IMG/VR virus record: IMGVR_UViG_3300023235_001725
Strand: one strand, 5' to 3'
Length of the DNA: 64,000 nucleotides
Origin: a virus
Lineage: Duplodnaviria > Caudoviricetes
Shown here: positions 1 to 64,000 of the stretch, piece after piece
Layout: the number at the start of each line of letters is the position of its first letter
Position numbering within the stretch: the first letter of the stretch is position 1
Position numbers and translations under genes: made by a program
Notes under the pieces: generated by a model
What the model saw: the letters and a program-made list of their open reading frames with translations, nothing else
Databases searched by the model: none
Told to the model about the DNA's origin: nothing

Positions 1-177
1 TGGGGGACGAGCTGGAGGACGAGCTGGAGGACGAGCTGGAGGACGAGATGGCGGAGCTGGTGGAGCTGGTGGACGAGATGGCGGAGCTGGTGGAGCTGGT
101 GGACGAGCTGCCTGCTTTGTGTCAAGCTTAACGTTATGCATAGTTAAGCCTTCTTTTAATAGAATATGTTTGTTCAT
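1..177 (-). CDS. Proline-rich low-complexity protein, N-terminal part (runs off window)
   Basis: ATG at 177, open to base 1: MNKHILLKEGLTMHNVKLDTKQAARPPAPPAPPSRPPAPPAPPSRPPARPPARPPARPP; 12- and 27-nt tandem repeats; not in ORF track. Confidence 0.7.
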   Translation of the reverse strand, partial: MNKHILLKEGLTMHNVKLDTKQAARPPAPPAPPSRPPAPPAPPSRPPARPPARPPARPP

Positions 178-223
178 AATCGTTAACTTTGTGTTTTTAC
201 GTGATATTTCATCACTTTATGTA

Positions 224-298
224 GAACTTATTTTTAAATATACAAAAAAAAAGCTTACACCTCACCCACGCAAAAGTAATGAGTGAGTTTTGCGCTAA
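224..298 (-). mobile_element. IS200/IS605-family left-end fragment
   Basis: TGAT|TTAGCGCAAAACTCACTCATTACTTTTGCGTGGGTGAGGTGTAAGC subterminal hairpin; homologous to the end of the element at 47070-47324. Confidence 0.55.
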
Positions 299-355
299 AT
301 CATATAAATATGTACAAAAACCTATCTTAATCGTTTGCAACTCATAGGATTGTAA

Positions 356-1774
356 TCATACAATGCTCTTTGCTGCCTCTTCGATTTCTTTAGCCTCCTC
401 TAGGGAGTTAAATGTGGTTTTATCATCACGCTCCTTAACAATAGATGGATGCGCAAGAGACCACTCTCCTTTTGAGTTTTGACTCAAGCCTTTACAGTTC
501 ACTTCCCAAATAGCATCTTTAAGCTCCTCCTGGTTTTCAGTGACATATGTCATCATATCTTCATCCATGTTGGACGACGTTGTCTTTAAAAGCCCACACG
601 AGCTCGCGAGTTCAATTCTTGAGATGACATTCTCGTTTTTCGTTCCTTCATTACCGTATAGATATCGAACAGTTTTTAGGTCGATGTTCATGTCAAGCTT
701 CATTTTCACTTGCCAATTCGGCTTTCCGTCCTTCCAGGCTCCTTCCAGGTCTTTCACGATTGTTCCTTCCAAATCTAACGCCAGAGCTTCCTGAAAGTGT
801 TCCATCGCTTCTCTGAACGTCGTTACGATTCGAGACTCAATCAGGTCAATTCGTGTTGGCTGCTTTTCTTTAATAATCGCCTCTAATTGAGCAAGACGTT
901 CTTCGTATGGTCTAGTTGACTTTTTGTCGTAGTATTCATCTACAGTAATCATGTCCCAACACGTATACACAATTGCATCAAGCGCATTTTGAAAACTCAT
1001 ATCAGGAGTTCCAAAATCGGTTGCGTGCTTCTTCAAGAATGCTTGCTCTTTCTTTAAAGTTTCTGCGGGGCCACGGTCTTCTCGCTTTTTCTGAATGTCT
1101 ATTAGCGAGGCAACAATTCCATTGGCTATTGACCTAGCAGGGACACCTCTCACAGTCAACTCGCCGTTGAGGACATATTCATCTGTCAGGACTCGAAGTT
1201 CTTCCAGAAATGCTGCGCCAGTTAATACAGTTGGTTCTCCAGCACGAGACTCAAGTTCAATCTCACCACCACGAATGATAGCATTGGCGTAACGGCCATC
1301 CATTTTGATTTGACTGATTGCTCTGCCTGATTTCAAGATGGCTCTAACAAGGTTTTCAGCATATGACTTAGCTCCCATATAAGGAGTCTTCTCAATAAGG
1401 TCTTTGAACACTTTGTTAATTTGAGTTCGACCCATATCAATCTTTGGGCGCTTATCAATTATCCTTTCGATGACATACGCATCATCATCACTAAGCGAAG
1501 CCAATATATAAGCTAGGTGTGAAACTGCCACAGAGCCTCTTATACCGCCTTTCCTGGATAACTCTTTGAGCTGCTCTAACCCCCACGAGACTCCCATGTT
1601 TTTTCCATTGCTGGAATAACTTGGAATCTGTTTGATGTAAAACTTAACTCGCTTTGAAAGAGCGTTATAAAGAACCTCTTGAAGCAAGGTGTTTTCTTGG
1701 TGTGAAGTCAGGATGTCAACTTTGGCGTTGTCTCCTGGCTCTTGAGCAATCTGGTCAAGTATCTCTTTTATCAT
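356..1774 (-). CDS. ATP-dependent DNA ligase (T4 gp30-like)
   Basis: 472 aa; motif I QIKMDGRY, motif III VLNGEL, motif IV EGTIVK, motif V VKMKL, C-terminal OB fold. Confidence 0.92.
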   Translation of the reverse strand: MIKEILDQIAQEPGDNAKVDILTSHQENTLLQEVLYNALSKRVKFYIKQIPSYSSNGKNMGVSWGLEQLKELSRKGGIRGSVAVSHLAYILASLSDDDAYVIERIIDKRPKIDMGRTQINKVFKDLIEKTPYMGAKSYAENLVRAILKSGRAISQIKMDGRYANAIIRGGEIELESRAGEPTVLTGAAFLEELRVLTDEYVLNGELTVRGVPARSIANGIVASLIDIQKKREDRGPAETLKKEQAFLKKHATDFGTPDMSFQNALDAIVYTCWDMITVDEYYDKKSTRPYEERLAQLEAIIKEKQPTRIDLIESRIVTTFREAMEHFQEALALDLEGTIVKDLEGAWKDGKPNWQVKMKLDMNIDLKTVRYLYGNEGTKNENVISRIELASSCGLLKTTSSNMDEDMMTYVTENQEELKDAIWEVNCKGLSQNSKGEWSLAHPSIVKERDDKTTFNSLEEAKEIEEAAKSIV

Positions 1775-2399
1775 TTTGCAGTATTTTAAACCATCTGTAT
1801 CCGCCGTAAGTAGCTATGCACAAGAATATGCAATACTCAACCCCTACTAGCCAAACTCTTTTTTGGAAATAAATCCAGATGGAAATTATGTCAACTATAA
1901 TCCAGAGAATCCATGCTTCCAGTTTCTTATTCATTAACAAGAAAGTAGCTGCCACACTTAACACTGTTGTGAATGCGTCAGCTACAGGGAATGCAGCTGG
2001 CTCTGGAAACCAGCTACTATAATATACGTGAATAGTCTGAATTTGTTTCGCCAATATCACACTAGCGACCACAATAAGCATCATAAAAAATAATCGATGC
2101 TTTAAATTAACTGTGGTTATTGGGGTTTCATGCTTTTTATGCTTCCACATAAACCAGCCAAATATGCTGGTAATGGAGAAGAAGCCCTGCAGAAACATAT
2201 CTGAGTAAAGAGCTATCTGATAGAACAGATAAAAAAACGCACTAGCTGACACTATGCCAGTGGTCCAAGTGTGCCTATTTCCTTTTGCTGCGAGCCACAC
2301 GCAAACCAGTCCGAAGATGGTCCCGATGGTCTCTAGGTAGCTCAGTTGATAGAGTCCGAAGTCAATAAGCACATTTTCTATGTCAAATAATTCTTTCAA
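1755..2399 (-). CDS. pnuC: PnuC/PnuT-family nicotinamide riboside or thiamine transporter
   Basis: Multi-TM protein with LETIGTIFGLVCVWLAAK, YQIALYSDMFLQ, DAFTTVLSVAATFLL and EAWILWIIVDIISI motifs. Confidence 0.9.
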   Translation of the reverse strand: MKELFDIENVLIDFGLYQLSYLETIGTIFGLVCVWLAAKGNRHTWTTGIVSASAFFYLFYQIALYSDMFLQGFFSITSIFGWFMWKHKKHETPITTVNLKHRLFFMMLIVVASVILAKQIQTIHVYYSSWFPEPAAFPVADAFTTVLSVAATFLLMNKKLEAWILWIIVDIISIWIYFQKRVWLVGVEYCIFLCIATYGGYRWFKILQNDKRDT

Positions 2400-4597
2400 A
2401 TCTTGACTGATATGCTCACAAATGCGTTGAATCCTGCTTGCCTAAAATACCTCACTTCATCAGCGGATACACCACCGTCTCCATAATCAACCGTGTATCC
2501 ACTGGCGTTATAAACTTGATTGGTGACGTTGTTCAAAAATAAAGAAAAGTCTATTGTACTCTCCGCGTGGTAAGTCGCTCTTAAATTCAATAAACTAAAC
2601 CCATCAATCTGCTCTGTGTTGGCCAGGTCTAAATACGCTTCTCCTTGGTATTTTGTACTCATACCCAACGTGAAGTCTTTTATGTCGTACTCCACACTTG
2701 CGTTTGCTATGGTGTTCGGGGTCAATACGTGATTGAACTCCACATCGTCTTGAGTAATTCTGTTTTGAGACTGTGTCAGTTGTGCTGTAAATTTTAGTCT
2801 CTCTGTTGCTTTATAGCCTAGGTCTAGCTCCACCCCAGAACGGTAGGAGTTGTCTACGTTTCCGCTAAGCTGTAATCCGTTTGGACCAATAGCGCCTAGG
2901 AGGGTGATTTCGTTTTCGAAGCCCATAAAGTAGCCGTTGATTTGAAAGTCTAATTTACCTGAGTTAAATTTAATCCCCAACTCATGGTCCTGCACGGTTT
3001 CTGGTGTTATTTCTTGAAATATCCCACCGTTGTAAAGAGATAAATCTAAATTATCATTCCCCATAAACAAATCATTTCTAGTTGGTTCACGGGATGTTTT
3101 GCCGTAACTGTAGTAAACGCTGTATCTTTTGTTTATTTCGTAGTTTGCTCCACCACGATAGTTTAAGAAAGCCCAGTCTTGTGTAGGCATTTCTTGATTT
3201 CCTTCATAAGTGAAACTCGTTAGTCTTTGTTGAATGTCCCCATAAAGACGAAGCTTCCCTATTTCATAGCTTGCTTTCGCAAATCCACTAAACGTCTGTC
3301 TGTTTCCAGTATTCACATAATTTCTAAATGGAAGTGGCAGAATGTTAGAATCAATTTCTGTTTCTGGAGTACCAGAATCAATTTCCGATTCTGGAATGTT
3401 AGAATCAATTTCTGTTTCTGGAGTACCAGAATCAATTTCCGATTCTGGAATGTTAGAATCAATTTCTGTTTCTGGAGTACCAGAATCAATTTCCGATTCT
3501 GGAGTATCAGAATCAGTTTCCGCTTCTGCGTTTGGAATATCGGAAGAACCTGTGTGACGTCTGTCAAATTGGTTTCCATGCACACCATATGTTACTTGGA
3601 ACTTGTCTAGGTAGTGTGTGACATTAACAAGTCCTCCGTAATAATGATGAAGCAATGCAATGTTCTGAGAAGCTTCTATTCCAAAGTTACGTAGGTTGAT
3701 GTCATAGTTCCCGTTTAGGTAACTATAATAAGCTGTGGCATTCACTCTAGTGTTTCCAGTCAACTTTGTGTACTGAAGTGATGTTAGGCTGTTTGTGAAG
3801 TTGTCGTCTTCATCTATAGTGTTTCCGTTGGTTGTTGGGGATTCGTTAAGCATTTCTTGAGTCGCACCCAACCAGGCCATTCCATTCTCTTGATTTCCAA
3901 TAAATCCAACCAGCTTCAGCGTGTTGTCACCCCATTGTCTTCCGACGCCGTAAAATGCAGACTTCCCAAAGTGACTTGCGTTATCAACGAAGCCATCGGT
4001 TGCAATGCTGGAAACTCTAACATAGGCTCCGTAACCCTTTTCACTCTTTCCAGTGTTGTATTCCGCATATATCCGACCAGTTCCAAATGAGCCGTACCCA
4101 AATCCGCCTCCTAGGCTTTTTGGGGCGAAAATGTCAGCGGACGTCATGTTAATGCTTCCGCCAAATGCAGACACTCCGTTTGATGACGTTCCAACGCCTC
4201 TTTGAATTTGAATTGAACTCACAGAGTTAAAAAAGTCTGGATAATTGTTGAAATAGAGCCCTTGGTCTTCTGGCTCGTTTAAAGGGATGCCATCTAGCGT
4301 CACATTGACTCTGGTTTGGTCAATTCCTCTAATTCTAAAACTGGAGTACCCAAAGAAGTTTCCTCCGTCTGATGTAGCTGTAACAGACGGTGTGTAATTT
4401 AATATTGCCGTCGGCTCTTGACCCATATTCACCTTATCGATTTCTTGTTTATCGATGTTCTTAAATGTCACAGGTGCTCTGAGGTCTGCGCGATACGCAG
4501 TCACAGTCGCTATTTCGATTTTTTGAATAGTCGTGTCTGTTTGTGAAAACAAAGGAAAACTTGCTGTTAACAACAGAAACATTAGTACTCGTCTCAT
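2396..4597 (-). CDS. TonB-dependent outer-membrane receptor (vitamin-uptake type)
   Basis: Signal peptide, plug motif FRIRGIDQTRVNVTLDGIPLNEPED, IQIQRGVGTSSNG, beta-barrel C-terminus; stop overlaps pnuC start. Confidence 0.9.
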   Translation of the reverse strand: MRRVLMFLLLTASFPLFSQTDTTIQKIEIATVTAYRADLRAPVTFKNIDKQEIDKVNMGQEPTAILNYTPSVTATSDGGNFFGYSSFRIRGIDQTRVNVTLDGIPLNEPEDQGLYFNNYPDFFNSVSSIQIQRGVGTSSNGVSAFGGSINMTSADIFAPKSLGGGFGYGSFGTGRIYAEYNTGKSEKGYGAYVRVSSIATDGFVDNASHFGKSAFYGVGRQWGDNTLKLVGFIGNQENGMAWLGATQEMLNESPTTNGNTIDEDDNFTNSLTSLQYTKLTGNTRVNATAYYSYLNGNYDINLRNFGIEASQNIALLHHYYGGLVNVTHYLDKFQVTYGVHGNQFDRRHTGSSDIPNAEAETDSDTPESEIDSGTPETEIDSNIPESEIDSGTPETEIDSNIPESEIDSGTPETEIDSNILPLPFRNYVNTGNRQTFSGFAKASYEIGKLRLYGDIQQRLTSFTYEGNQEMPTQDWAFLNYRGGANYEINKRYSVYYSYGKTSREPTRNDLFMGNDNLDLSLYNGGIFQEITPETVQDHELGIKFNSGKLDFQINGYFMGFENEITLLGAIGPNGLQLSGNVDNSYRSGVELDLGYKATERLKFTAQLTQSQNRITQDDVEFNHVLTPNTIANASVEYDIKDFTLGMSTKYQGEAYLDLANTEQIDGFSLLNLRATYHAESTIDFSLFLNNVTNQVYNASGYTVDYGDGGVSADEVRYFRQAGFNAFVSISVKI
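3342..3503. repeat. 3 x 54-bp tandem repeat inside the TBDR gene
   Basis: Unit ATGTTAGAATCAATTTCTGTTTCTGGAGTACCAGAATCAATTTCCGATTCTGGA, encoding (PESEIDSGTPETEIDSNI)x3. Confidence 0.97.
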
Positions 4598-4711
4598 AAT
4601 TTATGTTTGAACTTGTTTTGGTGAAAAATACATCATTTTTGCGCTGTAAGATTTAGAGTTATCGAATCTTTGAATCCCAGTCTACGTTGAAATCGTTGTA
4701 AGCAATAACTG

Positions 4712-4906
4712 CTAATTACCCATATAATCAACTTTCTTATCCTTATCGTTGTTTAAAGCATTCTCAGCATATAAAGCTGCTAATTTCACTTGTCTATCAT
4801 AGCAAGTTTCTTCGCCATCTTTATTGTTTACATAAATGTTCTTTGTTAATCTCAACGCTTCTTTTATCTTTTCTAATTGATATTTGTAAATTGTTATTTC
4901 TTCCAT
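4712..4906 (-). CDS. Hypothetical protein
   Basis: 64-aa ORF with A-rich leader. Confidence 0.6.
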   Translation of the reverse strand: MEEITIYKYQLEKIKEALRLTKNIYVNNKDGEETCYDRQVKLAALYAENALNNDKDKKVDYMGN

Positions 4907-4955
4907 GTTAAGTTTTGTTTGTATTTATCCGTTAGCTACAATAATTTAAACTCTT

Positions 4956-5603
4956 TTACCACGGTTTCCGCCAACTTTGTGCGGCTTTGTAGATATCGAA
5001 AAAACTCAATGCTCTATTGTCGTGATTGAAGGCAAACTTATGCTTTTTGGACTTTACCTCTTCAAAAGGTGTCCATTCTGCGGATGCTACTTCTTCAAAA
5101 TCTGCCTTGTTTACATTTGCTCCGCTAATCAACGGTAAGCTTTCTTCGTCAGGAATTGAAAACACCACTCCGAAGCAAGCTGTGACATTCTGCTTGTTCG
5201 CAGATGGCTCCGAACTTAAATAGAATGGTTGCCCGTTTCGATATTTCTCATAAATCAGCCCCATCTTGACTCTTTTAGAATTATCATCATTAGAATCAAG
5301 TGGATACGTCTTGGATGACCAAGCGTCGATTGGGTTGAACGTGGTTTCTTCTTCTGTCTCTCTAACGGCTGCGTAATGAAGTGGCTCATCCCAATCTAAG
5401 TACCCGCATGGGCAACATCTATAACCTTGAAAGTCAGGTGTGTCTTTACCTCTTAGAGTGGTCAGTAGGAAATACTTCTTTCTCTGGTACCACTTGCCTA
5501 CTCGCATTATCACAATTGACGTTACTGCACAGCTTCTAGAGTTCCAGAATTTGCGTCCATCTTTTGCTTCTACGACTTCATTGTCTCTGTTGTTGAATTT
5601 CAT
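4956..5603 (-). CDS. Nudix hydrolase
   Basis: Nudix box GYLDWDEPLHYAAVRETEEET; FAFNH C-terminal motif. Confidence 0.88.
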   Translation of the reverse strand: MKFNNRDNEVVEAKDGRKFWNSRSCAVTSIVIMRVGKWYQRKKYFLLTTLRGKDTPDFQGYRCCPCGYLDWDEPLHYAAVRETEEETTFNPIDAWSSKTYPLDSNDDNSKRVKMGLIYEKYRNGQPFYLSSEPSANKQNVTACFGVVFSIPDEESLPLISGANVNKADFEEVASAEWTPFEEVKSKKHKFAFNHDNRALSFFDIYKAAQSWRKPW

Positions 5604-5666
5604 CGTTTTAATATACGATGAATTTTTATTTTGGTTTCAAAAACTAAAAAATAATTTGTGTAAAAC

Positions 5667-5689
5667 AAAAAAACCCTCCGAAGAGGGTT
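5667..5689 (-). terminator. Rho-independent terminator
   Basis: AACCCTC-loop-GAGGGTT hairpin followed by U-run on minus strand, after ORF 5714. Confidence 0.75.
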
Positions 5690-5713
5690 CTTAACCTTGT
5701 GTAGCCATTGTGT

Positions 5714-6547
5714 TTAACAGCCGTAATTCTCAAAGAATATTAGCAAATCTAGAAGCTCTACTACTCCATCATTGTCCAAATCCCATTCAAGACCTGAATC
5801 CAACAAGAATTCATAACTATCAAACACAGTAGGGCAGGGGCAATCCTGGTCAAACTGACCAGAATCTGTTATATCAGAAACTGTTAATTCAGTGCATAGC
5901 GGGGCTATAGATGCAGGAACGTTGTTTACTCCGCCAAAGCTAATATTGGACCTTTGGTAGGTCGCTCCTCCAATTGTAACAGTCACAACGACTTCATGTC
6001 CCCCATTGCATGGTGGCTGAAATGTCCCTGGACAGTTTGGGTTAAGAATTGTGTCACCCTCCGTTATAAGATAAGTGGCAAACTGTAAATCCCCATCTGT
6101 ATTAACTATGGCTCCTGAAACATTCCATTCAACATTATCTACCAATTCAGTAACTGCAGGAGGTGGAGCTGTGCCGTCCTGCTGTCTTTCGTACAGGAAA
6201 AATTCCCACTTTGCCACAAAACAGTTTACGTCTTGAAAATCGCCATTCCATACTGGAATGAAATCTGGAACTCTTGTTCTGTACTGAGAAATAAAACTAA
6301 GCAAATCTTCAGTATTATAACAAAGAGGTCTTCGACTTCTAGCGAATGCTTCTTCAAACATTTCGGCATCAAATCTTACCTCATCAAGTTTGTCATTGAA
6401 CCACACAGCCATTTCTTCAGGAGTCTCAAATGTGATTTGATATTCCTTATTTTCTGCTTGAGAAAAAGGTATTTCTTCAAACACTTCCTTCTGGCAACCT
6501 TGGGTCACAAGAAGGGCAAATGCTACAAATAATATGATTTTTTTCAT
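5714..6547 (-). CDS. Putative lipoprotein with C-terminal EF-hand/dockerin-like motif
   Basis: Likely start MKKIILFVAFALLVTQGC (lipobox-like); C-terminal DLDNDGVVELLDLLIF. Confidence 0.7.
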   Translation of the reverse strand: MKKIILFVAFALLVTQGCQKEVFEEIPFSQAENKEYQITFETPEEMAVWFNDKLDEVRFDAEMFEEAFARSRRPLCYNTEDLLSFISQYRTRVPDFIPVWNGDFQDVNCFVAKWEFFLYERQQDGTAPPPAVTELVDNVEWNVSGAIVNTDGDLQFATYLITEGDTILNPNCPGTFQPPCNGGHEVVVTVTIGGATYQRSNISFGGVNNVPASIAPLCTELTVSDITDSGQFDQDCPCPTVFDSYEFLLDSGLEWDLDNDGVVELLDLLIFFENYGC

Positions 6548-6741
6548 AAGATGATGTTTCTTATAAATAATCATTAATCATGAAAAGTTTTACCTTGTAG
6601 ACCGATTGTGAAATACTAACGATGAACCTTTACAGTTAAGGTATGGGTCGGTTAATTATAATTAACACTCTGATTACTCACAAGATTAGTAACGCAGTGA
6701 GTAATTTAGATATGCGCTGAATTAAAGAAAAGGTTTCAAAC

Positions 6742-6749
6742 TATTTATA
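6742..6749 (+). promoter_or_regulatory. Late-promoter-like TATTTATA motif
   Basis: 17 nt upstream of ATG 6767; the same or near-identical motif precedes structural-type ORFs at 29311, 48299, 50359, 57829 and 61381. Confidence 0.55.
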
Positions 6750-6766
6750 AAAAGAAGCTTACTTCC

Positions 6767-8119
6767 ATGAGAAAAGGATACATATATTATAAAGACCCAC
6801 GAGACAATAGCTTTGTTAAACCGAAGCAGGGTCAATACTATTTGACTTTGGACCAAAATGGGTTGATGGAGGTTCGTGGGGACCAGGGTCAAAGCGTTTC
6901 TCAGACTCAGTTTATTGGGACTGGCTCCACAACACCTGGTGAATATCTGCCGATTGCTGGCGGGATTGTAAATGGTGGTGTATTGTTTAAAGGAGATGTA
7001 GACTTTACAAGCCCAGTTGAGATGGGTTCAATAAACGCGACAACAAGAATATCTTCTGGAGGAACAGACCTTTCGGTGTTGTTTTCAAACGCCGCAGGCC
7101 CTTTGTCCACATACACCAATGGAGCTGATAATCGCATTATAACTTCGACTTCCGCAAACGGTATAAATGGAGAATCCAACCTAACTTTCAATGGGTCAGC
7201 TTTGGTTGTGACGGGCTCAATAAACGCGACAACAACAATATCTTCTGGAGGAACAGACCTTTCGGCGTTGTTTTCAAACGCCGCAGGCCCTTTGTCCACA
7301 TACACTAATGGAGCTGATAATCGGATTATAACTTCGACTGCCGCAAACGGTATAAATGGAGAATCCAACCTAACTTTCAATGGGTCAGCTTTGGTTGTGA
7401 CGGGCTCAATAAACGCGACAACAACAATATCTTCTGGAGGAACAGACCTTTCGGCGTTGTTTTCAAACGCCGCAGGCCCTTTGTCCACATACACTAATGG
7501 AGCTGATAATCGGATTATAACTTCGACTGCCGCAAACGGTATAAATGGAGAATCCAACCTAACTTTCAATGGGTCAGCTTTGGTTGTGACGGGCTCAATA
7601 AACGCGACAACAACAATATCTTCTGGAGGAACAGACCTTTCGGCGTTGTTTAGAGGAGCAGGAGATACTGCTGGTTGGGTAACAAATTTAGTTAATTACA
7701 CAACATTAAATGAGGCCACAGAGAATCCTATATTAATTAGGACGACTCGAACAACAGCTGTCTCAGCTGGAGGAGTTTATTACTTGTCTACAAACGGAAC
7801 TTGGAATCAAGCAGATGCTTCTGCGTCTGGAACCTCAATAGGTTTTCTTGGTATGGCGCAAACTACGTCTTCGGACAACCCAGGCATGCTAGCTAGTGGG
7901 ATTGTGTTAATTGATTCTTCAAGCTTTGATGGCACTGCTGTTACTGGGGGCACTATTTACCTAAGTGAATCAACGTCTAAATTCACATTTGCTCCACCAA
8001 CAACATCTGGGGCCGTTGTTAGGGCGGTTGGACATTTTATAGAGGACTTTTCTTCTGGCAGAAGCGCTTATTATAGTATCTATTTTAACCCAAGCCATGA
8101 TTATTTTGTTATTTCATGA
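6767..8119 (+). CDS. Tail-fibre-like virion protein with internal repeats
   Basis: 450 aa, G/S/T/N-rich; repeated ADNRIITST.ANGINGESNLTFNGSAL; C-terminal GTIYLSE..VVRAVG domain typical of fibre proteins. Confidence 0.7.
   Translation: MRKGYIYYKDPRDNSFVKPKQGQYYLTLDQNGLMEVRGDQGQSVSQTQFIGTGSTTPGEYLPIAGGIVNGGVLFKGDVDFTSPVEMGSINATTRISSGGTDLSVLFSNAAGPLSTYTNGADNRIITSTSANGINGESNLTFNGSALVVTGSINATTTISSGGTDLSALFSNAAGPLSTYTNGADNRIITSTAANGINGESNLTFNGSALVVTGSINATTTISSGGTDLSALFSNAAGPLSTYTNGADNRIITSTAANGINGESNLTFNGSALVVTGSINATTTISSGGTDLSALFRGAGDTAGWVTNLVNYTTLNEATENPILIRTTRTTAVSAGGVYYLSTNGTWNQADASASGTSIGFLGMAQTTSSDNPGMLASGIVLIDSSSFDGTAVTGGTIYLSESTSKFTFAPPTTSGAVVRAVGHFIEDFSSGRSAYYSIYFNPSHDYFVIS
7027..7650. 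repeat. About 3.3 x 189-bp near-perfect tandem repeat (63 aa)
   Basis: TCAATAAACGCGACAACA recurs at 189-bp spacing (about 7027, 7216, 7405, 7594). Confidence 0.95.
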
Positions 8120-8673
8120 TTTATAAAGACTCAAAAATATTATTTAACAAAGAGAGCATTCAAACTGAAGGAGGCAACATTGTTATGCATGAATGGGAGT
8201 CTCCTATCATGCAGCATGTGGCAAATTTTGTTTGTCAAGACGGAGGTGATATAATAGAAATGGGATTTGGCATGGGAATATCAGCTAATTTTATACAACA
8301 GCACCACATTAAATCGCATACTATATGTGAGATTCATTCAGAAGTAATTCCATTATTGGAAGAATGGGCAGATAATAGAGAAAATGTTAAAATCATTACT
8401 GGGTGTTGGTGGGAGAATAGAGAGCTTCTTGAGGCTTATGATGGAGTGTTTTTTGATACATACCTTGATGCAAAGGCAAGTAGTTTTAAAAAATTGATTC
8501 CTAAAATATGCAATGACCAAGCTAAAGTGACTTGGTGGAACAATCTTCCTAGAGACTGGAATGAGCATAAGTTTAAAAATGTAGAGTTTGAAACACTGCA
8601 TGTGAACCCTCCTCAGAATGATTACTTTAACCATAAGGAGTATCACATGCCTAAATATACCCATCATGGCTGA
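8116..8673 (+). CDS. Class I SAM-dependent methyltransferase (GAMT/Rmt2-like)
   Basis: Motif I IIEMGFGMGISA, TICEIH, GVFFDTY. Confidence 0.8.
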   Translation: MIYKDSKILFNKESIQTEGGNIVMHEWESPIMQHVANFVCQDGGDIIEMGFGMGISANFIQQHHIKSHTICEIHSEVIPLLEEWADNRENVKIITGCWWENRELLEAYDGVFFDTYLDAKASSFKKLIPKICNDQAKVTWWNNLPRDWNEHKFKNVEFETLHVNPPQNDYFNHKEYHMPKYTHHG

Positions 8674-9298
8674 GACATTAACTTTGGGACCTCTTTCAAA
8701 TTTTGTGCCTGGGAGGTCAAGTTCTTGGGGTCAAGCAATCCGTTTACACAGAAATCAAGCGGGTTCTTCTGTTGCCTTTACTGTATCAGCTAATAGACGG
8801 AATACTTGGTATAACTGTTTTGATTCCTCTCAGATTCCAGAAGGCGCCACCATAGACGGCGTAGAATTAGTTTTAACGGGAAGCACGTCATCTAATGCGA
8901 TTGGGACAGCTGGCTCCACTGGAGCCAATGAAGAGGCAACTTATAATATTCGCCTGTATAATGGAACAGCATACTCAAACATACTTTACACAAACACTTT
9001 TGTTGGTGGGAACGATTACTACGGCGGCACACTCGGAGGCCCCAACGACTTGTCTGGCTTATCTTGGGCAGATGGTGACCAGGCAGATTTTGGATTTGAC
9101 ATAGAAGTCTCTTCTGTTGTGGGAACACCAATTGCAATTGCAAGTCGTGGTTGTGCATTGAAAGTTTATTATACCGATAGTCAAGAAATAGCTCCAATAT
9201 CTGGTATTCAATCTAAAAGCCAAAGAACTCTGAGTCAAATTCAATCAATAAATGGTGTTTCTACAGCTCTTATTAGGTCAATAAATCAGAGGGGTTGA
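8666..9298 (+). CDS. Hypothetical virion-associated protein
   Basis: Likely start MAETLTLG; beta-rich; C-terminal IQSINGVSTALIRSIN tail motif. Confidence 0.65.
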   Translation: MAETLTLGPLSNFVPGRSSSWGQAIRLHRNQAGSSVAFTVSANRRNTWYNCFDSSQIPEGATIDGVELVLTGSTSSNAIGTAGSTGANEEATYNIRLYNGTAYSNILYTNTFVGGNDYYGGTLGGPNDLSGLSWADGDQADFGFDIEVSSVVGTPIAIASRGCALKVYYTDSQEIAPISGIQSKSQRTLSQIQSINGVSTALIRSINQRG

Positions 9299-9301
9299 TA
9301 C

Positions 9302-9469
9302 TTATAAAATCTTAACGAATTCTCTTTTGCCAACTTTGACAACCTGACCCGACTCTACTGGGCCGTTTTCAGTTACCGCACCTCCTTCCACCTGAACACC
9401 TCCTTCTGAAATCAATCTTCTTGCTGCTGAGTTGCTACAATCTCTGACTGCAACTACAGCTTGAATCAA
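9302..9469 (-). CDS. Small S4-like RNA-binding domain ORF (possibly frameshifted remnant)
   Basis: LIQAVVAVRDCSNSAARRLISEGGVQVEGG...VVKVGKREFVKIL resembles the TyrRS C-terminal S4 domain; only a TTG start; not in ORF track. Confidence 0.55.
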   Translation of the reverse strand: MIQAVVAVRDCSNSAARRLISEGGVQVEGGAVTENGPVESGQVVKVGKREFVKIL

Positions 9470-9659
9470 GTCTTTTGCTTCAATATTTTTAATAACAGCT
9501 GGGATTTCTTTCTTCTGAACCTGGTTCTATGACTTTAAAATCACTTACTGACTGTAGGTCAACCTTTCCTTTTCTACTCACAAGTTTTTAATTTACTATA
9601 AATAGACTACAAAAGTAACAAAGATTTCATAACTGTTACTTTTGTTTATGAAATCAAAG

Positions 9660-9750
9660 TGGAAGCGGAGGGGCTCGAACCCCCATTGTTTACCCAAAGG
9701 GACTAGATTTACAGTCTAGTGCGACACAACCGATAGTCGACCTCACTTCC
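9660..9750 (-). tRNA. tRNA-Tyr(GTA)
   Basis: Acceptor GGAAGTG/CGCTTCC, anticodon arm CTAGA-CTGTAAA-TCTAG, long variable arm, T-loop TTCGAGC. Confidence 0.9.
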
Positions 9751-9814
9751 ATAATAGTCATTTTTCACAACCCCTATTGAGGTTACTTCCGAAGAAAGTG
9801 GCATGACTGCCATG

Positions 9815-9904
9815 TGAGAGTGGAGGGACTCGAACCCCCAACGTTTACCCAGAGGGACCAGGGTTACAACCTGGCACAACACAACCGATAGTTGCCTCAC
9901 TCCC
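9815..9904 (-). tRNA. tRNA-Tyr(GTA)
   Basis: CCAGG-TTGTAAC-CCTGG anticodon arm, long variable arm, T-loop TTCGAGT. Confidence 0.88.
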
Positions 9905-10008
9905 ATTTAAAAATTGATTCCTCACCAACCAAGGACCAGCATGTCGCGAACAACTGGGCAGAGTAGAGGCCTTCTCTCTGCAACGGATTCGAACCGTTTT
10001 GGAATTTG

Positions 10009-10083
10009 TGGAGATGATGGGACTCGAACCCACATACGACGCTACGTGCAAGGCAGCCGCTCAGCCAATTGAGCTACATCCCC
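10009..10083 (-). tRNA. tRNA-Ala(TGC)
   Basis: GGGGATG acceptor with G3:U70, loop CTTGCAC. Confidence 0.9.
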
Positions 10084-10176
10084 ATTAGCAGGACATGTTC
10101 CCCAACGGCTTAACCTGATGAGGGGAATACCCACCAGACGCTCGTCGCATATCCTGTTTTCTTTAATCTTTTATTG

Positions 10177-10251
10177 TGGAGAAGATGGGAATTGAACCCA
10201 CGGTCTTCTGTCTGCCAGACAGATGCATTAGCCAGCACATGCTTCAACCCC
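10177..10251 (-). tRNA. tRNA-Ala(GGC)
   Basis: G3:U70, TCTGT-CTGGCAG-ACAGA; two acceptor-stem mismatches. Confidence 0.8.
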
Positions 10252-10260
10252 ATAAACAAT

Positions 10261-10372
10261 CAATCTCAGGGCGTCATCCCCAAGCCTTTAATGCGACGCT
10301 CAATGCGCCTACATCTCAGTGAGTCCTTTTTCGCTGACGAAGCGACTCGGCTACCTAAGGCACCTAAGATTG
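10261..10372 (-). ncRNA. Unassigned structured RNA between tRNAs
   Basis: 10-bp closing stem CAATCTTAGG/CCTGAGATTG around a GC-richer interior; no credible ORF. Confidence 0.4.
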
Positions 10373-10375
10373 AAT

Positions 10376-10451
10376 TGGCGGTGTGCATGGGAGTCGAACC
10401 CACAATCTCATCCGTGACAGGGACAAATGTTACCATCAACACCTCCACACC
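10376..10451 (-). tRNA. tRNA-Asp(GTC), CCA encoded
   Basis: GGTGTGG acceptor, G73, loop CTGTCAC. Confidence 0.88.
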
Positions 10452-10498
10452 GTGTCGTTTTTTTGTTTATTAAGGTCATAAGCGTAAATGACCAAGGG

Positions 10499-10572
10499 CG
10501 GTAGCGAAGGAATTCGAATCCTCAATCTCCTCCGTGACAGGGAGGCAACATGCGCCAATATGATGCGCCACC
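10499..10572 (-). tRNA. tRNA-Asp(GTC)
   Basis: GGTGGCG/CGCTACC, CTCC-CTGTCAC-GGAG; near-identical to 10808-10881. Confidence 0.88.
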
Positions 10573-10579
10573 ATTTTTT

Positions 10580-10642
10580 CAGGTAATTCTAAGAAGAGTG
10601 ATTTTATGTTCCTATAACGAAGTAACTCTTCTTTCAACACTG
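10580..10642 (-). ncRNA. Y-RNA-like small RNA
   Basis: CAG-TGTTGA-AAGAAGAGT-TACTTC...ACTCTTCTT-AGAATTAC-CTG; same architecture as 60697-60760 upstream of Ro60; degenerate half copies at 10669-10760. Confidence 0.6.
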
Positions 10643-10807
10643 AAAATTTTTAAATATGGTGGGGAGGGCAGGTCTTAATCTGCAATTATAGTTTATGATA
10701 CTAATTTTCGAAGTAACTCTTTCTATCAACACTGTTGCCAGGTAAAAAGCGAAAAAGTATTAATTATTCCTCCCCATAATAAATTGTGGTACTTTAATGC
10801 ACCAAAG

Positions 10808-10881
10808 CGGTGACGAAGGAATTCGAATCCTCAATCTCCTCCGTGACAGGGAGGCAACATGCGCCAATATGATGCGCCACC
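10808..10881 (-). tRNA. tRNA-Asp(GTC)
   Basis: GGTGGCG/CGTCACC, G73, loop CTGTCAC. Confidence 0.88.
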
Positions 10882-11034
10882 ATTTTCCCAAGATATTATG
10901 ACGATTACATCGGTGTAATATCTTGGGTTTTTTAATTAACTTTATTATCAATATGTCAAAGAACTCTTATTGTTTTCAAAAACTCCTACTCGTGTGGACA
11001 TTTACTAGAAACTCTTGTAAACTAACACTTTGTG

Positions 11035-11108
11035 TCGGGAGAGAGGGATTTGAACCCTCGACCTGAGCATCCCAAATGCCCCGTGCTACCTGACTGCACT
11101 TCCTCCCG
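11035..11108 (-). tRNA. tRNA-Pro(TGG)
   Basis: CGGGAGG acceptor, GGGCA-TTTGGGA-TGCTC, T-loop TTCAAAT. Confidence 0.9.
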
Positions 11109-11150
11109 ATATTAATATTTCAATTAATCTTCTGGCTCCGTTGAGTCCAG

Positions 11151-11200
11151 AAACAAAAAAAACCCCCAGGTCATTCGTTTGATTGAATGACCTGGGGGTT
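11151..11200 (-). terminator. Attenuator terminator upstream of Pro/Asp/Ala/Tyr tRNA cluster
   Basis: 16-bp perfect stem AACCCCCAGGTCATTC/GAATGACCTGGGGGTT plus U-tract; competing copy GAATGACCTGG at 11252-11262. Confidence 0.85.
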
Positions 11201-11225
11201 TTCCCTAATGGTTTATGTCTCTACA

Positions 11226-11351
11226 TCAACTGTTGTTCAGTTTAGACATAACCAGGTCATTCTGCTTGCTCCCGCTATAATCGGGCGCACAGCCAGTCGC
11301 TGCCATCGGCATCGGTTGGTTTGAAATCGCTATGTCTGTAAAGTTGAACAT
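11226..11351 (-). promoter_or_regulatory. Leader peptide (41 aa) of tRNA-cluster attenuator 1
   Basis: MFNFTDIAISNQPMPMAATGCAPDYSGSKQNDLVMSKLNNS*; GCG CCC GAT TAT (A-P-D-Y) about 13 nt before the antiterminator. Confidence 0.75.
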
Positions 11352-11573
11352 TGAATGTGTTTTGTTTTTTAAAAGTGCTTCTCAAAAGAGTTGCTCTTGG
11401 TAATAAATACGAGGCAAAAATAGAAAGGTTACTTAGAACTCACAAGTTTTTTCTCGTTTATTTTCAATTTATTATGTAATTCAATGATAGTTAGCATTTT
11501 AAAAGTAAAAGTTTTTTTCAAAAAAATATGTCTTTGGTAAAAAGTGCTTCATTTTAGGGGTAAAGTAAACTGT

Positions 11574-11987
11574 TTATTCGGAGATTTTCCTAAGCTGTCT
11601 CTTGAACCACGAGCGCTTTTTGTCTGGTATTGTCTCTGGATATGCAAGTTCTTCTAGTGATTTGTGTGGATTAAATAAGCGAACTCCTTTATATAAAAAG
11701 GACTCCATCATCTCATGCTTAACGATTTGCTCGAAAGCAAGCCACGCTGTCATCACTAAGCCTTTTTCGCTAGTATCTAGTGGAGCTGTGTAGTCTCGGC
11801 CAAAGCCAGTGCCCATTTCCCCAGTTAAAGTGTCTGGTCTCCAGAATCTACATCTCAGCAAGAATATGTCGTCTGTCTTCTGTATCTCGAACTGAGGTTT
11901 TCCTGTTTCGTGCATTTGGATTCCAGATGGTGCGAAACTAATCTGGTTCAGGATGTTTTGAGCTTCTTCTTGAGTGTAGTTTTCCAT
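11574..11987 (-). CDS. Hypothetical phage protein
   Basis: 137-aa ORF, CGTATAT motif upstream. Confidence 0.75.
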   Translation of the reverse strand: MENYTQEEAQNILNQISFAPSGIQMHETGKPQFEIQKTDDIFLLRCRFWRPDTLTGEMGTGFGRDYTAPLDTSEKGLVMTAWLAFEQIVKHEMMESFLYKGVRLFNPHKSLEELAYPETIPDKKRSWFKRQLRKISE

Positions 11988-12019
11988 GCTTAAATATACG
12001 TAGGATTATAAATAAGGTT

Positions 12020-12307
12020 TCATTCACCTTTAGGGGTGTGCTGCTCATCTTTGAACTCCCAGTAGTACACTGTTTCTCGCTTCCCGTCTAGATACTCCTG
12101 AAGATGCATCATTGCTATCTTCATTCTCTCAATAGTTTCTTCGACTTGAGGTTTTAATTCCTCTTTCGTCATCTCGCCAGTCCAGACCTTATTCTTTCGA
12201 GGTTGATATTGGTCAACAATTACTTGCTCTGAATCCTTCTCAGAGAAAATTTGAAGTATGTAGTTCATGCTGCCCGTGAAGGTAAGCTTGCTTTTATCGA
12301 TATCCAT
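12020..12307 (-). CDS. Hypothetical protein
   Basis: 95-aa ORF in operon order. Confidence 0.7.
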   Translation of the reverse strand: MDIDKSKLTFTGSMNYILQIFSEKDSEQVIVDQYQPRKNKVWTGEMTKEELKPQVEETIERMKIAMMHLQEYLDGKRETVYYWEFKDEQHTPKGE

Positions 12308-12319
12308 TGTTACAGTATA

Positions 12320-13171
12320 TTACTTTTGGTTCATGTGTGGCTCACTAATCAACCATGCCGAATCGCTCTGAAACTTTGCGTTATTTATGTCGTCACCCAT
12401 TCTGGAAAGAAACTCCGACAGCAGTTTCTTTCCTGCTTTGGCATCTGCTTTAGCATCCGTCTTGAGCTTTGTGCTAAGCTTGCCTAGGAACTCCGATAAG
12501 GCATCATACCTTAAATTTCCAATGTCCTCTGCTAATTGTTCAGCAGAACCTTGAAATCTATCGATGTACTCTGGGTGTTGCTTTTGAAGCATTGCAGATG
12601 CGTGAGTGGCCCAGAACTTTTCTGACTCCAAAATGTACTCCTGCACGATGTCTTCTCCATTGCCTCCGAGCTCTTTGCCCATTGCGTTTCGAATCATTGT
12701 GGCTGGAGTCATTAGCTCTACGTCTGGATACATGTTTGCCTGGATGGCAACCACTCCAAAGTCAGATGCGACAGTTTCTCCAGTCTCAAAATCAGACTCT
12801 TCTTTCTCTAATTGCTCACGACTGTAAACGATAACAACCAAATGAGTGGCTGTGGGCAGTTTGTAGTTGTGTGGCAACAAAAGATTTTTAGACAGGAACG
12901 GAAGCTCTCCTTCTCGTCTAGCCTTCCAGGCGCAACGGAGATACTTCTGATTGTCTTGAGTTATTTCAACCGTGCCAGGCTTCGCAGTTGTGAAATTAGG
13001 AACGATGATGTACTTGCAAAAAGGATACAGAGAAGGTTTTACTGTGGCCTTACCTGAATCCAAAAGAGAGTTCACCTGTGTGGCGAACTCTTCTTTTGAT
13101 GTATCTATCTGCGTTCCACCGCCACCTTTAAAGTGGGCGTTCCCTGCAAAGTCTGTTACGTAGATTCTCAT
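12320..13171 (-). CDS. DUF3228-like protein
   Basis: PFCKYIIVPNFT, ARREGELPFL and VIVYSREQLEKE motifs; start overlaps clpB stop. Confidence 0.65.
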   Translation of the reverse strand: MRIYVTDFAGNAHFKGGGGTQIDTSKEEFATQVNSLLDSGKATVKPSLYPFCKYIIVPNFTTAKPGTVEITQDNQKYLRCAWKARREGELPFLSKNLLLPHNYKLPTATHLVVIVYSREQLEKEESDFETGETVASDFGVVAIQANMYPDVELMTPATMIRNAMGKELGGNGEDIVQEYILESEKFWATHASAMLQKQHPEYIDRFQGSAEQLAEDIGNLRYDALSEFLGKLSTKLKTDAKADAKAGKKLLSEFLSRMGDDINNAKFQSDSAWLISEPHMNQK

Positions 13172-15849
13172 GCTTCTACTTCTGTTTTTATTTCTTTCAC
13201 CTCTTTCTTAGGCTTCAAAGTCTTCTCGTTTTTGAAAGACAACTCTTCTCCTTTTCTTCCGATAAGGATTGGTGTTTTCTTCCCAACGTTACCGCCTAGA
13301 ATCTCAAAACTCAATGGCTCACGGACAAGTTCCGTAATCGCTCTTTTAACTGGTCTCGCTCCAAACTGTGGGTCGTAGCCTTTTATTCCAAGCAACTCCA
13401 CTGCCTCTGCGGTCCAGTTCAACTCGTACTCTTCCTCTTCCATGTTCTTTCTGAAAGATTTGAGTTGCAATTCAACAATCTGGTTAATTGCGGTTTGGTC
13501 GAGCGGGTTGAAAATAACAACCTCGTCAAGTCGGTTAAGAAGCTCAGGGCGCATTGTTTGCTTGAGTTCTTCCATAACGTCCTCGTTGATTGCTTTGACA
13601 AGCTCTGGCGTTATTACGTTTCCTGAATCCTCGAATTCATCTTGGATAACTCTGGACCCAATGTTTGAAGTCATGATGATGATGGTGTTCTTAAAGTTCA
13701 CCAATCGTCCTTTGTTGTCTGTTAGACGTCCATCGTCTAGAACCTGCAGAAGCACGTTCAACACATCTGGGTGAGCCTTCTCAATCTCGTCCAACAACAC
13801 AACATTGTATGGGCGCTTTCGGACTGGCTCCGTCAATTGACCTCCTTCGTCATATCCAATATACCCTGGAGGCGAACCTACAAGTCGAGAAACAGTGTGC
13901 TTCTCTTGGTACTCAGACATGTCAATTCGAATCATGTGAGTTTCGTCATCAAATAGGTACTCAGCAAGCGCTTTTGCCAACTCTGTTTTTCCAACTCCCG
14001 TTGTTCCCAAGAATAGAAATGAACCAATAGGCTTCTTTGGGTCACCAATACCTGGGACACGATTCACTCGGATTGACTTCGCAACTTCTGATACAGCCTC
14101 TATTTGTCCGATAACTCGCTTTTGCAATTCATCTTCAATGTAAAGAAGTTTCTCATTATCACTCTTTGTCATTTTCGAGACTGGAATTCCAGTCCAAGCC
14201 GAAACAACTTCTGCAATCTCTAACTCAGTCACAACTTCTTTTAGAAGCTTGTGGTGAGATTGAATCTCAATCAGTTTCTCTCTAGCTACTGCTTGTTGCT
14301 TTTCGTTCTCTGGCAACTCACCGTGAAGGAGCTTTGCAGCTCCTTCAAGGTCTGAGTTCTTTGTGAACTGCTCCGCCTGGAAAGACAATTCTTCTTGGGC
14401 TCGCTTGAGTTCTTGAATCTCGTCAATGTACTTCTTTTCACGAAGCCACTTCGCATTCAAATCTTCTTGCGTCTCAATTAGCTCAGACAATTTGTCGAGC
14501 ATCTCTCGCTTGCGCTTCTCAGATGCATTTGAATCTGAGCCCATTGCTGCGAGCTCAATTCGAATTTGTGTGATTTCTCTGTCAACTTCATCCAGCACTT
14601 CTGGCTTGGAGTTAATCTCCAAACGAATTTTAGATGCAGCTTCATCAATCAGGTCGATTGCTTTGTCTGGAAGGTTTCTATCGGTAATGTATCTGTCCGA
14701 CATCTTCACTGCCGCAATCAAGGCATCATCTGAAAACTGAACCTTGTGAAAGTTTTCATACCTACTTTGAAGACCGCGTAATATTGCAACTGTTGTTCCA
14801 GGAGTTGGTTCTTCGACCATTACTTTTTGAAATCTACGCTCCAAAGCTGAATCTTTCTCGATGTGTTTCTGGTACTCGTTCAGAGTTGTTGCTCCAACCG
14901 TTGCCATTTCTCCACGAGCCAAAGCGGGCTTCAAAAGCTCTCCTGCACTCAAAGCTCCACCACCTGAACCTGCGTCCAAGATTGTGTGAATCTCGTCAAT
15001 GAACAAAATGAACTCTTTGTTAGAGTCCTCAACTTCTTTGATAACACCTTTAAGACGTTGTTCAAATTCTCCTTTAAATGAAGCCCCTGCAATTAGAGAA
15101 GCCATGTCAAGAGAGAACAAAGTGCACCCTTTCATATTGACTGGGACATCTCCGCTAAATATTCTTTGTGCCAATCCTTCAACAATAGCTGTTTTACCAA
15201 CTCCTGCCTCTCCAATCAAAATTGGATTGTTCTTGGTGCGTTTTGAAAGGATGTGAAGGGCACGACGCATTTCCGTGTCTCGCCCAATAACTGGGTCAAG
15301 CTTGTTTTGCTCCGCACGTTCGTTTAAGTTGACGGCGTATGCATCCAAGTTGGGAGTTTTGCTTTCTCCTCCTTCTGCGATGAATTCATTCTCACCTTGA
15401 ATATCTTCAAGCGCTGAATCGAGGTGCTTCTCTTCGATATCCATCGAGATAAGTACATTTGTGGCAGTGGAGTTCACACGGAAAAATGCTCGAAGCAAGT
15501 GTTTTGGTTGGCAGAGTTGTTCTCCACCTTGTTCGTTTTCTCCAAACCCAATTGCTATTACCAGAAGTTGATTCATCACCTCAGACATCTCTGGACGACC
15601 TTCGTACTGAACAACTTTGGTGTTCTCTAAGAAAGTCTTTGACAACGTGTTCATCTCTTCGATGGTATATGTCTTACCGCTGTCTTCGTTTACTTTATCT
15701 AGGATAATTGCAACCAAATTATCTTGTTCAACCAGTATAGCACGTAAAACGTGTATTGGCTCAACTTGTTTGTGAGAGAATGACATTGCTTGACGCTGTG
15801 CTCTTGCAAGCGTATCATGTGCCCCTGGGGAAAATTGTTCGTTATTCAA
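13168..15849 (-). CDS. clpB: Chaperone ClpB
   Basis: 893 aa; Clp-[16 protein letters not shown], coiled-coil middle domain, [19 protein letters not shown]. Confidence 0.96.
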
Positions 15850-15922
15850 GATTCTTTTGTTTTTAGGTTCTGCGTTTCTGAATGTTTTCTTTTAATATAC
15901 GAGCACTTTGTCAAAAGGTTAC

Positions 15923-15958
15923 AAAAAAAAAGGCAACTTTGAGGAAAGTTGCCTTTTT
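15923..15958. terminator. Bidirectional intrinsic terminator
   Basis: AAGGCAACTTT-GAGG-AAAGTTGCCTT flanked by A- and T-runs. Confidence 0.8.
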
Positions 15959-15971
15959 GTATTGAGCTGTT

Positions 15972-17399
15972 TTAGAAGCTTTCCTGCTTTCTTAACGGGT
16001 CAAAATCAAAGGATTGTTTTTCTTGTTCCTTTTTGTATTTTGGATGGAAAACTGGTTTCCCAGAACTTGACTTACCTAATCCTTCTTCCTCTGCTAGCTC
16101 ATAGACATTCTTAAGGTCTTCTGAGAGCTTTTCTTTTACCTCGCTTATAATTTTTACAGTGATTTTCTCAATTTGATTAGACACTGCGTAAGCTATTGTG
16201 GCTTCTGATAGTTGCTTAATCTCTGCGCCTGTCATTCCTTCACCTTTGTTGTGAACAACTGGTAGAAGCTCTTCTCGAAGGGTGTCTTTTTCTTTTTTAG
16301 ACATCTCTTTGAAAAAGATGATGTCTTCAAAGTATATGTCAGCACACAGCAATGCGTCCATTCCTTTTAAAGCTCCAAAGTGAATTATTTTATCCACTCT
16401 TCCTGGGCGCTTTAGAATTCTAGGCTCAATTCGGTCTGGGTGATTAGTTGTCATTACAATGTATGCTCCACTTTTGTTGATTGGCTGGTCTATTCCATCT
16501 AAGAAATTTAAGATAGAAGATGTAGCATCTCTTAAAGTTGATTCTGCGTCTTCCAAGATGACAAATGTTGACATTTTATACTTTGCGCATCTGTCTAAAT
16601 GATACGCAACTGCTGATAAGTCTGTGGAGAAAACAACACATTTTTCTTTACTTAGACTTGTGGCTAAGCGCATAGAAATGGACGACTTTCCTGTTCCAGG
16701 AGGCCCGACAAGCATTACTTTTCTGGTCCCTGGCTGATTGAACTTCGTAAACATGGTTACGTTGCTGTAAAAGAATTCCATGTCATCTTTTAAAATTGAG
16801 GTCGATGGGTGGACAACTGGTGTCTCTTTTAACTCCTTAACTCTTTCATATTCAAGCTCCCCTCCAGCTCCACCTCGAATACGGAAGACTCCTTTCTTAG
16901 GCCTGGTGATTCTCTTATTCTCCTCAGAGAGGATTTCGAAAAAGTTCAACCAAGTCTCTTTTGTGGCTACATAAACACCTTCTAAGCATTTAGTTTTTCC
17001 TTCTCCAATCATCCATTTTGAAAAACACATAAAGCTTCCGTCAGAAAAATCAACTCTATACGCACCCATTCTATCTCCTAAATAAAGCTCCTTCTGCTTT
17101 AGTTTTCGCCCGCCTTGGTCATGGTCTTTTGTGGCTAGAGAAAAACAGTAGTCCGTAATTGAACTCTGCTCAATCGGCGTGATGTTTGTTATTTTAAACT
17201 TATTGCCTCTTGTTTTTTCTGTTCTTTTTTTGAGTTCTATAAACATATTTAGCTCATATTCATTGGTTAGTGTCACCAATAAATCCTCTTCTCTAAACTC
17301 TGTATTAGTCTTAGTTGCGTGAGACGTAAAGTATTCCAAAGTTGCATCTCTTAACTCATCAGCTCTAGAGGCTGGTGGAGTTTGTTTTTTTTCGTCCAT
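15972..17399 (-). CDS. AAA+ ATPase
   Basis: Walker A GPPGTGKS, Walker B VILEDAE, LNFLDG, TTNHPDRIEPRILKRPGRVD. Confidence 0.9.
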   Translation of the reverse strand: MDEKKQTPPASRADELRDATLEYFTSHATKTNTEFREEDLLVTLTNEYELNMFIELKKRTEKTRGNKFKITNITPIEQSSITDYCFSLATKDHDQGGRKLKQKELYLGDRMGAYRVDFSDGSFMCFSKWMIGEGKTKCLEGVYVATKETWLNFFEILSEENKRITRPKKGVFRIRGGAGGELEYERVKELKETPVVHPSTSILKDDMEFFYSNVTMFTKFNQPGTRKVMLVGPPGTGKSSISMRLATSLSKEKCVVFSTDLSAVAYHLDRCAKYKMSTFVILEDAESTLRDATSSILNFLDGIDQPINKSGAYIVMTTNHPDRIEPRILKRPGRVDKIIHFGALKGMDALLCADIYFEDIIFFKEMSKKEKDTLREELLPVVHNKGEGMTGAEIKQLSEATIAYAVSNQIEKITVKIISEVKEKLSEDLKNVYELAEEEGLGKSSSGKPVFHPKYKKEQEKQSFDFDPLRKQESF

Positions 17400-17445
17400 T
17401 TTTTACTGTGTTGTGTTATGCTTTTGTTTGCCCTAAATTCCACCA

Positions 17446-18036
17446 TTAGAATCCATATTTTCCGCCACGTCCAATGAAAGATAATTTCCACCCCTCTTTA
17501 AAGGATTGCAGTTTGTGTAAAAACGCAAAATCTACTTCTAGTGGTACTGATTTATCTCTGGTCACTACATCTTCTACTCCGCTAGAGCTGATATAGCACT
17601 TTAATCCTTTGCTTATGTTTTCTCTAGCAATTAAACCTTGAGGAGTATCTAAAAGATGGATTCGTCCAACAACCCTCCTTCCCTCAGCGTCATACATCAT
17701 GTCCATAATTTGGAAAGCGATATCGTCTTCATTAAGTTCTTCTTCCTCCCAGTCTTGAGCAAGCTTTATTTCGAAGTCATTGACATTCAAAAGCTCTTGA
17801 GCGCTTATTTCGTCTTCCTTGTCTGCAATCATGCTTTTTTCCAAGACACCAAAAGCAAGGCCTCGGTCTATCATTGTTCTCTTGTATTCAAAAACAGTTT
17901 GCTTGACGCTGTTTTCGTCAAGTTTGGCGTCTTTATGTTCGCCAGTTAACTGGTCAATAACCACAAGTGTACCGTCAAGGATAAAGTTATCCTGGTCTAA
18001 CACTGTTAAATTGTTTGATGGTCTATGTTTACTCAT
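17446..18036 (-). CDS. T4 gp21-like prohead protease paralogue (degenerate)
   Basis: VVGRIHLLDTPQGLIA...KGLKCYISSSG resembles the gp21 GKAKILDTP.G...LGVSSRG segment; GELDHP His motif not seen. Confidence 0.55.
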   Translation of the reverse strand: MSKHRPSNNLTVLDQDNFILDGTLVVIDQLTGEHKDAKLDENSVKQTVFEYKRTMIDRGLAFGVLEKSMIADKEDEISAQELLNVNDFEIKLAQDWEEEELNEDDIAFQIMDMMYDAEGRRVVGRIHLLDTPQGLIARENISKGLKCYISSSGVEDVVTRDKSVPLEVDFAFLHKLQSFKEGWKLSFIGRGGKYGF

Positions 18037-18695
18037 TGTTTTATAGCTCGTTCTGAGACTGCTTCAAAATATCTTCTAACTTGTTTCTCACTCTCTGATG
18101 AGAATATCATTTCACATTCTTTTTCACACTGCTCGTAAATCCATCCTGCATCATCAGGAATCATTGTATAATCGTATTCGCCTTCTCCTTTAGGTTTTCT
18201 GTAAACATTATAAGATGGTTTCCAGATGCCTACTTCACGAAGAAAGTCAGAAAATTTACTCTTGGTCTCATTAGAGTATTTATATCTTTCTTGACCCTCT
18301 TCCAAAGAGACTTTTATGCTTCCTGATTTTGTTCTTCTTGTTGCTGCTTTCCAATCACAAAGCATTTCACACCAATCAAGTATTGACATTGTCATTATTC
18401 CTTTAGCGTAGTGCTGTGGATGATGAGAATTGTTCTTGTAATGATGTTCAAGAGCTGGTTGAATTGACTCTAAGTTCTTTTTATAATCTTCTGTGCCATA
18501 CTTGAGTTTCTTTAAAGAGCTCGCTTTAGCAAAGTAAGGTGCCTCGTGTTTTGAGTATTTAGAAAAATCATGTCTCCATGCTCTTTTCATTAGAGCCCGA
18601 CAAACCTTCCACATGTACCTGGCTACCCAAAGCTTATGAAGAGTCAACTTCCAGTTTTCTTTAATTATTGAGCCTAAACTTGCTTTTTCTCTCAT
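18033..18695 (-). CDS. DUF5662-like HD-fold phage protein
   Basis: RHDFSKYS, HHYKNNSHHPQHY, EMLCDWKAA. Confidence 0.75.
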   Translation of the reverse strand: MREKASLGSIIKENWKLTLHKLWVARYMWKVCRALMKRAWRHDFSKYSKHEAPYFAKASSLKKLKYGTEDYKKNLESIQPALEHHYKNNSHHPQHYAKGIMTMSILDWCEMLCDWKAATRRTKSGSIKVSLEEGQERYKYSNETKSKFSDFLREVGIWKPSYNVYRKPKGEGEYDYTMIPDDAGWIYEQCEKECEMIFSSESEKQVRRYFEAVSERAIKQ

Positions 18696-18734
18696 TTCTA
18701 TAACAAAACTAAGGATTATAATGATAAAAACAAC

Positions 18735-18765
18735 AAAAGCCTCGTAATTAATTACGAGGCTTTTT
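18735..18765. terminator. Intrinsic terminator
   Basis: AAAAGCCTCGTAAT-TA-ATTACGAGGCTTTT. Confidence 0.75.
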
Positions 18766-18851
18766 GGCTTGTGTTTTTTCAGTAGAAAATCATGGTCTTG
18801 TTTTTTTACTTTAAAAACACGAGCCTAAATCTTACAAGCTTTAAGGGTGGC

Positions 18852-19694
18852 TTACTCCATCGACATCATGATATCATAAACTAGGTTATAAACGTCGTAG
18901 AATTTCTTTGACTGTTTAATCTCTACTGGTCGTTCATATCCTATTTCAGCTGTGACATCAATTTTTTTCACAAACTTAGCAGGAGCGTTCCCCATGACAT
19001 AGATTTCATCCGCCAAATAAACAGCTTCGCGGATGTCGTGCGTAATAAAAAGGATTGTCGGTTTGTATTCATAAAATAGGTTTAACGTCAGTTGTTGCAT
19101 CTGGTTACGAGTCTTAACATCAAGGGCTCCAAACGGCTCATCCATTAACATGATGCTTGGGTTCGCCAAGATGCTTCGGGCAATTGCAACACGCTGAAGT
19201 TGACCACCACTCAAAAGCGGATACTGAGCAAATTTGTTTTCATGACCTTTAAGTCCAACCTTTTCAATAATCTCCAAAGCCTGCCTGTTTCGTTCAGCTT
19301 TGCTTAAATAGGTTTCGCTTGATTTGCCAAGCCTTTCTTTTACGAACCGCAACGGGCTCTCCATGAAAGCATTATTTCGATACTCCAATCCCAGTTGAAC
19401 ATTTCTCAACACAGAATACCAGTCGTATGAACTATACTTTTGAAAAACTTGTCCAACTTTATTTGACTTGTCTTGTGCTGGCTTTCCGTTCACCATTACA
19501 GTTCCAGAGGTAGGAATATCTAGTCCCGATATGAATCGTAGAAGTGTACTCTTTCCGCAACCAGATGGTCCCAGGATAACAATCAGGTTTCCTTTTTCTT
19601 TTTTAGGAACGACCAAATCCAGATTCTCAATGATTTTGACCTCGCCGCTGTCGTATGACTTGCACACGTTTCTTAGTTCTAAGATATTGCTCAT
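18852..19694 (-). CDS. ABC transporter ATP-binding subunit (NitT/TauT type)
   Basis: [32 protein letters not shown]. Confidence 0.95.
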
Positions 19695-20524
19695 TTGTTA
19701 GATTTGTTTTGATGCTTCCAAGGGAATATTTTTCTATCAATTAGAGTTAGAATTTTATCCTGAAGGAATCCAATTAAGAAAATAACAAACAACACCGCGA
19801 ATACACTTGCGTATTCGCTCTGTCGAGCCATTTGCCAACACAGCACTCCAACTCCGCCTTGCGCTGAATTAATGTTCTCAGCAATGATGATGTAGGTCCA
19901 TGAAATTGCTGTAAGATTGATGATATCCGTAAATACCAGCCCTAAGCCTTTTGGCAAATAGATTGTTTTAAATATTTCCCACTCAGAAGCATTAAGTGTT
20001 CTAGCTGTGTTCTCATACATTTTTTTGACTTCGTCTACTCTAGCAATCATCGCAGGAAGCAAGTAAACAATTATGCCACATGCAAGAAATTGAATCTTCA
20101 TTGTCTCTCCGATTCCAAACCAGATAATAAAGAGAGCAATCAATGCCGCAATTGGTAAGTAACGAGCAGACTGGATGTACTTTTCAAAAATTGCTCTTAT
20201 AGGTGATTTAAGAGCGATTAAGAAGCCTAATGGGATAGCGATGATTGCGGCCTCAAGAAACCCTAAAAAGTTCCTTACAAGACTTTTCTCGATGTGTTCC
20301 AATAAGCCTTTCTGTCTTGTTGCTTCAGGGTCAATAAGTCCGTCAAATGCGCCTAGCACATCTAGCGGCTTTGGAAGAATTTGTTCTGGTATTCCACCGA
20401 ACTCAGTTAGTAGGTACCATCCTGCTAATATTACAAGCAACCCTAAGAATCCTATGAAGGTTTTCTCTCGCTTTGTCAACTGAGCCTTTATCTTCCAGAT
20501 GTGTTTTGTAGTGAATATTTTCAT
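19691..20524 (-). CDS. ABC transporter permease (NitT/TauT type)
   Basis: Multi-TM; [11 protein letters not shown]-like [16 protein letters not shown]. Confidence 0.92.
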
Positions 20525-20611
20525 GGTGTGACTGGATATAAAAAGGGCGCAGTTCTGGTGTTTCTACTCAGCCTCTGCGCCCTTTGCAGTTTGTTTATGA
20601 ACTATTTTCCC

Positions 20612-22228
20612 TTACTGGGTAATCAATTCGAAGTCAACCGTTCTGTAAGCCTGGTTAGCTCCTTGAGCTCCTGCTTTAACAGCTTTCTTTGGACCATTGC
20701 CAACAGCTACTATTCTGTTTGGGTCGATGCTCCACGCTGTAACCATATAGTCTTTAACTGACTCGGCACGTTCCTTTGAAAGGCGCTCGTTAATCATTGA
20801 CGAGCCTTGTGCATCAGTGTTTCCTACAATTCGAATGGTCGCTCCCATGTTTGTTCGGGCAACTGTTCCAAATTCAGATTTAATGTAATTTTTTGCATTG
20901 AAATCTAGGTTTGAGCTTCCTGTTTTAAAGTACACTTGAAGTGCTTTAGAGGATATTGCTGCCACAGTCTCTGTGTTGGCAAAGGTTGGTGAAGGCGCAT
21001 TTTCAATCACTGTGTTTTCAGCAACATAACCTGGCTTATTCATTAATCCTTTTTCCTCCATACGTTTAGCAACTTCCTGGACGATGCTTCGGTCAGAAAC
21101 CTGCCCCCAATTCGGGAATGAAGCAATCACTCCTGATTTTACAAATCGTTTTCCAGTTTCATCGTACAGCTCTTGTGCGGTTACATTTTCATATGCTCGG
21201 TTAAGGCCAAAGAAGTTAACGTTGTCCGCTATTGATGTGTAGTATACATCGCTAAGTGAAGCGTAGGCATCTTCGTAAGTAACAAACCCTTCAAGATTGT
21301 CTACAAGAATTTGCGCTCCTTTTTGACGTGCTTCATCTGAGGTTTGAAGTTCAGCTGCTCCCATTGCCCATCCTTCGAAAAGGTTTACAAGGTTTTCGAA
21401 GTTTGCATCTTTAAAGCTTTTCTTCACAAGGAATCCATCGGCGATAATATGTGTTGCGGTTTTTGTATCCATCAACACTCTTGCTGCATTTGAGTCCTTC
21501 ATCTTAGCGTTGATTGTCTCAACACAGTTGAAGTTGTCTGGTGCCCATACAATTGCGGCATCCGCTTGTCCTGAATTAAATACTTGAGCTGCATCTAAAG
21601 CACTTGGGCATGGTGCTGGGACGATGTCATCCAATGTCAGTCCTCCTGCTTCTAATACATACATCAAAAATGCGTGTGATGGTGTTCTCTCTGAGTAGGC
21701 TATCGTTTTTCCTCGTAAGTCCTGGGCTGAATTAATTCCAGCATCCGTTCGAACCACACAGGCATCTCCACCACGTGAGAAATCTGATTGCCATACATAC
21801 TCTACTCCTGACTTAGCTAGTCCTGCCGCTTCCGCAGGAAAACTTTCCACTGTTGACCAGAGCAAGTCCACTTCATCCCCAATAAGAGCTGAACGAGATG
21901 CTAATTGGTCTTCAAGAAGAACAAACTGGACATCAAAGCCATAGTTTGAACGGAACCTTGAGCCAGAGTTAGGAGAAAATCCGTTGTTCCAGTATTGTGC
22001 TGCAAGGTAGCCAGGCCACGTTACAACTCCAATTCGGAACACTTGAGTTCCATCCTCAGACACTGGAGCCATTGGCTCTAAAATCTGTGTTTCGTCGTCT
22101 CCTGCGACGACAATATTGTCTCCTCCTTGTCCAATATAGCCATTGCTATATGCGAAGTAGAGACCCCCTATTAGTGCAATCACTAAGAGGATTGACGTGA
22201 TACGCCCTTTACTGACTTGTACTGCCAT
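20612..22228 (-). CDS. ABC substrate-binding protein fused to OmpA-like domain
   Basis: TWPGY, SDFSRGGD, LRGKTIA; C-terminal VYFKTGSS..GNTDAQG..LSKERAESV OmpA_C. Confidence 0.9.
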   Translation of the reverse strand: MAVQVSKGRITSILLVIALIGGLYFAYSNGYIGQGGDNIVVAGDDETQILEPMAPVSEDGTQVFRIGVVTWPGYLAAQYWNNGFSPNSGSRFRSNYGFDVQFVLLEDQLASRSALIGDEVDLLWSTVESFPAEAAGLAKSGVEYVWQSDFSRGGDACVVRTDAGINSAQDLRGKTIAYSERTPSHAFLMYVLEAGGLTLDDIVPAPCPSALDAAQVFNSGQADAAIVWAPDNFNCVETINAKMKDSNAARVLMDTKTATHIIADGFLVKKSFKDANFENLVNLFEGWAMGAAELQTSDEARQKGAQILVDNLEGFVTYEDAYASLSDVYYTSIADNVNFFGLNRAYENVTAQELYDETGKRFVKSGVIASFPNWGQVSDRSIVQEVAKRMEEKGLMNKPGYVAENTVIENAPSPTFANTETVAAISSKALQVYFKTGSSNLDFNAKNYIKSEFGTVARTNMGATIRIVGNTDAQGSSMINERLSKERAESVKDYMVTAWSIDPNRIVAVGNGPKKAVKAGAQGANQAYRTVDFELITQ

Positions 22229-22308
22229 GATTTTCGATTTTAAAATTGTGCACTTATGCGCGGTTTATGATTGTTTGAATATGCTTTAACGGTTTGTGTA
22301 TGGGTTGG

Positions 22309-23010
22309 TTATTTTAGTATTATTTTCGTAAAGTTCTCAAAATCTGTTTCAAAATATTTTTCTTCAAAATCATATCTTGAAGGGGATATGGGCAAATAAA
22401 ACCTAATTGCTCCTTCTTTTGATTTCATAACAGGAAAAGTGAATTCGGCTGAATATTCACTTTTCTCTCTTGCCAGTTCTGTTTGAATTAAATCAAGAAA
22501 TTTTGTTTCATCATATTTATCATATTTTGAACCGATACTTACCCAATATTGAGTTTTTAATTCTACAAGACTCTCAATATTCAATAATTTTTGATATTCT
22601 GCTTTGGTATAAATGTATCCAATTGTTTGTTTAAATTTATACCAATCTCGGTAGATATTAGGATATTCGAATCGTCCATTCCACTTGTCTACTATTAGAA
22701 CATAATATGTAGTTCCTTTATAAGTAGTTGTTCTTGTTTGCACTTTTTGAAAGTTTTGGCCTCTACTCGACATCATATGCGGACCTTGCAACGATTTGTA
22801 TTTAACCTTATAATCCTTGTTGTCTGAAATTACGTTTTCATAATCTATCCATTCACCAAGCGTAGAGTTGTTAGCCCATCCTGTTGCTTTTAAAAGAGTT
22901 CCCGATGTTGTTTCAAAACTTATTTTTTCTCTATTTGTTCGTTCTTGTCCAAATATTTGTACAGTGAAAACTGTCAATAAAAGTGCGATAAGTGTTAATT
23001 TAAATTTCAT
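22309..23010 (-). CDS. Secreted hypothetical protein
   Basis: Signal peptide MKFKLTLIALLLTVFTVQIFG; more AT-rich than neighbours. Confidence 0.75.
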   Translation of the reverse strand: MKFKLTLIALLLTVFTVQIFGQERTNREKISFETTSGTLLKATGWANNSTLGEWIDYENVISDNKDYKVKYKSLQGPHMMSSRGQNFQKVQTRTTTYKGTTYYVLIVDKWNGRFEYPNIYRDWYKFKQTIGYIYTKAEYQKLLNIESLVELKTQYWVSIGSKYDKYDETKFLDLIQTELAREKSEYSAEFTFPVMKSKEGAIRFYLPISPSRYDFEEKYFETDFENFTKIILK

Positions 23011-23212
23011 TTTTCTATTTTTTATTCTTACTCGTTTGGCTTTTCAGTTTTCGCCCCGTTTTTAAAATGGTTGCTGGTCTCCACTTTTTTATTTTTTATC
23101 AAAACTGTTCTTCAAGATTATTCAAAATATTTTTTCAATTCTCTTTTCAGTCTACGATGTCGTTTCTTAAACTTGCCCATAATATACGTGCATGAACGGT
23201 AAAGGTTTCGAT

Positions 23213-24286
23213 TTAGTTAAAATACTTACTCCCGCTTCCTCCTGATGAAGCTTCGCTAGATGCAGATTGTGTTTGCGCTTGCATTTTCACTTTTTCTCTA
23301 CCGCTCTCTTTGCTTTCTCGTTGCGCCTTAGCGAACTCGACAGGCTTGTCAGTGGCATTTAAAAAGTCGAATCCTTCATCAAATGAGTTGTTTAAACTCT
23401 TCTCCCACTCGTCAAGTTTAATTAAGCCTTTTTCCAAAGAGGCTTCGTTTTTAAGGTCTACATTATCCATGAAGTCTTGCATTCCGTGAAGCATGTTCTC
23501 CATATCCATAACTCGGAACTCAGTTTGTTCAGTGACATAATCCCAAGCTTCGTCATAAAGCTGCTTCTGTGATGTCCCGCCCTTAACAATGGCCCATGCA
23601 TCAGATATAACTCCGTGAGAAGTCTTCATCATTTCGTACTCCTCTTTCTTAAGTCCAACCTTGAATGAAATTTCTGAAATCATCGTGTCACTGGCTTTCT
23701 CCATTCTCTTAATGACTTTCAGCAAAAATGACATCTTGTCTACCATCGCCTGGTACTTCTGGATTATAGTCTCAAGTTGTATAGCTCTTCCAGCATTTCT
23801 ACCTTCTAGAGTTTTATCACCTCTTTTTCGAGCCGCTAGTGCTAAGCTTTTATACTCTTCGTACTCCTCTGAGCGCTTTTGCCGCTTTCCTTCAACATTG
23901 GAAATCTGACGCATCATAACCTTGCGCCCTTTAACCATTTTTATTCTCTTCTTTTTAAGGTCATCAACGTAGCCTTCAAGAATAGCTATCGGGTTGGTTT
24001 TCACACCAACTGCTCCCGCAAGGTTTTTCATCCAAGACTTCATAACGTATCGGATGGAAGTTTTTAATCTTTCATCTCTCCATGCGAAGATAATTAAAGC
24101 CGCAATGAATCCTAGAACCACAATTCCGACCACTGAGGCCAGAATGCTTGACACAAAAGCAATAATCGCTGAGGCTGAAAACGCCGCAGCAACGGCACCT
24201 ATTGCTAGTAAAATTATCGCTCCTATCCCTTCTGGTTTTTTCCAGAACGACTTTTTTCTTTCTTCGTAATTTTCTTCTCCTAACAT
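23213..24286 (-). CDS. PspA/IM30-like coiled-coil membrane protein
   Basis: Two N-terminal TM helices, NPIAILE motif, long coiled coil. Confidence 0.6.
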   Translation of the reverse strand: MLGEENYEERKKSFWKKPEGIGAIILLAIGAVAAAFSASAIIAFVSSILASVVGIVVLGFIAALIIFAWRDERLKTSIRYVMKSWMKNLAGAVGVKTNPIAILEGYVDDLKKKRIKMVKGRKVMMRQISNVEGKRQKRSEEYEEYKSLALAARKRGDKTLEGRNAGRAIQLETIIQKYQAMVDKMSFLLKVIKRMEKASDTMISEISFKVGLKKEEYEMMKTSHGVISDAWAIVKGGTSQKQLYDEAWDYVTEQTEFRVMDMENMLHGMQDFMDNVDLKNEASLEKGLIKLDEWEKSLNNSFDEGFDFLNATDKPVEFAKAQRESKESGREKVKMQAQTQSASSEASSGGSGSKYFN

Positions 24287-24305
24287 CTGTTTCGGGTTTT
24301 AGTGG

Positions 24306-25019
24306 TTAAACAGATGCAGCCGCATCTTGTAGTGATTCAACTGCTTCAACAGCTAGTTTGTGCTCGTTTACAAGGACGAGCAGAGTTGATTCAAAGTTTG
24401 CTGCTTTTTGGTCGATGTTACGACGTCCAGTGAAGATTTCACCTTTCAAAGTGTTTAATCGCTCAATGTTCTTATTTTTTTCAGTGTTGAGCGCGTCGAT
24501 TTGGCTGCTGATTGATTTGTTTTGTTCCTCAAGTTCACGAGCTTCGTTCTCTTGTTGTCCAACTGTTTCTCCAATCAAGTTTTTCACATGAGCTTCAAAG
24601 CCATCAGCTTCTCCTTCAATGATTTCTCGATACAATTTTGCAGTGCTCAACAAACGCTCTTTAGTGAGCAATCCACCTGAATACGCCTGAGCAGTTTTAA
24701 AAGCATTTGCAGCCCTTGATTCAGCTGTTGCGCCAGTAGCAATTTTTAGTCCCTCTTTGAATTCAAAAAAGTCGATTCCTTTAGTTCGAGGGTCGGTGTT
24801 GTTAAAGTTTAAAAGCTCTTCATCGAGTGTTTTTCTAATCTCAGAGTCAACTATCCCTTTTACTTCGCCATCTGCTGCAGGGAATGTTGACGCTGATGGA
24901 ATTGGCTCCACTATACCCGTCGGCGCTTTATCGCCGAGAACAGTTTGGTCGCTTAATTTTGCAAGACCCGTTTTTATTAGAGTGGATTCAAACCAGCTCA
25001 ATTTTCTCTTTTCTGCCAT
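24306..25019 (-). CDS. Hypothetical coiled-coil protein
   Basis: 237 aa, GIDFFEFK motif; co-oriented with the ABC/OmpA cluster. Confidence 0.7.
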   Translation of the reverse strand: MAEKRKLSWFESTLIKTGLAKLSDQTVLGDKAPTGIVEPIPSASTFPAADGEVKGIVDSEIRKTLDEELLNFNNTDPRTKGIDFFEFKEGLKIATGATAESRAANAFKTAQAYSGGLLTKERLLSTAKLYREIIEGEADGFEAHVKNLIGETVGQQENEARELEEQNKSISSQIDALNTEKNKNIERLNTLKGEIFTGRRNIDQKAANFESTLLVLVNEHKLAVEAVESLQDAAASV

Positions 25020-25173
25020 GATTTATTTATTTCGTTAAATGCGTTACGGTTTAAATATACGAATACAAAATTAAAAGGTTACAATGTTCGGCAAAAAGGT
25101 CTTAAACGCAAATTGCCTGTCACACCAGTATACGGTGGACAGGCAATTTGGTTACATAAATATTTATTTTTCC

Positions 25174-25488
25174 TTATTCTACGATAAATCCGTGTTGGTT
25201 TTTTTCGTTCGTTGTAAGATAGTACGGAATTCTATATAAACTCGGCCCGTACATATTAGTTGTTGAGCTGTAAATTGTCATAATTTTTTCGTTTGTTTTA
25301 ACTTTACAGAGCCACCCGCTTCCTGTTTTCCTGGCGTCGCTTAATGCTTCCAGTTTAACATTGACGCCTCTTTCACATTCGTAAAAGATATCGCCTTTTT
25401 TAATTTCGCGGATTCCCAAAAAAGGACTCTCGTCAAATGCCTCATATTGAAACATTTGTGGACTATACATTTTCTGCATTTTTTCCAT
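25174..25488 (-). CDS. Hypothetical phage protein
   Basis: 104-aa ORF flanked by hairpins. Confidence 0.7.
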   Translation of the reverse strand: MEKMQKMYSPQMFQYEAFDESPFLGIREIKKGDIFYECERGVNVKLEALSDARKTGSGWLCKVKTNEKIMTIYSSTTNMYGPSLYRIPYYLTTNEKNQHGFIVE

Positions 25489-25595
25489 AGCTATTAATAT
25501 TAATCAAAGAACGTTTCTTCAATTATAAATAAGCACAAAGCCCCAAAAAACGGGGCTTGTGAAATACTTTTTATAGCTATATTTGGAGCAATGTA

Positions 25596-26213
25596 CTACA
25601 CCACCAGCGGAGTAAAGCTATGTAGCTCGTCCATGTAGGTCCACATATTATCGCAGTGACCTTTCGTGTAAAGCTTGGCCCTGTACTCAGGATATTCTTT
25701 GTTGTAAAGGGACGCTTTTCCAGCGCGTTCTCGGTTGACAATACGGTCAGCGTTTTTTCCAACGATGTAATCTCGTTCGATAGCCATTTCATCATAAAGC
25801 TTATCTGGTTTTCTCTCTTTTCGGTTGCGACCTTTTTCATCAGTCAAAGCGTAGCATATGTCTGCAATCACTTTCGGGTCTCCCCATGAGCTTCCGATTG
25901 TTGAGTTGACAAACTCAACAATATCATTGTAGGTCCAACCACAATCCTCAATCATATCATGAAAGATTGCTGCGACTCTTCGTCTGTAGCCAGGTATGGT
26001 TTTGTCTCCGAATCCGAAATCACAGATTGCATCATCAACTCGGTCTAGATGAACTTGGTAGTTCCAGCCGCTCCAGTCTTGCATGAAGTGCGCTCTGAGT
26101 GAAATGCTTCTTGCGTCTCTTAATAGTCTCTCCCAAGGGATGATGTTTCTCGGCGTTAGTGGAGTTGCGTGTCCTGGGTTGTCTCGCTTGTGGTTTTGGA
26201 GTCTATCTTTCAT
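25596..26213 (-). CDS. HD-domain (p)ppGpp hydrolase-like protein (RelA/SpoT-HD, Mesh1 type)
   Basis: YQVHL..V, AAIFHDMIEDC, ALTDE, KNADRIVN. Confidence 0.75.
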   Translation of the reverse strand: MKDRLQNHKRDNPGHATPLTPRNIIPWERLLRDARSISLRAHFMQDWSGWNYQVHLDRVDDAICDFGFGDKTIPGYRRRVAAIFHDMIEDCGWTYNDIVEFVNSTIGSSWGDPKVIADICYALTDEKGRNRKERKPDKLYDEMAIERDYIVGKNADRIVNRERAGKASLYNKEYPEYRAKLYTKGHCDNMWTYMDELHSFTPLVV

Positions 26214-26407
26214 CTTCTTCTTCTTTAATGGGACACCAATCTGGCATCTCCGATTCCTTTGCTTGACATGAAGAAGTCGGGTCTGTTTTTTCTAAGCCGA
26301 CTGCTGCCATAATTCCGTATTGAATTTCCATTTTAATATGACGTTTATCAATGCTGTTCATAGTGTAATATACGGTGTTTACTATGAAAGGTTACGACTA
26401 TGAAAGG

Positions 26408-26662
26408 TTACGACTCTTTAAGCTCTGAAGAAATAATGTTTTGGACCAGCTCGAATACAGTAATAGTTTTTAATATTTCGAAATCTTTGTGGCGCACGTG
26501 TTTATTGTGCTGCGCGGCAAGACGAAAAAGCTTGTGGTCTTTGAACTTATTTAAAATAGAGGCGTTGTCTGTAACTTCGCCTGCTGCGAATTGAATGCAG
26601 TTCAGTAAAGTTTTATACTGTTCGCTTTTAGACCAGGTTTCAAACGTTCTTTTTCTTGCCAT
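26408..26662 (-). CDS. Hypothetical protein
   Basis: 84-aa ORF. Confidence 0.6.
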   Translation of the reverse strand: MARKRTFETWSKSEQYKTLLNCIQFAAGEVTDNASILNKFKDHKLFRLAAQHNKHVRHKDFEILKTITVFELVQNIISSELKES

Positions 26663-26757
26663 AATTAGCTCGTTTTGCCTCTAGACCAATAATTGCTTCG
26701 CGGTATTGCTCTTGGGTCATTCCCTTCTTATTAGCAAACGCTTCTAGCTCCCAACGT

Positions 26758-26964
26758 TTAAACGCTGGCCTCCAAAATAGTCTCTATGGGAGGTTGAGCC
26801 AATACATCCTTAAACAATTTTGTATCAGCATAATCCTCCTGCACAACACCATTTACGATGTTATCCCAAAACTTCCAGTTCTTTCTATCGGTGGAATCTG
26901 TTCCAGGAGAGAAAGTTACGTGGTAAGTTTTGCCGTTGCGGCCATATTTGCGTGACAGTGACAT
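26758..26964 (-). CDS. Hypothetical protein
   Basis: 68-aa ORF, CGTATA motif upstream. Confidence 0.6.
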   Translation of the reverse strand: MSLSRKYGRNGKTYHVTFSPGTDSTDRKNWKFWDNIVNGVVQEDYADTKLFKDVLAQPPIETILEASV

Positions 26965-26997
26965 TATAATTTAGTATACGAATATACTACTTTTTGG

Positions 26998-27549
26998 TTA
27001 CATGTCGTCAAACATGAACCAATGCTTCTTCTCTTTTAATAGATTATAAGAAGCATGTTCCTCTGTTTCCTCGTTATACTCACCAGAGTTTGCCCAAGTG
27101 TCTCCATTGACAGAAGTTTGATTCCAGCCCAATCCAAGCAGGTCTGGGTCATCTTTGAGAGCCTCCTCTATTAAATCTGCTTGTTCTTTGAGCGATGTTT
27201 CAAACTCAAACTCACGGAACGCCAAAACTAGCTTCTCTAGATTCTCTCGCTTCACAACGACATTGTCGAAAGTGGAGTTCATAGCTATCTTGTGGGTATC
27301 GGTGATGTATGGGTGTTTGATAATATCCCATACCTCTTTCATGTCCTCTTGTTTCATTGAGGATATTCTAGAGTAGTCTTTAGTTAGGTCTTCGCCTATA
27401 GATTTCGCCCATTCTGGAATAAACTTGGGGAGATATTTCTTTTCTAAATGGGTCCAGATGGCCATAGCTCCTCTGAAAGCATTTTTGACTTCGCCGATTT
27501 CCTCAGCGTCACCATCTTTCTTAAACTTGTAAATTTCTGTATAACTCAT
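26998..27549 (-). CDS. Hypothetical phage protein
   Basis: 183-aa ORF, CGTATAT motif upstream. Confidence 0.75.
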   Translation of the reverse strand: MSYTEIYKFKKDGDAEEIGEVKNAFRGAMAIWTHLEKKYLPKFIPEWAKSIGEDLTKDYSRISSMKQEDMKEVWDIIKHPYITDTHKIAMNSTFDNVVVKRENLEKLVLAFREFEFETSLKEQADLIEEALKDDPDLLGLGWNQTSVNGDTWANSGEYNEETEEHASYNLLKEKKHWFMFDDM

Positions 27550-27578
27550 GCCCTATATACGGGTATTGTAGGAGAAGG

Positions 27579-27821
27579 TTACTCTCGAAGTCCGCTGTTA
27601 CGGTATTCGACAAGCTCCTCTATTGCTCTTACTAGCTGAGCTGTGGTGAGAAGGTTAACCATCTCTTTGGGAGCATTGAAGGAGTCTACGTTTACCTTGA
27701 TGCCTGTGCAACATCCGTCACAGTTTATTTTTTGAAAACCTTCTCGGTCTTCTTGAGATAAAGTGAACCTTGCTGTCACCTCCTCATTGTCTTTTGAGTG
27801 GTCTAGTTTTCCGTCGTGCAT
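27579..27821 (-). CDS. Hypothetical protein
   Basis: 80-aa ORF abutting previous stop. Confidence 0.6.
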   Translation of the reverse strand: MHDGKLDHSKDNEEVTARFTLSQEDREGFQKINCDGCCTGIKVNVDSFNAPKEMVNLLTTAQLVRAIEELVEYRNSGLRE

Positions 27822-27823
27822 GA

Positions 27824-28945
27824 TTAAGTTAATTGTTTTACTGTTCCTATTACTGAAAAAGGACTTGCCAGGGGAATCCAGTTTTCAATACTATTAGATG
27901 CGCTTGGCACGTCTTTAAATCTAAGCGTTATATGTTGGATTTCATTTTTACTAAAGTACCCCTTTACCCCAAAAGCAATTGCGTCATCGCTAATCCCTAG
28001 TGTTTCAACGCTAAGCTCTATGTCCTTGTTTACATCGCCACGCATTTTAATGCCTAAAGGCAATTGACCAAGTTTAACAGTCATGTGATACCCTTGTGGA
28101 AACTTCCATTTGAACGGAACTTTGACACCCATGCCTCTCATGGCTTCTCTTGCGGCTTTTATTAGCTTGTTCACTTCTTTAGGGTCATGAACCTCTATCA
28201 TAGCGATAACCATGTGAGTTTTCTTAACTCGTCCATGAATTACACTGTGAATTGCTTTGTGAATAAAAGTTCTAAAATCCATTGAAGATTCATGTAAGTC
28301 AATACCTTTCTCTTTCTTTTTATTCGCAACTCTCCTTTTAAGAGAGTTATATCCTAGACTGGAAATGCCTTCATCAAAACCCATTTTGATAAAAAGCTGA
28401 TTAAGCTCTTCGAACTCCATGTTTTTCCATTTTTCTATTAAAAAAGAAACATCTTTATCAGATAAATCAACTTTTTCAATGACAGGGATTAATTTAGCCC
28501 CAAGCAACATGGCTGCTATAGCTCTATGTCGTCCTTCTTGATTGCTTTTTCCTTTTGTGTAAAATCCAATAGGAAACTTATCTCCTTGTTTCATTGCCTC
28601 AGCATACGTCTTTACTTTTTTTCTATCATCAAGCTCAGCTGGTCCCATAGCATCATCATAACTAAGGCCTCCAAAGCCGCTTGCAATTTTGTAAATGTAC
28701 TGTTTAGGGCTAATAAAAACAAGTTTAGCAGTTTTCCATTTTTCTAAAATTGAATATAGAGGATACTCAAATTCTACATATTTTAAAATAGAATCCATAT
28801 CAAAATAAGCACACCCATCGCACTCAGTCGAAGAGATTTCTAAAAGTGTCTTTCGTACTATTTTTCTTAGTCCTTCCATTCTTTTTTCGTCTAAACGATT
28901 GTAGTGTGGAAGATTGAATGAACGGTCTAATGATATCTCTTTCAT
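27824..28945 (-). CDS. ParB/Srx-like domain fused to 2H phosphoesterase domain
   Basis: NQEGRHRAIAA (ParB-like); two HxT motifs YHMTVKLG and QHITL (2H family). Confidence 0.65.
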   Translation of the reverse strand: MKEISLDRSFNLPHYNRLDEKRMEGLRKIVRKTLLEISSTECDGCAYFDMDSILKYVEFEYPLYSILEKWKTAKLVFISPKQYIYKIASGFGGLSYDDAMGPAELDDRKKVKTYAEAMKQGDKFPIGFYTKGKSNQEGRHRAIAAMLLGAKLIPVIEKVDLSDKDVSFLIEKWKNMEFEELNQLFIKMGFDEGISSLGYNSLKRRVANKKKEKGIDLHESSMDFRTFIHKAIHSVIHGRVKKTHMVIAMIEVHDPKEVNKLIKAAREAMRGMGVKVPFKWKFPQGYHMTVKLGQLPLGIKMRGDVNKDIELSVETLGISDDAIAFGVKGYFSKNEIQHITLRFKDVPSASNSIENWIPLASPFSVIGTVKQLT

Positions 28946-28948
28946 AAG

Positions 28949-29311
28949 CTATACGTTGTAGCTGTTGTGTGCAAAAGATATTATATCGCCAAAGTATTGT
29001 TGAAGATTATTCAACTCCAAATACAAGTTTAACATTTCCTCAACGGAAAGTGTTTCAACTTGTTTGTTGGATTGTTTAAATTTAATCTCTGATTCCAAAG
29101 CTGACTTAACCTCTGGAGTAGGCTGCTTCTCTAGTATGGATATAAGTTCTGACTCCATGCCAAAAATTCCTTCTTGGTCCAAGAACGCCTTAAGAGGTTC
29201 AGTCTCAATCATGACTGGCGTACCCATAGACTCATTCTCTTGAGAGTAATCCTGGCTAGGAAATTCAATTTCCAGTAGCGCCTTGCGTATTTGACTTCTA
29301 AGCTTATTCAT
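28949..29311 (-). CDS. Hypothetical late protein
   Basis: Start MNKLRSQIRKALLE just after TATTTATA. Confidence 0.7.
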   Translation of the reverse strand: MNKLRSQIRKALLEIEFPSQDYSQENESMGTPVMIETEPLKAFLDQEGIFGMESELISILEKQPTPEVKSALESEIKFKQSNKQVETLSVEEMLNLYLELNNLQQYFGDIISFAHNSYNV

Positions 29312-29418
29312 GCCTATAAATAGACGCAAATGTTACTCTTGCAGATGAATATCGTCATACGCTGCGCATCTTTCCTTCGACGCGCAGCCTGACATTGTTA
29401 TTAGGACAACTGCTACAA

Positions 29419-29676
29419 TCAGCAGTCGTATAATTCGTCCCATATCTCTTTTTGGGTTTTAGGCTTCGGTGGCCGCTTATAATTAGGTGAACACCCATCA
29501 CAACTGCATGATTTCCAAGTAGTGCGCAGAAAGGTCCAGTCTTCTCCCAAGCGAGCTTTCTCGATGTTCTCGTACTTCCAGGGAGTATCACCCCAGTGAG
29601 AGAACCAGTCGTTAAGCCGCTTTTCGAACTTCACTCGTTTCTTGTTGCGTCGATACGCCCTCTTCGTGTTTTTCAT
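29419..29676 (-). CDS. Hypothetical basic protein with CSCDGC motif
   Basis: 85-aa ORF. Confidence 0.65.
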   Translation of the reverse strand: MKNTKRAYRRNKKRVKFEKRLNDWFSHWGDTPWKYENIEKARLGEDWTFLRTTWKSCSCDGCSPNYKRPPKPKTQKEIWDELYDC

Positions 29677-29889
29677 GACTCATGTGGTTACAGCCGCAGT
29701 CGGTTTCTTCCGACCACAGCTCGTTACATGAGTTTTGTATTCCCCAAGGGAATGAACCATCTTAACTTTGGCATGGAGTTTTTATTTGTAATATACGTAT
29801 AAAACTTTAAAAAGTTTCACTCGTCGCAGCCAGGGTAATCCTCGCAATATGGGAAGTCTTCCAAATCGTTTTATTATAAGTAGCTCCGA

Positions 29890-30192
29890 TTATGGCCATG
29901 TCTCCAGATATATGTTTGTCATTATCATGTTTCCAACCTCTACTCTTGCTGTGCCTAGAAATTTATATTTGAAAGTGGTAAGTTTAAATCCTGAGCGCGT
30001 TATAGAACGAGTCTTAACTCCACCCATAAAAACTATAGGATGCAAACTATGAGGCCCAATAGATGACAACTGTGATTCTATCAAAAATACATCTCCAGGA
30101 GTCAGGTCGCTTAATTCAGGCGGATTTTTATATTCATGAATGAAGCTCCTGCTTTTGATGTGCACTATTTGAAAAGGTATTATGTATTCCAT
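29890..30192 (-). CDS. Hypothetical protein
   Basis: 100-aa ORF. Confidence 0.55.
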   Translation of the reverse strand: MEYIIPFQIVHIKSRSFIHEYKNPPELSDLTPGDVFLIESQLSSIGPHSLHPIVFMGGVKTRSITRSGFKLTTFKYKFLGTARVEVGNMIMTNIYLETWP

Positions 30193-30212
30193 TCAAAACG
30201 GTAAAATTTTTG

Positions 30213-30296
30213 TGACCAAGGAGGGATTCGAACCCACAAGTGCCTTTCGGACACCAACTTAGGAGGTTGGCGCAATATCCATTCTGCCACCTGGCC
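30213..30296 (-). tRNA. tRNA-Arg(CCT) with long variable arm
   Basis: CCAAC-CTCCTAA-GTTGG; variable arm TGTCCGAAAGGCACTT; A73; A at D-loop position 20. Confidence 0.8.
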
Positions 30297-30354
30297 AAAT
30301 CTCACCCAACAAATACAAGAACTTATGCTTCCACATTCCCGAAGGAGCCTTGCT

Positions 30355-30745
30355 TTTAAGATGTCCCCACAATAGGGTTAGAGCTACGCTTGTTGTCAGG
30401 GAATCGTTCCTGTCTGATTTCGTGATACGGCATCAACTACCCATCTCTGTGGCACTACCCACTTCTATTCATGCGACGACACACTAGCCTCCTGTGGGGA
30501 TATTTATTAGGGCCCGTTTCTTAAATGTCAGCGGCTGGAATCAGAGGCCTTCTGTCCAGCGGGACCGTCTTGCTGTTCCGAGGAACAGAGCAGAGGACGA
30601 CACAAGGTCTTTAACTGAGGCGCATAGCTATCGTGCCATTTCTTTACGGAGTCACTGTATCTCCACCCGCTACACCGCCATCTTTCGATGGAACTACCCT
30701 TGGAGTTGTCATCCGTTATGGGCTTTTCAGTGCCAGTTAAAATAA
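30355..30745 (-). ncRNA. Long structured non-coding RNA region (one or two RNAs)
   Basis: No credible ORF; hairpins CCATC-GAAA-GATGG and CTGTTCC-TCG-GAACAG; ATCCCCACAG/TTGTGGGGAC closing stem; RNase-P-like motif fragments. Confidence 0.5.
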
Positions 30746-30753
30746 TACCAAAA

Positions 30754-30857
30754 ATACTCGGTGTGCTATTACGCTAAAAGCTCTCAGATGGTCCCTTTAA
30801 CACCTCACGTCGCTACTCTTTAGATGATGGCTGCTTCCAAGCCTACATTCCAAGTAT
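30754..30857 (-). ncRNA. Stand-alone 23S rRNA uL11-binding (H43-H44) mimic
   Basis: ATACTTGG-AATGTAGGCTTGGAAGCAGCCATCATCTAAAGAGTAGCG-[39 nt]-TAATAGCACA-CCGAGTAT versus 23S consensus GGAUGUUGGCUUAGAAGCAGCCAUCAUUUAAAGAAAGCGUAAUAGCUCAC. Confidence 0.8.
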
Positions 30858-30859
30858 TT

Positions 30860-31270
30860 TTAAATTACACCTGAATAAACCACAACAGTCTGCCCTTTCT
30901 TCTTCTTAGGCTTACCTTGTGTTAACTCAAAAACTTCTGTAAGTATTTCGTTTTCCCCTGAAAGGCGTGTAACAACTAAACTATAAGTTTCAAGATGAGG
31001 CCCGTTGATAGGTACTCCTCCAACAATATCGATGTCAATAGAGCGTGTGTCACCATTGACAGTATTAGAAACAACGCCTCCTGTGGTGTTTTTTGGCAGC
31101 CAGACCTCAATCTTAACTTGATATTCATTTCCTCCTAGAGCAGTGATTGTAACGACGGGTTCATACACGGCAATGGATTCTTCGTCGTTATAGACGGGTT
31201 CTGCTGCAAAAGCAGAGGGCAGAAAAAACATTGAAATAAATACAATGATAATAGATGCGTAAGATTTCAT
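30860..31270 (-). CDS. Secreted hypothetical protein
   Basis: Signal peptide ending AFA; beta-rich body. Confidence 0.7.
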   Translation of the reverse strand: MKSYASIIIVFISMFFLPSAFAAEPVYNDEESIAVYEPVVTITALGGNEYQVKIEVWLPKNTTGGVVSNTVNGDTRSIDIDIVGGVPINGPHLETYSLVVTRLSGENEILTEVFELTQGKPKKKKGQTVVVYSGVI

Positions 31271-31446
31271 AAGCGTTATTTGTTTTTGTTTATATTACTA
31301 TTATACGGAGCTTTTCGAAAAAAGTTTCATTTGCTGTCTTTAAAAAACACAAGAAGCTTTACTAGCACCACATTGCCTGGGCTAGGAACCCAGGGTGTGT
31401 AAAGCATTAGGCGTCTCAGGAGATAAATCTCCATTCTTGCATTTAG

Positions 31447-31518
31447 TGACCCCGCCAGGATTCGAACCTGGGACCGATTCCTTAGAAGGGAATTGCTCTT
31501 CCACTGAGCTACGGGGCC
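31447..31518 (-). tRNA. tRNA-Arg(TCT)
   Basis: ATTCC-CTTCTAA-GGAAT, canonical cloverleaf. Confidence 0.92.
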
Positions 31519-31537
31519 AAATGTAAATATACGAAAA

Positions 31538-32539
31538 TCATTCCTCCAATAAAAAATGATTCGAAATAACTTTAAAAGAGACTCTATCTTGTCCATCGCC
31601 GCTTACCCAAACATCTCCTTCTTTCTGAGTCTCTGGATTTAACTGGCTTGGTCCATCAGCCATTTCTAGGATGGCATCTACAGATTCAGGCAATGCCATA
31701 GACGCTGAGACAAGTGGAACTAACTTTAGGCTCATTTGAGTGGCTAATTCTTGACAATCTTTTTTCGAGAGGTATGCGTATTCATCAATGTTGAATATGT
31801 TATAAACTCGGTATTCTTTTGTCACAAGCTCATATGGATTATCGCTGATTCCAGGCCCAACCAACTCGCCTTGAATAGCAATATTTTTACCGTAAGCTTT
31901 TAATTTCTCTTCTAGCCCTTCTTCTATCGCCGAAGACCACAAAGCATTGCTTTCAAGTTTTTTATATTGATAGTTTCTTCCACAAACGCCAAATTCGTTT
32001 GCGTTATGAAAAACTGTCATCGAGAGTCCATTAAGTTTTTCAGTTACGAAAAAAGTTCGCCCCTTTAAAAGCTCTATCTCCGAATCTAAGTTTTGAATTC
32101 TTTCCTCTTCTGTCTTTTTAATAAACGACGGAAAAACTCCAATTGCACTTTCCATCATTTCTTTTGGAATAGGTGGGTCGTACTTGATTATCTGTAACTG
32201 CTCAGTTACATCTTCTCCAATTTTAAAATCTCCTGAAGAAAGAACTGACAAAGGAAGTATGAGGCCTTGTGATATTTGACCTCGAAGTTTCATTGTTCTT
32301 AATCGGAACCCCGAAACTCCATATGGCAATTCTCTAAAACAAGATTTTCGAAGAAACTCAAATTCTTCTTTCACAGGCAATAAAGAATCTATCTCACAAT
32401 AAACTACCATGTCGCCAACATTGAATTCTCCTTTTTTGACCACTGACCTCCAACCACCAACTTTTGCAAGTTCGATACGGTCAGCTTTTTTAATAGGATG
32501 TAGTGATTCTATTCTCCGAATGGTTGCTAGTTTTCTCAT
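31538..32539 (-). CDS. RNA ligase (Rnl2-related, DRB0094 family)
   Basis: Start MRKLATIRRI; N-terminal OB domain ADRIELAKVGGW, motif I TEKLNG, QGELVGPGI, EGDV, FKVISN. Confidence 0.9.
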   Translation of the reverse strand: MRKLATIRRIESLHPIKKADRIELAKVGGWRSVVKKGEFNVGDMVVYCEIDSLLPVKEEFEFLRKSCFRELPYGVSGFRLRTMKLRGQISQGLILPLSVLSSGDFKIGEDVTEQLQIIKYDPPIPKEMMESAIGVFPSFIKKTEEERIQNLDSEIELLKGRTFFVTEKLNGLSMTVFHNANEFGVCGRNYQYKKLESNALWSSAIEEGLEEKLKAYGKNIAIQGELVGPGISDNPYELVTKEYRVYNIFNIDEYAYLSKKDCQELATQMSLKLVPLVSASMALPESVDAILEMADGPSQLNPETQKEGDVWVSGDGQDRVSFKVISNHFLLEE

Positions 32540-32582
32540 GTAAGCAAATATACGCATTCAATTGGGTTTTGTTTCAAATAAG

Positions 32583-32666
32583 CACGCCGAGCAGAAGTCG
32601 AATCTGCACATCCCTTACGGGCAAGGGTTTTGGAGACCCTCTGTCTCACCAATGAATAGCCGACGT
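32583..32666 (-). tRNA. tRNA-Trp(CCA) with long variable arm
   Basis: AGGGT-CTCCAAA-ACCCT, variable arm TGCCCGTAAGGGAT, G73. Confidence 0.8.
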
Positions 32667-32693
32667 GTATTAATTCTAACGTTGTAATTTTAG

Positions 32694-32776
32694 CGCTGGT
32701 CGTAGGAGTCGAACCCACAAATCCCGAAGGCGACAGGGTTGGAATCTGTCTCTCTCACCTATGAAGTAGGACCAGC
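32694..32776 (-). tRNA. tRNA-Trp(CCA) with long variable arm
   Basis: GCTGGTC/GACCAGC acceptor, loop TTCCAAC, variable arm GCCTTCGGGAT, G73. Confidence 0.75.
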
Positions 32777-32830
32777 GTATCGTATCTGTTTGGTCAGGTT
32801 AATCCTGACCTGGTCGATACAAACCATAAG

Positions 32831-32904
32831 TGACCCCGCCGAGATTCGAACTCGGAACCCTCAGTTTAGAAAACTGATATTCTGTCCAATTGAATTACGG
32901 AGCC
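32831..32904 (-). tRNA. tRNA-Arg(TCT)
   Basis: TCAGT-TTTCTAA-ACTGA. Confidence 0.88.
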
Positions 32905-32906
32905 AT

Positions 32907-33731
32907 TTAATTTCTTATATATGTGTTTACAAATCTTTTAACTCCCCCAGGCTTCATATTCAAAGCTTCGCAAGCTTGTTTCACCCAACCTCTTTTATTA
33001 AAATCAATATGAGACATGAGGTTTTTTCTTTTATTAACTTCTTCCTGTGAGAGCTTAAATTTGTTTTTAAACCCATCTTTCATCTTTCTACCTTTTACCC
33101 ACCCTTGACTAAAGAAATCTTCAATAGTCTGTTTGTTAACTTTTTTAGAATCAACTCCATTATTAATCCAGCAAGTATTAAATTGAGAATTAGATTTACC
33201 AATTCCTTTTCCTTTCTTTACTATTCTCAACTTTTTAATTGTCTCAGGTGTATGCTCTTTTCCTGACCAATCATAATGGTCTTGAATGTTTGGTATTCTT
33301 CCCTCTTTGTAGGCTTTTTTTAATCCTTTTAACCTAGCTTCCTCCCATTTCTTTTTAAACTTCGGGTTTTCATCTGCTTTTTTCTTAGCTGCTTTAGCAG
33401 CACAAATAGACCTATGCCTCTGATGCTCATCACTGATAAATCCCCCTCTGCCTCCTGGCATTAGATTCATACAGTCATTCTTAGCAATTTCCTCCAATGT
33501 CACGACCTCTTTTTCCTTATCAATCAACTCCTTTCGAGAATTGCAAAACTCAAGTATCTCTCTGGAGTGACATTCAGCTCCATGCTTATTGACAGAACGT
33601 CGAAGACGCTTACCTGAACCCAGGTATCCATCTTCAACTACATCGGTGGAATGCATCCCAATATAATATCTACCCGTTAGGGTATTAGTGGTTTTGTAGA
33701 TGTAATGAAACTTCTTTTCTTTTCTAGGCAT
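32907..33731 (-). CDS. GIY-YIG homing endonuclease (Seg-like, NUMOD3 repeat)
   Basis: HYIYKTTNTLTGRYYIGMH, YLGSG, HTPETIKKL; inserted inside the tRNA cluster. Confidence 0.88.
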   Translation of the reverse strand: MPRKEKKFHYIYKTTNTLTGRYYIGMHSTDVVEDGYLGSGKRLRRSVNKHGAECHSREILEFCNSRKELIDKEKEVVTLEEIAKNDCMNLMPGGRGGFISDEHQRHRSICAAKAAKKKADENPKFKKKWEEARLKGLKKAYKEGRIPNIQDHYDWSGKEHTPETIKKLRIVKKGKGIGKSNSQFNTCWINNGVDSKKVNKQTIEDFFSQGWVKGRKMKDGFKNKFKLSQEEVNKRKNLMSHIDFNKRGWVKQACEALNMKPGGVKRFVNTYIRN

Positions 33732-33782
33732 GGTGTATTATTTCTAATACATAGCTTCAAAAAGTACAAAACCGCCCAGGGG

Positions 33783-33867
33783 TGGACGAAGTGGGGTTCG
33801 AACTCTCGCACCCCGAAGGGCCTACTGCCTTTCCAAGACAGCCTCTTTACCATTTGAGTATCTATCC
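33783..33867 (-). tRNA. tRNA-Ser(GGA)
   Basis: CTGTC-TTGGAAA-GGCAG, long variable arm; weak T-stem. Confidence 0.75.
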
Positions 33868-33870
33868 ATA

Positions 33871-33960
33871 TGGAGGCGAAGATGGGGGTCGAACCCACGT
33901 AACATTTTACTGCCCTACCGCTTTAGCAAAGCGGCCTCTTTACCATTTGAGTACCTCGCC
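33871..33960 (-). tRNA. tRNA-Ser(GCT), CCA encoded
   Basis: CCGCT-TTGCTAA-AGCGG, long variable arm. Confidence 0.9.
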
Positions 33961-33996
33961 ATATGGCTCTAGTTTGAGTCGAGAGTCACGACTTTG

Positions 33997-34084
33997 AGGA
34001 AGCGAAGGGAATCCAACCCTCGTCACAATTAAGTGAGCCAGTTTTCAAGACTGGTGCGACAATGACAACATTCGCGTCACTTCC
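33997..34084 (-). tRNA. tRNA-Ser(TGA)
   Basis: CCAGT-CTTGAAA-ACTGG, long variable arm, atypical D- and T-loops. Confidence 0.8.
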
Positions 34085-34116
34085 ATAAAAACCCAACATG
34101 TCAAAGAACTGTATTG

Positions 34117-34202
34117 AGGAAGATAGAGGGTTCGAACCCCTGCCGAGCAAACGACACCCAGGGGTTCAAGCCCTGTTCCACACCACTTGCGAGGTACCTT
34201 CC
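34117..34202 (-). tRNA. tRNA-Ser(TGA)
   Basis: CAGGG-CTTGAAC-CCCTG, long variable arm. Confidence 0.88.
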
Positions 34203-34216
34203 TTATTTTTTGGACA

Positions 34217-34249
34217 CAAAAAAAGCCCTAAGATTTCTCCTAGGGCTTT
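34217..34249 (-). terminator. Attenuator terminator upstream of Ser/Arg/Trp tRNA cluster
   Basis: AAAGCCCTAGGA-GAAA-TCTTAGGGCTTT plus U-tract; competing CCTAGGGC at 34295-34302. Confidence 0.85.
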
Positions 34250-34274
34250 CCTTGATATCGTTTATGAATTCACA

Positions 34275-34358
34275 TTAACGCATAACTCGGTCAGGCCCTA
34301 GGTTTTTCCTAGAACTCCATCTTGATGACGACCAATTTATGTTTGGGAGTGTTTTCAT
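34275..34358 (-). promoter_or_regulatory. Leader peptide (27 aa) of tRNA-cluster attenuator 2
   Basis: MKTLPNINWSSSRWSSRKNLGPDRVMR*; TGG TCG TCA TCA AGA TGG AGT TCT AGG at 34308-34334. Confidence 0.82.
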
Positions 34359-34461
34359 TGTTTTTGTTCTTTACCTTCAAGTTTTATTTCTCAGGGACGA
34401 GAAGGAATTAGTTGTCAATATATAGTTGGGAAAAATATTTTCTCGTTCTATAATTGAGACG

Positions 34462-34469
34462 CAAAGATA
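34462..34469 (-). promoter_or_regulatory. Bacteroidota-type -7 promoter element TATCTTTG
   Basis: Matches TAnnTTTG; similar elements at 32545-32552 and 56057-56064. Confidence 0.65.
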
Positions 34470-34560
34470 TACAATAAGTTGCATCTATTCCAAGTTTTTA
34501 TGTAAATATTTAAAAATTATTTTACAATTTACTGATTTTTAGTGTATTGTGAAATAGTAG

Positions 34561-36704
34561 TAAATTATTCCTTTACAGGATGAGGTGATAAACAGGGGTA
34601 TGATGTCAAACCAAGAAGTGCAAAATGTTGTGATTCCCTTACAGGATGAGATGATAAACAGGGGAGGGAGCAACTTCAAATACCTACAAGCTGTTGTGAT
34701 TCCCTTGCAGAATGAGATGATAAACAGGTCTAACGATGGAATAACCACCTTAGGCGAAGTTGTGATTCCCTTGCAGAATGAGATGATAAACAGGTTTAAA
34801 AGTTGAATGCGCCCCGTGCATCCCGTTGTGATTCCCTTGCAGAATGAGATGATAAACAGGTGAGCATTATTCTCTAAACAAAATTTATCTCGAATAAATT
34901 TCAGCCTATTTCAGATTAAACAACAACAATGGAAAATGAAATCGACCGTCTAAATTATCTTTTAACAGCTGTAAACACAGAGAACACATTGAAAGGGCTT
35001 GCACTTGCTGAAATCACCAAAATCTGCTGTCAAAAGTCAAAGAATTTCAGAGATATAAAGCAAATCGAAGACATCCTTCTTAAACTAAAAAATAATCAGC
35101 AGAAATTCCGTTTTAAACAGGAGATAAAATATTTCAAACAGATGGCAGGTAGTTGTGATTCCCTTGCAGAATGAGATGATAAACAGGCGGATTACGATTA
35201 GCCACAGCACCCAACAGTTGTGATTCCCTTGCAGAATGAGATGATAAACAGGCACAGCCAAATAAAGAATTACCAAGATGGTGTTGTGATTCCCTTGCAG
35301 AATGAGATGATAAACAGGTACCAAAACAGAAACATATTTGCTTGCCATGTTGTGATTCCCTTGCAGAATGAGATGATAAACAGGAGGGAATTGATACATC
35401 AGAAAGCCTTTATGTTGTGATTCCCTTGCAGAATGAGATGATAAACAGGGGCAATCGCCTTGAATAATTTTGCTGTTCAGTTGTGATTCCCTTGCAGAAT
35501 GAGATGATAAACAGGAGACTATAATGAATACCGATTTGAGGAAGAGTTGTGATTCCCTTGCAGAATGAGATGATAAACAAGGCAAAGGTCGGGAGCTTGC
35601 AAGCAGATATAGTTGTGATTCCCTTGCAGAATGAGATGATAAACAGGACAAAGGATAAGAAGGGCGTGTAGCTATTAGTTGTGATTCCCTTGCAGAATGA
35701 GATGATAAACAGGCAAAGCAACATCGAATGGAAGCAAGAGAGTAGTTGTGATTCCCTTGCAGAATGAGATGATAAACAGGTTCACCTTCGTTTCGAGGTG
35801 GTTTTTGTCTGTTGTGATTCCCTTGCAGAATGAGATGATAAACAGGGAAGCTTTTGGAACTAATTCCGCTAATCGAGTTGTGATTCCCTTGCAGAATGAG
35901 ATGATAAACAGGGGAATCGAATTCCTTTAGTACGTTCCTTTTGTTGTGATTCCCTTGCAGAATGAGATGATAAACAGGTAGATTAAATCTTAGTCTTCAA
36001 GACCAATCGTTGTGATTCCCTTGCAGAATGAGATGATAAACAGGGACGGTATGCATTCAAAATATCATTGCGCTGTTGTGATTCCCTTGCAGAATGAGAT
36101 GATAAACAGGTAGATTAAATCTTAGTCTTCAAGACCAATCGTTGTGATTCCCTTGCAGAATGAGATGATAAACAGGGACGGTATGCATTCAAAATATCAT
36201 TACGCTGTTGTGATTCCCTTGCAGAATGAGATGATAAACAGGCTACTTCAACTTGACCCAAAAAGACATACAGTTGTGATTCCCTTGCAGAATGAGATGA
36301 TAAACAGGTGCAGTCCAATTCATGATAAACGCATTAAAGTTGTGATTCCCTTGCAGAATGAGATGATAAACAGGTCAATTTCATGTTGGGTGCTGTGACT
36401 AAAGGTTGTGATTCCCTTGCAGAATGAGATGATAAACAGGTTTATTTAAACAATGCAAAAAACAAACCAAGTTGTGATTCCCTTGCAGAATGAGATGATA
36501 AACAGGTGGACCACTCAACCCAAATAACCCGCGCATGTTGTGATTCCCTTGCAGAATGAGATGATAAACAGGTGCACAAAGCTTTAATTATCAAAGGTTC
36601 ACGTTGTGATTCCCTTGCAGAATGAGATGATAAACAGGTGTTTGAAGTTGGCGAACTTGATTCTAAGAGTTGTGATTCCCTTGCAGAATGAGATGATAAA
36701 CAGG
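34561..36704. CRISPR. CRISPR array, 29 repeats of 36 bp, spacers 29-31 bp
   Basis: Repeat GTTGTGATTCCCTTGCAGAATGAGATGATAAACAGG; two leftmost repeats degenerate; one 291-bp interruption (34861-35151); 27 normal spacers; probably transcribed on minus strand with the cas operon. Confidence 0.98.
34929..35174 (+). CDS. Small ORF inside the CRISPR-array insertion
   Basis: MENEIDRLNYLLTAV...; A-rich leader; stop lies inside the next repeat, so the native 3' end is probably lost. Confidence 0.45.
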   Translation: MENEIDRLNYLLTAVNTENTLKGLALAEITKICCQKSKNFRDIKQIEDILLKLKNNQQKFRFKQEIKYFKQMAGSCDSLAE

Positions 36705-36790
36705 GTACCTGTGGCTAATGCGCTAATAAACAAGCAACAACCACATGTACTGGATGGAAAAAAGACGTCAAAGAGCGCTTGCACAAGGAG

Positions 36791-37507
36791 TCAGATGTAG
36801 AGTTTTGAGTTTGTAATCTCCATAACCATTCCAAACCCTATTCCTGTAGATTGTCCCAAACCATAGTCGTGAATAGCTTGAGCAATCTTTTTGTTGCAAT
36901 GTACAACAACGCTGCATACATTTGCTTTGTTCACACTGGTTTTACTTGGGGCTCCAGAAGAACTCATCAAAATATCTCTAACCTTATTGTGGTTTGATTT
37001 CTGAACTTCAATTCTAAAGCCGTCAAATTTTAAAGTGTTGTCAATGTTTGACAAACGTCTTTTTGTTTGTTCAGACAACTCCTCTTCAAACCCATCATCA
37101 TTTAGGGTGTGAAATTCATAACGGCCTCCATTTTTTTTCTTTAGCAAAATGCCAGTTTCAGTGGTTTTAAAAACAGTAAAACCATCATACAAGTCTTCTT
37201 GGATGAACTCAATGCCCGTCAGTTTCATTCCAAATCCAAAATCTTTATTTGCTCCTGCTCCTGCGAGAAGTTTATTTAAAAAGCTCTCGTCTCCAGAGGA
37301 TATAAACAAACTGCCTCCATGAGCGTACTCAATGGATGTTCCGCCTTCTGTAATCGTTCCTCCAATCATCCTAGAGATAACATAGTTAGAAGGTTGATTG
37401 TGATAGAGATTATCTTTTCCTAAGCATTTATGAATGTAACTCACAACGTGCTTAAGGTTATTTGGAACCAACTCCTTTGCGGAGCTAAATTTTAACTGTA
37501 TTCTCAT
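36791..37507 (-). CDS. cas6: Cas6 endoribonuclease (I-B/III-like, not Cas6f)
   Basis: C-terminal G-rich loop YGLGQSTGIGFGMV; 238 aa; adjacent to array. Confidence 0.88.
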   Translation of the reverse strand: MRIQLKFSSAKELVPNNLKHVVSYIHKCLGKDNLYHNQPSNYVISRMIGGTITEGGTSIEYAHGGSLFISSGDESFLNKLLAGAGANKDFGFGMKLTGIEFIQEDLYDGFTVFKTTETGILLKKKNGGRYEFHTLNDDGFEEELSEQTKRRLSNIDNTLKFDGFRIEVQKSNHNKVRDILMSSSGAPSKTSVNKANVCSVVVHCNKKIAQAIHDYGLGQSTGIGFGMVMEITNSKLYI

Positions 37508-38385
37508 GACTCTATTGTAAGTTTAGTGGATATATCTCCTACTCTATCATAACCCTCAATGCTTAGCCTGTTTCCCGATACCACTCTTTCAATCCAAACC
37601 AAGCCTCCATCCAATATAGTTGCCACACCAGCTGAGTTTTCAAGGACTTCTTTGTCTTCTTCATCAAGCGGCACAATAAGGGTTCCGCTCAAGCGAATCG
37701 TTTTATCTATGCCATTGGGAACAACCAGCATAAGTCCTTTTGCGATAGAGTCCTTAGCCATCTCCATAGGGTCGTTTTTATCAGTAGGAGTCTTATTTCT
37801 CAGCCAGTTAACGACACCCGTTTTTCCAACTTTACGTTCTCTAAAATGAGAGAGCAAAGCTTGTTTAGAGGCTGAGTTTAAAGATTGCTTAAAAATATCA
37901 GGCACATCTTCTACTGGAACTTTTCTAATATTTGAGTGGCCCGTTGCCTCTATGAGCATTGTGATGAAATCACCATAATGCTCTTTTAGGTAGGCTTCAA
38001 TCAAATCCCAAGTGAGGTTTGTTATTTTGGCGTTTGAGTTCCAAAAAGCTTTCCTTGTGCGGCATATCTCTTTAATTTCTCGAACATCCCCTTTTTTAGT
38101 AACCCAAGTGGGCACTTCAATCTTTAGGAAGCTGTTTTTTGCCTTCTCAATCAATCTATCCTGCTTCTGATAGACACAGGCCCCAAAAAAAGGGACTGGT
38201 CTTTCATTAAAAAGCACGTGCAAGACATTTGAAATCTGATGATGTGTTAAGTAGGACTCAAATTGAGGGAGCCCCTTTCGAATCTCACCTGCGTCTTTAT
38301 TTCCAAGAAACAATTTATCTTTCGTGTCTTTATGGTTACGAAACAAAACTGCATCTTTAAACTTCAAAACCATAAATTCTTTCAT
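37504..38385 (-). CDS. cas5: Cas5fv-like subunit (type I-F2 variant)
   Basis: LTHHQISNVLHVLFNER and LSGTLIVPLD..EVLENSAGVATILDGGLVWI resemble Cas5fv motifs; enlarged at 293 aa. Confidence 0.65.
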   Translation of the reverse strand: MKEFMVLKFKDAVLFRNHKDTKDKLFLGNKDAGEIRKGLPQFESYLTHHQISNVLHVLFNERPVPFFGACVYQKQDRLIEKAKNSFLKIEVPTWVTKKGDVREIKEICRTRKAFWNSNAKITNLTWDLIEAYLKEHYGDFITMLIEATGHSNIRKVPVEDVPDIFKQSLNSASKQALLSHFRERKVGKTGVVNWLRNKTPTDKNDPMEMAKDSIAKGLMLVVPNGIDKTIRLSGTLIVPLDEEDKEVLENSAGVATILDGGLVWIERVVSGNRLSIEGYDRVGDISTKLTIES

Positions 38386-39464
38386 GCTGGGGTGGTTTCG
38401 GTTTTCTTTACTTTCTCTGCTTTTTGCTTTGCGGCTTTGGCTTTCTTTTCCACGCTATTCTTTTTTAAAGTTGCTCGTTCTTCTTCCGCGTACTTCTTTA
38501 ATTCTTCATGAAGTTTTTTTGCATCTCCAGTAACATCTTCCGTATATGCTTCAAACACTTCATACTGCAGAGCTTGAATATTTTCTATTGAATTGATTTC
38601 GACCCAACCCTCTTCGCTGTTAAACCTGTCAATCAAAGGATTGGAAACCAGTTTCACCATCAGCTTCTCTTTGCGTGCATAAGCACTGCTTCGACTGATG
38701 TCCAACGTAAGAAGCTTTTCTAAAAATACAGAAACTAATAAACGAACCTGGTCATCTGTGAATTTGAATCCACGCTCAGCAATGTTTACAGAACTTCCTC
38801 TCATTTGGAAAAATCCAAGCTCATTATCAAATGAGCCAAAGTGAATGTCGGCGTACTTTTTGAATAAATCAAAATGGTCGGGATTAAAACCATAACGTCC
38901 CATGATTTCGTCACAAGAGTAAAACTGAAGCTCTTTCAGGTTTATAGCACCTTGAGATGAATACTTAATCTTCCCAATTGTTTCTTTTTTGTAGATAGAA
39001 TTATCACTTTTTTCTTCGTCTGCTTCATAGCTGATTTTCTCACCAGACTTTGAATGGAATTCGAGACGCGAAAGAGCATCGCACGTTTGTTCGGCAGCTA
39101 CTAGTGTAATGGCTCCTTTTCTTTTTAACGTATCGTTTTTAATGGCATGCAAGTGCCCATTAAGAATGCTTTCTGGATGGGCAAGGTTTGCATAAAGTAA
39201 ATCTTTATTGTGTGTAAGCTTTGGTGTTTGAGACACTTTATCATACATCGCATGCTTCATGCAGGTAGGCGAAATAACTAATTTGTAACGAGGCTCTTTT
39301 CCATCGTTGTAAATGTTTCTCTTTGCATACATTACGTTGCTATGGTATGATTTTAAGAAAGGGAATTTTTCTCCAATATGGAACCGTTGCTCATTGCTAT
39401 CGTAATTAACAACGCCATTGCCTTCAATTTCAATTTTAAAAAGAATTGACTTTACTTTGCTCAT
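38382..39464 (-). CDS. cas7: Cas7fv-like backbone subunit (type I-F2 variant)
   Basis: KSILFKIEIEGNGVVNY, LVISPTCMKH, KETIGKIKYSSQGAINLKELQF and TDDQVRLLV parallel Shewanella Cas7fv motifs as recalled. Confidence 0.8.
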   Translation of the reverse strand: MSKVKSILFKIEIEGNGVVNYDSNEQRFHIGEKFPFLKSYHSNVMYAKRNIYNDGKEPRYKLVISPTCMKHAMYDKVSQTPKLTHNKDLLYANLAHPESILNGHLHAIKNDTLKRKGAITLVAAEQTCDALSRLEFHSKSGEKISYEADEEKSDNSIYKKETIGKIKYSSQGAINLKELQFYSCDEIMGRYGFNPDHFDLFKKYADIHFGSFDNELGFFQMRGSSVNIAERGFKFTDDQVRLLVSVFLEKLLTLDISRSSAYARKEKLMVKLVSNPLIDRFNSEEGWVEINSIENIQALQYEVFEAYTEDVTGDAKKLHEELKKYAEEERATLKKNSVEKKAKAAKQKAEKVKKTETTPA

Positions 39465-39506
39465 GGTAATCTGTTTAAAGGTTAATATGTAATTTCTATG
39501 AATTGT

Positions 39507-41834
39507 TTACTCGTAAATTGGCTGGTCAAACTCTTCCAGTAAAGTTTTTTTAATATATCCGTAAATGTCATGATATTCCATATCCATCCTCGGATACGGC
39601 ATTGATTTGTATTTCGCCATTATACGCAATAATTCAAGATTTGTGCTATGCTTTGGAACTTTTAAAAATCTAGTGTAATCAAAAGCGCAATCTGGCTCAT
39701 CGTTAAGATGTTTAATTATCTTAAATACTTTTGCTAGTGCGTTGGAGTCTTCATGGAAGTCTTCGGGTATAGAATCATAAATAGGAGTTGATTTAGGCTG
39801 TGTCCATTCTTTTTTTGCCCATTTTTTAGCAGTAAAAAAGATTTCATTTCCTTTGCTTCTATAGCTAGTTTCTTGTATTTTATGGACTTCCGAGTTTTCA
39901 CTTTTAATCGTTAACCTATTAGGATAAATTTTCTCATGTAAATCCATGCGGCTTTGTCGATATTTTGTGTTTAACCAGATTCTTCTTAAGGCTTCATTTT
40001 CTTTACAATGTTTATTATACAAAGAATATAGGTTATCTAAAGTTGTTTCCCCTTGACTTTGTGTTAGAAAATTAAACCATAAGTCAGACAGTTCTCGTGA
40101 GTACATTGTTTCGCGGGCTCTATTCTCACTTCGTCCAGAATTATCTGAAGGGATTCGATATGTTAGAATTTCAGACTGGTCATCATAATCTCCCCACCTG
40201 TCGACACGGCCTACTCTTTGAAGAGTAGCTTCTGGAGACAGGCAACTTTCAATCAAATGCCTAAAAGAAACATCTAAAGATGCCTGTGCTATTGGGCTCG
40301 CTATTACGTGTTCTTTTTCAATATTTCTGTCGGATTGCTTTCCATAGTTTTGAAGAATAACGCTTAATCGCGCTTGATTGTCGTCGTCCTCAAATTTTCC
40401 ATGAAACAAAATAGTATCTTCATTGTGTTTGTGCTTATTTCTTTGACACTCAACTATAGAATTAGAGATAAAAAGAACAGGGCTTTTTTTACTTTCAGAT
40501 ATTCTAGAACGCCCCTCTTTTGTAGTGAGTTTGTATGATTTATTGTGGACAGCAGGAGCATGTTCAAATTTTCCAGGCAAATGGGCTGTTGAGTTGTCAA
40601 ATGAATCCCAATAAACTGATAAATCAAGTGGGGTTGCGGACAGCAGTAAAGAGCGTCCGTTTGTCATCTGATGTCTTACCTTCATTAGATTTATAAAACC
40701 AGCCAGTAAAGCCCCGTCCGACACTAGCTCATGATACTCATCAAATACAACATCTGCATCGGATACCATTAATAAATCAATATCGTTACAATGCTCTTTT
40801 GTCGGACGTAAAAAGTTATCTACGTTGGTTACAATGATATCGCTTGAAAACTTTATTCCTAAATCTGAATTTGAGGCCTGTTGTTTTCCAGCGTAATATA
40901 ATTCTACTGAAGTTTCAATTCCTGCATTTTTAAGCTCTCTTAAGATGTTGTGGTACACTGATTGTGCCACAGCATTTCTTGGACACACCCAAATAAGCCG
41001 TTTATTGTTGACAGTGCTCCAAAGTAAACCTAGAAGTGTTTTTCCGTATCCAGCAGGGGCGTTGATTTGAACAGTCTTAAACGAGGTCGTCCTAGATGCT
41101 AAAGCAACTTGTTGTGTCCATCTTTTTTCATGTCCAGGATATGGGCATTTAGTAAAAGCGTAACGGTGTTGTTGAATCAGTCGTTCATTTATAGTTTTTT
41201 TAATTTCATCAACTGTAAAATCTCCTAATTCACTAACTAAGTGGTCAGCTCTTACCACGCACATGCGAATAATCGTGTTGTCAACGTTGAGGTCGCTCGT
41301 CTCGTTAAAATCTCTAATATAGTAATGAGGGCTTGATGTTTCAGCTATTCTTGGCCTATCAAGGACTTGGCCAGGAAATAATTCTTCGACGAATTCAATC
41401 ATTCTATCGATAGAATTATCTTTCTTCTTCCGAACCCACTCAAGAATAGACGCATCTGTGTGCTTGCCCATTACATTGTTAATGCCGTGATGCCAGTATA
41501 CTGCTTCAGCAACTTGTCTTAGCTCCTCTGAGTCAAAGCTGATGTACATTCTTACAAATGCCCATCCCACTTCATTGTGCGAAAAAATAATGTCTTTTTT
41601 CTTTGTTTTAGTGGATTTACCATTTAAAGAGTTTCGGAGTAAAGTTTGAAACTCGGTTTCGGCTTTTCCAATATCATGAAGAAGCGCCGCTTTGCGGATA
41701 ACTGATATAAAATGTTTTTTTTCTGTATCTGAGGTAACTATAACTGAGTCGGCAATATATTCCGCAACCTCAGCAACCTTTCGACTGTGCTCAATCAGGG
41801 TTTCGCCAGTACTTTTTGCTAATAACTCATCCAT
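39507..41834 (-). CDS. cas3: Cas3 HD nuclease-helicase (no Cas2 fusion)
   Basis: EHS...LLHDIGK HD domain, RADH, APAGYGKT, FDEYH, LSAT, QASLDV, QRVGRVDR; 775 aa. Confidence 0.95.
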   Translation of the reverse strand: MDELLAKSTGETLIEHSRKVAEVAEYIADSVIVTSDTEKKHFISVIRKAALLHDIGKAETEFQTLLRNSLNGKSTKTKKKDIIFSHNEVGWAFVRMYISFDSEELRQVAEAVYWHHGINNVMGKHTDASILEWVRKKKDNSIDRMIEFVEELFPGQVLDRPRIAETSSPHYYIRDFNETSDLNVDNTIIRMCVVRADHLVSELGDFTVDEIKKTINERLIQQHRYAFTKCPYPGHEKRWTQQVALASRTTSFKTVQINAPAGYGKTLLGLLWSTVNNKRLIWVCPRNAVAQSVYHNILRELKNAGIETSVELYYAGKQQASNSDLGIKFSSDIIVTNVDNFLRPTKEHCNDIDLLMVSDADVVFDEYHELVSDGALLAGFINLMKVRHQMTNGRSLLLSATPLDLSVYWDSFDNSTAHLPGKFEHAPAVHNKSYKLTTKEGRSRISESKKSPVLFISNSIVECQRNKHKHNEDTILFHGKFEDDDNQARLSVILQNYGKQSDRNIEKEHVIASPIAQASLDVSFRHLIESCLSPEATLQRVGRVDRWGDYDDQSEILTYRIPSDNSGRSENRARETMYSRELSDLWFNFLTQSQGETTLDNLYSLYNKHCKENEALRRIWLNTKYRQSRMDLHEKIYPNRLTIKSENSEVHKIQETSYRSKGNEIFFTAKKWAKKEWTQPKSTPIYDSIPEDFHEDSNALAKVFKIIKHLNDEPDCAFDYTRFLKVPKHSTNLELLRIMAKYKSMPYPRMDMEYHDIYGYIKKTLLEEFDQPIYE

Positions 41835-41907
41835 AAATAAAAAGACTTTTTCATTAGCCTTGGTTTAATATACGATGAATTAATAAAAAAGTTTCAACTA
41901 ACGTTGT

Positions 41908-42513
41908 TTACCACTCTACTATGGATAATTGTTTTGGGTCCCGACCTATCTCTTTAATCTCCGCCAAACATTCCTTCATGGTTATTCCCACTTGGTCCTT
42001 CGAAGATTGAATCACACCATCTGGGTTTACGCAGCACTCGACCGCATTCTTGAATCCAAACTGGGGCTCATCCCACCTTAAAGTGCGCTCCACTTTTGGG
42101 TTGTACTTCCCTGCTACTTTATAATGCATAATGCAATCTAATGAACAAAAGAAACCATGCGCAAATCCTTTGGGGATGTACAGCTGTTTCTTATTGTCTC
42201 CAGACAATTCGAACTCTGCGTGCTGAGTAAATGTTTTTGAGTATGGGCGCAAGTCTACGATAAAATCCGTGACGCTACCCTGTATTACACTAACAAGCTT
42301 TGCTTGGGCATGTGGTGGGAGCTGGTAATGAAGCCCTCTTAGAGTGCCTCTGGTGGAGTGAGATATGTTATCTTGGATAAACACTGGGGCTGCTCCAGTA
42401 GCTAATGCAAACTTCTCGTGATTGAATGATTCAAAAAATGAGCCTCGTATATCTTTAAAAACTTTAGGTGTTATAATGTATACTCCTTCAAACTTTGTAT
42501 TCTCTATCTCCAT
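41908..42513 (-). CDS. rfbC: dTDP-4-dehydrorhamnose 3,5-epimerase
   Basis: KDIRGSFFESF, QDNISHS, LRGLHYQ, DLRPYS, IPKGFAHGF. Confidence 0.93.
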   Translation of the reverse strand: MEIENTKFEGVYIITPKVFKDIRGSFFESFNHEKFALATGAAPVFIQDNISHSTRGTLRGLHYQLPPHAQAKLVSVIQGSVTDFIVDLRPYSKTFTQHAEFELSGDNKKQLYIPKGFAHGFFCSLDCIMHYKVAGKYNPKVERTLRWDEPQFGFKNAVECCVNPDGVIQSSKDQVGITMKECLAEIKEIGRDPKQLSIVEW

Positions 42514-42517
42514 GTGT

Positions 42518-42775
42518 TCATTCTATGAGTTGCCATCCAAAATCTAGATAATCTTTTCTAGATATAATTAAGCGTTTTCTTGGGTGCTTGTCAAAAAACT
42601 TCTTGAGGGCGCCACACTTTTCATACTCTTCACCGTTCTCAAAAAAGAAAATGGATTCATTTATTAGAAAAGTGGGAATCAGTTTTCCAAGTGTTCCTGG
42701 ATGTGCACTTACTGCTTCAAAAAGTAAGTTGTACATTTTAATATCTACGCTGGTTATGTTTGTTCGACCTTTCAT
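42518..42775 (-). CDS. Hypothetical protein
   Basis: 85-aa ORF in operon order. Confidence 0.55.
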   Translation of the reverse strand: MKGRTNITSVDIKMYNLLFEAVSAHPGTLGKLIPTFLINESIFFFENGEEYEKCGALKKFFDKHPRKRLIISRKDYLDFGWQLIE

Positions 42776-42871
42776 TGTATTAATAAATACAGGTCTAAAA
42801 TCAAAAACTAGCCATATTGAAACCAGCTGTTTTTTGCCGTATTACTGGCTATTTAATGCTTTCTGTTAAAG

Positions 42872-43306
42872 CTACATACTGATGCCTCCGCTAATTGTCT
42901 TAGCATCAATGTCTCCACTTTTAGTTGATACCAAACCAGCAATGTCTCCTTTTACATCAACATCTCCAGAAGCTGTTTTAACGCTGCCTTCAATGTTTCC
43001 TCCGACTTCGATATCACCAGAAGCGCTTTGAACGTCTCCGCGAATATCTCCTCCTACTTCAATGTCTCCGCTTGCTGAGGTTATTCGCCCTGAGTTACCT
43101 GTGACGTTTAAATTTCCAAAGGCTCCTTGGACCAGCTCTACATCGCCTTCAACAGTAATATTCACGACCCGCTTGCTATCTCCAACATGAACTTGTTCTC
43201 CATCGATGTAAATTTCTCCGTCTCCACTAATATTAACAACTTTACCTTCGTACTTATTTGAATCAATTCTAAAAATTGCCATAAATAATTTAATTAATTT
43301 GTTCAT
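42872..43306 (-). CDS. Beta-helix repeat protein (DUF4097/adhesin-like)
   Basis: Repeated SASGDIEVGG units. Confidence 0.75.
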   Translation of the reverse strand: MNKLIKLFMAIFRIDSNKYEGKVVNISGDGEIYIDGEQVHVGDSKRVVNITVEGDVELVQGAFGNLNVTGNSGRITSASGDIEVGGDIRGDVQSASGDIEVGGNIEGSVKTASGDVDVKGDIAGLVSTKSGDIDAKTISGGISM

Positions 43307-43360
43307 TTAAAAAAAGTATAGTGATTCTCTTTTTTTTTAGATATAAGCCTTATGTGGGTT

Positions 43361-43795
43361 TCAAGAAAACTCTGTTGAGGTTGAAAACCTCAACCCAAAC
43401 CACTTGTTATCAGTCTTTGTGCCATCCACCATATAATAAGGTTTTGAGATTTCTGGATGCATTTCTTCCCACTGGTCTGCATATTTATCACCAGTAAGGC
43501 CTCCTCGTTTCGCTTTAACCTGCTTCCAAAAATCATCTGCAGTAATGGGTGTATCGTACTCGTCTAAAATTTGATGATTCAACAGAAACTTTGTCAGAGA
43601 CTCTAATGAATCATAGTGCATCCAATTATTGTGGTTGAAACAAAACTCCCAACCATGAGAAGACTTTCCAATGTGGATTATCGTATCAAAAAAAGCTTTT
43701 TTTAGCTCTTTTAAGCGTTCTTGGTCCACAAGAGATTTGAGCACCTCTTTTTCATCATTGCTCACGATTCTGATTGCGTAGTAGTTTGTTCCCAT
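43361..43795 (-). CDS. Conserved hypothetical phage protein
   Basis: MGTNYY, IHIGKSSHGWEF, ILDEYD. Confidence 0.75.
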   Translation of the reverse strand: MGTNYYAIRIVSNDEKEVLKSLVDQERLKELKKAFFDTIIHIGKSSHGWEFCFNHNNWMHYDSLESLTKFLLNHQILDEYDTPITADDFWKQVKAKRGGLTGDKYADQWEEMHPEISKPYYMVDGTKTDNKWFGLRFSTSTEFS

Positions 43796-43830
43796 TTTTT
43801 GAATATACGAAGAAATTAAGAAAAAGTTTC

Positions 43831-44268
43831 TTATTGGTTGAATTGCTTTTTGAGCATCTCTCGGATTGCGGAGGTATCTCTTGTTCCCTCAACGACTCCT
43901 TTTCCTATGTTCTCCAGGTTAGCCTTGTTGTCAATTGCTTTAGACAACCACTCTAAAGGCTCTTCTTGAATTACCAGCTGCTGAAGCATTTTTTTCCAAG
44001 TTGGAAGTGGCAGGAAATCAAAATCAATTTCTGTTCCTGCTGTTTCTGCGTTCTGTGTTTCCACTTCCAATAATCTATCATAATGTTCTCCGTTACCAAA
44101 AATAGCTTCGGCGAACTCATGCTTAAAGATTAAGCTGTTATAGCCTCCGTTAGTAGTCATCTGACCCCAGTGTATTTTTGTTCTGTCTATTTTGTGTCCA
44201 CCTTTCTCAGCTTCATCAATGGCTTTGTTAATTATATCTGTCCAAGTCATGCTTTTTGTGTTTTGCAA
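43831..44268 (-). CDS. Hypothetical phage protein
   Basis: IFKHEFAEAIFG...WKKMLQQLVIQEEPLEWL. Confidence 0.7.
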   Translation of the reverse strand: MQNTKSMTWTDIINKAIDEAEKGGHKIDRTKIHWGQMTTNGGYNSLIFKHEFAEAIFGNGEHYDRLLEVETQNAETAGTEIDFDFLPLPTWKKMLQQLVIQEEPLEWLSKAIDNKANLENIGKGVVEGTRDTSAIREMLKKQFNQ

Positions 44269-44451
44269 AAAATACTTATTAAGCGTTAAATTTTAAAGTC
44301 TATGCTTTTCGTGATTCCCATGTTTAGCTACCAAAGATACAGAAAAAAGCATTTTACTTTGCGTTTGTTTTTTATTATGTTAAATTTGTGTTTCCAATGT
44401 TAAGTTAATGTTATGAACTATTTATTGGAGTAATCGCACAAAACATACATT

Positions 44452-44808
44452 ATGAAAAAGATATTAATTTTACTTATTATACTATGTACTCTCACCACTA
44501 CAGCTCAAGGGGAGTTGGAATGTGACTCACTTTTTAGCTGTTTCAGTTATTATGAAAGTGGTGAAGTCAAATTTAAAGGAACAGCTGATTGTCAAGAAAG
44601 AGCTCACGGAAAGTTTGTTGAGTTCCGAAAAAGCGGAGAAATACTTGGAGTTGGAGAATTCTCGCACGGAGTTCGAGTAGGAGTTTGGATTACATATTCA
44701 ACACTTGAGAAGTCTTCCTATGTTATATACTTCGATAAACACGGAAACAAGATAAGGGCTGAAAAGCTTGTTGGGGATTTAATTGTCGAAGCAAAGGAGT
44801 ACAAATAG
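44452..44808 (+). CDS. Secreted MORN-repeat-like protein
   Basis: Signal peptide; YYESGEVK, HGKFVEF, RVGVWITY. Confidence 0.65.
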   Translation: MKKILILLIILCTLTTTAQGELECDSLFSCFSYYESGEVKFKGTADCQERAHGKFVEFRKSGEILGVGEFSHGVRVGVWITYSTLEKSSYVIYFDKHGNKIRAEKLVGDLIVEAKEYK

Positions 44809-44820
44809 CAGGTGTATTCT

Positions 44821-45234
44821 CTATGCAAGGAAGCTTTGCAAAGGCTTCATCGCGTATATTCCATGTGTTCGTATTGTCACCATTGGACTTGAGCCAACCT
44901 CTTCACCTTCAATGATAAAACCTTTTTCTGAAAAAGAGTCGTAAACTAGAGGGTATAAGATTAAAACCTCTTCCTGAACGTGGCGCCCAATCTTTCCTCG
45001 TATAAAGGCGTGCACATTTTTAATTTTAGACGTTATAGCTTTTTTCTTTCCTGCTGGATTTACAATAAAGTTAACGTTTTTCATCTCTAGCTCAGTCGCA
45101 TGGGCCACAACCAGGCTTTTCTGTTTAATGCTAAAAACTGTGCCTTTTCTATTTAAACATCGATATACGTCGACTGACTGAGAGTAATTGAGTTCTCTCT
45201 CTTTAAAAGGTGTTATGCTACTATTTGACATCAT
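44821..45234 (-). CDS. Hypothetical phage protein
   Basis: VDVYRCLNRKGTVFSI, KNVHAFIRG. Confidence 0.7.
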   Translation of the reverse strand: MMSNSSITPFKERELNYSQSVDVYRCLNRKGTVFSIKQKSLVVAHATELEMKNVNFIVNPAGKKKAITSKIKNVHAFIRGKIGRHVQEEVLILYPLVYDSFSEKGFIIEGEEVGSSPMVTIRTHGIYAMKPLQSFLA

Positions 45235-45252
45235 GCTGTAAATACAATGTTT

Positions 45253-46869
45253 TTACTTAACTAAGAAACCAACTTCATAAGTCATCCATCTGAGTTTTTC
45301 TTCAAGGATTTTATAGGCTACCGTTAGTTTTTTAAATAAATCTGGCTTGTCTTTTTTCCAATGCTCCTTTAGTTGAGAATAACCCGCATCCCACCTGTCC
45401 AAATGGAGTTCTGGGTGAGCTTTGGCATAAACCATTCGTTCTGGGCCGCTCCAATATAGCATTTTATTAGCTATCTCCAACACATCTACTGCATCTTGAG
45501 ACATGTGTTTCACATTGCTCTGAATCATACTGTTCATTATCGTGGCTGACCTGTCTTGTTTATGTTCAATGTCTATTAGACATGGGTCGCCCCAGAAAAA
45601 GCTGTTTCTTACATCATATTCCTGCTTTTTAAAAACAATTCCGCCTATCGAACTTTGATGTGACGCTGAATGGAACAAAGAGTAAACTAAAGAGTCTGCA
45701 GCGTATTGATTCCATAGTTCAGCAGAGGTGTTTGGGGCCATGTATTCGTCTTTTTGGTTAATCCAGGTGGAATACGGTCCCACGTGAGTCTTTCGTGCCG
45801 CAAACAAGCTACAAACCTTCTTTAGATTATCTGGTATAATAGAGAACCCGTTTCCTTTTGACGCAGCCCAGCTATATAGCGCTACTTGTTGTGGGTTTTC
45901 ATAAATATTGTTTGATGCATTCAGAAAATATCCAATCGCTCCATCAACAAGGCTTCCTCGCATTGTTTTGCCTTCCACTTTCCATTTTAATGCACTTGTG
46001 AACTGAGGAATGTTTTTATTTGACCTTAATCCTTTTGTCTCTTCCCTTGCCCAGATAGATGCTGCTTCTCTTTGGTCTGTGTTGTATAATTCTTTACGTT
46101 TTGGAAGAACTCCTTTGATGCGAGGGTCTGCAATCACTTCATAACTCCAAGATGTTCGTTCATCTAATCCTGGGGTCATCAAAGTGAAGGTTATTCCCCA
46201 GTCTGACTTTACCTCCATGAATTCTGATGCTGGAAACAAAAAACCGTCTTGGACCCTAAAATTCTTAAACATCCTTTCTCTAAAAGTTTTAAAACTTGAC
46301 CCAGTTAAAAAAAGAGGTGGTGAAAACACGGCAATTACAACATTGGAAATACCATATGCTTCTTTTATCGCATTGATGCGATAAAGAAACTGAGCGTAGA
46401 GCTGTTGAGATGACTTTCCCCAACCGTTTTCTCGCATTTCATTATTAATCCAAGTCTTGGCTGTTCCTGATTTATGGCTTGAGGTTGCTCCTTTATTGTT
46501 AGCGGTTGCGTATGGAGGATTTATTAAAAAGACGATTGGTTTGTCATCTTTTATTGCTTGTTTTAAAGCTGGCGACTGAGTCGTTAGCTTTTCAGAGTCA
46601 TCATTAAGGAAGTCAAACTGAAAAGCTTGCTGATTTGAAACTGTTTCACACTTATCAATATCAGCTTTATGAAGAGTTGAACTATACAATTCTTTAAATT
46701 CATATCCTTGGGTAAGGTTCATAAAGCCCGAAGCACAGTCCCACACCACATACTCTTGTTTCCAGTTTTTTCCCAAGTTGTCCTGAATCAGCCTATGTGC
46801 TTCGTCCACCCATATTTGAGGTGTATAAAATTCGCCTTCTCTTTTCTTTTTATCCAATGTGATAGTCAT
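45253..46869 (-). CDS. N6-adenine DNA methyltransferase with C-terminal specificity-like region
   Basis: Likely start MTITLDK; GEFYTP, VWDCASGFMNL, catalytic NPPY. Confidence 0.85.
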   Translation of the reverse strand: MTITLDKKKREGEFYTPQIWVDEAHRLIQDNLGKNWKQEYVVWDCASGFMNLTQGYEFKELYSSTLHKADIDKCETVSNQQAFQFDFLNDDSEKLTTQSPALKQAIKDDKPIVFLINPPYATANNKGATSSHKSGTAKTWINNEMRENGWGKSSQQLYAQFLYRINAIKEAYGISNVVIAVFSPPLFLTGSSFKTFRERMFKNFRVQDGFLFPASEFMEVKSDWGITFTLMTPGLDERTSWSYEVIADPRIKGVLPKRKELYNTDQREAASIWAREETKGLRSNKNIPQFTSALKWKVEGKTMRGSLVDGAIGYFLNASNNIYENPQQVALYSWAASKGNGFSIIPDNLKKVCSLFAARKTHVGPYSTWINQKDEYMAPNTSAELWNQYAADSLVYSLFHSASHQSSIGGIVFKKQEYDVRNSFFWGDPCLIDIEHKQDRSATIMNSMIQSNVKHMSQDAVDVLEIANKMLYWSGPERMVYAKAHPELHLDRWDAGYSQLKEHWKKDKPDLFKKLTVAYKILEEKLRWMTYEVGFLVK

Positions 46870-47069
46870 GCTTTTAATATGAGCATGAGCGTAAAAAAAA
46901 GAAAGGAACAAATAATAAAACGGTGCATACGCACAATGCTGATAGCAAACTTTATTATACACCTTGTTAGTTATACACAGTACGGTTATTTAAGGTAGAA
47001 TTTTGATACGAAGAAAGAATAAACTTTTTAAAAATGTGCGGTGAAAATTTTAATTCTGAATATTTATAT

Positions 47070-47324
47070 GTGAACTACCCATCTACAGCAAGCTGATGGA
47101 AGGGCTTCTAAAAAAATATAAATGCAAAGAGCAGATACATATTCAGAATTTACAGCGTTTCGTAGACTTGCCCATTGGCAACGCCTCACCGCCTTTTTAT
47201 TTATCCTGCGAAGTTGGCCCCAACCCACAGCTTAATATTTTGTTTCGCTTATGATTTTATGCAAACAACGAAAAAGAACTTATTTGTAAATATATAAAAA
47301 ACGCTTACATCTCACCCACGCTAA
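47070..47324 (-). mobile_element. Internally deleted IS200/IS605 (tnpB-type) element
   Basis: Left end after TGAT, tnpB-like 3' tip (AKQNIK...), right-end hairpin GAAGCCCTTCCATCAGCTTGCTGTAGATGGGTAGTTCAC; 255 bp, no intact ORF. Confidence 0.65.
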
Positions 47325-47329
47325 ATCAT

Positions 47330-47647
47330 ATGGAACAAGAAAAAAAATTAAAGAACTTCATTAAAACTACAATCATAGAGTTTTTTAATGAACAATATGA
47401 AAATATTCAACATTATGATTTATTTGAATATTATGAAAAACAACCAAAAGAATTAAAGGTAATTGTAGATAAATATTTGAATTTATTAGATAAACGTAAA
47501 GGTTATGATGTGATTAAGAAATTTCACGATGCAGTTTATAAAATAGGTTATACGTTTGATAGTGGATTAGATGCTGAACCACACGGTTTAAGACCCATAG
47601 GGGTTAAATTAAATCAGTTGGTAGGTTGGGAAGATATAGATAATTAA
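47330..47647 (+). CDS. Hypothetical cassette protein
   Basis: N-terminus LKNFIKTTIIEFFNE. Confidence 0.75.
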   Translation: MEQEKKLKNFIKTTIIEFFNEQYENIQHYDLFEYYEKQPKELKVIVDKYLNLLDKRKGYDVIKKFHDAVYKIGYTFDSGLDAEPHGLRPIGVKLNQLVGWEDIDN

Positions 47648-47903
47648 AACACGAATGTAGTATTGTGTATAACGCCACTTTTCATTTGTGAAAATTTTAT
47701 CACCAATATTCTCATTTACAAACTGCTTAAAGTTCTTAACTTTATCAATCATTTCTCTCATATCTTTACTCACTGGTCTGTTCATTTTCTTGGTTGTTTG
47801 TTAGTGTATGCCGTACACTGTATTGAATTTATTCGCTTGTTATGTGTAAGTGTTACATTCATCGTTCTAATCAACATTTAGGTTAAAAAATTTAAAAGAC
47901 AAT

Positions 47904-48299
47904 TTACCCCAATATTTTTTGAACCCAATCAGGTAATTTACTAAATTTAATTAATTTACATTTTACTGTTGGTAAATTATTTCTAATTGATTTTTGAATC
48001 CTGTGATTTCCATCAAGAATATATTTAATAGATTTATCATCATTCATCAAAATCAATACTGGGTATTGTATGTCGGATTTTTCTATTTTATCAATTTCTT
48101 CTGTGTTTCCGTCCCAAGTTAATACAATATTTTTTAGTTTATTGGTATCCATTTCTTGAACTTTAATGTTTTTTGTAAGGTCTAATATCTGAACTAACGT
48201 AACTGTTTGGTTGTCATTATTTGTCCAAGATGTATCTTCTAAACCTTCATTCAAAAATTCTCTTATAGTTGTTTTAATAAATCCTCTCAAATCTTTCAT
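47904..48299 (-). CDS. ParB/Srx-like cassette protein
   Basis: MKDLRGFIKTTIREFLNE; YPVLI, ILDGNHRIQK; TATTTATA at 48314-48321. Confidence 0.75.
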   Translation of the reverse strand: MKDLRGFIKTTIREFLNEGLEDTSWTNNDNQTVTLVQILDLTKNIKVQEMDTNKLKNIVLTWDGNTEEIDKIEKSDIQYPVLILMNDDKSIKYILDGNHRIQKSIRNNLPTVKCKLIKFSKLPDWVQKILG

Positions 48300-48502
48300 T
48301 GTTTTCTTTTATATATAAATACTTAGAATTTAAATTTTTGTTTATTTCTTCGTATCAACATTTTACCTTAATTAACCACACCCACACATAACAACGTGTA
48401 TAATAAAGTTTGCTATCAAGTTCAGTGGTAATTTAAAAGTTCATCTAAGCAAACCTTCTCATACACCCATTCGTTACCCACAATGTAAAAAGCCGCCAAG
48501 CT

Positions 48503-49021
48503 TTACGGCTGTATGTTTAGCAACTCTTTTTCTCTTTTTCTAATACTTCTATAATCTATAAAGTTATGTGTTCCTTTATTCGCTTTTTCGCCAAATATTA
48601 TAATACTCATTCCCATCCATAAACCTCGTGGTTCATCATTAAAATTTACTTCACCGTTTATAAAACGTATTTCTGCATCAATCATAGTTTCTGCCCACCA
48701 TTTTGTATTACTTCTTACTGGTATTAAGCAAACTTTTGTGCCACCATTTATTAACGCTTCGTTATGTGCTTTTTTAACCCATTTACTTAAATTTCTATCA
48801 AATGGAGGGTTCATCCAACAATTACCAATCCAATCTTTATTTAAAGAATTATCTTCTTTAGTCCAGTATTTTGGTAATTTATGATTTAATGAACTTGCAC
48901 AAACATCAGTAGTTATTGCAAACTCTTTTATTAAAGGTTGTACAATCGTTTTAGGTGTACTATACTCAATGCTTTTACTCTCAAAAGAGTTGTTTTTATT
49001 TCCAATTTTATCTATTCCCAT
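48503..49021 (-). CDS. Phage-type DNA N6-adenine methyltransferase (Dam_phage family)
   Basis: EYSTP, DVCAS, CWMNPPF, LIPVRSNTKWW. Confidence 0.88.
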   Translation of the reverse strand: MGIDKIGNKNNSFESKSIEYSTPKTIVQPLIKEFAITTDVCASSLNHKLPKYWTKEDNSLNKDWIGNCWMNPPFDRNLSKWVKKAHNEALINGGTKVCLIPVRSNTKWWAETMIDAEIRFINGEVNFNDEPRGLWMGMSIIIFGEKANKGTHNFIDYRSIRKREKELLNIQP

Positions 49022-49207
49022 TCTGTATGTATTTGCCCTCGTACCTCACGCACGGCTTTTTAAAAAGTGGGTAACACCGTATAAAAAACATTGCTAAATT
49101 GTGCAATATCAAAGGTCTGTTAATATTAATTTACTTTATTTCTAATCGTTAATTCTGTGCTTTCTAAACGCAACATTTCTTATACATGTACGTTAGCAGA
49201 AATAAAA

Positions 49208-49414
49208 TTATCCAGCCACCACACCATCAATAACCTTTCGTAGTTCAACATTTATTTCATCTCGCAAGTCCAACAATTCATCCATTGTTAAGTAACTTAA
49301 ACTATCTTCATTCAGCCATAGTTCAAATGACCTTCTACCAGTTGAATGATAGATACGAATTGTTTCAATCTTCGTTTTCAGTGTTTCCGTTTGTCCCCCG
49401 TCTTTGATTTTCAT
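49208..49414 (-). CDS. Hypothetical cassette protein
   Basis: Single ORF between two attC-type sites. Confidence 0.65.
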   Translation of the reverse strand: MKIKDGGQTETLKTKIETIRIYHSTGRRSFELWLNEDSLSYLTMDELLDLRDEINVELRKVIDGVVAG

Positions 49415-49523
49415 TTTTGTTTCAATTTATATTTACGAGCATCCCACGCTCAAAAGGGATAATTTTACATCTGCTAATGCTAACAACGTATAAAGTGCAT
49501 TAAAACGCCACTTATACTAAGCA

Positions 49524-49724
49524 TTAGCAAACATTAAAATCCACCTCTCTACCTTCTCCGCAAATATGGTAAAAGTCTTCTTTGTGGGCTTGCTCTCCTT
49601 TTTTCCAAACCCTTATATAAACATTTCTCGTAATTTTATTTCTCCTTGCTTTTATACCGTTTAGCTCTCCGTACTCAAACGGTTTGCTAACAAAGTATAA
49701 ATAACATTGCTTAATTAGGTTCAT
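49524..49724 (-). CDS. Hypothetical cassette protein starting inside an attC-type site
   Basis: MNLIKQCYLYFVSKP; N-terminus encoded by the palindrome arm. Confidence 0.6.
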   Translation of the reverse strand: MNLIKQCYLYFVSKPFEYGELNGIKARRNKITRNVYIRVWKKGEQAHKEDFYHICGEGREVDFNVC

Positions 49725-49783
49725 AGTTTTAAATTTAGTGCTGCAAGTCGCAACGTTTCTTATACTAGTCATTAGCACCAATA

Positions 49784-50359
49784 CTACGAAAGTACTTCGA
49801 TTGAAAGTATTTTAATTTTAGTTTCATCGAATATCAATAAATTTAATTCTTTTGTTTCGATGATATATGTTCCGTCATAACCATTAAGTTTCAACCAATC
49901 ATATACCCAAGTTTGCTCAATTGATGAATAATCACCATCCAATAAATTATTATACTTTCTATCAATGTCATCATCAGGAAATTTATCCTCGATATATTCT
50001 AAAAGATTTTTACCAATTACATAATATTCTACGCCAATTTTATCATTTACTTTACTTTTTTCATAATACATTAATAAATCATAGGTTGATGGTAACTTTC
50101 TAAAATCTATAATATTATTAGTTAAAACTTGAATTTTGTAAATATGTGGTGAATAATTACCAGCATAGTATTTAGCAAATTCAATATTTGATGTTAAAAA
50201 TATTGGTGATTTGTAATTTATATCAAATAAAGTTCCGTTTTTTATCTTGAATTTATCGAATTTTTCTTTAGAACCGTGATACCAAGTATTATCATTTACT
50301 ATAAGTTGCTCATTAAGATATTCTCTAATCGTTGTCACTATAAACTTTCTCAATTCCAT
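49784..50359 (-). CDS. ADP-ribosyltransferase-fold-like cassette protein
   Basis: Start MELRKFIVTTIREYLNE; WYHGS..F..F, IFLTSNIEFAKYY, GYDG, LLIFD motifs. Confidence 0.6.
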   Translation of the reverse strand: MELRKFIVTTIREYLNEQLIVNDNTWYHGSKEKFDKFKIKNGTLFDINYKSPIFLTSNIEFAKYYAGNYSPHIYKIQVLTNNIIDFRKLPSTYDLLMYYEKSKVNDKIGVEYYVIGKNLLEYIEDKFPDDDIDRKYNNLLDGDYSSIEQTWVYDWLKLNGYDGTYIIETKELNLLIFDETKIKILSIEVLS

Positions 50360-50562
50360 TCTTTTATATATAGATATTCCAAAATTAAATTTCTGACAAA
50401 CAAACCGTACTGGTGCTAACGCTATGTATATTCCAGTTTTGTGAAAAACAAAACCGATAACATACATTTAACGTTATGCTCCATGCCTTAGTTCAGTTCT
50501 TCAATTTAACATTTGTGATAAAAAACAAAAAGAATTTTGCCAACGCACCTTATTTTTCAAGA

Positions 50563-51081
50563 CTATCTCTGTTTATTAATTTCTTTCATCACTTCACTAT
50601 AATTCATATTAGGTTCGACATCGTAATAATTAATTACATCCTTAAAAACATCTTCACCATCAAATCCATCTCCAAGTATAAAATTTGAACTTTTAAACAC
50701 TACAAGTTCTTGTTGTAGACTATCTTTATGATGCCAAGAAATATCTTCAATTTCTTCAATAGCCTTATTGAACGATTTTTCATCATCAAATCCATATCCT
50801 GATAAACCCCATTCGGGTTCACTATTCCACATACCATTTGTAACATCTTTTCTTGGTGGATATGGTACATATTTACCGTCCCCAACTCTCTCGTTGTAAT
50901 CATCCATAGCATCTTTCTCCGTTTCAAACCATGCTTGCATATTTCCACTAAAATTACGTCTAGTATCATCATCTGCATCGCTTGTCCATCTTAGAAAATA
51001 TTTGGAATTATTAAGATTTTCATTTACAAATTCCTTAAAGTTCTTAACTTTATCAATCATTTTTCTCACATCTTCGCTCAT
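50563..51081 (-). CDS. Hypothetical cassette protein
   Basis: Start MSEDVRKMIDKVKNFKEFVNE. Confidence 0.7.
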   Translation of the reverse strand: MSEDVRKMIDKVKNFKEFVNENLNNSKYFLRWTSDADDDTRRNFSGNMQAWFETEKDAMDDYNERVGDGKYVPYPPRKDVTNGMWNSEPEWGLSGYGFDDEKSFNKAIEEIEDISWHHKDSLQQELVVFKSSNFILGDGFDGEDVFKDVINYYDVEPNMNYSEVMKEINKQR

Positions 51082-51212
51082 AGTATCTTTATATAAAAAT
51101 AGTTTCAAATAAACATCATCCTTTAATAATTCAACACGTAGCATAACGCTATGTATATTCCAGTTTTGTGAAAAACAAAACCGATAACATACATTTAACG
51201 CTGTGTGTAATG

Positions 51213-51395
51213 CTACACTTTTGTACGTCTTGGCGGTGGCTTAGATTTTTTGGTTCTGATTTCTTGGAAGTCACACTCTTTGTCGTAAAATTTACTACAA
51301 CATCTTGCGCCTATTCCAAACAATGAGCGTTTAATATTTTCATTGGTACACCAAGCACCTTTGTTATTATATTTACAATTTATCTTTCTTTCCAT
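51213..51395 (-). CDS. Hypothetical Cys-rich cassette protein
   Basis: 60-aa ORF between attC-type sites. Confidence 0.6.
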   Translation of the reverse strand: MERKINCKYNNKGAWCTNENIKRSLFGIGARCCSKFYDKECDFQEIRTKKSKPPPRRTKV

Positions 51396-51460
51396 TTCAA
51401 TATTATTTAATTAATAATCCGCACTACACACAGCACTTTGTATAGTGCATAGTTCGTTCC

Positions 51461-51706
51461 TCACAACGCCACCATACAAGGGGCGTTGCCATTAGAGTTT
51501 AACCAAACATAAGCTGTCGGGTCATACTTTTTTGGCTTTCCTAAATATTGGCTTTTATCGCAAACCTTACACTCTCGTCTAAATCCTTGTTCGTATATCT
51601 GTTTACATTTTTTATCTTTAAATCTAGTCCATTTGCTTATCTCCCAAAAGTGTAAGGAAAAACGGCAACTAACATTGTATAAAAAACATTGCTTAATTCT
51701 ATTCAT
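51461..51706 (-). CDS. Hypothetical cassette protein starting inside an attC-type site
   Basis: MNRIKQCFLYNVSCRF, homologous N-terminus to 49524-49724. Confidence 0.6.
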   Translation of the reverse strand: MNRIKQCFLYNVSCRFSLHFWEISKWTRFKDKKCKQIYEQGFRRECKVCDKSQYLGKPKKYDPTAYVWLNSNGNAPCMVAL

Positions 51707-51761
51707 AATTTTAAATTTAGTGCTGCAAGAACAGGTCTTTGAACTTGGGTCAAATCGTCCA

Positions 51762-52451
51762 TTAAAAAACTCTCTGTGTTAGTCTCTCAAATCCGTCCTT
51801 CCATGTTTCGTGTTTATCAAATCTTTCACCACAACCAGTGGTTCCACCTTTCCAGCTTCCTCTTCTCTTTCCTACTTCTGAAGAGAATTCAACGTCAATT
51901 GTACGACTCACTTGGCTGAACATAGTTGTTCGTTTGAACCATCTCATTCTCCATTCTCTCTCCGAGATGGATATATCGGCATTAACCACGTTCAGTTCTC
52001 CATTTGGAGTGTGCTTATCAACATACGGCATATTAGTTCTCCACATTTTCTCTTTCCATTCGTCTTTATAAAAGTCTTGTTTGTCGCCTTTTATTGAATG
52101 AACCCATGTTCCATCCTTCAGTTTAATGCTGTGGCGAACGTGGTCGAGATTCCAGGGCATATTAATGTATTTAGATTTCTTTCCGTAACGAATAACAAAG
52201 CTCTGACTCTGCCAACCATCCTGATACCAATAACAGCCGTACTGTTCTGAGTCGCCGTAATCCTTTCTCTTGTGTGACCAGGGCATACTCCAAAACAGGC
52301 TCCAGAATAGGAATGCTATATGGATTTGGGGTCTCTCATCATCAGAATACCCGTGGCACTCGTAAGTTAAGTGAAAAGCAACTGGTTTTCCCCAGCTGTA
52401 TCTATAAAATGATATATTATCGTTTTCAAACTTCTTTGTGGGGTTTCGCAT
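51762..52451 (-). CDS. Hypothetical phage protein
   Basis: 229 aa; VEFSSEVGKRRGSWKGGTTGCG. Confidence 0.75.
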   Translation of the reverse strand: MRNPTKKFENDNISFYRYSWGKPVAFHLTYECHGYSDDERPQIHIAFLFWSLFWSMPWSHKRKDYGDSEQYGCYWYQDGWQSQSFVIRYGKKSKYINMPWNLDHVRHSIKLKDGTWVHSIKGDKQDFYKDEWKEKMWRTNMPYVDKHTPNGELNVVNADISISEREWRMRWFKRTTMFSQVSRTIDVEFSSEVGKRRGSWKGGTTGCGERFDKHETWKDGFERLTQRVF

Positions 52452-52523
52452 TCTACAAATGTAATCAATTTTACAAATATAAAAACTGTTCGAAGGGCGG
52501 CCTTTTTCTATCTGTAATTCAAG

Positions 52524-52595
52524 AGGGGCGTAGGGGGTTCGAACCCCTGACGTACAGGGTTAAAGCCTGATGTTCTACCTCTGAACTAACGCCCC
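52524..52595 (-). tRNA. Putative ochre suppressor tRNA (anticodon TTA)
   Basis: GGGGCGT/ACGCCCC acceptor, U73, CAGG-CTTTAAC-CCTG with canonical 7-nt loop, T-loop TTCGAAC. Confidence 0.8.
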
Positions 52596-52789
52596 TTGTG
52601 GTAATGTGCTATCCGATACAGCCAGTCTCCACAATACGGTGAAGATAGAATATCTTTCTTAGCCTGCATAACTCTTCGTAACGAGGAATATGGACCAGAG
52701 TATTTGGTCCAAGCCACCCTGGGGCGATGCTTAGCTGTATAGTTTGAAGTCCATTCTATATAATATCTCGTGTTATCTACAGTAGCCAT
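52586..52789 (-). CDS. Hypothetical protein
   Basis: 67-aa ORF; last codons overlap the tRNA 5' end. Confidence 0.5.
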   Translation of the reverse strand: MATVDNTRYYIEWTSNYTAKHRPRVAWTKYSGPYSSLRRVMQAKKDILSSPYCGDWLYRIAHYHKGR

Positions 52790-52808
52790 AGCATTAAAAT
52801 AGTGGTTA

Positions 52809-53540
52809 CTAACTAGGTTTTGAAGTTATCAACCATTCTTTTAATGTCATGAATTCTTTCACCTTACCTGGGACAGAATTTTCTAGTTTGGCTAACTTTA
52901 TGTTGATTTTATCTTTGTTTTTTCTATCATAGATGTAGTCTATTATGCCTGGATTCTCTTTAAAGTACCATATCGCATATTCTAGTGTTCTCTCTATTTC
53001 TTCATCAATGGTTTTTGATTCATCAATATGCGTCAATACAATGGTTGGAAAATAAGAGCAGCATGGAATGGCGTCATTGCAGTTTGTTGACATATGTATA
53101 CCATACTTTGATTTCTCTGGACTTTCTAACTCGAATATTTCCACGGACAAAGATTCTCCGATACTGTACAAGGATTTCATCCACGAAGGATTTCTTTCTG
53201 GATTAAACTCTGTGTCTTTTACAATGTAAGTCTGTTTTGATATTTTGCTTGCCATTTCTTGCGCTGATTCTTCTTTAGCATTTAATTGGTCTATTTTTTT
53301 AAACACATCTCCATACTCAGAGAAGATTAAATCTGTTTTTTCACAAAACTCATCTATTATATCAAAGAAGTTTGATGCCATTGGGCTCATGTAGTACATC
53401 AGTACAAAGTTGTAAGACATTCTGTCTCCATTCCAGTATTGGACTTCAAAACTAATTTCACCACCCAACTCGGTGCCAAAATTAATATCCACACACTCAA
53501 ACTTGTCATTATAATCCATTACTTTTTTAAACCAATCCAT
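52809..53540 (-). CDS. Hypothetical protein
   Basis: Likely start MDWFKK; long acidic ORF. Confidence 0.7.
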   Translation of the reverse strand: MDWFKKVMDYNDKFECVDINFGTELGGEISFEVQYWNGDRMSYNFVLMYYMSPMASNFFDIIDEFCEKTDLIFSEYGDVFKKIDQLNAKEESAQEMASKISKQTYIVKDTEFNPERNPSWMKSLYSIGESLSVEIFELESPEKSKYGIHMSTNCNDAIPCCSYFPTIVLTHIDESKTIDEEIERTLEYAIWYFKENPGIIDYIYDRKNKDKINIKLAKLENSVPGKVKEFMTLKEWLITSKPS

Positions 53541-53554
53541 TATTTTTTTTGTTT

Positions 53555-53971
53555 TTAATCCTCGCAAGGCAAGTGACCATATTTATGAAAATACTTTAAT
53601 GGACGTTTCAATTTTCCATTAATCCAAAAACCCCATTTTCGTCGTGGCTTAAACGCTAATACAAATGTCCAGCAAGACACATCTTTAGGAAGCACTACAT
53701 TATGTATATGTTCTGCTTTTCTAAAGCGAATGCTTCCTTGTCTTAACTTATCGATTCCATTTGGGCTTATGTCTAAATAGCCTCCTTTCAGTATGAAAGT
53801 GATAAAATCCCAAGCATGGTCATGCTGGTGCGCGATTGGTTCACTTCTTATGAAGTTGTGAACTCGGAACGAAAATAAGTAGAAATTGAACACCCATCTG
53901 TAAGCATACGGGCAACTTTTTTCACCTAAAGCTTCGTTCCATCTGAACTGAATTGGTCTGAACTTTTTCAT
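53555..53971 (-). CDS. Cupin-like phage protein
   Basis: HQHDHAWDFITFILKGGYL, HIHNV, KWGFW. Confidence 0.7.
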   Translation of the reverse strand: MKKFRPIQFRWNEALGEKSCPYAYRWVFNFYLFSFRVHNFIRSEPIAHQHDHAWDFITFILKGGYLDISPNGIDKLRQGSIRFRKAEHIHNVVLPKDVSCWTFVLAFKPRRKWGFWINGKLKRPLKYFHKYGHLPCED

Positions 53972-54090
53972 TTCTTGATTCGGATTATAGCTGAGGGTAC
54001 AGTTTTGTAATCCTCAACAAATGAATAATCTGGGACCATTGTCACGGAGTAGTTCTTATCTTGAAGCCACTCACGGAATTCTTTGTGCAG

Positions 54091-54480
54091 TTAAGTCTCT
54101 CCAACCATCCAAAAAGGAGATGTTAAGCTTGAGATTGTTCCGCCTGGTGCAAGTTGGTCATACATGTGCATGATGTGTTTGCAATCGACATTGTCTCGAA
54201 AGTTAGGACAGGCAATGACGTAATCATATGGTGTCTGGGCTTCGAATCGGAAGAAGTCTGAGCCAACCAACTCATATTCTTTTTCTTTCAGTGTGACTCG
54301 GCATTCTTGATTAAGTTCTACACAGTCAATTTTACACTGTTGGAATTTTTCTTGAACCCCGTCCGCCAATACTCCTGTGCCTGCAGATGGTTCTAGTATT
54401 CTCGCTCCAGGCTTCGGGTTTAATCTCTCACATAAAGCATCAATCACCACTTGGGGTGTAATTCTGTTTGTCTCTACCAT
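54091..54480 (-). CDS. Short class I SAM-dependent methyltransferase-like protein
   Basis: ILEPSAGTG, DCVELN, DF; CPNF in place of NPPF. Confidence 0.7.
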   Translation of the reverse strand: MVETNRITPQVVIDALCERLNPKPGARILEPSAGTGVLADGVQEKFQQCKIDCVELNQECRVTLKEKEYELVGSDFFRFEAQTPYDYVIACPNFRDNVDCKHIMHMYDQLAPGGTISSLTSPFWMVGET

Positions 54481-54502
54481 AGCTTTCGTTTTTTTTATTG
54501 TT

Positions 54503-54593
54503 TGGTGAACGGAATAGGAATCGAACCTACAACTTTTCTTATGGCCGCTAAGCCATCTAGTTTTGCGCCTTCCATCCTTTTAAGTACTCGTTC
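54503..54593 (-). ncRNA. Degenerate tRNA-like RNA, CCA encoded
   Basis: Acceptor GAACGAG/TCCGTTC-A-CCA and T-arm GTAGG-TTCGATT-CCTAT; no canonical anticodon arm. Confidence 0.55.
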
Positions 54594-54634
54594 GAACATT
54601 TCCTTAAAAATCTTGGTGCAATCCGCCCATGTTG

Positions 54635-54686
54635 TGGCGTGGGGAGAAACGAATCTCACGCGAATCTTCTTTCAGATTCTCACGCC
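54635..54686 (-). ncRNA. Mini-tRNA type A
   Basis: GGCGTG acceptor, one hairpin GAATCT..AGATTC, T-like arm GAGA-TTCGTT-TCTC. Confidence 0.65.
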
Positions 54687-54746
54687 ATGTGGGGGAAGTT
54701 GTTTATGAGAACAGCGCCTCCCCAAGCATCTCACTGCTCATTATAA

Positions 54747-54913
54747 TGGTCCCGCGAGAGGGTTCTGCCCCCCATCATTTCTTCAACATCAACTACTAAC
54801 TCACTCTTGTGGCCACGCAAGTGAGTTTTTGTGTTTGCATCCCGAACTGAGTCCTTTCGGTTCGTCTTCCACATTATCAGTGTGGTGCTTTAACATATCT
54901 AAGCTATCGCAGG
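54747..54913 (-). ncRNA. tRNA-Ile(GAT)-like RNA with about 90-nt insertion in variable region, CCA encoded
   Basis: CCTGCGA/TCGCGGG acceptor, CCACA-CTGATAA-TGTGG, insert with TTGCGTGGCCACAAG hairpin, degenerate T-loop. Confidence 0.65.
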
Positions 54914-54919
54914 AAATTG

Positions 54920-55062
54920 TCCTGGAGGAAGGGCTCGAACCCCCGACCCCCACCGTTCGATTCCAATTCTCTACTTCACAACCCTTGTGGCCACGCAGGT
55001 TGCGTTTCAATCCTTTTCCTCATTTATCAGGGTGGTGCTCTAACCAACTGAGCTACTCCAGG
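54920..55062 (-). ncRNA. tRNA-Ile(GAT) with about 70-nt insertion in the anticodon loop
   Basis: CCTGGAG/CTCCAGG, canonical D and T arms, CCACC-CTGATAA-[insert]-GGTGG; insert contains CTGCGTGGCCACAAG. Confidence 0.7.
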
Positions 55063-55065
55063 AAG

Positions 55066-55111
55066 TGCCGCTAACAGGAATCTCACCTATTCTAGTGCTA
55101 ATGCAAGCGGC
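55066..55111 (-). ncRNA. Mini-tRNA type B
   Basis: GCCGCT/AGCGGC stem, connector GCATTAGCACTAG, T-like arm TAGG-TGAGATT-CCTG. Confidence 0.6.
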
Positions 55112-55112
55112 G

Positions 55113-55192
55113 TGGTGGTGAGGGAAGGACTTGAACCTTCGACCTCCAGGGTTTTAAAGCCTGGTGCTCTGAACCAACTGAGCTACCTCACC
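55113..55192 (-). tRNA. Non-canonical tRNA with 9-nt anticodon loop (CTTTAAAAC), CCA encoded
   Basis: GGTGAGG/CCTCACC, canonical D/T arms, CCAGG-CTTTAAAAC-CCTGG. Confidence 0.7.
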
Positions 55193-55195
55193 AAG

Positions 55196-55241
55196 AGGCC
55201 CCAGGAAGACTTTCTCTTCCTCTAGTGCTAATGCAGGGGCC
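55196..55241 (-). ncRNA. Mini-tRNA type B
   Basis: GGCCCC/GGGGCC stem, connector GCATTAGCACTAGA, arm GGAAG-AGAAAGT-CTTCC. Confidence 0.6.
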
Positions 55242-55242
55242 G

Positions 55243-55296
55243 TGGTGGCGTGGGAAGAAACGAATCTCCCGCGAATCCCTAATGGACTCTCACGCC
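55243..55296 (-). ncRNA. Mini-tRNA type A, CCA encoded
   Basis: GGCGTG/CACGCC-A-CCA, hairpin GAGTCC-ATTA-GGGATTC, T-like arm GGAGA-TTCGTT-TCTTC. Confidence 0.68.
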
Positions 55297-55332
55297 TTTT
55301 TTAAATTCCAACACGTCAATGAACTTTTGTTG

Positions 55333-55406
55333 TGACAGGAGAAAGATTCGAACTCTCGTCCCCAGGTTTTTAAGGCCTGGTGCTCTAACCGCTGAGCTAT
55401 CCCGTC
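55333..55406 (-). tRNA. Non-canonical tRNA with 9-nt anticodon loop (CCTTAAAAA)
   Basis: GACGGGA/TCCTGTC, CCAGG-CCTTAAAAA-CCTGG, T-loop TTCGAAT. Confidence 0.7.
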
Positions 55407-55455
55407 TGGTGGCGGATTCAGGACTTTAACCTGAACTGGTGCTTATGCATCCGCC
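55407..55455 (-). ncRNA. Mini-tRNA type B, CCA encoded
   Basis: GGCGGAT/ATCCGCC-A-CCA, connector GCATAAGCACCAGT, arm TCAGG-TTAAAGT-CCTGA. Confidence 0.68.
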
Positions 55456-55459
55456 GTAG

Positions 55460-55506
55460 TGGTGCGGGGACAATCGAATGTCCCATGAGCCAAAAGCTCT
55501 CGCACC
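55460..55506 (-). ncRNA. Mini-tRNA type A
   Basis: GGTGCG/CGCACC-A, hairpin GAGC-TTTT-GGCTC, T-like arm GGACA-TTCGAT-TGTCC. Confidence 0.65.
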
Positions 55507-55527
55507 GTGATATGGAAACCTGCATCA

Positions 55528-55947
55528 TCATGCGGCTTCTTTACAATTACAACTCTTGAGAGTTGGTTGATTCGTAAATTCTTTGAAAGCAAGTGGTAGA
55601 CTAGATAACCAACGGGCAGATTCTTTCCCTGGTTCTACGGTAATAGACGTGAACTGGTTGTCGAGGTCAGGCTCCTGGAAGGAACTGAAATTAATACCTT
55701 TTTGCGTGAGTTTGTCTCGGAGCTCGATGAGTTCTTGCTCGTCTTTGACTGATAAGAATCCTAAATATGGATTCGATAACCATTTTTCATAAATGGCTGT
55801 GTATTCTTGATTGAATACGTGGAATGAATGCATTCCTTGAGTTGCCTGCGCTCCAGGAGCGAGGTCTCGTCTTACGACGATGTAAAGCTTTAAGTTTTTC
55901 TTCTCTGTAGAAGGGTGTACTTACTGGTTGTCTAATGCTTTTTTCAT
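55528..55947 (-). CDS. Pth2-like peptidyl-tRNA hydrolase with in-frame TAA at codon 9
   Basis: MKKALDNQ*VHPSTEKKNLKLYIVVRRDLAPGAQATQGMH...LSVKDEQEL...FQEPDL; no ATG/GTG/TTG between TAA (55921-55923) and the YIVVRRDL motif. Confidence 0.7.
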
Positions 55948-56306
55948 GACTCTTATTTTTTGTTTGTTTCTGAACCTACTTCTTCAACTTCCGTGCCATC
56001 TGATATTAGATGTCATTTTGTCAGGCTGTAGAGTTGGCTCTCAATACAATCTACGACAAAGATATAAAAAAGTTTCACTTATTTCAATCTTTTTTTGAAA
56101 ATAAATCATCCGACAGCCCTGAGAAGTCCATTCCCTTTGTGTTTTCAGAGATTTCATCATTACTCTCAAATTCTGTATTTATTGCAACTCCTCTTCTTTT
56201 TTTATACTCGGAACGGACTCTTTTCGTCAGTGTTGTCTGCTCCTAGTCCGCTAACAAGTACCTGACAAAGGAAGCTGCAATACTGGCAGCAATGCGTCTT
56301 TGTTTT

Positions 56307-56600
56307 TTACCAATCATAATTGCTTACCCCGTGAAGGAGTAGGAAGAATAACAACCATCCACCACCACTCTTATCTAGGGAGTATAGAGCGACTGCTCCT
56401 GCAATCAACCCCAAAGGAACTATGTTTTTCTTTAACACTTCCGCGAAAGATTTGTCGTTTTTCGCGCTTGCTTCTGCTTCATCTAGTGCCGCAGCGGTTT
56501 TTTTCCTCAAATCAACAACCGTAGTTGCCTCCGTTTTGAGATTTAATTCATTCAACGCTGATTCCAGCTCTTTGAATTTAGGTCTATTCTTTGCGCTCAT
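56307..56600 (-). CDS. Hypothetical membrane protein
   Basis: C-terminal hydrophobic segments. Confidence 0.65.
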   Translation of the reverse strand: MSAKNRPKFKELESALNELNLKTEATTVVDLRKKTAAALDEAEASAKNDKSFAEVLKKNIVPLGLIAGAVALYSLDKSGGGWLLFFLLLHGVSNYDW

Positions 56601-57054
56601 TTGCTTTTTGTAGTAGGTGTAATGTTATGTCACTCCAGTTTGTAAATCTTTCATCGTGGCCATAATGGATGTGTTCACCACCGTAATCTGGCTGACCGTG
56701 TTCGTTTCCATCATCAACAAGCGCTGCTCCAGAGAGTCTTCCTTTGTAGGATGTAATCGTAAGTTCTTTTAGAAATGATTCCCCAAAGTGTTTTTGGACC
56801 CACATTGCTTTTCCTGTCCAACAGGCATTGTTTCGAATTGAAGGAGCTGTCAGAAATTTAATGTCGTAGTGGTCTTTAAGTTTTTCGTAAGCCTCCATAA
56901 ATCCAAACATAGGGTCAAGATTAATCCAGAAATCCAAATGTGAATGTGGGAACTGTTCATCAGGATGTCTTTTTCGCCACTCTGATGTACCTTTCGCAAA
57001 ATCAACTGCACAATGGTCCATGTCTATGTCTATGATTGGTCTTAAGTTTTTCAT
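56584..57054 (-). CDS. 5'(3')-deoxyribonucleotidase (HAD, NT5C type)
   Basis: IDIDMD, FLTAPS, KAMWVQKHFG, LVDD. Confidence 0.85.
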   Translation of the reverse strand: MKNLRPIIDIDMDHCAVDFAKGTSEWRKRHPDEQFPHSHLDFWINLDPMFGFMEAYEKLKDHYDIKFLTAPSIRNNACWTGKAMWVQKHFGESFLKELTITSYKGRLSGAALVDDGNEHGQPDYGGEHIHYGHDERFTNWSDITLHLLQKANERKE

Positions 57055-57242
57055 ATAATTTTATTCACATTGCCAGGGTTTGAGCTCCTGGTAGATAGCG
57101 TTTGTTGGTAATTTTACTCTTCCTTCAAGGCTTCGTCTATTCTTTTTATTAATCTTTCAGCCTCATTGCCTCCATCATCCCAAGGCTGTATGAAGTTTGC
57201 ACAATCAATTAATAATTGTTTAATTTTATTGGTCATGCAGCG

Positions 57243-57452
57243 TTAGGTATCGATTCTCATTTTAGATAAAGACCTTGTTAAGTCTAAAGACGCTCTTTTT
57301 AAGGCTCCAGAAGTTTTGTCTCCTCTAATCCAGGAATGTTTGGGGTTTTTTTCAAAAAGGTGTTTATTTGAATCACTTTTTTTGAATTCTTTCAATCTTT
57401 TTAGAAATCTTTCTATTTCCGATTCAACTTCTTTTATATTTTCTATTCTCAT
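57243..57452 (-). CDS. Hypothetical phage protein
   Basis: 69 aa; SGALKRASLDLTRSLSKMR. Confidence 0.65.
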   Translation of the reverse strand: MRIENIKEVESEIERFLKRLKEFKKSDSNKHLFEKNPKHSWIRGDKTSGALKRASLDLTRSLSKMRIDT

Positions 57453-57506
57453 AATGAGGAAAAGTTTTTAGCTGATTGCAGCTTTAAAATAAATGCTAAG
57501 ATACAG

Positions 57507-57728
57507 TTAAGATTTTGTTTTTTCGTCACAGTCTGAGTGGTACTGTTGCTCGTCTTTCGGAGAAGTTTCTATTTGATATCTTAATAGTTTTTCCGCAACT
57601 GTTTTTAGATATTCAATTTCTTCTTCTCCCATTGCACAGCTTGCTTTCGTTTCTTGTAAGTGAGATTTAAGTCGTCTTGCAAATGTTTTGTCGTTTATTA
57701 TTCTGTTTTCTTTAATTGGATTTTCCAT
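57507..57728 (-). CDS. Hypothetical protein
   Basis: 73-aa ORF, CGTATAT upstream. Confidence 0.6.
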   Translation of the reverse strand: MENPIKENRIINDKTFARRLKSHLQETKASCAMGEEEIEYLKTVAEKLLRYQIETSPKDEQQYHSDCDEKTKS

Positions 57729-57828
57729 TTTGATTTTTATATATACGGTAATATATAAAAAAAGTTACATAAATCAATAGTTTGGAAACCACTATTTCTT
57801 TACAGGCTATTTATTAAAAACGAAATAC

Positions 57829-58098
57829 ATGAAAGCTTTTAAACAATTCTGGCGAGACCTTTTTACAAAAGATTTCTGGGACTTCACACTCTTGAGCAAG
57901 TCTAAAAAATGGAGACTTGTTCTTGTTACAGCACTTGTGACTTATGCCATTTTCTCATGCATTAAAGATTTTCCAAGTGTTGGTTGGAAAATAGGCGGCT
58001 CAGCAATAGCTGTTGGTTGGTGGTTTTTAAATGCTGCTCAGCTATACAGCACATATTACAAGGTTACATACAAGCTTAAAACGCAAGATAAAAAATGA
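57829..58098 (+). CDS. Small membrane protein
   Basis: Two TM segments; TATTTATT upstream. Confidence 0.65.
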   Translation: MKAFKQFWRDLFTKDFWDFTLLSKSKKWRLVLVTALVTYAIFSCIKDFPSVGWKIGGSAIAVGWWFLNAAQLYSTYYKVTYKLKTQDKK

Positions 58099-58547
58099 GC
58101 AGAATCCTAAAGGACATGCTTACTGAGACCAGTAAAGGGCGGACAAAGTACAGCCAGGGTCGTATCTACTTGTTCGTTTCCTTTGGTGTTTTTTTTCTCT
58201 TGAATGTCATTTTAGCATTTTGTGCTATTACGAATTATACTCTAGAGGATAAAGACACACTTCTTGTGGTGTCTGAGAACTTGAGATGGGCTTTAGGTAC
58301 GTTTGGACTCTATGTTCTTGGCGGTAAAGGCATTGGTGCTTTTAGGGATAAACAAACTGGAATATCAAATGACTACCAGCACGAAGCTCAATACCCTAGC
58401 GGAGGTTATTATCCGCCATATGGAGGCCACTCGCACCCTGGGGGAGGGAAGCCGACCTTTGATGATGCTGACACATATCACGATGATTATTCAGACTCTC
58501 CTAATGAGGACGAGTATTATGCGCAGGACGATGAAGAGGTGGATTAA
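58095..58547 (+). CDS. Membrane protein (holin-like topology possible)
   Basis: KYSQGRIYLF, two TM helices, acidic tail. Confidence 0.6.
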   Translation: MSRILKDMLTETSKGRTKYSQGRIYLFVSFGVFFLLNVILAFCAITNYTLEDKDTLLVVSENLRWALGTFGLYVLGGKGIGAFRDKQTGISNDYQHEAQYPSGGYYPPYGGHSHPGGGKPTFDDADTYHDDYSDSPNEDEYYAQDDEEVD

Positions 58548-58891
58548 ATTTTTCTACTAAGCGTTTTTTCCCAATCCGACTGGGCTTTTTTACGCTCCAC
58601 TAAGAAGTTGGCGCTAACTTCTTTTTCTTTACATTCAGTTAAAAAAGCATCCTCTATTGAAAGGTCAAACCTAAACCATTCTCTCCAATGATGATTGGCG
58701 GTTTTTGAAATATGCATCAACTGCTCAACCTCTTTGTAATTACAAGTGCTATAGTAGTTTATTAGATGAAGTTGGGTTGGGTTTCCAGTTTGAAGTTCTC
58801 CTAGCCTGGCTTTAGGGTGGTTAGATGTGTGTCCTATTTTATATAGGTCCGTATCTCCTTGTCGCACTAGATAAACATATCCTTTTCTCAT
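58544..58891 (-). CDS. GIY-YIG (T5orf172-like) domain protein
   Basis: Start MRKGYVYLV; YKIGHT, RLGELQTGNP, EWF. Confidence 0.85.
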   Translation of the reverse strand: MRKGYVYLVRQGDTDLYKIGHTSNHPKARLGELQTGNPTQLHLINYYSTCNYKEVEQLMHISKTANHHWREWFRFDLSIEDAFLTECKEKEVSANFLVERKKAQSDWEKTLSRKI

Positions 58892-59062
58892 AAAGAAGAA
58901 TACTCTACATCGATGTAAAAGTAAAGAAAACCCTGCCAAAATTAATCGACAGGGTTTTCTAAAAGCTTTTAATCCTTGTGTGACCTAAGTGATTGGCATC
59001 CACCCGTAGGTGAACCGATGTGTTTTTCGGGGATACACGTTTGCCACAAGTACTATTATCCC

Positions 59063-60583
59063 TTATTCCTTAGTTGCAAGCTCAGCAAAATCAACATAAT
59101 TGTTGATAGTGTTGATAAGCGCTCTTTTGTCGACTTCTAGATTGTCAATGACATCAAAAATCTTTTCAGAGAATCCTCTTAGCGCGAATACGTTCTTCTC
59201 TGGGAACTGCATGCTTCCGCTTGCAGCCAAGTTGAACTCGTAAACTTTACAGTCCTGAGCACCGTACTTCTTCTTGTACGCTGCAAACTGAGTTTTTGGA
59301 GTATTGTACTCCATCCACGCTTGCATGTCCGAGAAGATGAATACACGGTCGTATTTCGCCTTCATCTTAACGAAGATGTCTTGGAAGTTCGTTCCGTGAC
59401 CAACCCTGTACTTGCCAACGTTGCCGTAGCCTTGGTTTGTATCAACAATCCAGTTTGCCATACCCATTACTGAGTCATTCACGTTAACTGGAAGGTACAT
59501 TGCGTGTGTTCCAAACGACATTACATCAGCATCACTAGCCTTGGCCATCATGGCTCCAAATAGAGCTGCCACTTTATTCCTGTAAGTTTTACCTCCAGCA
59601 ATTGGGCAATCCATAGAACCTGACAGGTCAATTACGACTGCAGTGTTTCCATCAAACTTTGGAATGTTAGAACAAGCTAGGTCTACGGCGGTGTTAAGCG
59701 CTCTTTGAACTTTCTTAGACTTTGTTCCAGTCAACACTGTAATCTCGTCGAGTGCAGTGATGTATCTGAATGGAAGAATCAGTGACTTCTTAATTCTTGC
59801 CTCTGTAGTCAACAGCTCGCATGCCTTGTTAAGAACCTCGTCAGAAGCATCTTGGATGATGTTTCTAAGGTTTCTTAGAAGAGCAAACTGTCCAATCTTA
59901 CCTGACATAACCAAGTCAGACCAAGCCTCAGCTTTGTTTGCGGCTTTCTCCTCAGAGGTCTTCGCTCCCTGGCCAGCTGCGGACAGCTTAGACTCGAAAG
60001 TGTTTTCACTCTTTAGGGTTCCAGCAACAAGCTCGGCAAGTGCCTTCTCGTTTCTAGCCGTTCCTTTTGGACGAACCAAGTTTACAACGTCAACAAGCGA
60101 TACTTCATTCTTGTCTCCTCTGTACTTGGCAAGCTGGTATGCATCGAACTTTCCGAAAGCTTTCTTGAAACCTTTCTTTAGCGCGTTTGGCAAAGATGCT
60201 TTCTTACCCTCTCTACCGAAGTAGTAGGACATAATCTCAGTCATGTCGTCTGGACGACGTACAATAGCTGCGTAAAACTCTTTAGCCCAGGCCTTACCTG
60301 AGGCGTGCTTAGCGATTTCACCCGCAAGTACGTGGGTGATAGAACGCATTCCAAACTCGTTACGGGCATAGACAGCCGCCTTTGCTGCGAACTCTGGGTC
60401 CACTTTGCTAAGAACGGATGTCAACTCCTTTATTTGGTCTCCTGCCTTCGAATAGAAGTCATCAGACACAAACGAGTTCAACAGAATCGTCACAAGCTCT
60501 AACTCTGGAGTCGACTTATAAGCCTCTCCTCCCGCTTTGTTGGTAGTCATTTCTACCTTTGATTTTTCGTTAAATTTTGACAT
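59063..60583 (-). CDS. TROVE-domain Ro60-like RNA-binding protein
   Basis: Start MSKFNEK; NKAGGEAY, ARNEFGMRS, FDAYQLAKYR, ALLRNLRN, vWA DLSGSM, FSDMQ, GFSEKIF. Confidence 0.95.
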   Translation of the reverse strand: MSKFNEKSKVEMTTNKAGGEAYKSTPELELVTILLNSFVSDDFYSKAGDQIKELTSVLSKVDPEFAAKAAVYARNEFGMRSITHVLAGEIAKHASGKAWAKEFYAAIVRRPDDMTEIMSYYFGREGKKASLPNALKKGFKKAFGKFDAYQLAKYRGDKNEVSLVDVVNLVRPKGTARNEKALAELVAGTLKSENTFESKLSAAGQGAKTSEEKAANKAEAWSDLVMSGKIGQFALLRNLRNIIQDASDEVLNKACELLTTEARIKKSLILPFRYITALDEITVLTGTKSKKVQRALNTAVDLACSNIPKFDGNTAVVIDLSGSMDCPIAGGKTYRNKVAALFGAMMAKASDADVMSFGTHAMYLPVNVNDSVMGMANWIVDTNQGYGNVGKYRVGHGTNFQDIFVKMKAKYDRVFIFSDMQAWMEYNTPKTQFAAYKKKYGAQDCKVYEFNLAASGSMQFPEKNVFALRGFSEKIFDVIDNLEVDKRALINTINNYVDFAELATKE

Positions 60584-60635
60584 CTCGTCGTTGTTTATAA
60601 TTGTTGTTATTCTATTAATTCTTTGTTTTTGGCGC

Positions 60636-60675
60636 ATAAAAAAAAAGCACCACATCTTTGCAGAGGGTGCTTTTT
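60636..60675 (-). terminator. Terminator-like hairpin between Y-like RNAs and the TROVE start
   Basis: AAAAAGCACC...GGTGCTTTTT with U-run on minus strand. Confidence 0.55.
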
Positions 60676-60696
60676 CGAAAAATATAATGCCTTGGT

Positions 60697-60760
60697 CGGG
60701 TAATCCTGGAGAGAGTGGTTTTTCTATTTGTAGTTGAAGTAACTCATCTCCTTAACACCG
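60697..60760 (-). ncRNA. Y-RNA-like small RNA
   Basis: CGG-TGTTAA-GGAGATGAGT-TACTTC...ACTCTCTCC-AGGATTAC-CCG; covarying with 10580-10642. Confidence 0.65.
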
Positions 60761-60778
60761 TAAGGCAAATAACTGTTC

Positions 60779-61041
60779 GAGGTAAAATAGAGGGGGGTGA
60801 TAAGGTTGAAAGTTCTTTCTCTTTCGGTCATACGGTCTACCGTAATCGTGATTGTACTGTTCCAATCCGTCACCAGCTCATTAATGGCTGAAAATCCAAG
60901 TCTATCCTTGGTGTCTGGGTTTCTGTTTATGGTCTTTTCGAAACGGTCTTTCGACTATTCCAAAAAAGCCTGTTTGCTTGTTTGTTTATAGTTGAAGTAA
61001 CCCCTAGGAAACGTCAAAAACGTTCACACCTCTCAACACTC
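60779..61041 (-). ncRNA. Long Y-RNA-like RNA
   Basis: GAG-TGTTGA-GAGGTGTG...CACCCCCCTCT-ATTTTAC-CTC terminal bulged stem enclosing about 220 nt incl. GGTTACTTC. Confidence 0.5.
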
Positions 61042-61380
61042 TGAAAGTCGTAAACTCTTGGTATATTTTGGAAAAAAATTGTTAAATGTGGAAATGAAGT
61101 AACTCTCTTTACCATTCTTACCTTAAGTTGTATTTCAATATGGCAATCGGAACCGTTGTTCCTACCAGTGAAATTAAATAGGGACAAATTTTAGAAACTC
61201 GTCTCTCGTTCAATCGCTCTGCAAATATAATTATGTTTTTGGAAACCACAAGCATAATTGCAAAAAAAATATACTTTTCTTATAACTATCTGACTATTAG
61301 GGTTAAAAGATTACAGCGGTGGAATAATTTATGAGTCTTTAGATATTATCGTTATAGATTCATATTTATAGAAAAGAAAA

Positions 61381-61656
61381 GTGATGAGCGAGAAGCAAGA
61401 ACAACCAGATAGCGCACCTGATGCGCCACAAACTCCGCAGACTACGGAATTTCAAATAGAAGAATCGGGAGAAGTAAGCATGCTTGAAATGGCTTGCCTT
61501 ATCAACAGTATTTTAGATTATTATACAGACGAGTCTGAAATTGATGGCGATGATTGGAAAAAGAAGACAGGCGTTGTCAAGGGGTTTGTTCCAGAAAGCG
61601 TTGATAAAGAAGTTGAAAAAGCTTTTGTGGCTCAGTTGAGAAAGTTTCAAGACTGA
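61381..61656 (+). CDS. Hypothetical late protein
   Basis: TATTTATA upstream; acidic 91 aa. Confidence 0.65.
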   Translation: MMSEKQEQPDSAPDAPQTPQTTEFQIEESGEVSMLEMACLINSILDYYTDESEIDGDDWKKKTGVVKGFVPESVDKEVEKAFVAQLRKFQD

Positions 61657-61659
61657 TGT

Positions 61660-62520
61660 ATGTTCGAAGATACTAATCTACACTTGTTTTTAGCAGCAAC
61701 TGTCCCAGCGTTAAGTTATTTGGGTTTTATCTACTTTTTTGGTCGAAAACTAATCAACTGGAAATCATCTATCATATATCTCCTTTTCGGATTTGTGTCC
61801 ATTTTTTTTGTAGAAATGATTCAGTTTATTTTCCCACATATTCAAGACTTAATGTTCGTGAATAAAGATTTGGTGGAGATTGATTTTAATACAATGCAAG
61901 TAAACTACTCTCCTACCGTGTGGAGTTGGGTGTGTTTAGCTTTCATTCAAATTGCTTTGCTAGAAGAAATTATTAAGGGGGCAGCTTTTAAACTTACTTC
62001 ACTGCCTAGACGTCACAAGCTACGGAAAGAGAAGGACTCTTTGTTCGCAATCATGTTTTATAGTTGTTGCGTGGCTGTGGGGTTTGCAATTTTTGAAAAT
62101 GTTACCTATGCCATGAGATTCCTTCCTGCTCAAGGAGATGTTGCTACTCAATATTTAATGTCTCAACGTAGTATTTTTTCAGTCACCTCACACATGATAG
62201 CAGGATTAATTATGGGCTATGGTTTTGCTGTAGGTAGCATTAAGTCTGGGTTTAGGAAGATTCTCTATCCCTTAATTGGTTTTTTTGGAGGAATGATGTA
62301 TCACGGGACTTTTGACTACTTACTAATAACTGCCGATAGCCACGAGTCGTTTGAACTGTTTAAAGGATACTTTATCCATCTGCCAACAACAATGTTGATG
62401 GTTATGAGTCTGGTGTTTACATTTCTATTGGGGTCGCATCTTCGCTCTTACTCGTTGCGGTATAATAGAGTTCATCGAAAACGAAAACTATCAACTCTAA
62501 AAATGAAAAGCTCTGATTAA
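61660..62520 (+). CDS. PrsW-family intramembrane metalloprotease
   Basis: LLEEIIKG, GFAIFEN, SHMIAG, YHGTFD. Confidence 0.88.
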   Translation: MFEDTNLHLFLAATVPALSYLGFIYFFGRKLINWKSSIIYLLFGFVSIFFVEMIQFIFPHIQDLMFVNKDLVEIDFNTMQVNYSPTVWSWVCLAFIQIALLEEIIKGAAFKLTSLPRRHKLRKEKDSLFAIMFYSCCVAVGFAIFENVTYAMRFLPAQGDVATQYLMSQRSIFSVTSHMIAGLIMGYGFAVGSIKSGFRKILYPLIGFFGGMMYHGTFDYLLITADSHESFELFKGYFIHLPTTMLMVMSLVFTFLLGSHLRSYSLRYNRVHRKRKLSTLKMKSSD

Positions 62521-62956
62521 GGTCTGAAAGAATAATGACACCGTCGTGGTTCTTTATAGAAAAGCGCGTGTTTATATCTAAGGTTAAGTCTCGAAACATC
62601 TTTCTAGGCTCTTCTCCTTCTTTGAGGGTGAAGTCTGCAAAAAAAGGATTTATTACTTCATTTTCGTGAGATACAACTATTTCTCTCCTGACTGTGATAT
62701 TAGAAACATCTTGAAAAAAAGACATATCCATAGCGGAGTAAACGGTGTTCACCACATAGTAATCCTCGCAAGTATAATTTTCAATAAAGTCCTTTATGTG
62801 AAACATTAAGTTCATTATCTCCGCTACAGTCACTCCTGGGTCGATAAATGTTTTCTCTGATAGATTTGCCAGTAAAAAGCTGGGTAGCTCATCGCCACCC
62901 AGCTTTACTGTCTGCCCGTCAAACTCTAGTACGTTATTCGGCTTTATTTTTAGCAT
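62417..62956 (-). CDS. Hypothetical protein
   Basis: 179 aa directly after the Clp ATPase. Confidence 0.7.
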   Translation of the reverse strand: MLKIKPNNVLEFDGQTVKLGGDELPSFLLANLSEKTFIDPGVTVAEIMNLMFHIKDFIENYTCEDYYVVNTVYSAMDMSFFQDVSNITVRREIVVSHENEVINPFFADFTLKEGEEPRKMFRDLTLDINTRFSIKNHDGVIILSDLNQSFSFLELIVFVFDELYYTATSKSEDATPIEM

Positions 62957-64000
62957 TCGTATTTCTTTTTTGGATAAACACCTTTTTATCTTTCTCTCTA
63001 TAAGAGAAGGTTATTGAGGCTCCTTCTTTTATTTCGCCCTTGAGGACAGCTTGCGCAAAAGTGTTCTCCAAATGTGATGTTATAGCTCTTTTAAGGGGTC
63101 TTGCTCCAAACTTCTTATCATAACCTACGTCTGCTATGAAATCTTTCACACTGTCTGACACTTTAACCTTATAACCTCTTTGTTCAATTCTGCTTATAAC
63201 AACTTGTAGTTCCAAGCTAACAATGTCCATTATCTCGTCCTTTGTAAGTGGCATGAAGATTATTTTCTCGTCAATGCGGTTGATTAGCTCTGGTCTGAAA
63301 AAATTTCCAAGCTCTCCCATGATAAGTTTCTCAATATCTTCTTGCTCTGTTTCTTTTGCAGCAAATCCAAGTGATTTATTCTTAAACAGCTTATCAGTTC
63401 CAATATTTGATGTCATAATGATGACAGTGTTTTTAAAGTTAATCTCTTGCCCATGATTATCCGTCAGTTTGCCTTCGTCAAAAATTTGAAGCATAATATT
63501 GAATACGTCTGGATGCGCTTTCTCTATTTCATCAAACAATAGTATGGAGTAAGGTTGGTTCTTAATTTTTTCAGTCAACAAACCCTTGTCTTCATGGCCA
63601 ATGTAACCAGGGGGAGACCCAATCAACTTAGCGACCGATATCTTCTCCATGTATTCACTCATATCAAACCTAATGAAAGACTCTGGGAGGTCAAACATGT
63701 ACTCAGCTAGCATTTTGCTTAAGTATGTCTTACCTACTCCTGTTGAACCTAAAAACAATAAAGATGCAATTGGTTTGTTTGGGTCCTGTATGCCTACGCG
63801 AGACCTTTGGACTGCCTCACAAATTTTTTCAATAGCTACTTTCTGTCCGATGACTCTATCTGAAAGGTATGTTTGCATTTTCAAGAGCTTATTGCTTTCA
63901 TTATCTGTAAGCTTAGACACAGGTATACCTGTGTGGGATGCGATGATTGCTGCTACGTCTTTTTTTGTGATAGGTTGTTTGTCATCTTTTAAGGACTGCT
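62934..64000 (-). CDS. ClpA/B/C-family ATPase, C-terminal AAA+ module (5' partial)
   Basis: Frame open to window edge (...IASHTGIPVSKL); GSTGVGKT, RFDMSEY, FDEIEKAH, FRPELINRID, GARP. Confidence 0.93.
   Translation of the reverse strand, partial: QSLKDDKQPITKKDVAAIIASHTGIPVSKLTDNESNKLLKMQTYLSDRVIGQKVAIEKICEAVQRSRVGIQDPNKPIASLLFLGSTGVGKTYLSKMLAEYMFDLPESFIRFDMSEYMEKISVAKLIGSPPGYIGHEDKGLLTEKIKNQPYSILLFDEIEKAHPDVFNIMLQIFDEGKLTDNHGQEINFKNTVIIMTSNIGTDKLFKNKSLGFAAKETEQEDIEKLIMGELGNFFRPELINRIDEKIIFMPLTKDEIMDIVSLELQVVISRIEQRGYKVKVSDSVKDFIADVGYDKKFGARPLKRAITSHLENTFAQAVLKGEIKEGASITFSYREKDKKVFIQKRNTNAKNKAE

Follow-up and report, generated by a model that had tools for sequence, protein, structure and literature searches.

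Translation and RNA-upkeep parts of a Mahaphage-like huge phage are probably inherited as separate modules

The 64,000-nucleotide stretch analysed here (the window) probably carries, from a Mahaphage-like huge phage of salt-lake metagenomes, an accessory region with at least three independently inherited translation and RNA-upkeep modules (A, B and C) rather than one system. The closest relatives found are LR745206 and LR756501, uncultured phages of 635 and 735 kb. Genomes larger than 634 kb have been placed in the Mahaphage clade, with Bacteroidetes hosts predicted (Al-Shayeb 2020, PMC7162821). The initial annotation had combined the parts into a programme that senses and reverses defence-induced translation shutdown, an integration that is a hypothesis and not an observation. 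Two regulatory links between parts are conserved, which supports part of that proposal, while the whole set does not co-occur.

Nearly all of the claimed parts are in the window: tRNAs, an Rnl5-type ligase, Ro60 with Y-like RNAs, mini-tRNAs and a UUA suppressor tRNA. They are scattered across 52 kb among ClpB, an ABC transporter, a type I CRISPR-Cas system, RmlC, Dam and Acb3. The tRNA and tRNA-like genes number about 22, and many have odd shapes. ARAGORN identifies 15 tRNAs, to which Rfam adds 10499-10572, 10808-10881, 32583-32667, 33998-34084, 34118-34202 and an insert-bearing gene at 54920-55062. The reshaped tRNAs described earlier were recovered, and include Arg(CCU) (30212-30296, minus strand; 85 nt with a long variable arm; ARAGORN, Rfam) and Trp(CCA), which are 84-85 nt long, as well as tRNAs with 9-nt anticodon loops and the insert-bearing Ile(GAU) genes (see below).

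Module A would consist of self-regulating tRNA operons, each with a leader codon list, an intrinsic terminator and a copy of a terminator arm within the leader ORF. tRNA cluster 1 (9661-11108, minus strand; ARAGORN, with the first two Rfam additions) encodes Pro(UGG), three Asp-type tRNAs, Ala(UGC), Ala(GGC) and two Tyr(GUA). Its attenuator 1 (11154-11351, minus strand; from sequence, folding energy and shuffles) has a 41-codon leader ORF (11351-11226) that contains A-P-D-Y, and a terminator (about 11205-11154) of 16-22 bp and -35.3 kcal/mol. The stretch GAATGACCTGG within the leader ORF repeats the terminator 3' arm, and this 11-nt copy was equalled in 0 of 2000 shuffles. tRNA cluster 2 (32583-34202, minus strand; ARAGORN, Rfam) encodes two Trp(CCA)-type tRNAs with long arms, Arg(UCU), Ser(GGA), Ser(GCU) and two Ser(UGA), the last two anticodons being taken directly from the sequence. 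A GIY-YIG ORF (32907-33731) lies inside this cluster, and a second Arg(UCU) tRNA (31446-31518) lies on the other side of the ligase gene. Attenuator 2 (34218-34358, minus strand; from sequence) has a 27-codon leader (34358-34275) with nine W/S/R codons in a row and a terminator (about 34253-34218) of -21.6 kcal/mol, and CCTAGGGC in the leader ORF is able to pair with the terminator 5' arm. Both codon-sensing attenuators, with their leader ORFs, terminators and in-ORF arm copies, are as first described.

The leaders are short ORFs that spell the codons of the downstream tRNAs, each ending before a strong terminator, and the same design recurs in LR745206, LR756501 and IMG/VR contigs. An Asp/Pro/Gln cluster in LR745206 is preceded by a leader reading ..PQPQDQDP.., and leaders of Phe/His/Lys/Ser/Trp clusters read ..HKNFSKSHKWFS.. 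in LR745206 and ..SKHSKHFSSSSKWF.. in LR756501. Across 22 tRNA clusters from these sources and the window, the cognate-residue score is 107, against 70.8 ± 5.3 for random sets and 75.1 ± 5.2 for permuted sets (maximum 93 in 2000 trials each). A convincing leader was not found before several of the 22 clusters. An in-ORF arm copy of 9 nt in LR756501 was reached in 1 of 2000 shuffles, and the antiterminator copy is statistically clear in only two of seven cases tested.

When cognate charged tRNAs are scarce, a ribosome would stall on the listed codons, and the arm copy could then bind the terminator 5' arm and let transcription enter the tRNA genes. Read-on at cluster 1 would also reach a Y-like RNA. 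With plentiful tRNAs the ribosome would hide the arm copy and transcription would end. The sequencing runs that hold this stretch are all DNA runs. The attenuators would react to any lack of charged cognate tRNA, whatever its cause. No part is tied to a host defence trigger.

Module B would comprise conserved in-frame stops that match the anticodon of a nearby suppressor tRNA, with a methyltransferase gene included in the window lineage. The Pth2-family hydrolase gene (55528-55947, minus strand; from translation, profile search and locus comparison) has an ATG, seven more codons and a TAA at codon 9 (55921-55923), with no start codon ahead of the conserved block. An ochre suppressor tRNA with anticodon UUA and a canonical cloverleaf (52523-52595, minus strand) is called by both ARAGORN and Rfam (66.2 bits). 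The stop-gated gene and suppressor tRNA of the initial annotation are thus both present. TAA is also the normal stop in the window, ending 31 of 53 long minus-strand ORFs. The Pth2 assignment comes from comparison of the family profile with PDB Pth2 structures (2zv3 at 3.6e-10). In alignment the family lacks the GKGK motif of the solved Pth2 enzymes, so its substrate may differ.

Of 32 huge-phage loci, 26 show the early-stop layout, with an ATG, two or three further codons (seven in the window), then a stop, and no alternative start. TAG is the stop in 25 of them, and the window has TAA with tRNA(UUA). Of the 25 TAG-gated loci, 18 have a same-strand tRNA(CUA) no more than 6 kb away; counted over all non-window loci the figure is 22 of 31. 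Read from these sequences, the in-frame stop of the Pth2-like gene and the anticodon of the suppressor tRNA covary over the 32 loci. The LR745206 gene has an early TAG, and ARAGORN shows no tRNA(CUA) in that genome. The window TAA is retained in relatives L109 and L110. The neighboring small amino-methyltransferase gene (53974-54480, minus strand; from translation) has an in-frame TAA (54091-54093) at codon 130 of 169. Its homologs of 172-175 aa align across this position and the TAA is retained in L108-L110, three close relatives from other samples, suggesting that this gene also needs TAA read-through. Both TAA stops are unaltered in the contigs of four runs. General recoding was not seen: reciprocal tblastn of LR745206 and LR756501 gave no other credible in-frame TAG, and reading TAG as sense gave coverage gains no larger than for other stops. 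Full-length output of the Pth2-like protein and the methyltransferase would follow suppression efficiency, and peptidyl-tRNA recycling may in this way be coupled to the period of stop-codon read-through.

It is very improbable that the in-frame stops and leader matches are artefacts of pseudogenes, assembly errors or chance, or, in a variant, that the early stop closes a tiny upstream ORF followed by a restart at ATT. Most early stops are followed by ATT or GTT, and ATT adjoins the stop in 11 of 23 distinct loci, so some loci may use a restart mechanism; tRNA clusters with no convincing leader also fit an artefact. Against this, the stop keeps its position across the 26 loci and in three close relatives that come from other samples, and six loci, the window among them, have GTT or GTA after the stop. 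Stops deep within genes, at about codon 35 in LR756501 and at codon 130 in the methyltransferase, are not restarts, and chance is excluded for the leaders by the permutation test. Modules A and B are the better reading of these features.

Module C would be RNA repair and quality-control cargo, consisting of the Rnl5 ligase, the 2H-like protein, Ro60 with its Y-like RNAs and the HD_4 hydrolase, and its content differs among phages. The ligase (31538-32557, minus strand; Pfam, PDB) has an N-terminal OB domain and a nucleotidyltransferase domain. The claimed RNA ligase is well supported by the Pfam domains PHA02142 OB (PF21189) and RNA_ligase (PF09414) and by the NgrRnl structure 5cot (E 3.7e-69). 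Homologs occur in 345 phage records, and the LR756501 homolog sits in a tRNA zone. Rnl5 (NgrRnl) seals 3'-OH/5'-P nicks and not raw anticodon-nuclease ends. A polynucleotide kinase or an Rnl1/RtcB-type repair set was not found in the window.

A two-domain protein (27824-28945, minus strand; motifs, Atlas) has an N-terminal part with EGRHRAIAA, which is ParB-like by eye and recurs in polyvalent proteins, and a C-terminal part with two HxT motifs (HMTV and HITL). Residues 241-373 resemble tRNA_lig_CPD clusters (TM 0.76 by row, Atlas structural match), and the LigT_PEase match has an E value of only 0.15. Its homologs mainly have the N-terminal half in common. The claimed 2H phosphoesterase is therefore at best a weakly indicated 2H-like domain in the C-terminal 130 residues. 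The claimed alarmone hydrolase corresponds to an HD protein (25596-26213, minus strand; PHROG, PDB, Atlas) with no Pfam match. PHROG 990 (3.7e-11), an HDxxED motif, weak PDB matches to Rel/SpoT and Atlas matches to HD_4/RelA-SpoT clusters (feature score 0.93-0.94, TM 0.68-0.77) make an HD_4 type probable, and tentatively suggest a RelA/SpoT-like alarmone hydrolase.

Ro60 (59063-60655, minus strand; Pfam) has TROVE and vWA domains and 50% identity to its LR745206 counterpart. The leader upstream of it (60690-61125, minus strand; by motif) has three Y-like units with GTTACTTC, and two further copies of the motif are in tRNA cluster 1, in agreement with the claimed Ro60 with Y-like RNAs. The two units in cluster 1 (10580-10760, minus strand; motif at 10619 and 10710, fold) have GAGTTACTTC in a bulged hairpin and fold with a closing stem, an internal loop and a 9-bp stem. 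tRNA clusters in LR745206 also contain units of this kind, and a variant of GTTACTTC lies upstream of its Ro60 gene. The Ro60 genes of L008 and L009 likewise have GTTACTTC upstream, at the start of YrlA matches that fall below threshold.

An array at 54635-55506 (minus strand; sequence, ARAGORN, Rfam) contains mini-tRNA-like elements of types A and B, two tRNAs with 9-nt anticodon loops (55113-55192 and 55332-55406) and two insert-bearing tRNA-Ile(GAU). The mini-tRNAs stand as claimed, with three type-B copies that have a common 14-nt linker and differing, fully paired stems, and type-B elements with compensatory changes in L109 and L110. The rRNA mimic is less secure. The window does contain a free-standing element (30754-30861, minus strand; Rfam) that resembles 23S rRNA helices 43-44 (GTPase-associated centre) and has an insertion of 43 nt. 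It matches LSU_rRNA_bacteria 1085-1152 weakly (13.2 bits, E 0.085 on 601 nt).

The Ile(GAU) inserts of 70-90 nt are too short for group I introns, and could indicate that the ligase and 2H-like protein serve phage tRNA maturation, joining Ile(GAU) exons by fungal/plant-style healing and sealing rather than repairing tRNAs after attack. In the 54920-55062 gene (49.9 bits) the insertion of about 70 nt is 3' of the anticodon, and in the second gene it is within the variable region. The best structural neighbors of the 2H-like domain are tRNA_lig_CPD clusters, some of them fused to kinase/HAD. This role is nonetheless doubtful, since a splicing endonuclease and a kinase were not identified in the window and the ligase is 22 kb away from the insert-bearing tRNAs. 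The cargo reading of module C is preferred.

In the two complete relatives, the co-occurrence by which the initial annotation proposed to judge its programme shows parts inherited module by module, not as a set. Only the attenuated tRNA clusters and the early-stop Pth2-like gene recur in both. The matching suppressor tRNA and a good Rnl5 homolog are in LR756501 only, Ro60 is in LR745206 only, and neither relative has the 2H-like protein, the rRNA look-alike or the mini-tRNAs. Relatives carry Ro60, the ligase, the 2H-like domain, HD_4, the rRNA look-alike and the mini-tRNAs only sporadically. The attenuator-tRNA and stop-suppressor links are kept, which gives conserved "sense" and "respond" elements.

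A single co-regulated programme that senses shutdown by anticodon nucleases, PARIS or Cas13 and replaces, repairs and decoys the targets is thus unlikely. The window does have reshaped tRNAs, a ligase and sensors, and a Y-like RNA lies under attenuator 1. Altered anticodon loops let phage tRNAs escape anticodon nucleases, and PARIS and retron effectors are also neutralised by phage tRNAs (PMC10264068, PMC11464382, PMC11555353). Jumbo-phage tRNAs, ligases, 2H proteins, TROVE and HD-alarmone hydrolases have also been taken as counter-defence (PMC7824862). Against one programme are the lack of co-occurrence, the dispersal of the parts over 52 kb amid unrelated cargo, the failure to find Pnkp, Rnl1 or RtcB together with an Rnl5 unsuited to raw nuclease ends, and no visible defence-specific trigger in the window. 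Separate modules would instead support the prolonged infection of a very large phage, and any help against tRNA-cleaving defences would be a possible benefit and not their demonstrated purpose.

The counter-defence or translation-takeover idea for such gene sets is already published. Iyer, Anantharaman, Krishnan, Burroughs and Aravind (2021, PMC7824862) interpreted jumbo-phage parts as responses to host attacks directed at the translation apparatus, with many tRNAs, ATP-dependent RNA ligases, 2H phosphoesterases, TROVE/Ro with a tRNA-like partner and an HD-alarmone phosphodiesterase, in patchy distributions rather than one programme. Leader-peptide tRNA control and suppressor tRNAs are not mentioned there, and peptidyl-tRNA appears in the reference list only. 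In PMC7162821, tRNAs, synthetases, factors and ribosomal proteins were proposed to redirect translation; that work has no sensing or feedback elements, and suppressor and peptidyl are unmentioned in its text. The two sensor modules, leader attenuators and stop-gated Pth2 with a suppressor, appear to be new, and a literature search found no earlier report of leader-peptide control of tRNA genes.

Leader peptides of the trp, his and pheA operons govern amino-acid operons by ribosome-mediated transcription attenuation. The phage leaders resemble them in having a short leader ORF, a run of regulatory codons, an intrinsic terminator and a competing pairing (for the pheL leader peptide, see PMC3082878). 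They differ in that they are phage-encoded, name the several amino acids of a mixed tRNA cluster, and would control tRNAs themselves rather than biosynthetic enzymes. As in Borges et al. (bioRxiv 10.1101/2021.08.26.457843), a phage suppressor tRNA would permit translation of stop-bearing genes. Recoded phages have such stops in 26-71% of genes (clade means), TAG or TGA only, whereas here one or two genes in otherwise standard-code genomes have the stop, at a conserved early codon, and the stop codon concerned in the window is TAA, also the main stop of the genome.

T4 Pnkp/Rnl1 repairs PrrC-cleaved tRNA-Lys. The window is similar in having a phage RNA ligase in a tRNA-rich genome, together with a possible 2',3'-cyclic-phosphate-processing enzyme. 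Its ligase is an NgrRnl-like Rnl5 with no polynucleotide kinase-phosphatase found, while the T4 ligase is Rnl1 with Pnkp. Like bacterial Ro60 (Rsr) with YrlA/YrlB Y RNAs (Chen et al. 2014, PMC4201824), the phages have a TROVE gene beside small structured RNAs. The Ro60-adjacent RNA of L008 and L009 resembles YrlA in its tRNA-like T and D arms and in matching the Rfam YrlA model, whose gathering score is 69, at up to 31 bits. The Y-like units of the window lack the tRNA-like domain and an Rfam match, and, unlike the bacterial system, have additional copies inside tRNA operons.

The tRNA operons of the window, with their candidate attenuators, and its probably suppressor-dependent Pth2-like gene are two conserved sensor-response modules. 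The window has no near-identical counterpart among GenBank phages (megablast with 24 kb of it), and its genes lie on the minus strand almost throughout. At the protein level it is closest to two genomes of uncultured phages, LR745206 (635 kb, here W01), whose Ro60 is 50% identical to that of the window, and LR756501 (735 kb, here W02), whose RNA ligase is 40% identical. In size both correspond to the >634 kb genomes that Al-Shayeb et al. describe in the Mahaphage clade, with Bacteroidetes as predicted hosts (PMC7162821). Region 52400-56100 of the window is present in many salt-lake metagenome runs from 2017-2019; the sequencing runs containing it are salt-lake DNA runs only, with no RNA run listed. 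In contigs from four salt-lake runs the sole difference over 3.7 kb is a T>C at 52761, pointing to a very uniform population across these years.

The tRNA cluster at 9661-11108 (minus strand; Pro, Asp, Ala and Tyr) is preceded by a 41-codon ORF containing A-P-D-Y and then by a -35 kcal/mol terminator (attenuator region 11154-11351). Eleven bases of the 3' arm of this terminator recur within the leader ORF, a match reached by none of 2000 shuffles. The second cluster, at 32583-34202 (minus strand; Ser, Arg and Trp), is preceded by a 27-codon ORF with nine successive W/S/R codons, again followed by a terminator (attenuator region 34218-34358). The two distant relatives show the same arrangement. 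In W01 the leader of the Asp/Pro/Gln cluster contains PQPQDQDP, that of the Phe/His/Lys/Arg/Ser/Trp cluster contains HKNFSKSHKWFS, and that of a 19-tRNA cluster contains MTTMNLNMTMNLTLNVVNITL. In W02 the five-Leu cluster has the leader MNNILHINLLNSLCLLGIKLIG, the Phe/His/Lys/Ser/Trp cluster has one containing SKHSKHFSSSSKWF, and the Met/Gln cluster, with more Met, Ile(UAU) and Glu tRNAs farther on, has one containing NMIQEQMQQIQ.

Summed over 22 tRNA clusters, the cognate score of the leaders is 107, compared with 70.8 ± 5.3 for random sets and 75.1 ± 5.2 for permuted sets (2000 trials each; top null value 93). Intrinsic terminators with U-tracts and hairpins of -12 to -35 kcal/mol lie between leader and tRNAs in seven of the eight cases folded. 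Copies of a terminator arm are significant in two of seven cases tested (11 nt and 9 nt); the others are 6-7 nt long and no better than shuffles, with consistent positions (codons 19-22). The codon-sensing attenuators proposed in the initial annotation are borne out in their cognate leaders and terminators, and a stall-dependent switch is predicted. No previous account of phage tRNA operons under leader-peptide control came up in a literature search. If the leaders act as attenuators, phage tRNA genes would be expressed on demand, which bears on whether phages carry tRNAs for codon compensation, for replacement after host shut-off or for escape from anticodon nucleases.

A Bacteroidota-type -7 promoter box, TAnnTTTG, occurs on the minus strand at 11422, 34469, 56064, 61229, 32552, 18711 and 58944, and lies just ahead of both leaders, of the Pth2 operon and the Ro60 leader, and of several genes. 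Such a placement is compatible with transcription by a Bacteroidota host polymerase. The box was also considered as a sign of co-regulation, a reading that was rejected: it occurs 36 times on the minus strand and 33 times on the plus strand of the window, and since there is no strand bias it gives no evidence for co-regulation.

The Pth2-like gene of the window begins M-K-K-A-L-D-N-Q-TAA and continues into a conserved block, with no ATG, GTG or TTG between the TAA and the block. The window sequence alone scores 19.1 bits, under the Pfam cut-off of 23 bits; a profile built from 18 homologs assigns the family to Pth2, with matches to 2zv3 (3.6e-10), 1rzw, 1wn2, 1q7s, 1rlk and 1xty, of which the best four span almost the entire domain. 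In place of the GKGK loop of the solved Pth2 enzymes the family has P-G-(Y/A)-Q, with an invariant E-P-D close to the catalytic Asp region; peptidyl-tRNA hydrolase activity is possible.

A search of IMG/VR with the single protein gave no match and an alignment query was needed; this added 29 IMG/VR contigs, the longest of 508 kb, to the window, W01 and W02, making 32 loci. In 26 of the 32, an ATG is followed by two or three more codons (seven in the window) and an in-frame stop, and there is no alternative start. This early stop is TAG in 25 of the 26 gated loci and TAA in the window alone. Of the 25 TAG-gated loci, 18 have a tRNA(CUA) on the same strand at a distance of no more than 6 kb, and so do 22 of all 31 loci outside the window, this tRNA being encoded in W02 and 21 IMG/VR loci. 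Across the IMG/VR loci (L079-L107) and at 688150-690738 of W02, the early-TAG Pth2-like gene, accompanied at a few kb by one or two genes for tRNA(CUA), is a widespread module in huge-phage contigs. In W02 and several contigs another in-frame TAG follows farther into the gene. The window itself has a tRNA(UUA) 3.3 kb downstream of its Pth2-like gene; the in-frame stop of this gene and the suppressor tRNA, both named in the initial annotation, are confirmed. The Pth2-like protein may recycle peptidyl-tRNA arising at read-through stops, or may act on the suppressor itself. No paper linking Pth2 to suppressor tRNAs was found in a literature search.

Directly downstream of the suppressor tRNA in the window is a homolog of the CBASS inhibitor Acb3 (51762-52451, minus strand; PF25187 at 7e-34). 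At 336111-338511 of W01, the Pth2-like gene, itself 4 kb ahead of an 11-tRNA cluster, comes after two genes whose N-terminal sequences by eye are YqeY/GatB-like and Asp/Asn-tRNA synthetase-like.

The operon of the Pth2-like gene in the window also encodes a small amino-methyltransferase (53974-54480, minus strand; motifs EPSAGTG and ACPNF) with an in-frame TAA at codon 130 (54091-54093). Seven close relatives are called as proteins of 129 aa and more distant homologs as 172-190 aa; those of 172-175 aa align across the TAA, and the 39 codons that follow are conserved. Judged from this alignment, the conserved C-terminal 39 residues would need read-through of the TAA. The stop is retained in three close relatives from other samples (L108-L110), two of which also retain the Pth2-like TAA and both tRNAs with 9-nt anticodon loops, and both in-frame TAAs are unchanged in contigs of four runs.

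Such stops could reflect a changed genetic code, and general recoding was considered for both codons. In reciprocal tblastn of W01 and W02, the only credible in-frame TAG in ~94,000 aligned residues is that of the Pth2-like gene, and reading TAG as sense increases ORF coverage no more than for other stops, so general TAG recoding in the relatives is rejected. General TAA recoding in the window is rejected because TAA is the main stop, ending 31 of the 53 long minus-strand ORFs. Only three TAAs of the minus strand are flanked on either side by coding-like sequence; two separate ordinary in-frame neighbour genes and the third is that of the methyltransferase, which reduces the read-through candidates of the window to this gene and the Pth2-like gene. 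Since the in-frame stops and the conserved sequence downstream are kept without genome-wide recoding, read-through of both TAAs by the suppressor is the simplest reading. Orthology of the UUA suppressor with the CUA suppressors is not demonstrable, as their identity of 49-67% is in the range of unrelated tRNAs of the window.

The window has 15 tRNAs by ARAGORN and six further tRNA-like genes from Rfam, one with an insert of ~70 nt. By direct sequence reading two tRNAs have 9-nt anticodon loops and there are two Ser(UGA) genes, in agreement with the replacement and reshaped tRNAs claimed initially. The mini-tRNAs also hold: three "type B" elements have a common 14-nt linker and stems that differ yet are fully paired, and both L109 and L110 conserve them, the third copy showing compensatory changes. 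Two tRNA-Ile(GAU) genes (54747-55062, minus strand) have inserts of 70-90 nt with a common hairpin capped by TGCGTGGCCACAAG; these inserts are below group I intron length. The proposed mimic of the 23S rRNA GTPase-associated centre (H43-H44) at 30754-30861 matches positions 1085-1152 of the Rfam LSU_rRNA_bacteria model with near-identical 18-nt and 14-nt cores separated by a 43-nt insertion, but the match is weak (13.2 bits, E 0.085 on 601 nt) and no counterpart is found in W01 or W02. Region 30355-30745 matches no Y RNA, RNase P or other Rfam family. A short ORF beside a tRNA cluster of LR756501 (record L002, 14470-14610) looks by eye like the bL12 ribosomal protein in its C-terminal domain, which may be relevant to the H43-H44 look-alike.

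Ro60 has TROVE (PF05731, 1.1e-25) and vWA (PF25045, 5.2e-08) domains. Three copies of the hairpin motif GTTACTTC precede the gene and two lie within the first tRNA cluster; the motif is also found upstream of the Ro60 homologs in two relatives (L008 and L009). Each of these has one unit with tRNA-like T and D arms, which scores 31 bits with Rfam YrlA against a gathering score of 69. The shorter units have in common a closing stem and a stem ending at GTTACTTC, with internal loops of 6 nt on the 5' side and 8 nt on the 3' side. In W01 Ro60 is preceded by a variant of the motif, and two units lie inside tRNA clusters; W02 has neither Ro60 nor a Y-like unit in its tRNA clusters. YrlA gives no match in the window even at E 10, and the Ro60 leader contains no Y RNA, RNase P or other Rfam family. 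The claim of Ro60 with Y-like RNAs holds in this form. Ro60 with Y RNAs is already known from bacteria and phages (PMC4201824); the window likewise has the TROVE and vWA protein of this RNP, but the GTTACTTC hairpin architecture instead of a recognisable YrlA.

The RNA ligase is, as annotated, an Rnl5 (NgrRnl-like) enzyme, matching PDB 5cot at 3.7e-69; no polynucleotide kinase, Rnl1 or RtcB was found among ~70 window ORFs scanned. The 2H phosphoesterase is most likely, on thin support, the C-terminal third of 27824-28945, which has two HxT motifs and in the Atlas matches tRNA_lig_CPD clusters by structure, but reaches LigT_PEase only at E 0.15. For the alarmone hydrolase the likeliest candidate is the HD protein at 25596-26213. 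This has an FHDMIED motif (HDxxED), belongs to PHROG 990 and has Atlas neighbours that are 70-71% HD_4, with TM 0.68-0.77 to RelA/SpoT proteins, but it has no Pfam match and its best PDB E-value is 0.17.

Most ORFs in 22309-30192 have no Pfam or PHROGs match. Among these is a 233-aa ORF (22309-23010) without a Pfam match, directly upstream of which lies a strong Rfam DUF805 RNA motif (23021-23089, minus strand; 78.5 bits). Segment 34561-41834 contains a CRISPR array region, after which come Cas6, two unassigned ORFs and Cas3 (HD and helicase), with no cas1 or cas2 among the scanned ORFs. Two ClpB-type disaggregase genes on the minus strand (13168-15849 and 62934-63998, the second cut by the window end) have as neighbours an AAA ATPase, DUF3228 and an ABC transporter (18852-22228) whose binding protein is fused to OmpA and which has homologs in W02 too.

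The initial annotation combined all these parts into one programme that senses and reverses defence-induced shutdown of translation. Its individual parts are mostly right, but the single programme is not supported. Both complete relatives share only the attenuated tRNA clusters and the early-stop Pth2-like gene, the matching suppressor tRNA being present in W02 only. Ro60 is found in W01 only, a good Rnl5 homolog, within the tRNA zone, in W02 only, and HD_4 as a weak match in W02 only, and neither relative has the 2H-like protein, the rRNA look-alike or the mini-tRNAs. In the window the parts are interspersed with unrelated cargo (ClpB, the ABC transporter, type I CRISPR-Cas and its array, RmlC, Dam and Acb3). 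This patchy distribution fits modules that are independently gained and lost, and no part shows a defence trigger.

A broad counter-defence reading of such gene sets has been published (PMC7824862), as have a translation-takeover reading (PMC7162821) and experiments on phage tRNAs against anticodon nucleases, PARIS and retrons (PMC10264068, PMC11464382, PMC11555353). That big phages maintain translation through tRNAs and RNA repair is already published, and the addition here is control logic; the attenuation module and the suppressor-dependent expression module appear to be new. It is possible, at slightly under even chances, that huge phages exert closed-loop control of decoding, in which leaders gauge tRNA shortage codon by codon and turn on precisely the tRNA genes of the operon concerned, and the early stop makes Pth2 a reporter of suppressor activity, with UAG changed to UAA, the main stop, in the window lineage. 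If true, ribosome-mediated attenuation of tRNA genes would have its first case here.

The link between early stop and suppressor, with its layout in 26 of 32 huge-phage loci, would represent natural gene-specific stop suppression in standard-code genomes, including, in the window, read-through of UAA, of which natural cases are rare. Among published ideas the nearest is that stop-codon recoding serves for timing (Borges et al., bioRxiv 10.1101/2021.08.26.457843). Those recoded phages reassign only TAG or TGA and do so in many genes, whereas here one or two genes are involved and the codon in the window is TAA; the Pth2/suppressor device may be an early or minimal stage of such a code change.

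Follow-up and report, generated by a model that had tools for sequence, protein, structure and literature searches.

The window is a 64,000-nucleotide stretch of DNA from an uncultured salt-lake phage. Many metagenome runs from salt lakes contain its DNA, and the runs listed included none of RNA. Between positions 11446 and 9661, a promoter pattern, a short open reading frame, and a strong terminator hairpin are followed by a cluster of tRNA genes; the elements ahead of the tRNA genes are referred to here as leader 1. All of the genes around leader 1 are on the minus strand. The features, in the direction of transcription, are as follows:

11446..11415, minus strand: promoter by pattern match, with CTTG in the -33 region, N20, and then TATTTTTG, a -7 box TAnnTTTG of the Bacteroidota type
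11397..11374, minus strand: small 5′-UTR hairpin, close to where the transcript would begin
11351..11226, minus strand: leader 1 ORF, 41 codons reading MFNFTDIAISNQPMPMAATGCAPDYSGSKQNDLVMSKLNNS, ending in a TGA stop at 11228..11226
11315..11268, minus strand: candidate regulatory block, codons 13-28, P M P M A A T G C A P D Y S G S
11204..11157, minus strand: terminator, 20 pairs counted, with an 8-nt loop and a T8 tract ending at 11155
11151..11131, minus strand: post-terminator hairpin TCTGGACTCAACGGAGCCAGA, 21 nt, identical in all five sequences (the window and four relatives)
11108..9661, minus strand: downstream tRNA genes for Pro(tgg), 3 of the Asp(gtc) type, Ala(ggc), Ala(tgc), and Tyr(gta) x2

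The -7 box occupies 11422..11415, and transcription of leader 1 would start near 11408. The promoter block GTAACCTTTCTATTTTTGCCTCGTATTTA is nearly invariant across the relatives, even in the one (L009) whose 5′ UTR downstream of it has diverged. The TAnnTTTG box shows no statistical enrichment in the window, and the promoter call is thus founded on conservation and not on counts; a scan of the leader 1 region with the sigma-70 consensus gave nothing useful. The small hairpin in the 5′ UTR appears in every fold of the growing transcript, and, in our reading of the alignment, its A.A mismatch is replaced by a C-G pair in L010. An A-rich stretch lies between this hairpin and the ORF. The ORF itself is as the sequence-only reading had described it: the 41 codons at 11351..11226 do carry CCG ATG CCG ATG GCA GCG and GCG CCC GAT TAT, the latter spelling A-P-D-Y at 11288..11277.

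The terminator is by far the strongest in a 4-kb scan, and only 46 nt separate it from tRNA-Pro, which is the first gene of the cluster and starts at 11108. The post-terminator hairpin lies within this gap and may be a processing signal. The tally of downstream genes given earlier (Pro, Asp x3, Ala x2, Tyr x2) is correct when 2 programs are combined: ARAGORN calls Pro(tgg), Asp(gtc), Ala(ggc), Ala(tgc), and Tyr(gta) x2 in this cluster, and two further Asp-like tRNAs were found by Rfam only, at 35.8 and 35.5 bits. A consensus scan, which phage-specific promoters may escape, found no TAnnTTTG box on the minus strand over 11155..9661. A permissive Rfam scan of 9000..12000 returned no leader, T-box, or riboswitch family at E <= 1; a match of NsiR1 to the terminator hairpin was sub-threshold (25.4 bits against a cut-off of 39), and we read it as chance. 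Elsewhere in the window, the tRNAs of the Leu cluster (55.4 kb) and the suppressor tRNA (52.6 kb) directly follow ORFs, and no leader was seen ahead of either.

Within leader 1, 4 regions can pair in mutually exclusive ways, and a further hairpin lies inside the ORF:

11337..11329, minus strand: region 1 (anti-antiterminator), AGACATAGC, in codons 5-8, pairing with GGTTATGTCT of region 2
11293..11264, minus strand: hairpin inside the ORF, with GAUUAUAG in its loop and 10/10 pairs invariant
11262..11244, minus strand: region 2 (5′ strand of the antiterminator), made up of GAATGACCTGG (11262..11252) and TTATGTCT
11220..11185, minus strand: region 3, made up of AGACATAA (11220..11213) and the terminator 5′ arm GGAAAACCCCCAGGTCATTC (11204..11185)
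11176..11155, minus strand: region 4, made up of the terminator 3′ arm GAATGACCTGGGGG and T8

The 11-nt antiterminator of the sequence-only reading is real in one respect and misplaced in another. The element GAATGACCTGG matches the terminator 3′ arm exactly over the first 11 nt of that arm (11176..11166), but it starts 14 nt after TAT, so that it lies within the leader ORF and not after it, and the pairing it begins extends to 19 pairs. There are no further exact copies of GAATGACCTGG on the minus strand of the 64 kb; when up to one mismatch is allowed, the window has 5 matches where 0.83 would be expected by chance, a number attained in none of the shuffles. Region 1, which was absent from the first account, is a near-repeat of AGACATAA at 11220..11213 and completes the full set of 1:2, 2:3, and 3:4 pairings. 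The TGA stop sits between regions 2 and 3, and the GAU UAU codons fall in the loop of the hairpin inside the ORF.

Folding the full leader gives the terminator together with a helix between AGACAUAGC (codons 5-8, 11337..11329) and GGUUAUGUCU, at -80.2 kcal/mol (z = -7.4 vs shuffles). Folding without the 3′ arm gives instead the 19-bp antiterminator (11 + 8), in which GAAUGACCUGG pairs with CCAGGUCAUUC and UUAUGUCU with AGACAUAA, at -45.6 kcal/mol (z = -5.6). In the minimum-energy folds of both the full and the growing transcript, the 1:2 helix closes a junction holding two hairpins. As the transcript grows, the predicted structure passes from 1:2 to 2:3 on emergence of the terminator 5′ arm, and emergence of the 3′ arm then brings back 1:2 together with 3:4. 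In these models, two direct-repeat pairs (1/3 and 2/4) compete for two complementary strands, and this is the defining logic of the classical attenuator. Two caveats follow from the energies. Since the 20-bp terminator is far stabler than the antiterminator at equilibrium, the switch would have to be kinetic; and since the naked-RNA fold at the decision point already favors 2:3, the behavior of the untranslated state is uncertain.

Comparison was possible with four metagenomic copies, which with the window make five sequences. L002 and L006 were reached via homologues of the upstream 137-aa protein (70-73% identity), and a protein-database search with the leader peptide returned L006 again, plus L009 and L010. 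Promoter, ORF, antiterminator, terminator, and first tRNA are kept as one unit in 4/4 relatives, and the alignment from promoter to first tRNA has a mean column identity of 85%, above that of the neighboring 137-aa protein (70-73%). All four relatives (L002, L006, L009, and L010) retain the ATG, the TGA, and the frame, and the only two indels in the ORF are both of 3 nt, with one extra Ala codon in L010 and one codon fewer in L002. Substitutions in the ORF are nonsynonymous in about 12 codon columns vs synonymous in about 3, and the other third positions are invariant. Judged from the alignment, this pattern fits a leader in which the frame, certain codons, and the RNA pairings would be selected, and not a functional protein; the frozen synonymous sites could also have their source in an RNA-only function. 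In the block of the ORF hairpin, variation is confined to two nucleotides, the second of codon 21 and the first of codon 28, which lie opposite each other and form a 1x1 internal loop. Counted over alignment cells in the five sequences, the helices are 92-97% paired (the 1:2 helix at 95%), and the antiterminator is 100% paired, with one G.U in L002. Compensatory changes number zero in either structure, because the five sequences are too alike, and their absence neither supports nor contradicts the model. The L009 terminator has a 5-nt deletion in its 3′ arm, giving a shorter, weaker stem, and its antiterminator is intact.

The four relatives were found by way of the protein database only. INPHARED, searched by megablast and blastn, had no match to the region or to leader 1, and IMG/VR had no relative of the neighboring protein or of the terminator; conserved 21-25-mers had no matches in the metagenome contigs or genome contigs scanned. 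The sole match to the GCGCCCGATTATAGCGGG pattern in IMG/VR, L008, is an unrelated GC-rich contig without tRNAs, and further homologues of the neighboring protein (L011-L015) either are without a comparable tRNA cluster or end too early.

The codon content of leader 1 was scored by taking the best window of 4-20 codons against the phage’s codon usage, with random leaders simulated. The results were as follows, with those for a second leader of the window, leader 2 (below), and for the cross-controls:

Leader 1 vs its own tRNAs (Pro, Asp, Ala, Tyr), strict wobble: p = 0.08
Leader 1 vs its own tRNAs, U34 four-way reading or amino-acid level: p = 0.02
Any permutation of A, P, D, Y anywhere in leader 1 (post hoc): p = 0.004
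Leader 1 vs the union set with the relatives’ Gly and Met tRNAs: p = 8e-4 to 6e-3
L009 leader vs its own cluster with Met, 13-14/16 codons: p = 1e-5 to 8e-5
L009 leader vs its own cluster without Met: p about 1.2e-3 to 1.5e-3
Leader 2 vs its Ser/Arg/Trp cluster: p < 5e-7
Cross-control, leader 1 vs the Ser/Arg/Trp set: p = 0.63
Cross-control, leader 2 vs the Pro/Asp/Ala/Tyr/Gly/Met set: p = 0.77

The match of leader 1 to the window’s own four tRNA types is marginal. The earlier claim that the leader matches exactly those four amino acids needs amending: taken alone, it reaches only p about 0.02-0.08, and the block is of about 16 codons and includes Met and Gly as well. The matched block is longer than A-P-D-Y and reads P-M-P-M-A-A-T-G-x-A-P-D-Y-S-G-x; 11-12/16 of its codons are accounted for by the union set of tRNAs (Pro/Asp/Ala/Tyr/Gly/Met), and the block is broken up by Thr, Cys/Phe/Tyr, and Ser codons. 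Gly and Met tRNAs are absent from the window’s cluster; the clusters of L002 and L009 extend further, to Gly(tcc), Gly(gcc), and a pair of CAU tRNAs; in L009, one of the pair is initiator-like in our own reading and the other has a long variable arm. Nor are the Pro, Ala, and Gly codons used (CCG, CCC, GCG, GGC, GGG) those that most require the phage’s U34 tRNAs. The Pro codons of leader 1 (CCG, CCG, CCC) are the phage’s rarest for proline, at about 0.3% each, and the leader uses GCG, GGC, and GGG, not the A-ending codons that U34 tRNAs read best; reading of CCC by tRNA-Pro(UGG) needs four-way wobble. Rare codons are a known feature of leader sensors, as in the CUA codons of leuL, and those of leader 1 may be dictated by the GC-rich hairpins.

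An attenuator of this kind depends on translation of its ORF. In a survey of start contexts, the 20 nt upstream of 46 long ORFs in the window were compared with those of all ATGs for their fraction of A: the genes average 0.46 vs 0.34 for all ATGs, and an SD-like tetramer precedes only 2/46 of the genes. The ATGs of leaders 1 and 2 both have 0.65 A upstream, at the 98.5th percentile of all ATGs. From its context, then, the leader 1 start appears usable, in the same A-rich, SD-less setting as the phage’s own genes, and we infer that the leader is translated. SD-less, A-rich starts and the TAnnTTTG box are typical of Bacteroidota, and these expression signals fit with the TonB-dependent receptor gene in the window and with a faint Por_Secre_tail match in L006.

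The same layout is found at a second tRNA cluster of the window, and a single spot check in a cultured phage, Caulobacter phage phiCbK (JX100813), gave a third case:

34494..34218, minus strand: leader 2 unit, comprising promoter, ORF, regions 1-4, and a U7 tract, followed by Ser/Arg/Trp tRNAs
34494..34462, minus strand: leader 2 promoter, with the same layout as that of leader 1
34358..34275, minus strand: leader 2 ORF, 27 codons, containing TGG TCG TCA TCA AGA TGG AGT TCT AGG
51341..51502 of phiCbK: leader before Phe/Val/Ile/Gln tRNAs, with a 32-codon ORF MSKTYRQFVRQIQVVRNIRAGRSRMADEGFRD containing Q-F-V-R-Q-I-Q-V-V-R-N-I

Regions 1-4 of leader 2 are GUUCUAGG, CCUAGGGC, GCCCUAGG, and CUUAGGGC, with the U7 tract following. 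Its nine-codon run matches the Ser/Arg/Trp cluster 9/9 and, besides a repeat at the window’s start, is the only 9/9 window in the six frames of the 64 kb; leader 1 is less densely matched. In phiCbK, a terminator is annotated after the ORF, and its 3′ arm is copied within the ORF as GGCGGGCC; the tRNAs behind that terminator are Phe, Val, Ile, Ile, Val, Gln, and Gln. Since ORF, 3′-arm copy, terminator, and tRNAs come in the same arrangement, the design recurs in an unrelated cultured phage. Leader 1, leader 2, and the phiCbK leader have in common a short ORF with codons for the tRNAs behind it (a match that is marginal in leader 1, as given above), a copy of the 3′ arm within it, and a strong terminator directly before a tRNA block; in sequence, the other two are unrelated to leader 1, except that leaders 1 and 2 share a tail, both ending D-x-V-M (GAC Cnn GUU AUG). 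In INPHARED, leader 2 had a 30-nt match only, which we judged to be chance.

The reading that we consider probable is that the leader 1 unit is a ribosome-mediated, leader-peptide transcription attenuator that gates the phage tRNA operon. Under this model, transcription would start at the conserved promoter, and the 41-codon leader would be translated while RNA polymerase proceeds. Region 2 could pair with region 1 or region 3, and region 3 with region 2 (the 19-bp antiterminator) or with region 4 (the terminator with its U8). If the leader is read quickly, the ribosome would reach the TGA and block the antiterminator, the terminator would form, and transcription would stop 46 nt before tRNA-Pro. 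Stalling at about codons 13-25 (Pro, Met, Ala, Gly, Asp, Tyr) would instead hold regions 1 and 2 apart; the free region 2 would capture the terminator 5′ arm, and the polymerase would read into the tRNA genes. The outcome would be a negative feedback in which tRNAs are made when their codons decode slowly and are stopped when supply is adequate. The geometry is compatible with this scheme on the assumption of a ribosome footprint of about five codons behind the A site and three ahead of it. With the A site on codons 22-25, the ribosome would protect the transcript to about 11268 and leave region 2 free, and A-P-D-Y would be the last four codons at which stalling has that effect. A terminating ribosome would cover 11220..11216, a part of region 3, and would itself lie within the loop of the would-be antiterminator. 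The earlier proposal of an attenuator controlling the tRNA cluster is partly supported, by the architecture, its conservation as a unit, the preserved frame, the start context, the lack of an internal consensus promoter, and the 9/9 match of the sister leader; the ribosome positions, the conditional read-through, and the identity of the signal are our inference. A link to anticodon nucleases, which had also been proposed, is speculation.

Three other explanations have to be weighed against this model. One is that the hairpin is a plain, unregulated terminator, that the tRNAs are made from an unrecognized promoter or by leakage, and that the 11-nt repeat is left over from a duplication. In its favor are the great strength and thermodynamic dominance of the hairpin, the chance that the phage uses promoters invisible to a consensus scan, and the lack of enrichment in the window of the promoter motif that we recognize. 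Nevertheless, five lineages have kept the exact 11-mer and also the second competing repeat (region 1 / region 3), only 46 nt lie between terminator and tRNA-Pro, with no TAnnTTTG box among them, and the layout is repeated at the second tRNA cluster, so we regard this explanation as unlikely. We think it quite improbable, too, and to about the same degree, that the switch is of RNA only, with the conserved leader RNA (three-way junction and hairpins) binding a protein, a tRNA, or a small molecule that would choose between antiterminator and terminator, and the ORF being incidental. That idea would account well for the nearly frozen synonymous sites, for the placing of the invariant block’s only two variable nucleotides opposite each other in an internal loop, for the strong fold z-score, and for the GAU UAU codons being in a hairpin loop. 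It would not account for the preservation of ATG, TGA, and frame through two 3-nt indels, for a start as A-rich as those of real genes, or for the codon block of L009 matching its downstream tRNAs and that of the sister leader matching 9/9; moreover, no Rfam family, T-box included, was found at E <= 1, apart from the weak NsiR1 match.

The remaining explanation takes the ORF at face value, as a functional protein of 41 residues whose gene the terminator merely ends. The ORF is kept in five lineages and was called as a gene in three metagenome assemblies. However, purifying selection on a protein would leave the opposite of what is seen, namely about 12 nonsynonymous columns vs about 3 synonymous ones with nucleotides elsewhere frozen; the peptide has neither a Pfam signal nor any recognizable feature, and the database search found near-identical copies only. 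We consider a micro-protein very improbable, and well behind the other 2 alternatives.

The attenuation mechanism proposed for leader 1 is a known one, used by the leaders of thr, ilv, trp, his, and leu; the novelty would lie in the tRNA-gene target, the SD-less phage setting, and the multivalent “checklist” content. The closest relatives in logic are the multivalent attenuators of the enterobacterial amino-acid operons, thrL and ilvL (ilvGMEDA), to which trpL, hisL, leuL, and pheL can be added. Leader 1 shares with leaders of the thrL/ilvL type the promoter, the short leader ORF, a cluster of what are here candidate regulatory codons, the exclusive 1:2, 2:3, and 3:4 pairings, and the terminator with its U tract, as well as a stop codon at which a terminating ribosome would disfavor the antiterminator and, as proposed here, the sensing of several amino acids by one leader; with its rare codons, the sensor also resembles leuL and its CUA codons. 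It differs in that its targets are tRNAs and not biosynthetic enzymes, so that the product would feed back directly on the signal. It also differs in its phage setting with SD-less expression of the Bacteroidota type, in having region 2 within the ORF, and in belonging to no Rfam leader family.

Two further classes of regulator bear comparison. In the pheST attenuator and in the proline-codon leaders mgtL and mgtP of Salmonella mgtA and mgtCBR, as in the model for leader 1, the speed of leader translation at given codons, and with it the supply of charged tRNA, sets the RNA structure. Those leaders serve genes of the translation apparatus or of stress, but they control protein-coding genes and not, as would be the case here, the tRNAs that decode the sensor codons. 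T-boxes are alike in that a choice between terminator and antiterminator reports tRNA status and controls translation-related genes. However, T-boxes bind uncharged tRNA directly, via a specifier codon and the T-box bulge and without a ribosome, and leader 1 has no T-box match (E <= 1, 9000..12000). Attenuators before tRNA genes were not found described in the full-text literature searched, an incomplete library in which absence is not proof.

Why phages carry tRNA genes, and what controls these, is debated; the tRNAs have been proposed to compensate for codon usage, to stand in for host tRNAs that have been degraded, or to let the phage escape anticodon nucleases. If the model is right, the phage would measure the decoding speed of specific codons and top up only the tRNAs that run short. 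In that case, textbook attenuation, the known cases of which are in operons for amino-acid biosynthesis and in a small number of others that encode proteins, would extend to RNA genes, with the gene product acting directly on the sensor. Such attenuation would also work in SD-less expression systems of the Bacteroidota type, in which, to our knowledge, few such attenuators are known. Moreover, one could tell from the leaders which tRNAs are regulated together as a unit, and the leaders could serve as compact sensors of tRNA availability for synthetic biology. A broader proposition, to which we give an even chance, is that in unrelated phages, Bacteroidota-type and phiCbK-like, each tRNA block is under its own multivalent leader that “spells” it, giving a self-correcting supply that would also be switched on upon depletion of those tRNAs by host defense or by phage-induced shut-off, with a link to tRNA repair via the RtcB operon. 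In the relatives of the window, the operon runs on beyond the tRNA genes into a phosphatase-like gene and an RtcB RNA ligase.

In the window, 2 short hairpins flank tRNA-Pro, the first tRNA behind leader 1 (the 41-codon ORF of the proposed leader-peptide attenuator):

11131-11151, minus strand: 21-nt hairpin TCTGGACTCAACGGAGCCAGA, downstream of the terminator and ahead of the first tRNA
about 10888-10935: 12-bp hairpin CCCAAGATATTA...TAATATCTTGGG, in the spacer that separates tRNA-Pro from the first Asp tRNA

The first of these is unchanged in all 5 lineages (the window and the 4 metagenomic relatives with the leader 1 unit), while the tRNA directly downstream varies, from 75 nt in the window and 83 nt in relative L002 to 95-97 nt in L006, L009, and L010, whose copies contain a long insertion. 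This hairpin is a candidate processing signal. The second hairpin is followed by a T run on the plus strand only and is therefore terminator-like for the strand opposite the tRNAs. Beyond it, the cluster includes 2 tRNAs that were missed by ARAGORN and detected by Rfam at just 35.8 and 35.5 bits, almost identical to each other:

10808-10881, minus strand: Asp(GUC)-type tRNA
10499-10572, minus strand: Asp(GUC)-type tRNA

Judged by eye, the acceptor/D region of both has a non-canonical look.

In the relatives L002 (4016-5910) and L009 (1998-3513), the cluster extends to Gly(tcc), Gly(gcc), and 2 CAU tRNAs, one of the latter initiator-like and the other with a long variable arm. The L002 cluster continues into a low-molecular-weight phosphatase-like gene and an RtcB RNA ligase, a pairing with a tRNA-repair flavour, and that of L009 has a bidirectional terminator after its last tRNA. 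At the leader end of L009 (225-285), a 5-nt deletion in the 3′ arm of the terminator shortens the stem and leaves the antiterminator copy intact, and L009 may carry a naturally occurring, leakier form of the switch. The junction after the homologue of the neighbouring 137-aa protein gene is a variable insertion spot: a Cas12f1-like_TNB (TnpB-type) gene follows immediately in L004 (5381-6784) and L005 (1241-2644), and different genes occupy the same position in other relatives.

Leader 2, the 27-codon ORF preceding the Ser/Arg/Trp tRNAs, has a CRISPR-like repeat array (34540-36800) directly upstream of its promoter, recognised by recurring ORF translations such as VVIPLQNEMINR and adjoining Cas3 and other cas-like genes (36791-41834). 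The stop codon of leader 2 is UAA, so that UAA suppression by a further tRNA of the window would carry ribosomes on through its terminator region:

52523-52595, minus strand: UAA-suppressor tRNA, anticodon UUA (Rfam, 66 bits)

Across the six frames of the window, the sole other 9/9 run of Ser/Arg/Trp-type codons falls in a short repetitive stretch at 1-130, which scores for the Pro/Ala/Gly set as well and is probably a simple repeat.

As a spot check, the unrelated Caulobacter phage phiCbK (JX100813) has 3 annotated terminators within 47000-52800, each directly upstream of a tRNA block. The 45-aa gp083, upstream of the Pro/Lys/Leu/Ser block, has a high content of Ser, Leu, Pro, and Lys, but of Ala and Thr as well; an unannotated 32-codon ORF lies upstream of the Phe/Val/Ile/Gln block.

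One further RNA element in the window is a clear Rfam match (78.5 bits against a cut-off of 51.1):

23021-23089, minus strand: DUF805 RNA motif

Follow-up and report, generated by a model that had tools for sequence, protein, structure and literature searches.

The 64,000-nt stretch of phage DNA analysed here (hereafter the window) carries a copy of the GTPase-associated centre (GAC) of 23S rRNA, about 100 nt long, on the minus strand at positions 30754–30857. The comparative analysis shows this element as a predicted gene for a small structured non-coding RNA, with a core of approximately 98–116 nt (30757–30854 plus a stem extension). The same comparison shows that the putative RNA belongs to a large phage-borne family. 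The source, a large phage, derives from a salt-lake metagenome, and the stretch is present in 20 sequencing runs, all of them DNA.

Positions 30854–30757 of the minus strand are equivalent to nt 1051–1108 of E. coli 23S rRNA, and E. coli numbering is used throughout (nt 1051 = 30854, A1061 = 30844, G1067 = 30838, C1072 = 30833, U1090 = 30815, G1091 = 30774, A1095 = 30770, A1101 = 30764 and nt 1108 = 30757). When the insert described below is removed, nt 1057–1102 are identical to E. coli-type 23S at 40/46 positions, and to the best among 111 real 23S rRNAs at 42/46. The 27-nt H43 core differs from that of E. coli by two mismatches; it occurs once in the window and in none of 100 shuffles. The near base-for-base match to H43–H44 claimed in the initial annotation is thus borne out. 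According to a blastn search of the entire 64-kb window against 121 real rRNA loci, the rRNA match is confined to 30815–30870 (115 loci), and the rest of the matches are tRNAs. In Rfam 15, the element is unmatched, LSU models included, both with the whole window at gathering thresholds and with 30300–31450 at E <= 10. The rRNA identity of the window copy ends at 1054/1105. These searches agree with the earlier statement that flanking rRNA is absent: 30815–30870 is the sole rRNA match of the window, so that only this domain resembles LSU rRNA, and the similarity stops at the domain edges.

Read along the minus strand, the element consists of the AUACUUGG stem strand, an A, a 25-nt H43 hairpin, CUAAAGAGU, 40 extra nucleotides, GCGUAAUAGC, ACA and CCGAGUAU. 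Its parts are assigned as follows.

30850–30863, minus strand: 5′ strand of the closing stem (H42-like); 30857–30850 correspond to nt 1048–1055 (AUACUUGG) and form the core of 8 bp.
30863–30858, minus strand: optional A/U extension of the closing stem, overlapping the UAA stop codon (30862–30860) of the upstream ORF.
30824–30848, minus strand: H43 equivalent, nt 1057–1081 including the 1065–1073 loop, assigned by alignment and family covariation.
30815–30823, minus strand: junction strand, nt 1082–1090 (CUAAAGAGU), with A1084, A1085, G1087 (pairs with C1102), A1088 and U1090 (pairs with A1101).
30779–30814, minus strand: inserted arm of 36 nt, built from an AGC/GCU base helix, an internal loop and a stem-loop of 5 bp; it is a near-minimal version of the family's variable arm.
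30775–30778, minus strand: UUUA linker from the arm to G1091; the family consensus is UUUR.
30765–30774, minus strand: tip of the H44 hairpin, nt 1091–1100 (GCGUAAUAGC); G1091–C1100 and C1092–G1099 receive the triples of G1071 and C1072.
30754–30764, minus strand: A1101, C1102 and A1103, then the 3′ strand of the closing stem (CCGAGUAU, 30761–30754), with an optional extension to 30748.

The closing stem of its own, annotated earlier with 8 bp, is found between 30857–30850 and 30761–30754, and is extendable to 14 bp, at 30863/30748. The letters of the H42 core (1045–1053/1106–1115) are not rRNA-like. The window copy has all of the 1057–1059/1079–1081, 1062–1064/1074–1076, 1087–1102 and 1091–1092/1099–1100 pairs, and the letters of the triples G1071·(G1091–C1100) and C1072·(C1092–G1099) are all present. 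The G reported at the A1067-equivalent position is located at 30838. The 5′ strand of H44 (1087–1092) is interrupted by the 40-nt insert between 1090 and 1091. Energy-only folding of the element is no better than that of shuffles (z = −0.76). Thus, the evidence for the structure rests on covariation and not on energy.

The insert of the window copy is made of the 36-nt arm and the 4-nt UUUA linker, and is the second shortest among the copies found. The shortest one, of 29 nt, is a plain 7-bp hairpin in the copy L249, which shares G1067 and A1061 with the window copy. In the initial annotation, a 39-nt insertion bounded by a TAGCG direct repeat was placed at the H44 loop. The extra nucleotides and the UAGCG repeat do exist (30815–30811 and 30776–30772, 39 nt apart), and the repeat lets the insert be written as 39 nt within the H44 loop. 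However, neither that placement nor the meaning given to the repeat holds. The insert is located between U1090 and G1091, at the base of the H44 hairpin, in 118/118 aligned family members. The repeat is absent from all other members, and the GUAAUA loop is intact 3′ of the insert in all; the placement was therefore revised to 1090/1091. According to the alignment, the repeat is a coincidence of U1090 + AGCG (arm) and U + A (linker) + GCG. As it is not a feature of the family, it is no sign of insertion or excision.

The occurrence of the same isolated domain in other phages, raised in the initial annotation as a check, was examined by four pattern scans of IMG/VR. At least about 160 distinct copies were obtained after deduplication, on contigs of up to 409 kb. 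The first scan, with the exact H43-core pattern, gave 28 contigs, of which one (L025) has a true 23S gene; in the other 27, the copy is isolated and surrounded by tRNA and tmRNA genes. The second, with a looser 5′ pattern, gave 113 contigs; the third, with a 3′-half bait, at least 120 matches; and the fourth, with the 5′ pattern carrying U1072, 42 further matches. Real rRNA accounts for just 1 of 114 viral matches, and contaminating rRNA does occur in some 'phage' records (L025 and several short records). Among the matches listed for the same 5′ pattern in bacterial and archaeal loci, the split, insert-bearing form was found in 0/120, and all were ordinary rRNA. These listed matches are chiefly 23S of the Firmicutes and Actinobacteria types, which naturally read AAAGAGU.

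Cultured phages also carry the element. The carriers include the Pseudomonas phages pf16, Astolliot, Milchi and UNO-G1W1, Aeromonas 4_4572, Xanthomonas XacN1, Cronobacter GAP32, Pectobacterium CBB, Serratia BF, Yersinia fHe-Yen9-04 and the Erwinia pEa_SNUABM phages. The pf16 copy occupies an unannotated gap from tRNA-Asn to tRNA-Pro, and the GAP32 copy an unannotated intergenic gap. Annotation of the element is absent in every GenBank phage record inspected. The window copy has every mark of the family: the H43-like hairpin with its conserved letters (1059–1066 and 1077–1079) and 1065–1073 loop, the arm at U1090/G1091 followed by UUUR, A1101, a closing stem of its own, arbitrary in sequence and starting at 1054/1055–1104/1105, and a location on the tRNA strand.

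The anatomy of the family was analysed in columns of E. coli numbering, using 76 or 118 phage copies per analysis and the 111 real 23S sequences for comparison. The phage copies hold rRNA letters inside approximately 1055–1104, whereas outside this range the letters are arbitrary but complementary. In the real rRNAs, A1048, C1049, A1050, C1052, G1107, U1108 and C1109 are conserved outside the core. The columns of the closing stem (1047–1055/1104–1112) are 77–100% paired with all four Watson–Crick types, compared with 27–42% when the register is slid by one. The H43 pairs 1057–1081 and 1058–1080 covary across the family. The H42 columns are near-random yet complementary, and by this comparison helix 42 is replaced by a plain covarying closing stem and the uL10 site is not copied. 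In the ribosome, L11 and thiostrepton contact H43, while the L10/stalk site amounts in essence to helix 42 and its conserved core (PMC1635324). Judged from the retained letters, the family copies the uL11/thiostrepton/factor surface (H43 and the H44 hairpin) and discards the uL10 site. The mimicry of the uL10 site suggested earlier is thus not supported, the helix-42 letters having given way to a generic covarying stem.

Position 1101 is A in 73/76 phage copies, versus U in 108/111 real 23S rRNAs. The rRNA GAC has U·U at 1090/1101, whereas the phage family has a U1090–A1101 pair, formed in 118/118 copies. In the base helix of the arm, the first two pairs are present in 118/118 copies with four pair types, the third in 90% and the fourth in 74%. 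The linker reads UUUG in 102/118 copies and UUUA in 12/118, the window copy among the latter. The length of arm plus linker ranges from 29 to 369 nt, with a median arm of about 130 nt.

No universal motif was found across the arms, and the inserts show no similarity to other parts of rRNA. In a number of arms (L020, L032, L033, L048, L053, L064, L066, L087, L098 and about ten more), a GCACCCCGGAAACGGUAAGGC-type hairpin recurs near the 3′ end, and the same arms contain a GUGCGAAAUGC ... AGUGAUGUGC pair resembling a k-turn or loop-E element. These modules suggest that the arms of one large subfamily may have a conserved architecture of their own. A copy of the sarcin–ricin loop (SRL) in the window insert was considered and rejected: no SRL-like 14-mer is present there, and the family is not enriched over shuffles, with 2 matches (L043 and L295) among 118 inserts at <= 3 substitutions versus 0.9 expected. 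In L043 and L295, which have homologous arms with inserts of about 313 nt, the matches are AGUA-C-GNRA-G-GAA hairpins resembling the sarcin–ricin loop at insert position ~223–238. An SRL-like hairpin in a small long-arm subfamily is possible.

In rRNA, the triples G1071·(G1091–C1100) and C1072·(C1092–G1099) lock the two loops together and build the uL11/thiostrepton site (PMC2952862, PMC8614978). Among the matches listed for the C1092–G1099 3′ half, C1072 is found in 42/42 copies. Conversely, the C1072 copies recovered by the 5′ half have C1092–G1099 in 81 cases and U–A in two. In the U1072 copies, U1092 is found in 34/34, with A1099 in 26 and the wobble G1099 in eight, and C–G in none. The covariation of 1072/1092/1099 gives a Fisher p of 2e-27, with related sequences counted as if they were independent events. 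The U1072 copies have 32 different closing stems and arms of 82–358 nt. As the tertiary triple 1072·(1092–1099) covaries, the GAC fold is kept, and there is strong sequence-level evidence that the RNA family adopts it. The free-standing, stem-closed copy of the GAC proposed in the initial annotation, as opposed to a fragment of rRNA, is supported by the recurrence of the element and by this covariation.

Intermediate states of the triple switch are observed in two forms. L054 and L079/L092 combine C1072 with U1092–A1099, and L339–L344, L364, L376 and L380 combine U1072 with U1092·G1099.

Among the matches listed for the search without the 5′-half constraint (42 copies), G1059, U1060, G1063, U1066, C1072, C1075, A1077 and C1079 are invariant, as are A1084, A1085 and G1087–U1090. 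The variable positions of the family are 1061, 1067, 1068, 1086 and 1095. Position 1067 is G or C instead of A in about 15% of the C1072 copies, and G in 24/42 of the U1072 matches. Position 1068 is A instead of G in 15/42 copies among the matches listed for the 3′-half bait, and position 1095 is C or G in a few lineages. Since A1067, G1068 and A1095 vary, the constraints on the family differ from those on the ribosome. The variation of A1067 and A1095 also weakens the case for an exact ribosome-like engagement of translation factors. By these counts, the G1067 of the window copy is a recurrent state of the family. Substitutions of A1067 lead to thiostrepton resistance (PMC8614978), and weak binding of thiostrepton by the window RNA is predicted from its G1067.

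The gammaproteobacterial phage copies have GU at 1089–1090, whereas E. coli-type 23S has AA. A1101, the insert site and the UUUR linker are common to all copies and absent from rRNA. These shared derived characters, together with GU versus the host AA, argue for a single old phage lineage of the RNA, which would have passed from phage to phage, over repeated acquisition from hosts.

The genomic surroundings were compared at 118 family loci. The nearest tRNA gene is at a median distance of 17 nt and lies on the same strand in 93/93 cases, and 816/816 tRNAs of the family loci are co-oriented with the element. In the window, the element is on the strand of all 15 tRNAs (minus). The window features considered here are given below.

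30212–30296, minus strand: tRNA-Arg(CCU), the next downstream gene, 457 nt from the element.
31446–31518, minus strand: tRNA-Arg(UCU), upstream, 589 nt from the element.
30860–31270, minus strand: upstream ORF of 136 aa, whose stop codon abuts the element; context only.
31538–32557, minus strand: RNA ligase (PHA02142 OB-fold + RNA_ligase), about 700 nt upstream of the element.
32907–33731, minus strand: SegE-like GIY-YIG endonuclease, 2 kb from the element.
59063–60655, minus strand: 530-aa protein, PHROG 850 ('RNA-binding protein').
23021–23089, minus strand: full-length DUF805 RNA motif (RF03081; 78.5 bits, E = 8e-13).
52523–52595, minus strand: tRNA with the anticodon UUA, which would read UAA.

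The window element is not flush with a tRNA, the flanking tRNA-Arg genes being 457 and 589 nt away as against the family median of 17 nt. The 136-aa ORF matches neither PHROG nor Pfam families and lacks homologues in the family loci retrieved, and no conserved protein neighbour was found across the family loci. A GIY-YIG homing endonuclease is also present in 11 other family loci. The accessory minus-strand region contains a DNA ligase and a Clp-type ATPase as well, in addition to the DUF805 RNA. Such a neighbourhood of RNA-repair and mobile-endonuclease genes is typical of the tRNA regions of large phages. Sigma-70 promoters and intrinsic terminators near the element are at the shuffle level. 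When contigs from RNA-type runs were matched to the pf16 copy, they were dominated by genuine 23S over the H43 core; the same comparison gave a few contigs of related elements, from libraries possibly containing DNA.

Other observations concern the same region. TAA is the commonest stop codon of the long ORFs in the window (26/48), and there is no sign of TAA reassignment in the window. Read-through of TAA making the element region coding was rejected, as seven read-throughs would be needed within 135 codons, and no codon serves more often as a true stop than TAA. An Rfam tRNA match at 54920–55062 (minus strand; 49.9 bits, model positions 1–71 over 143 nt), for which there is no ARAGORN call, possibly represents a tRNA gene interrupted by about 70 nt of inserted or intronic sequence. 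The 457 nt between the element and tRNA-Arg(CCU) (30297–30753, minus strand) contain no ORF, have a GC content of 48% versus 39% for the window, and include three GGGUAGU repeats. Neither an Rfam match nor a fold signal (z = +0.76) was obtained for this segment, and nothing similar to it occurs in the fetched phage loci.

Concerning the function, we give about an even chance to the reading that the RNA is a free, trans-acting decoy or mimic of the ribosomal GAC, co-transcribed with tRNAs and most probably capturing host uL11. The RNA would be co-transcribed with the neighbouring phage tRNAs, and the transcript would be trimmed to the closing stem and accumulate as a stable RNA. It would fold like the isolated 58-nt GAC domain and act in trans as a mimic of that site. 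Host uL11 would most probably be captured and, with uL11 or alone, the RNA may also capture a protein that reads the GAC. The translation apparatus of the infected cell, or its stress or defence sensors, would then respond differently. The candidate purposes are a lower amount of uL11 on ribosomes, trapping of a GAC-reading protein, or absorption of a GAC-directed toxin. Because only a short hairpin is left of the arm in the window copy, the GAC-like core is the expected seat of the activity.

A phage uL11 domain was found in none of five large carrier genomes, in contrast to the control, in which the domain was found in 14/14 cellular genomes. uL11 is not reported among viral ribosomal proteins (PMC6375957). 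With no phage uL11 in these five genomes and no protein conserved next to the element, a conserved partner would be expected among the molecules of the host, most obviously uL11. Several points count against the decoy. The window element abuts the stop codon of an ORF and not a tRNA, with no promoter or terminator signal above shuffles; a stoichiometric decoy must compete with tens of thousands of ribosomes; A1067, G1068 and A1095 are not strictly kept; and the arm interrupts the 5′ strand of H44.

A more elaborate form of capture, which we consider less probable than the simple decoy and hold only tentatively, is that the RNA and host uL11 would form a free RNP displaying the GAC, a 'ribosome-in-pieces'. 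By trapping RelA, a translational GTPase or a defence toxin directed at the GAC, this particle would dampen a stringent or abortive-infection response or retune translation. If true, it would be a new class of viral counter-measure, working by copying a functional centre of rRNA, and the lineage-specific arms, with the SRL-like hairpin of some members, would extend the mimicry.

The RNA may instead serve as a spare GAC, that is, as a substrate for a host or competitor enzyme (an ADP-ribosyltransferase, nuclease, glycosidase or methyltransferase), so that the ribosomes are spared; this seems rather unlikely. Phage tRNAs which replace or shield the tRNAs cut by anticodon nucleases provide an analogy. 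The setting fits, with the RNA ligase 700 nt upstream and tRNAs and tmRNA at the other loci, and an arms race at the attacked nucleotides could produce the variation at 1067 and 1095. An enzyme of this kind exists: the toxin Tre23 ADP-ribosylates H44 of 23S at about nt 1095–1098 within a 1043–1123 fragment, and blocks the GTPase of EF-G (PMC8661411). Tre23 is, however, an interbacterial T6SS toxin, a decoy would do little against a toxin that acts catalytically, and no reversal enzyme is conserved beside the element. No anti-phage system targeting the GAC was found in literature searches, and we know of none.

It is slightly more doubtful still that the GAC-like core is a scaffold or handle, namely a compact and nuclease-resistant platform, possibly also a processing signal of the tRNA polycistron, that stabilises and displays the variable arm, which would carry the real, lineage-specific function. 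In favour of it, the arms reach a median length of about 130 nt, are structured and are built of modules (recurrent hairpins and k-turn-like elements), two members have an SRL-like hairpin, and the position and linker of the arm are strictly fixed. On the other hand, the arms have no universal motif, and the minimal members (29-nt insert in L249, 40 nt in the window) hold the core with almost no arm. The loop nucleotides, needless for a mere scaffold, stay nearly identical to rRNA across very divergent phages.

The remaining two readings are contradicted by the data. An intron or intervening sequence in a captured rRNA exon, with the GAC-like flanks as co-converted exon remnants or a homing site, is very improbable. 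The GIY-YIG homing endonuclease lies 2 kb off and occurs in 11 other family loci, and the insert starts after an invariant U and usually ends in G. However, inserts of 29–100 nt are far below the size of group I/II introns, and the inserts match no Rfam intron model. The window arm has 36 nt with 3 + 5 bp and is not a long duplex of the RNase III type, the last insert nucleotide is A in 12/118 copies including the window copy, and the TAGCG repeat is peculiar to the window copy. The flanks end exactly at the domain boundary, where a covarying stem not derived from rRNA begins. Least probable of all, a functionless captured rRNA fragment or an assembly chimera, which the high 23S identity over about 35 nt and the contaminating rRNA in some 'phage' records might bring to mind, is refuted by the covariation and by the recurrence in independent phage genomes: the identical DNA is present in 20 sequencing runs, the similarity ends at the domain edges, and at least about 160 distinct copies carry compensatory changes and family-specific characters.

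Compared with the GAC of 23S rRNA (H42–H44; the 58-nt uL11/thiostrepton domain, nt 1051–1108), the phage RNA has the same helices, and H43 and the H44 hairpin match near letter-for-letter. The family retains U1060, A1077, A1088 and the triple partners G1071 and C1072. It differs in being a separate gene, with an arbitrary stem for H42 and with the arm and UUUR linker at 1090/1091; the window copy differs also by G1067 and A1061. The mimics in ribosomal protein leaders (the L10 leader and the L1-binding leader of the L11 operon) and the 23S-methyl motif are likewise RNAs that imitate a protein site of rRNA, and a protein directed to the ribosome binds them in its place. The ribosomal protein leaders are cis-regulatory pieces of mRNA in cellular operons, and imitate only a few nucleotides. 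The phage RNA, unlike them, is a near-complete copy of a domain and stands alone among tRNAs, with no ribosomal protein or methyltransferase gene adjacent. In agreement with this, the Rfam models of ribosomal protein leaders and rRNA-mimicking cis-regulators do not match the element at E <= 10, and its neighbours are an ORF without a family, tRNAs and the RNA ligase. The intervening sequences of 23S rRNA (helices 25 and 45) similarly place a stem-loop of variable length at one fixed point of a conserved rRNA structure. They are located within true rRNA genes and are removed by RNase III, whereas the insert-bearing structure here is a free-standing copy and not an rRNA gene. Phage non-coding RNAs beside tRNAs (GOLLD and ROOL) and the tRNA-mimicking Y RNAs are also structured, some of them with decoy-like roles, and are often adjacent to tRNAs and co-oriented with them (PMC5737381). 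They have no relation to the element in sequence or structure, and none of them copies a domain of rRNA.

No prior description of the family was found in Rfam 15 or in full-text literature searches, and it is mentioned neither in a 2023 survey of 10,006 phage structured RNAs nor in a 2017 catalogue of 224 motifs. To our knowledge, mimicry of rRNA is otherwise known only from the short cis-regulatory leaders of cellular operons. No described counterpart was found for this putative viral RNA gene, which stands alone and copies a whole functional centre of the ribosome together with its tertiary triple.

The RNA recurs in well over a hundred phage lineages, and the family needs annotating in phage genomes. 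Carriers of tractable hosts (Pseudomonas putida pf16, Cronobacter GAP32, Pectobacterium CBB and Xanthomonas XacN1) make the proposed function directly testable, and the window copy and L249, being close to minimal, lend themselves to binding and structural studies. The results suggest that phages may manipulate or protect the uL11/GTPase site of the host with an RNA.
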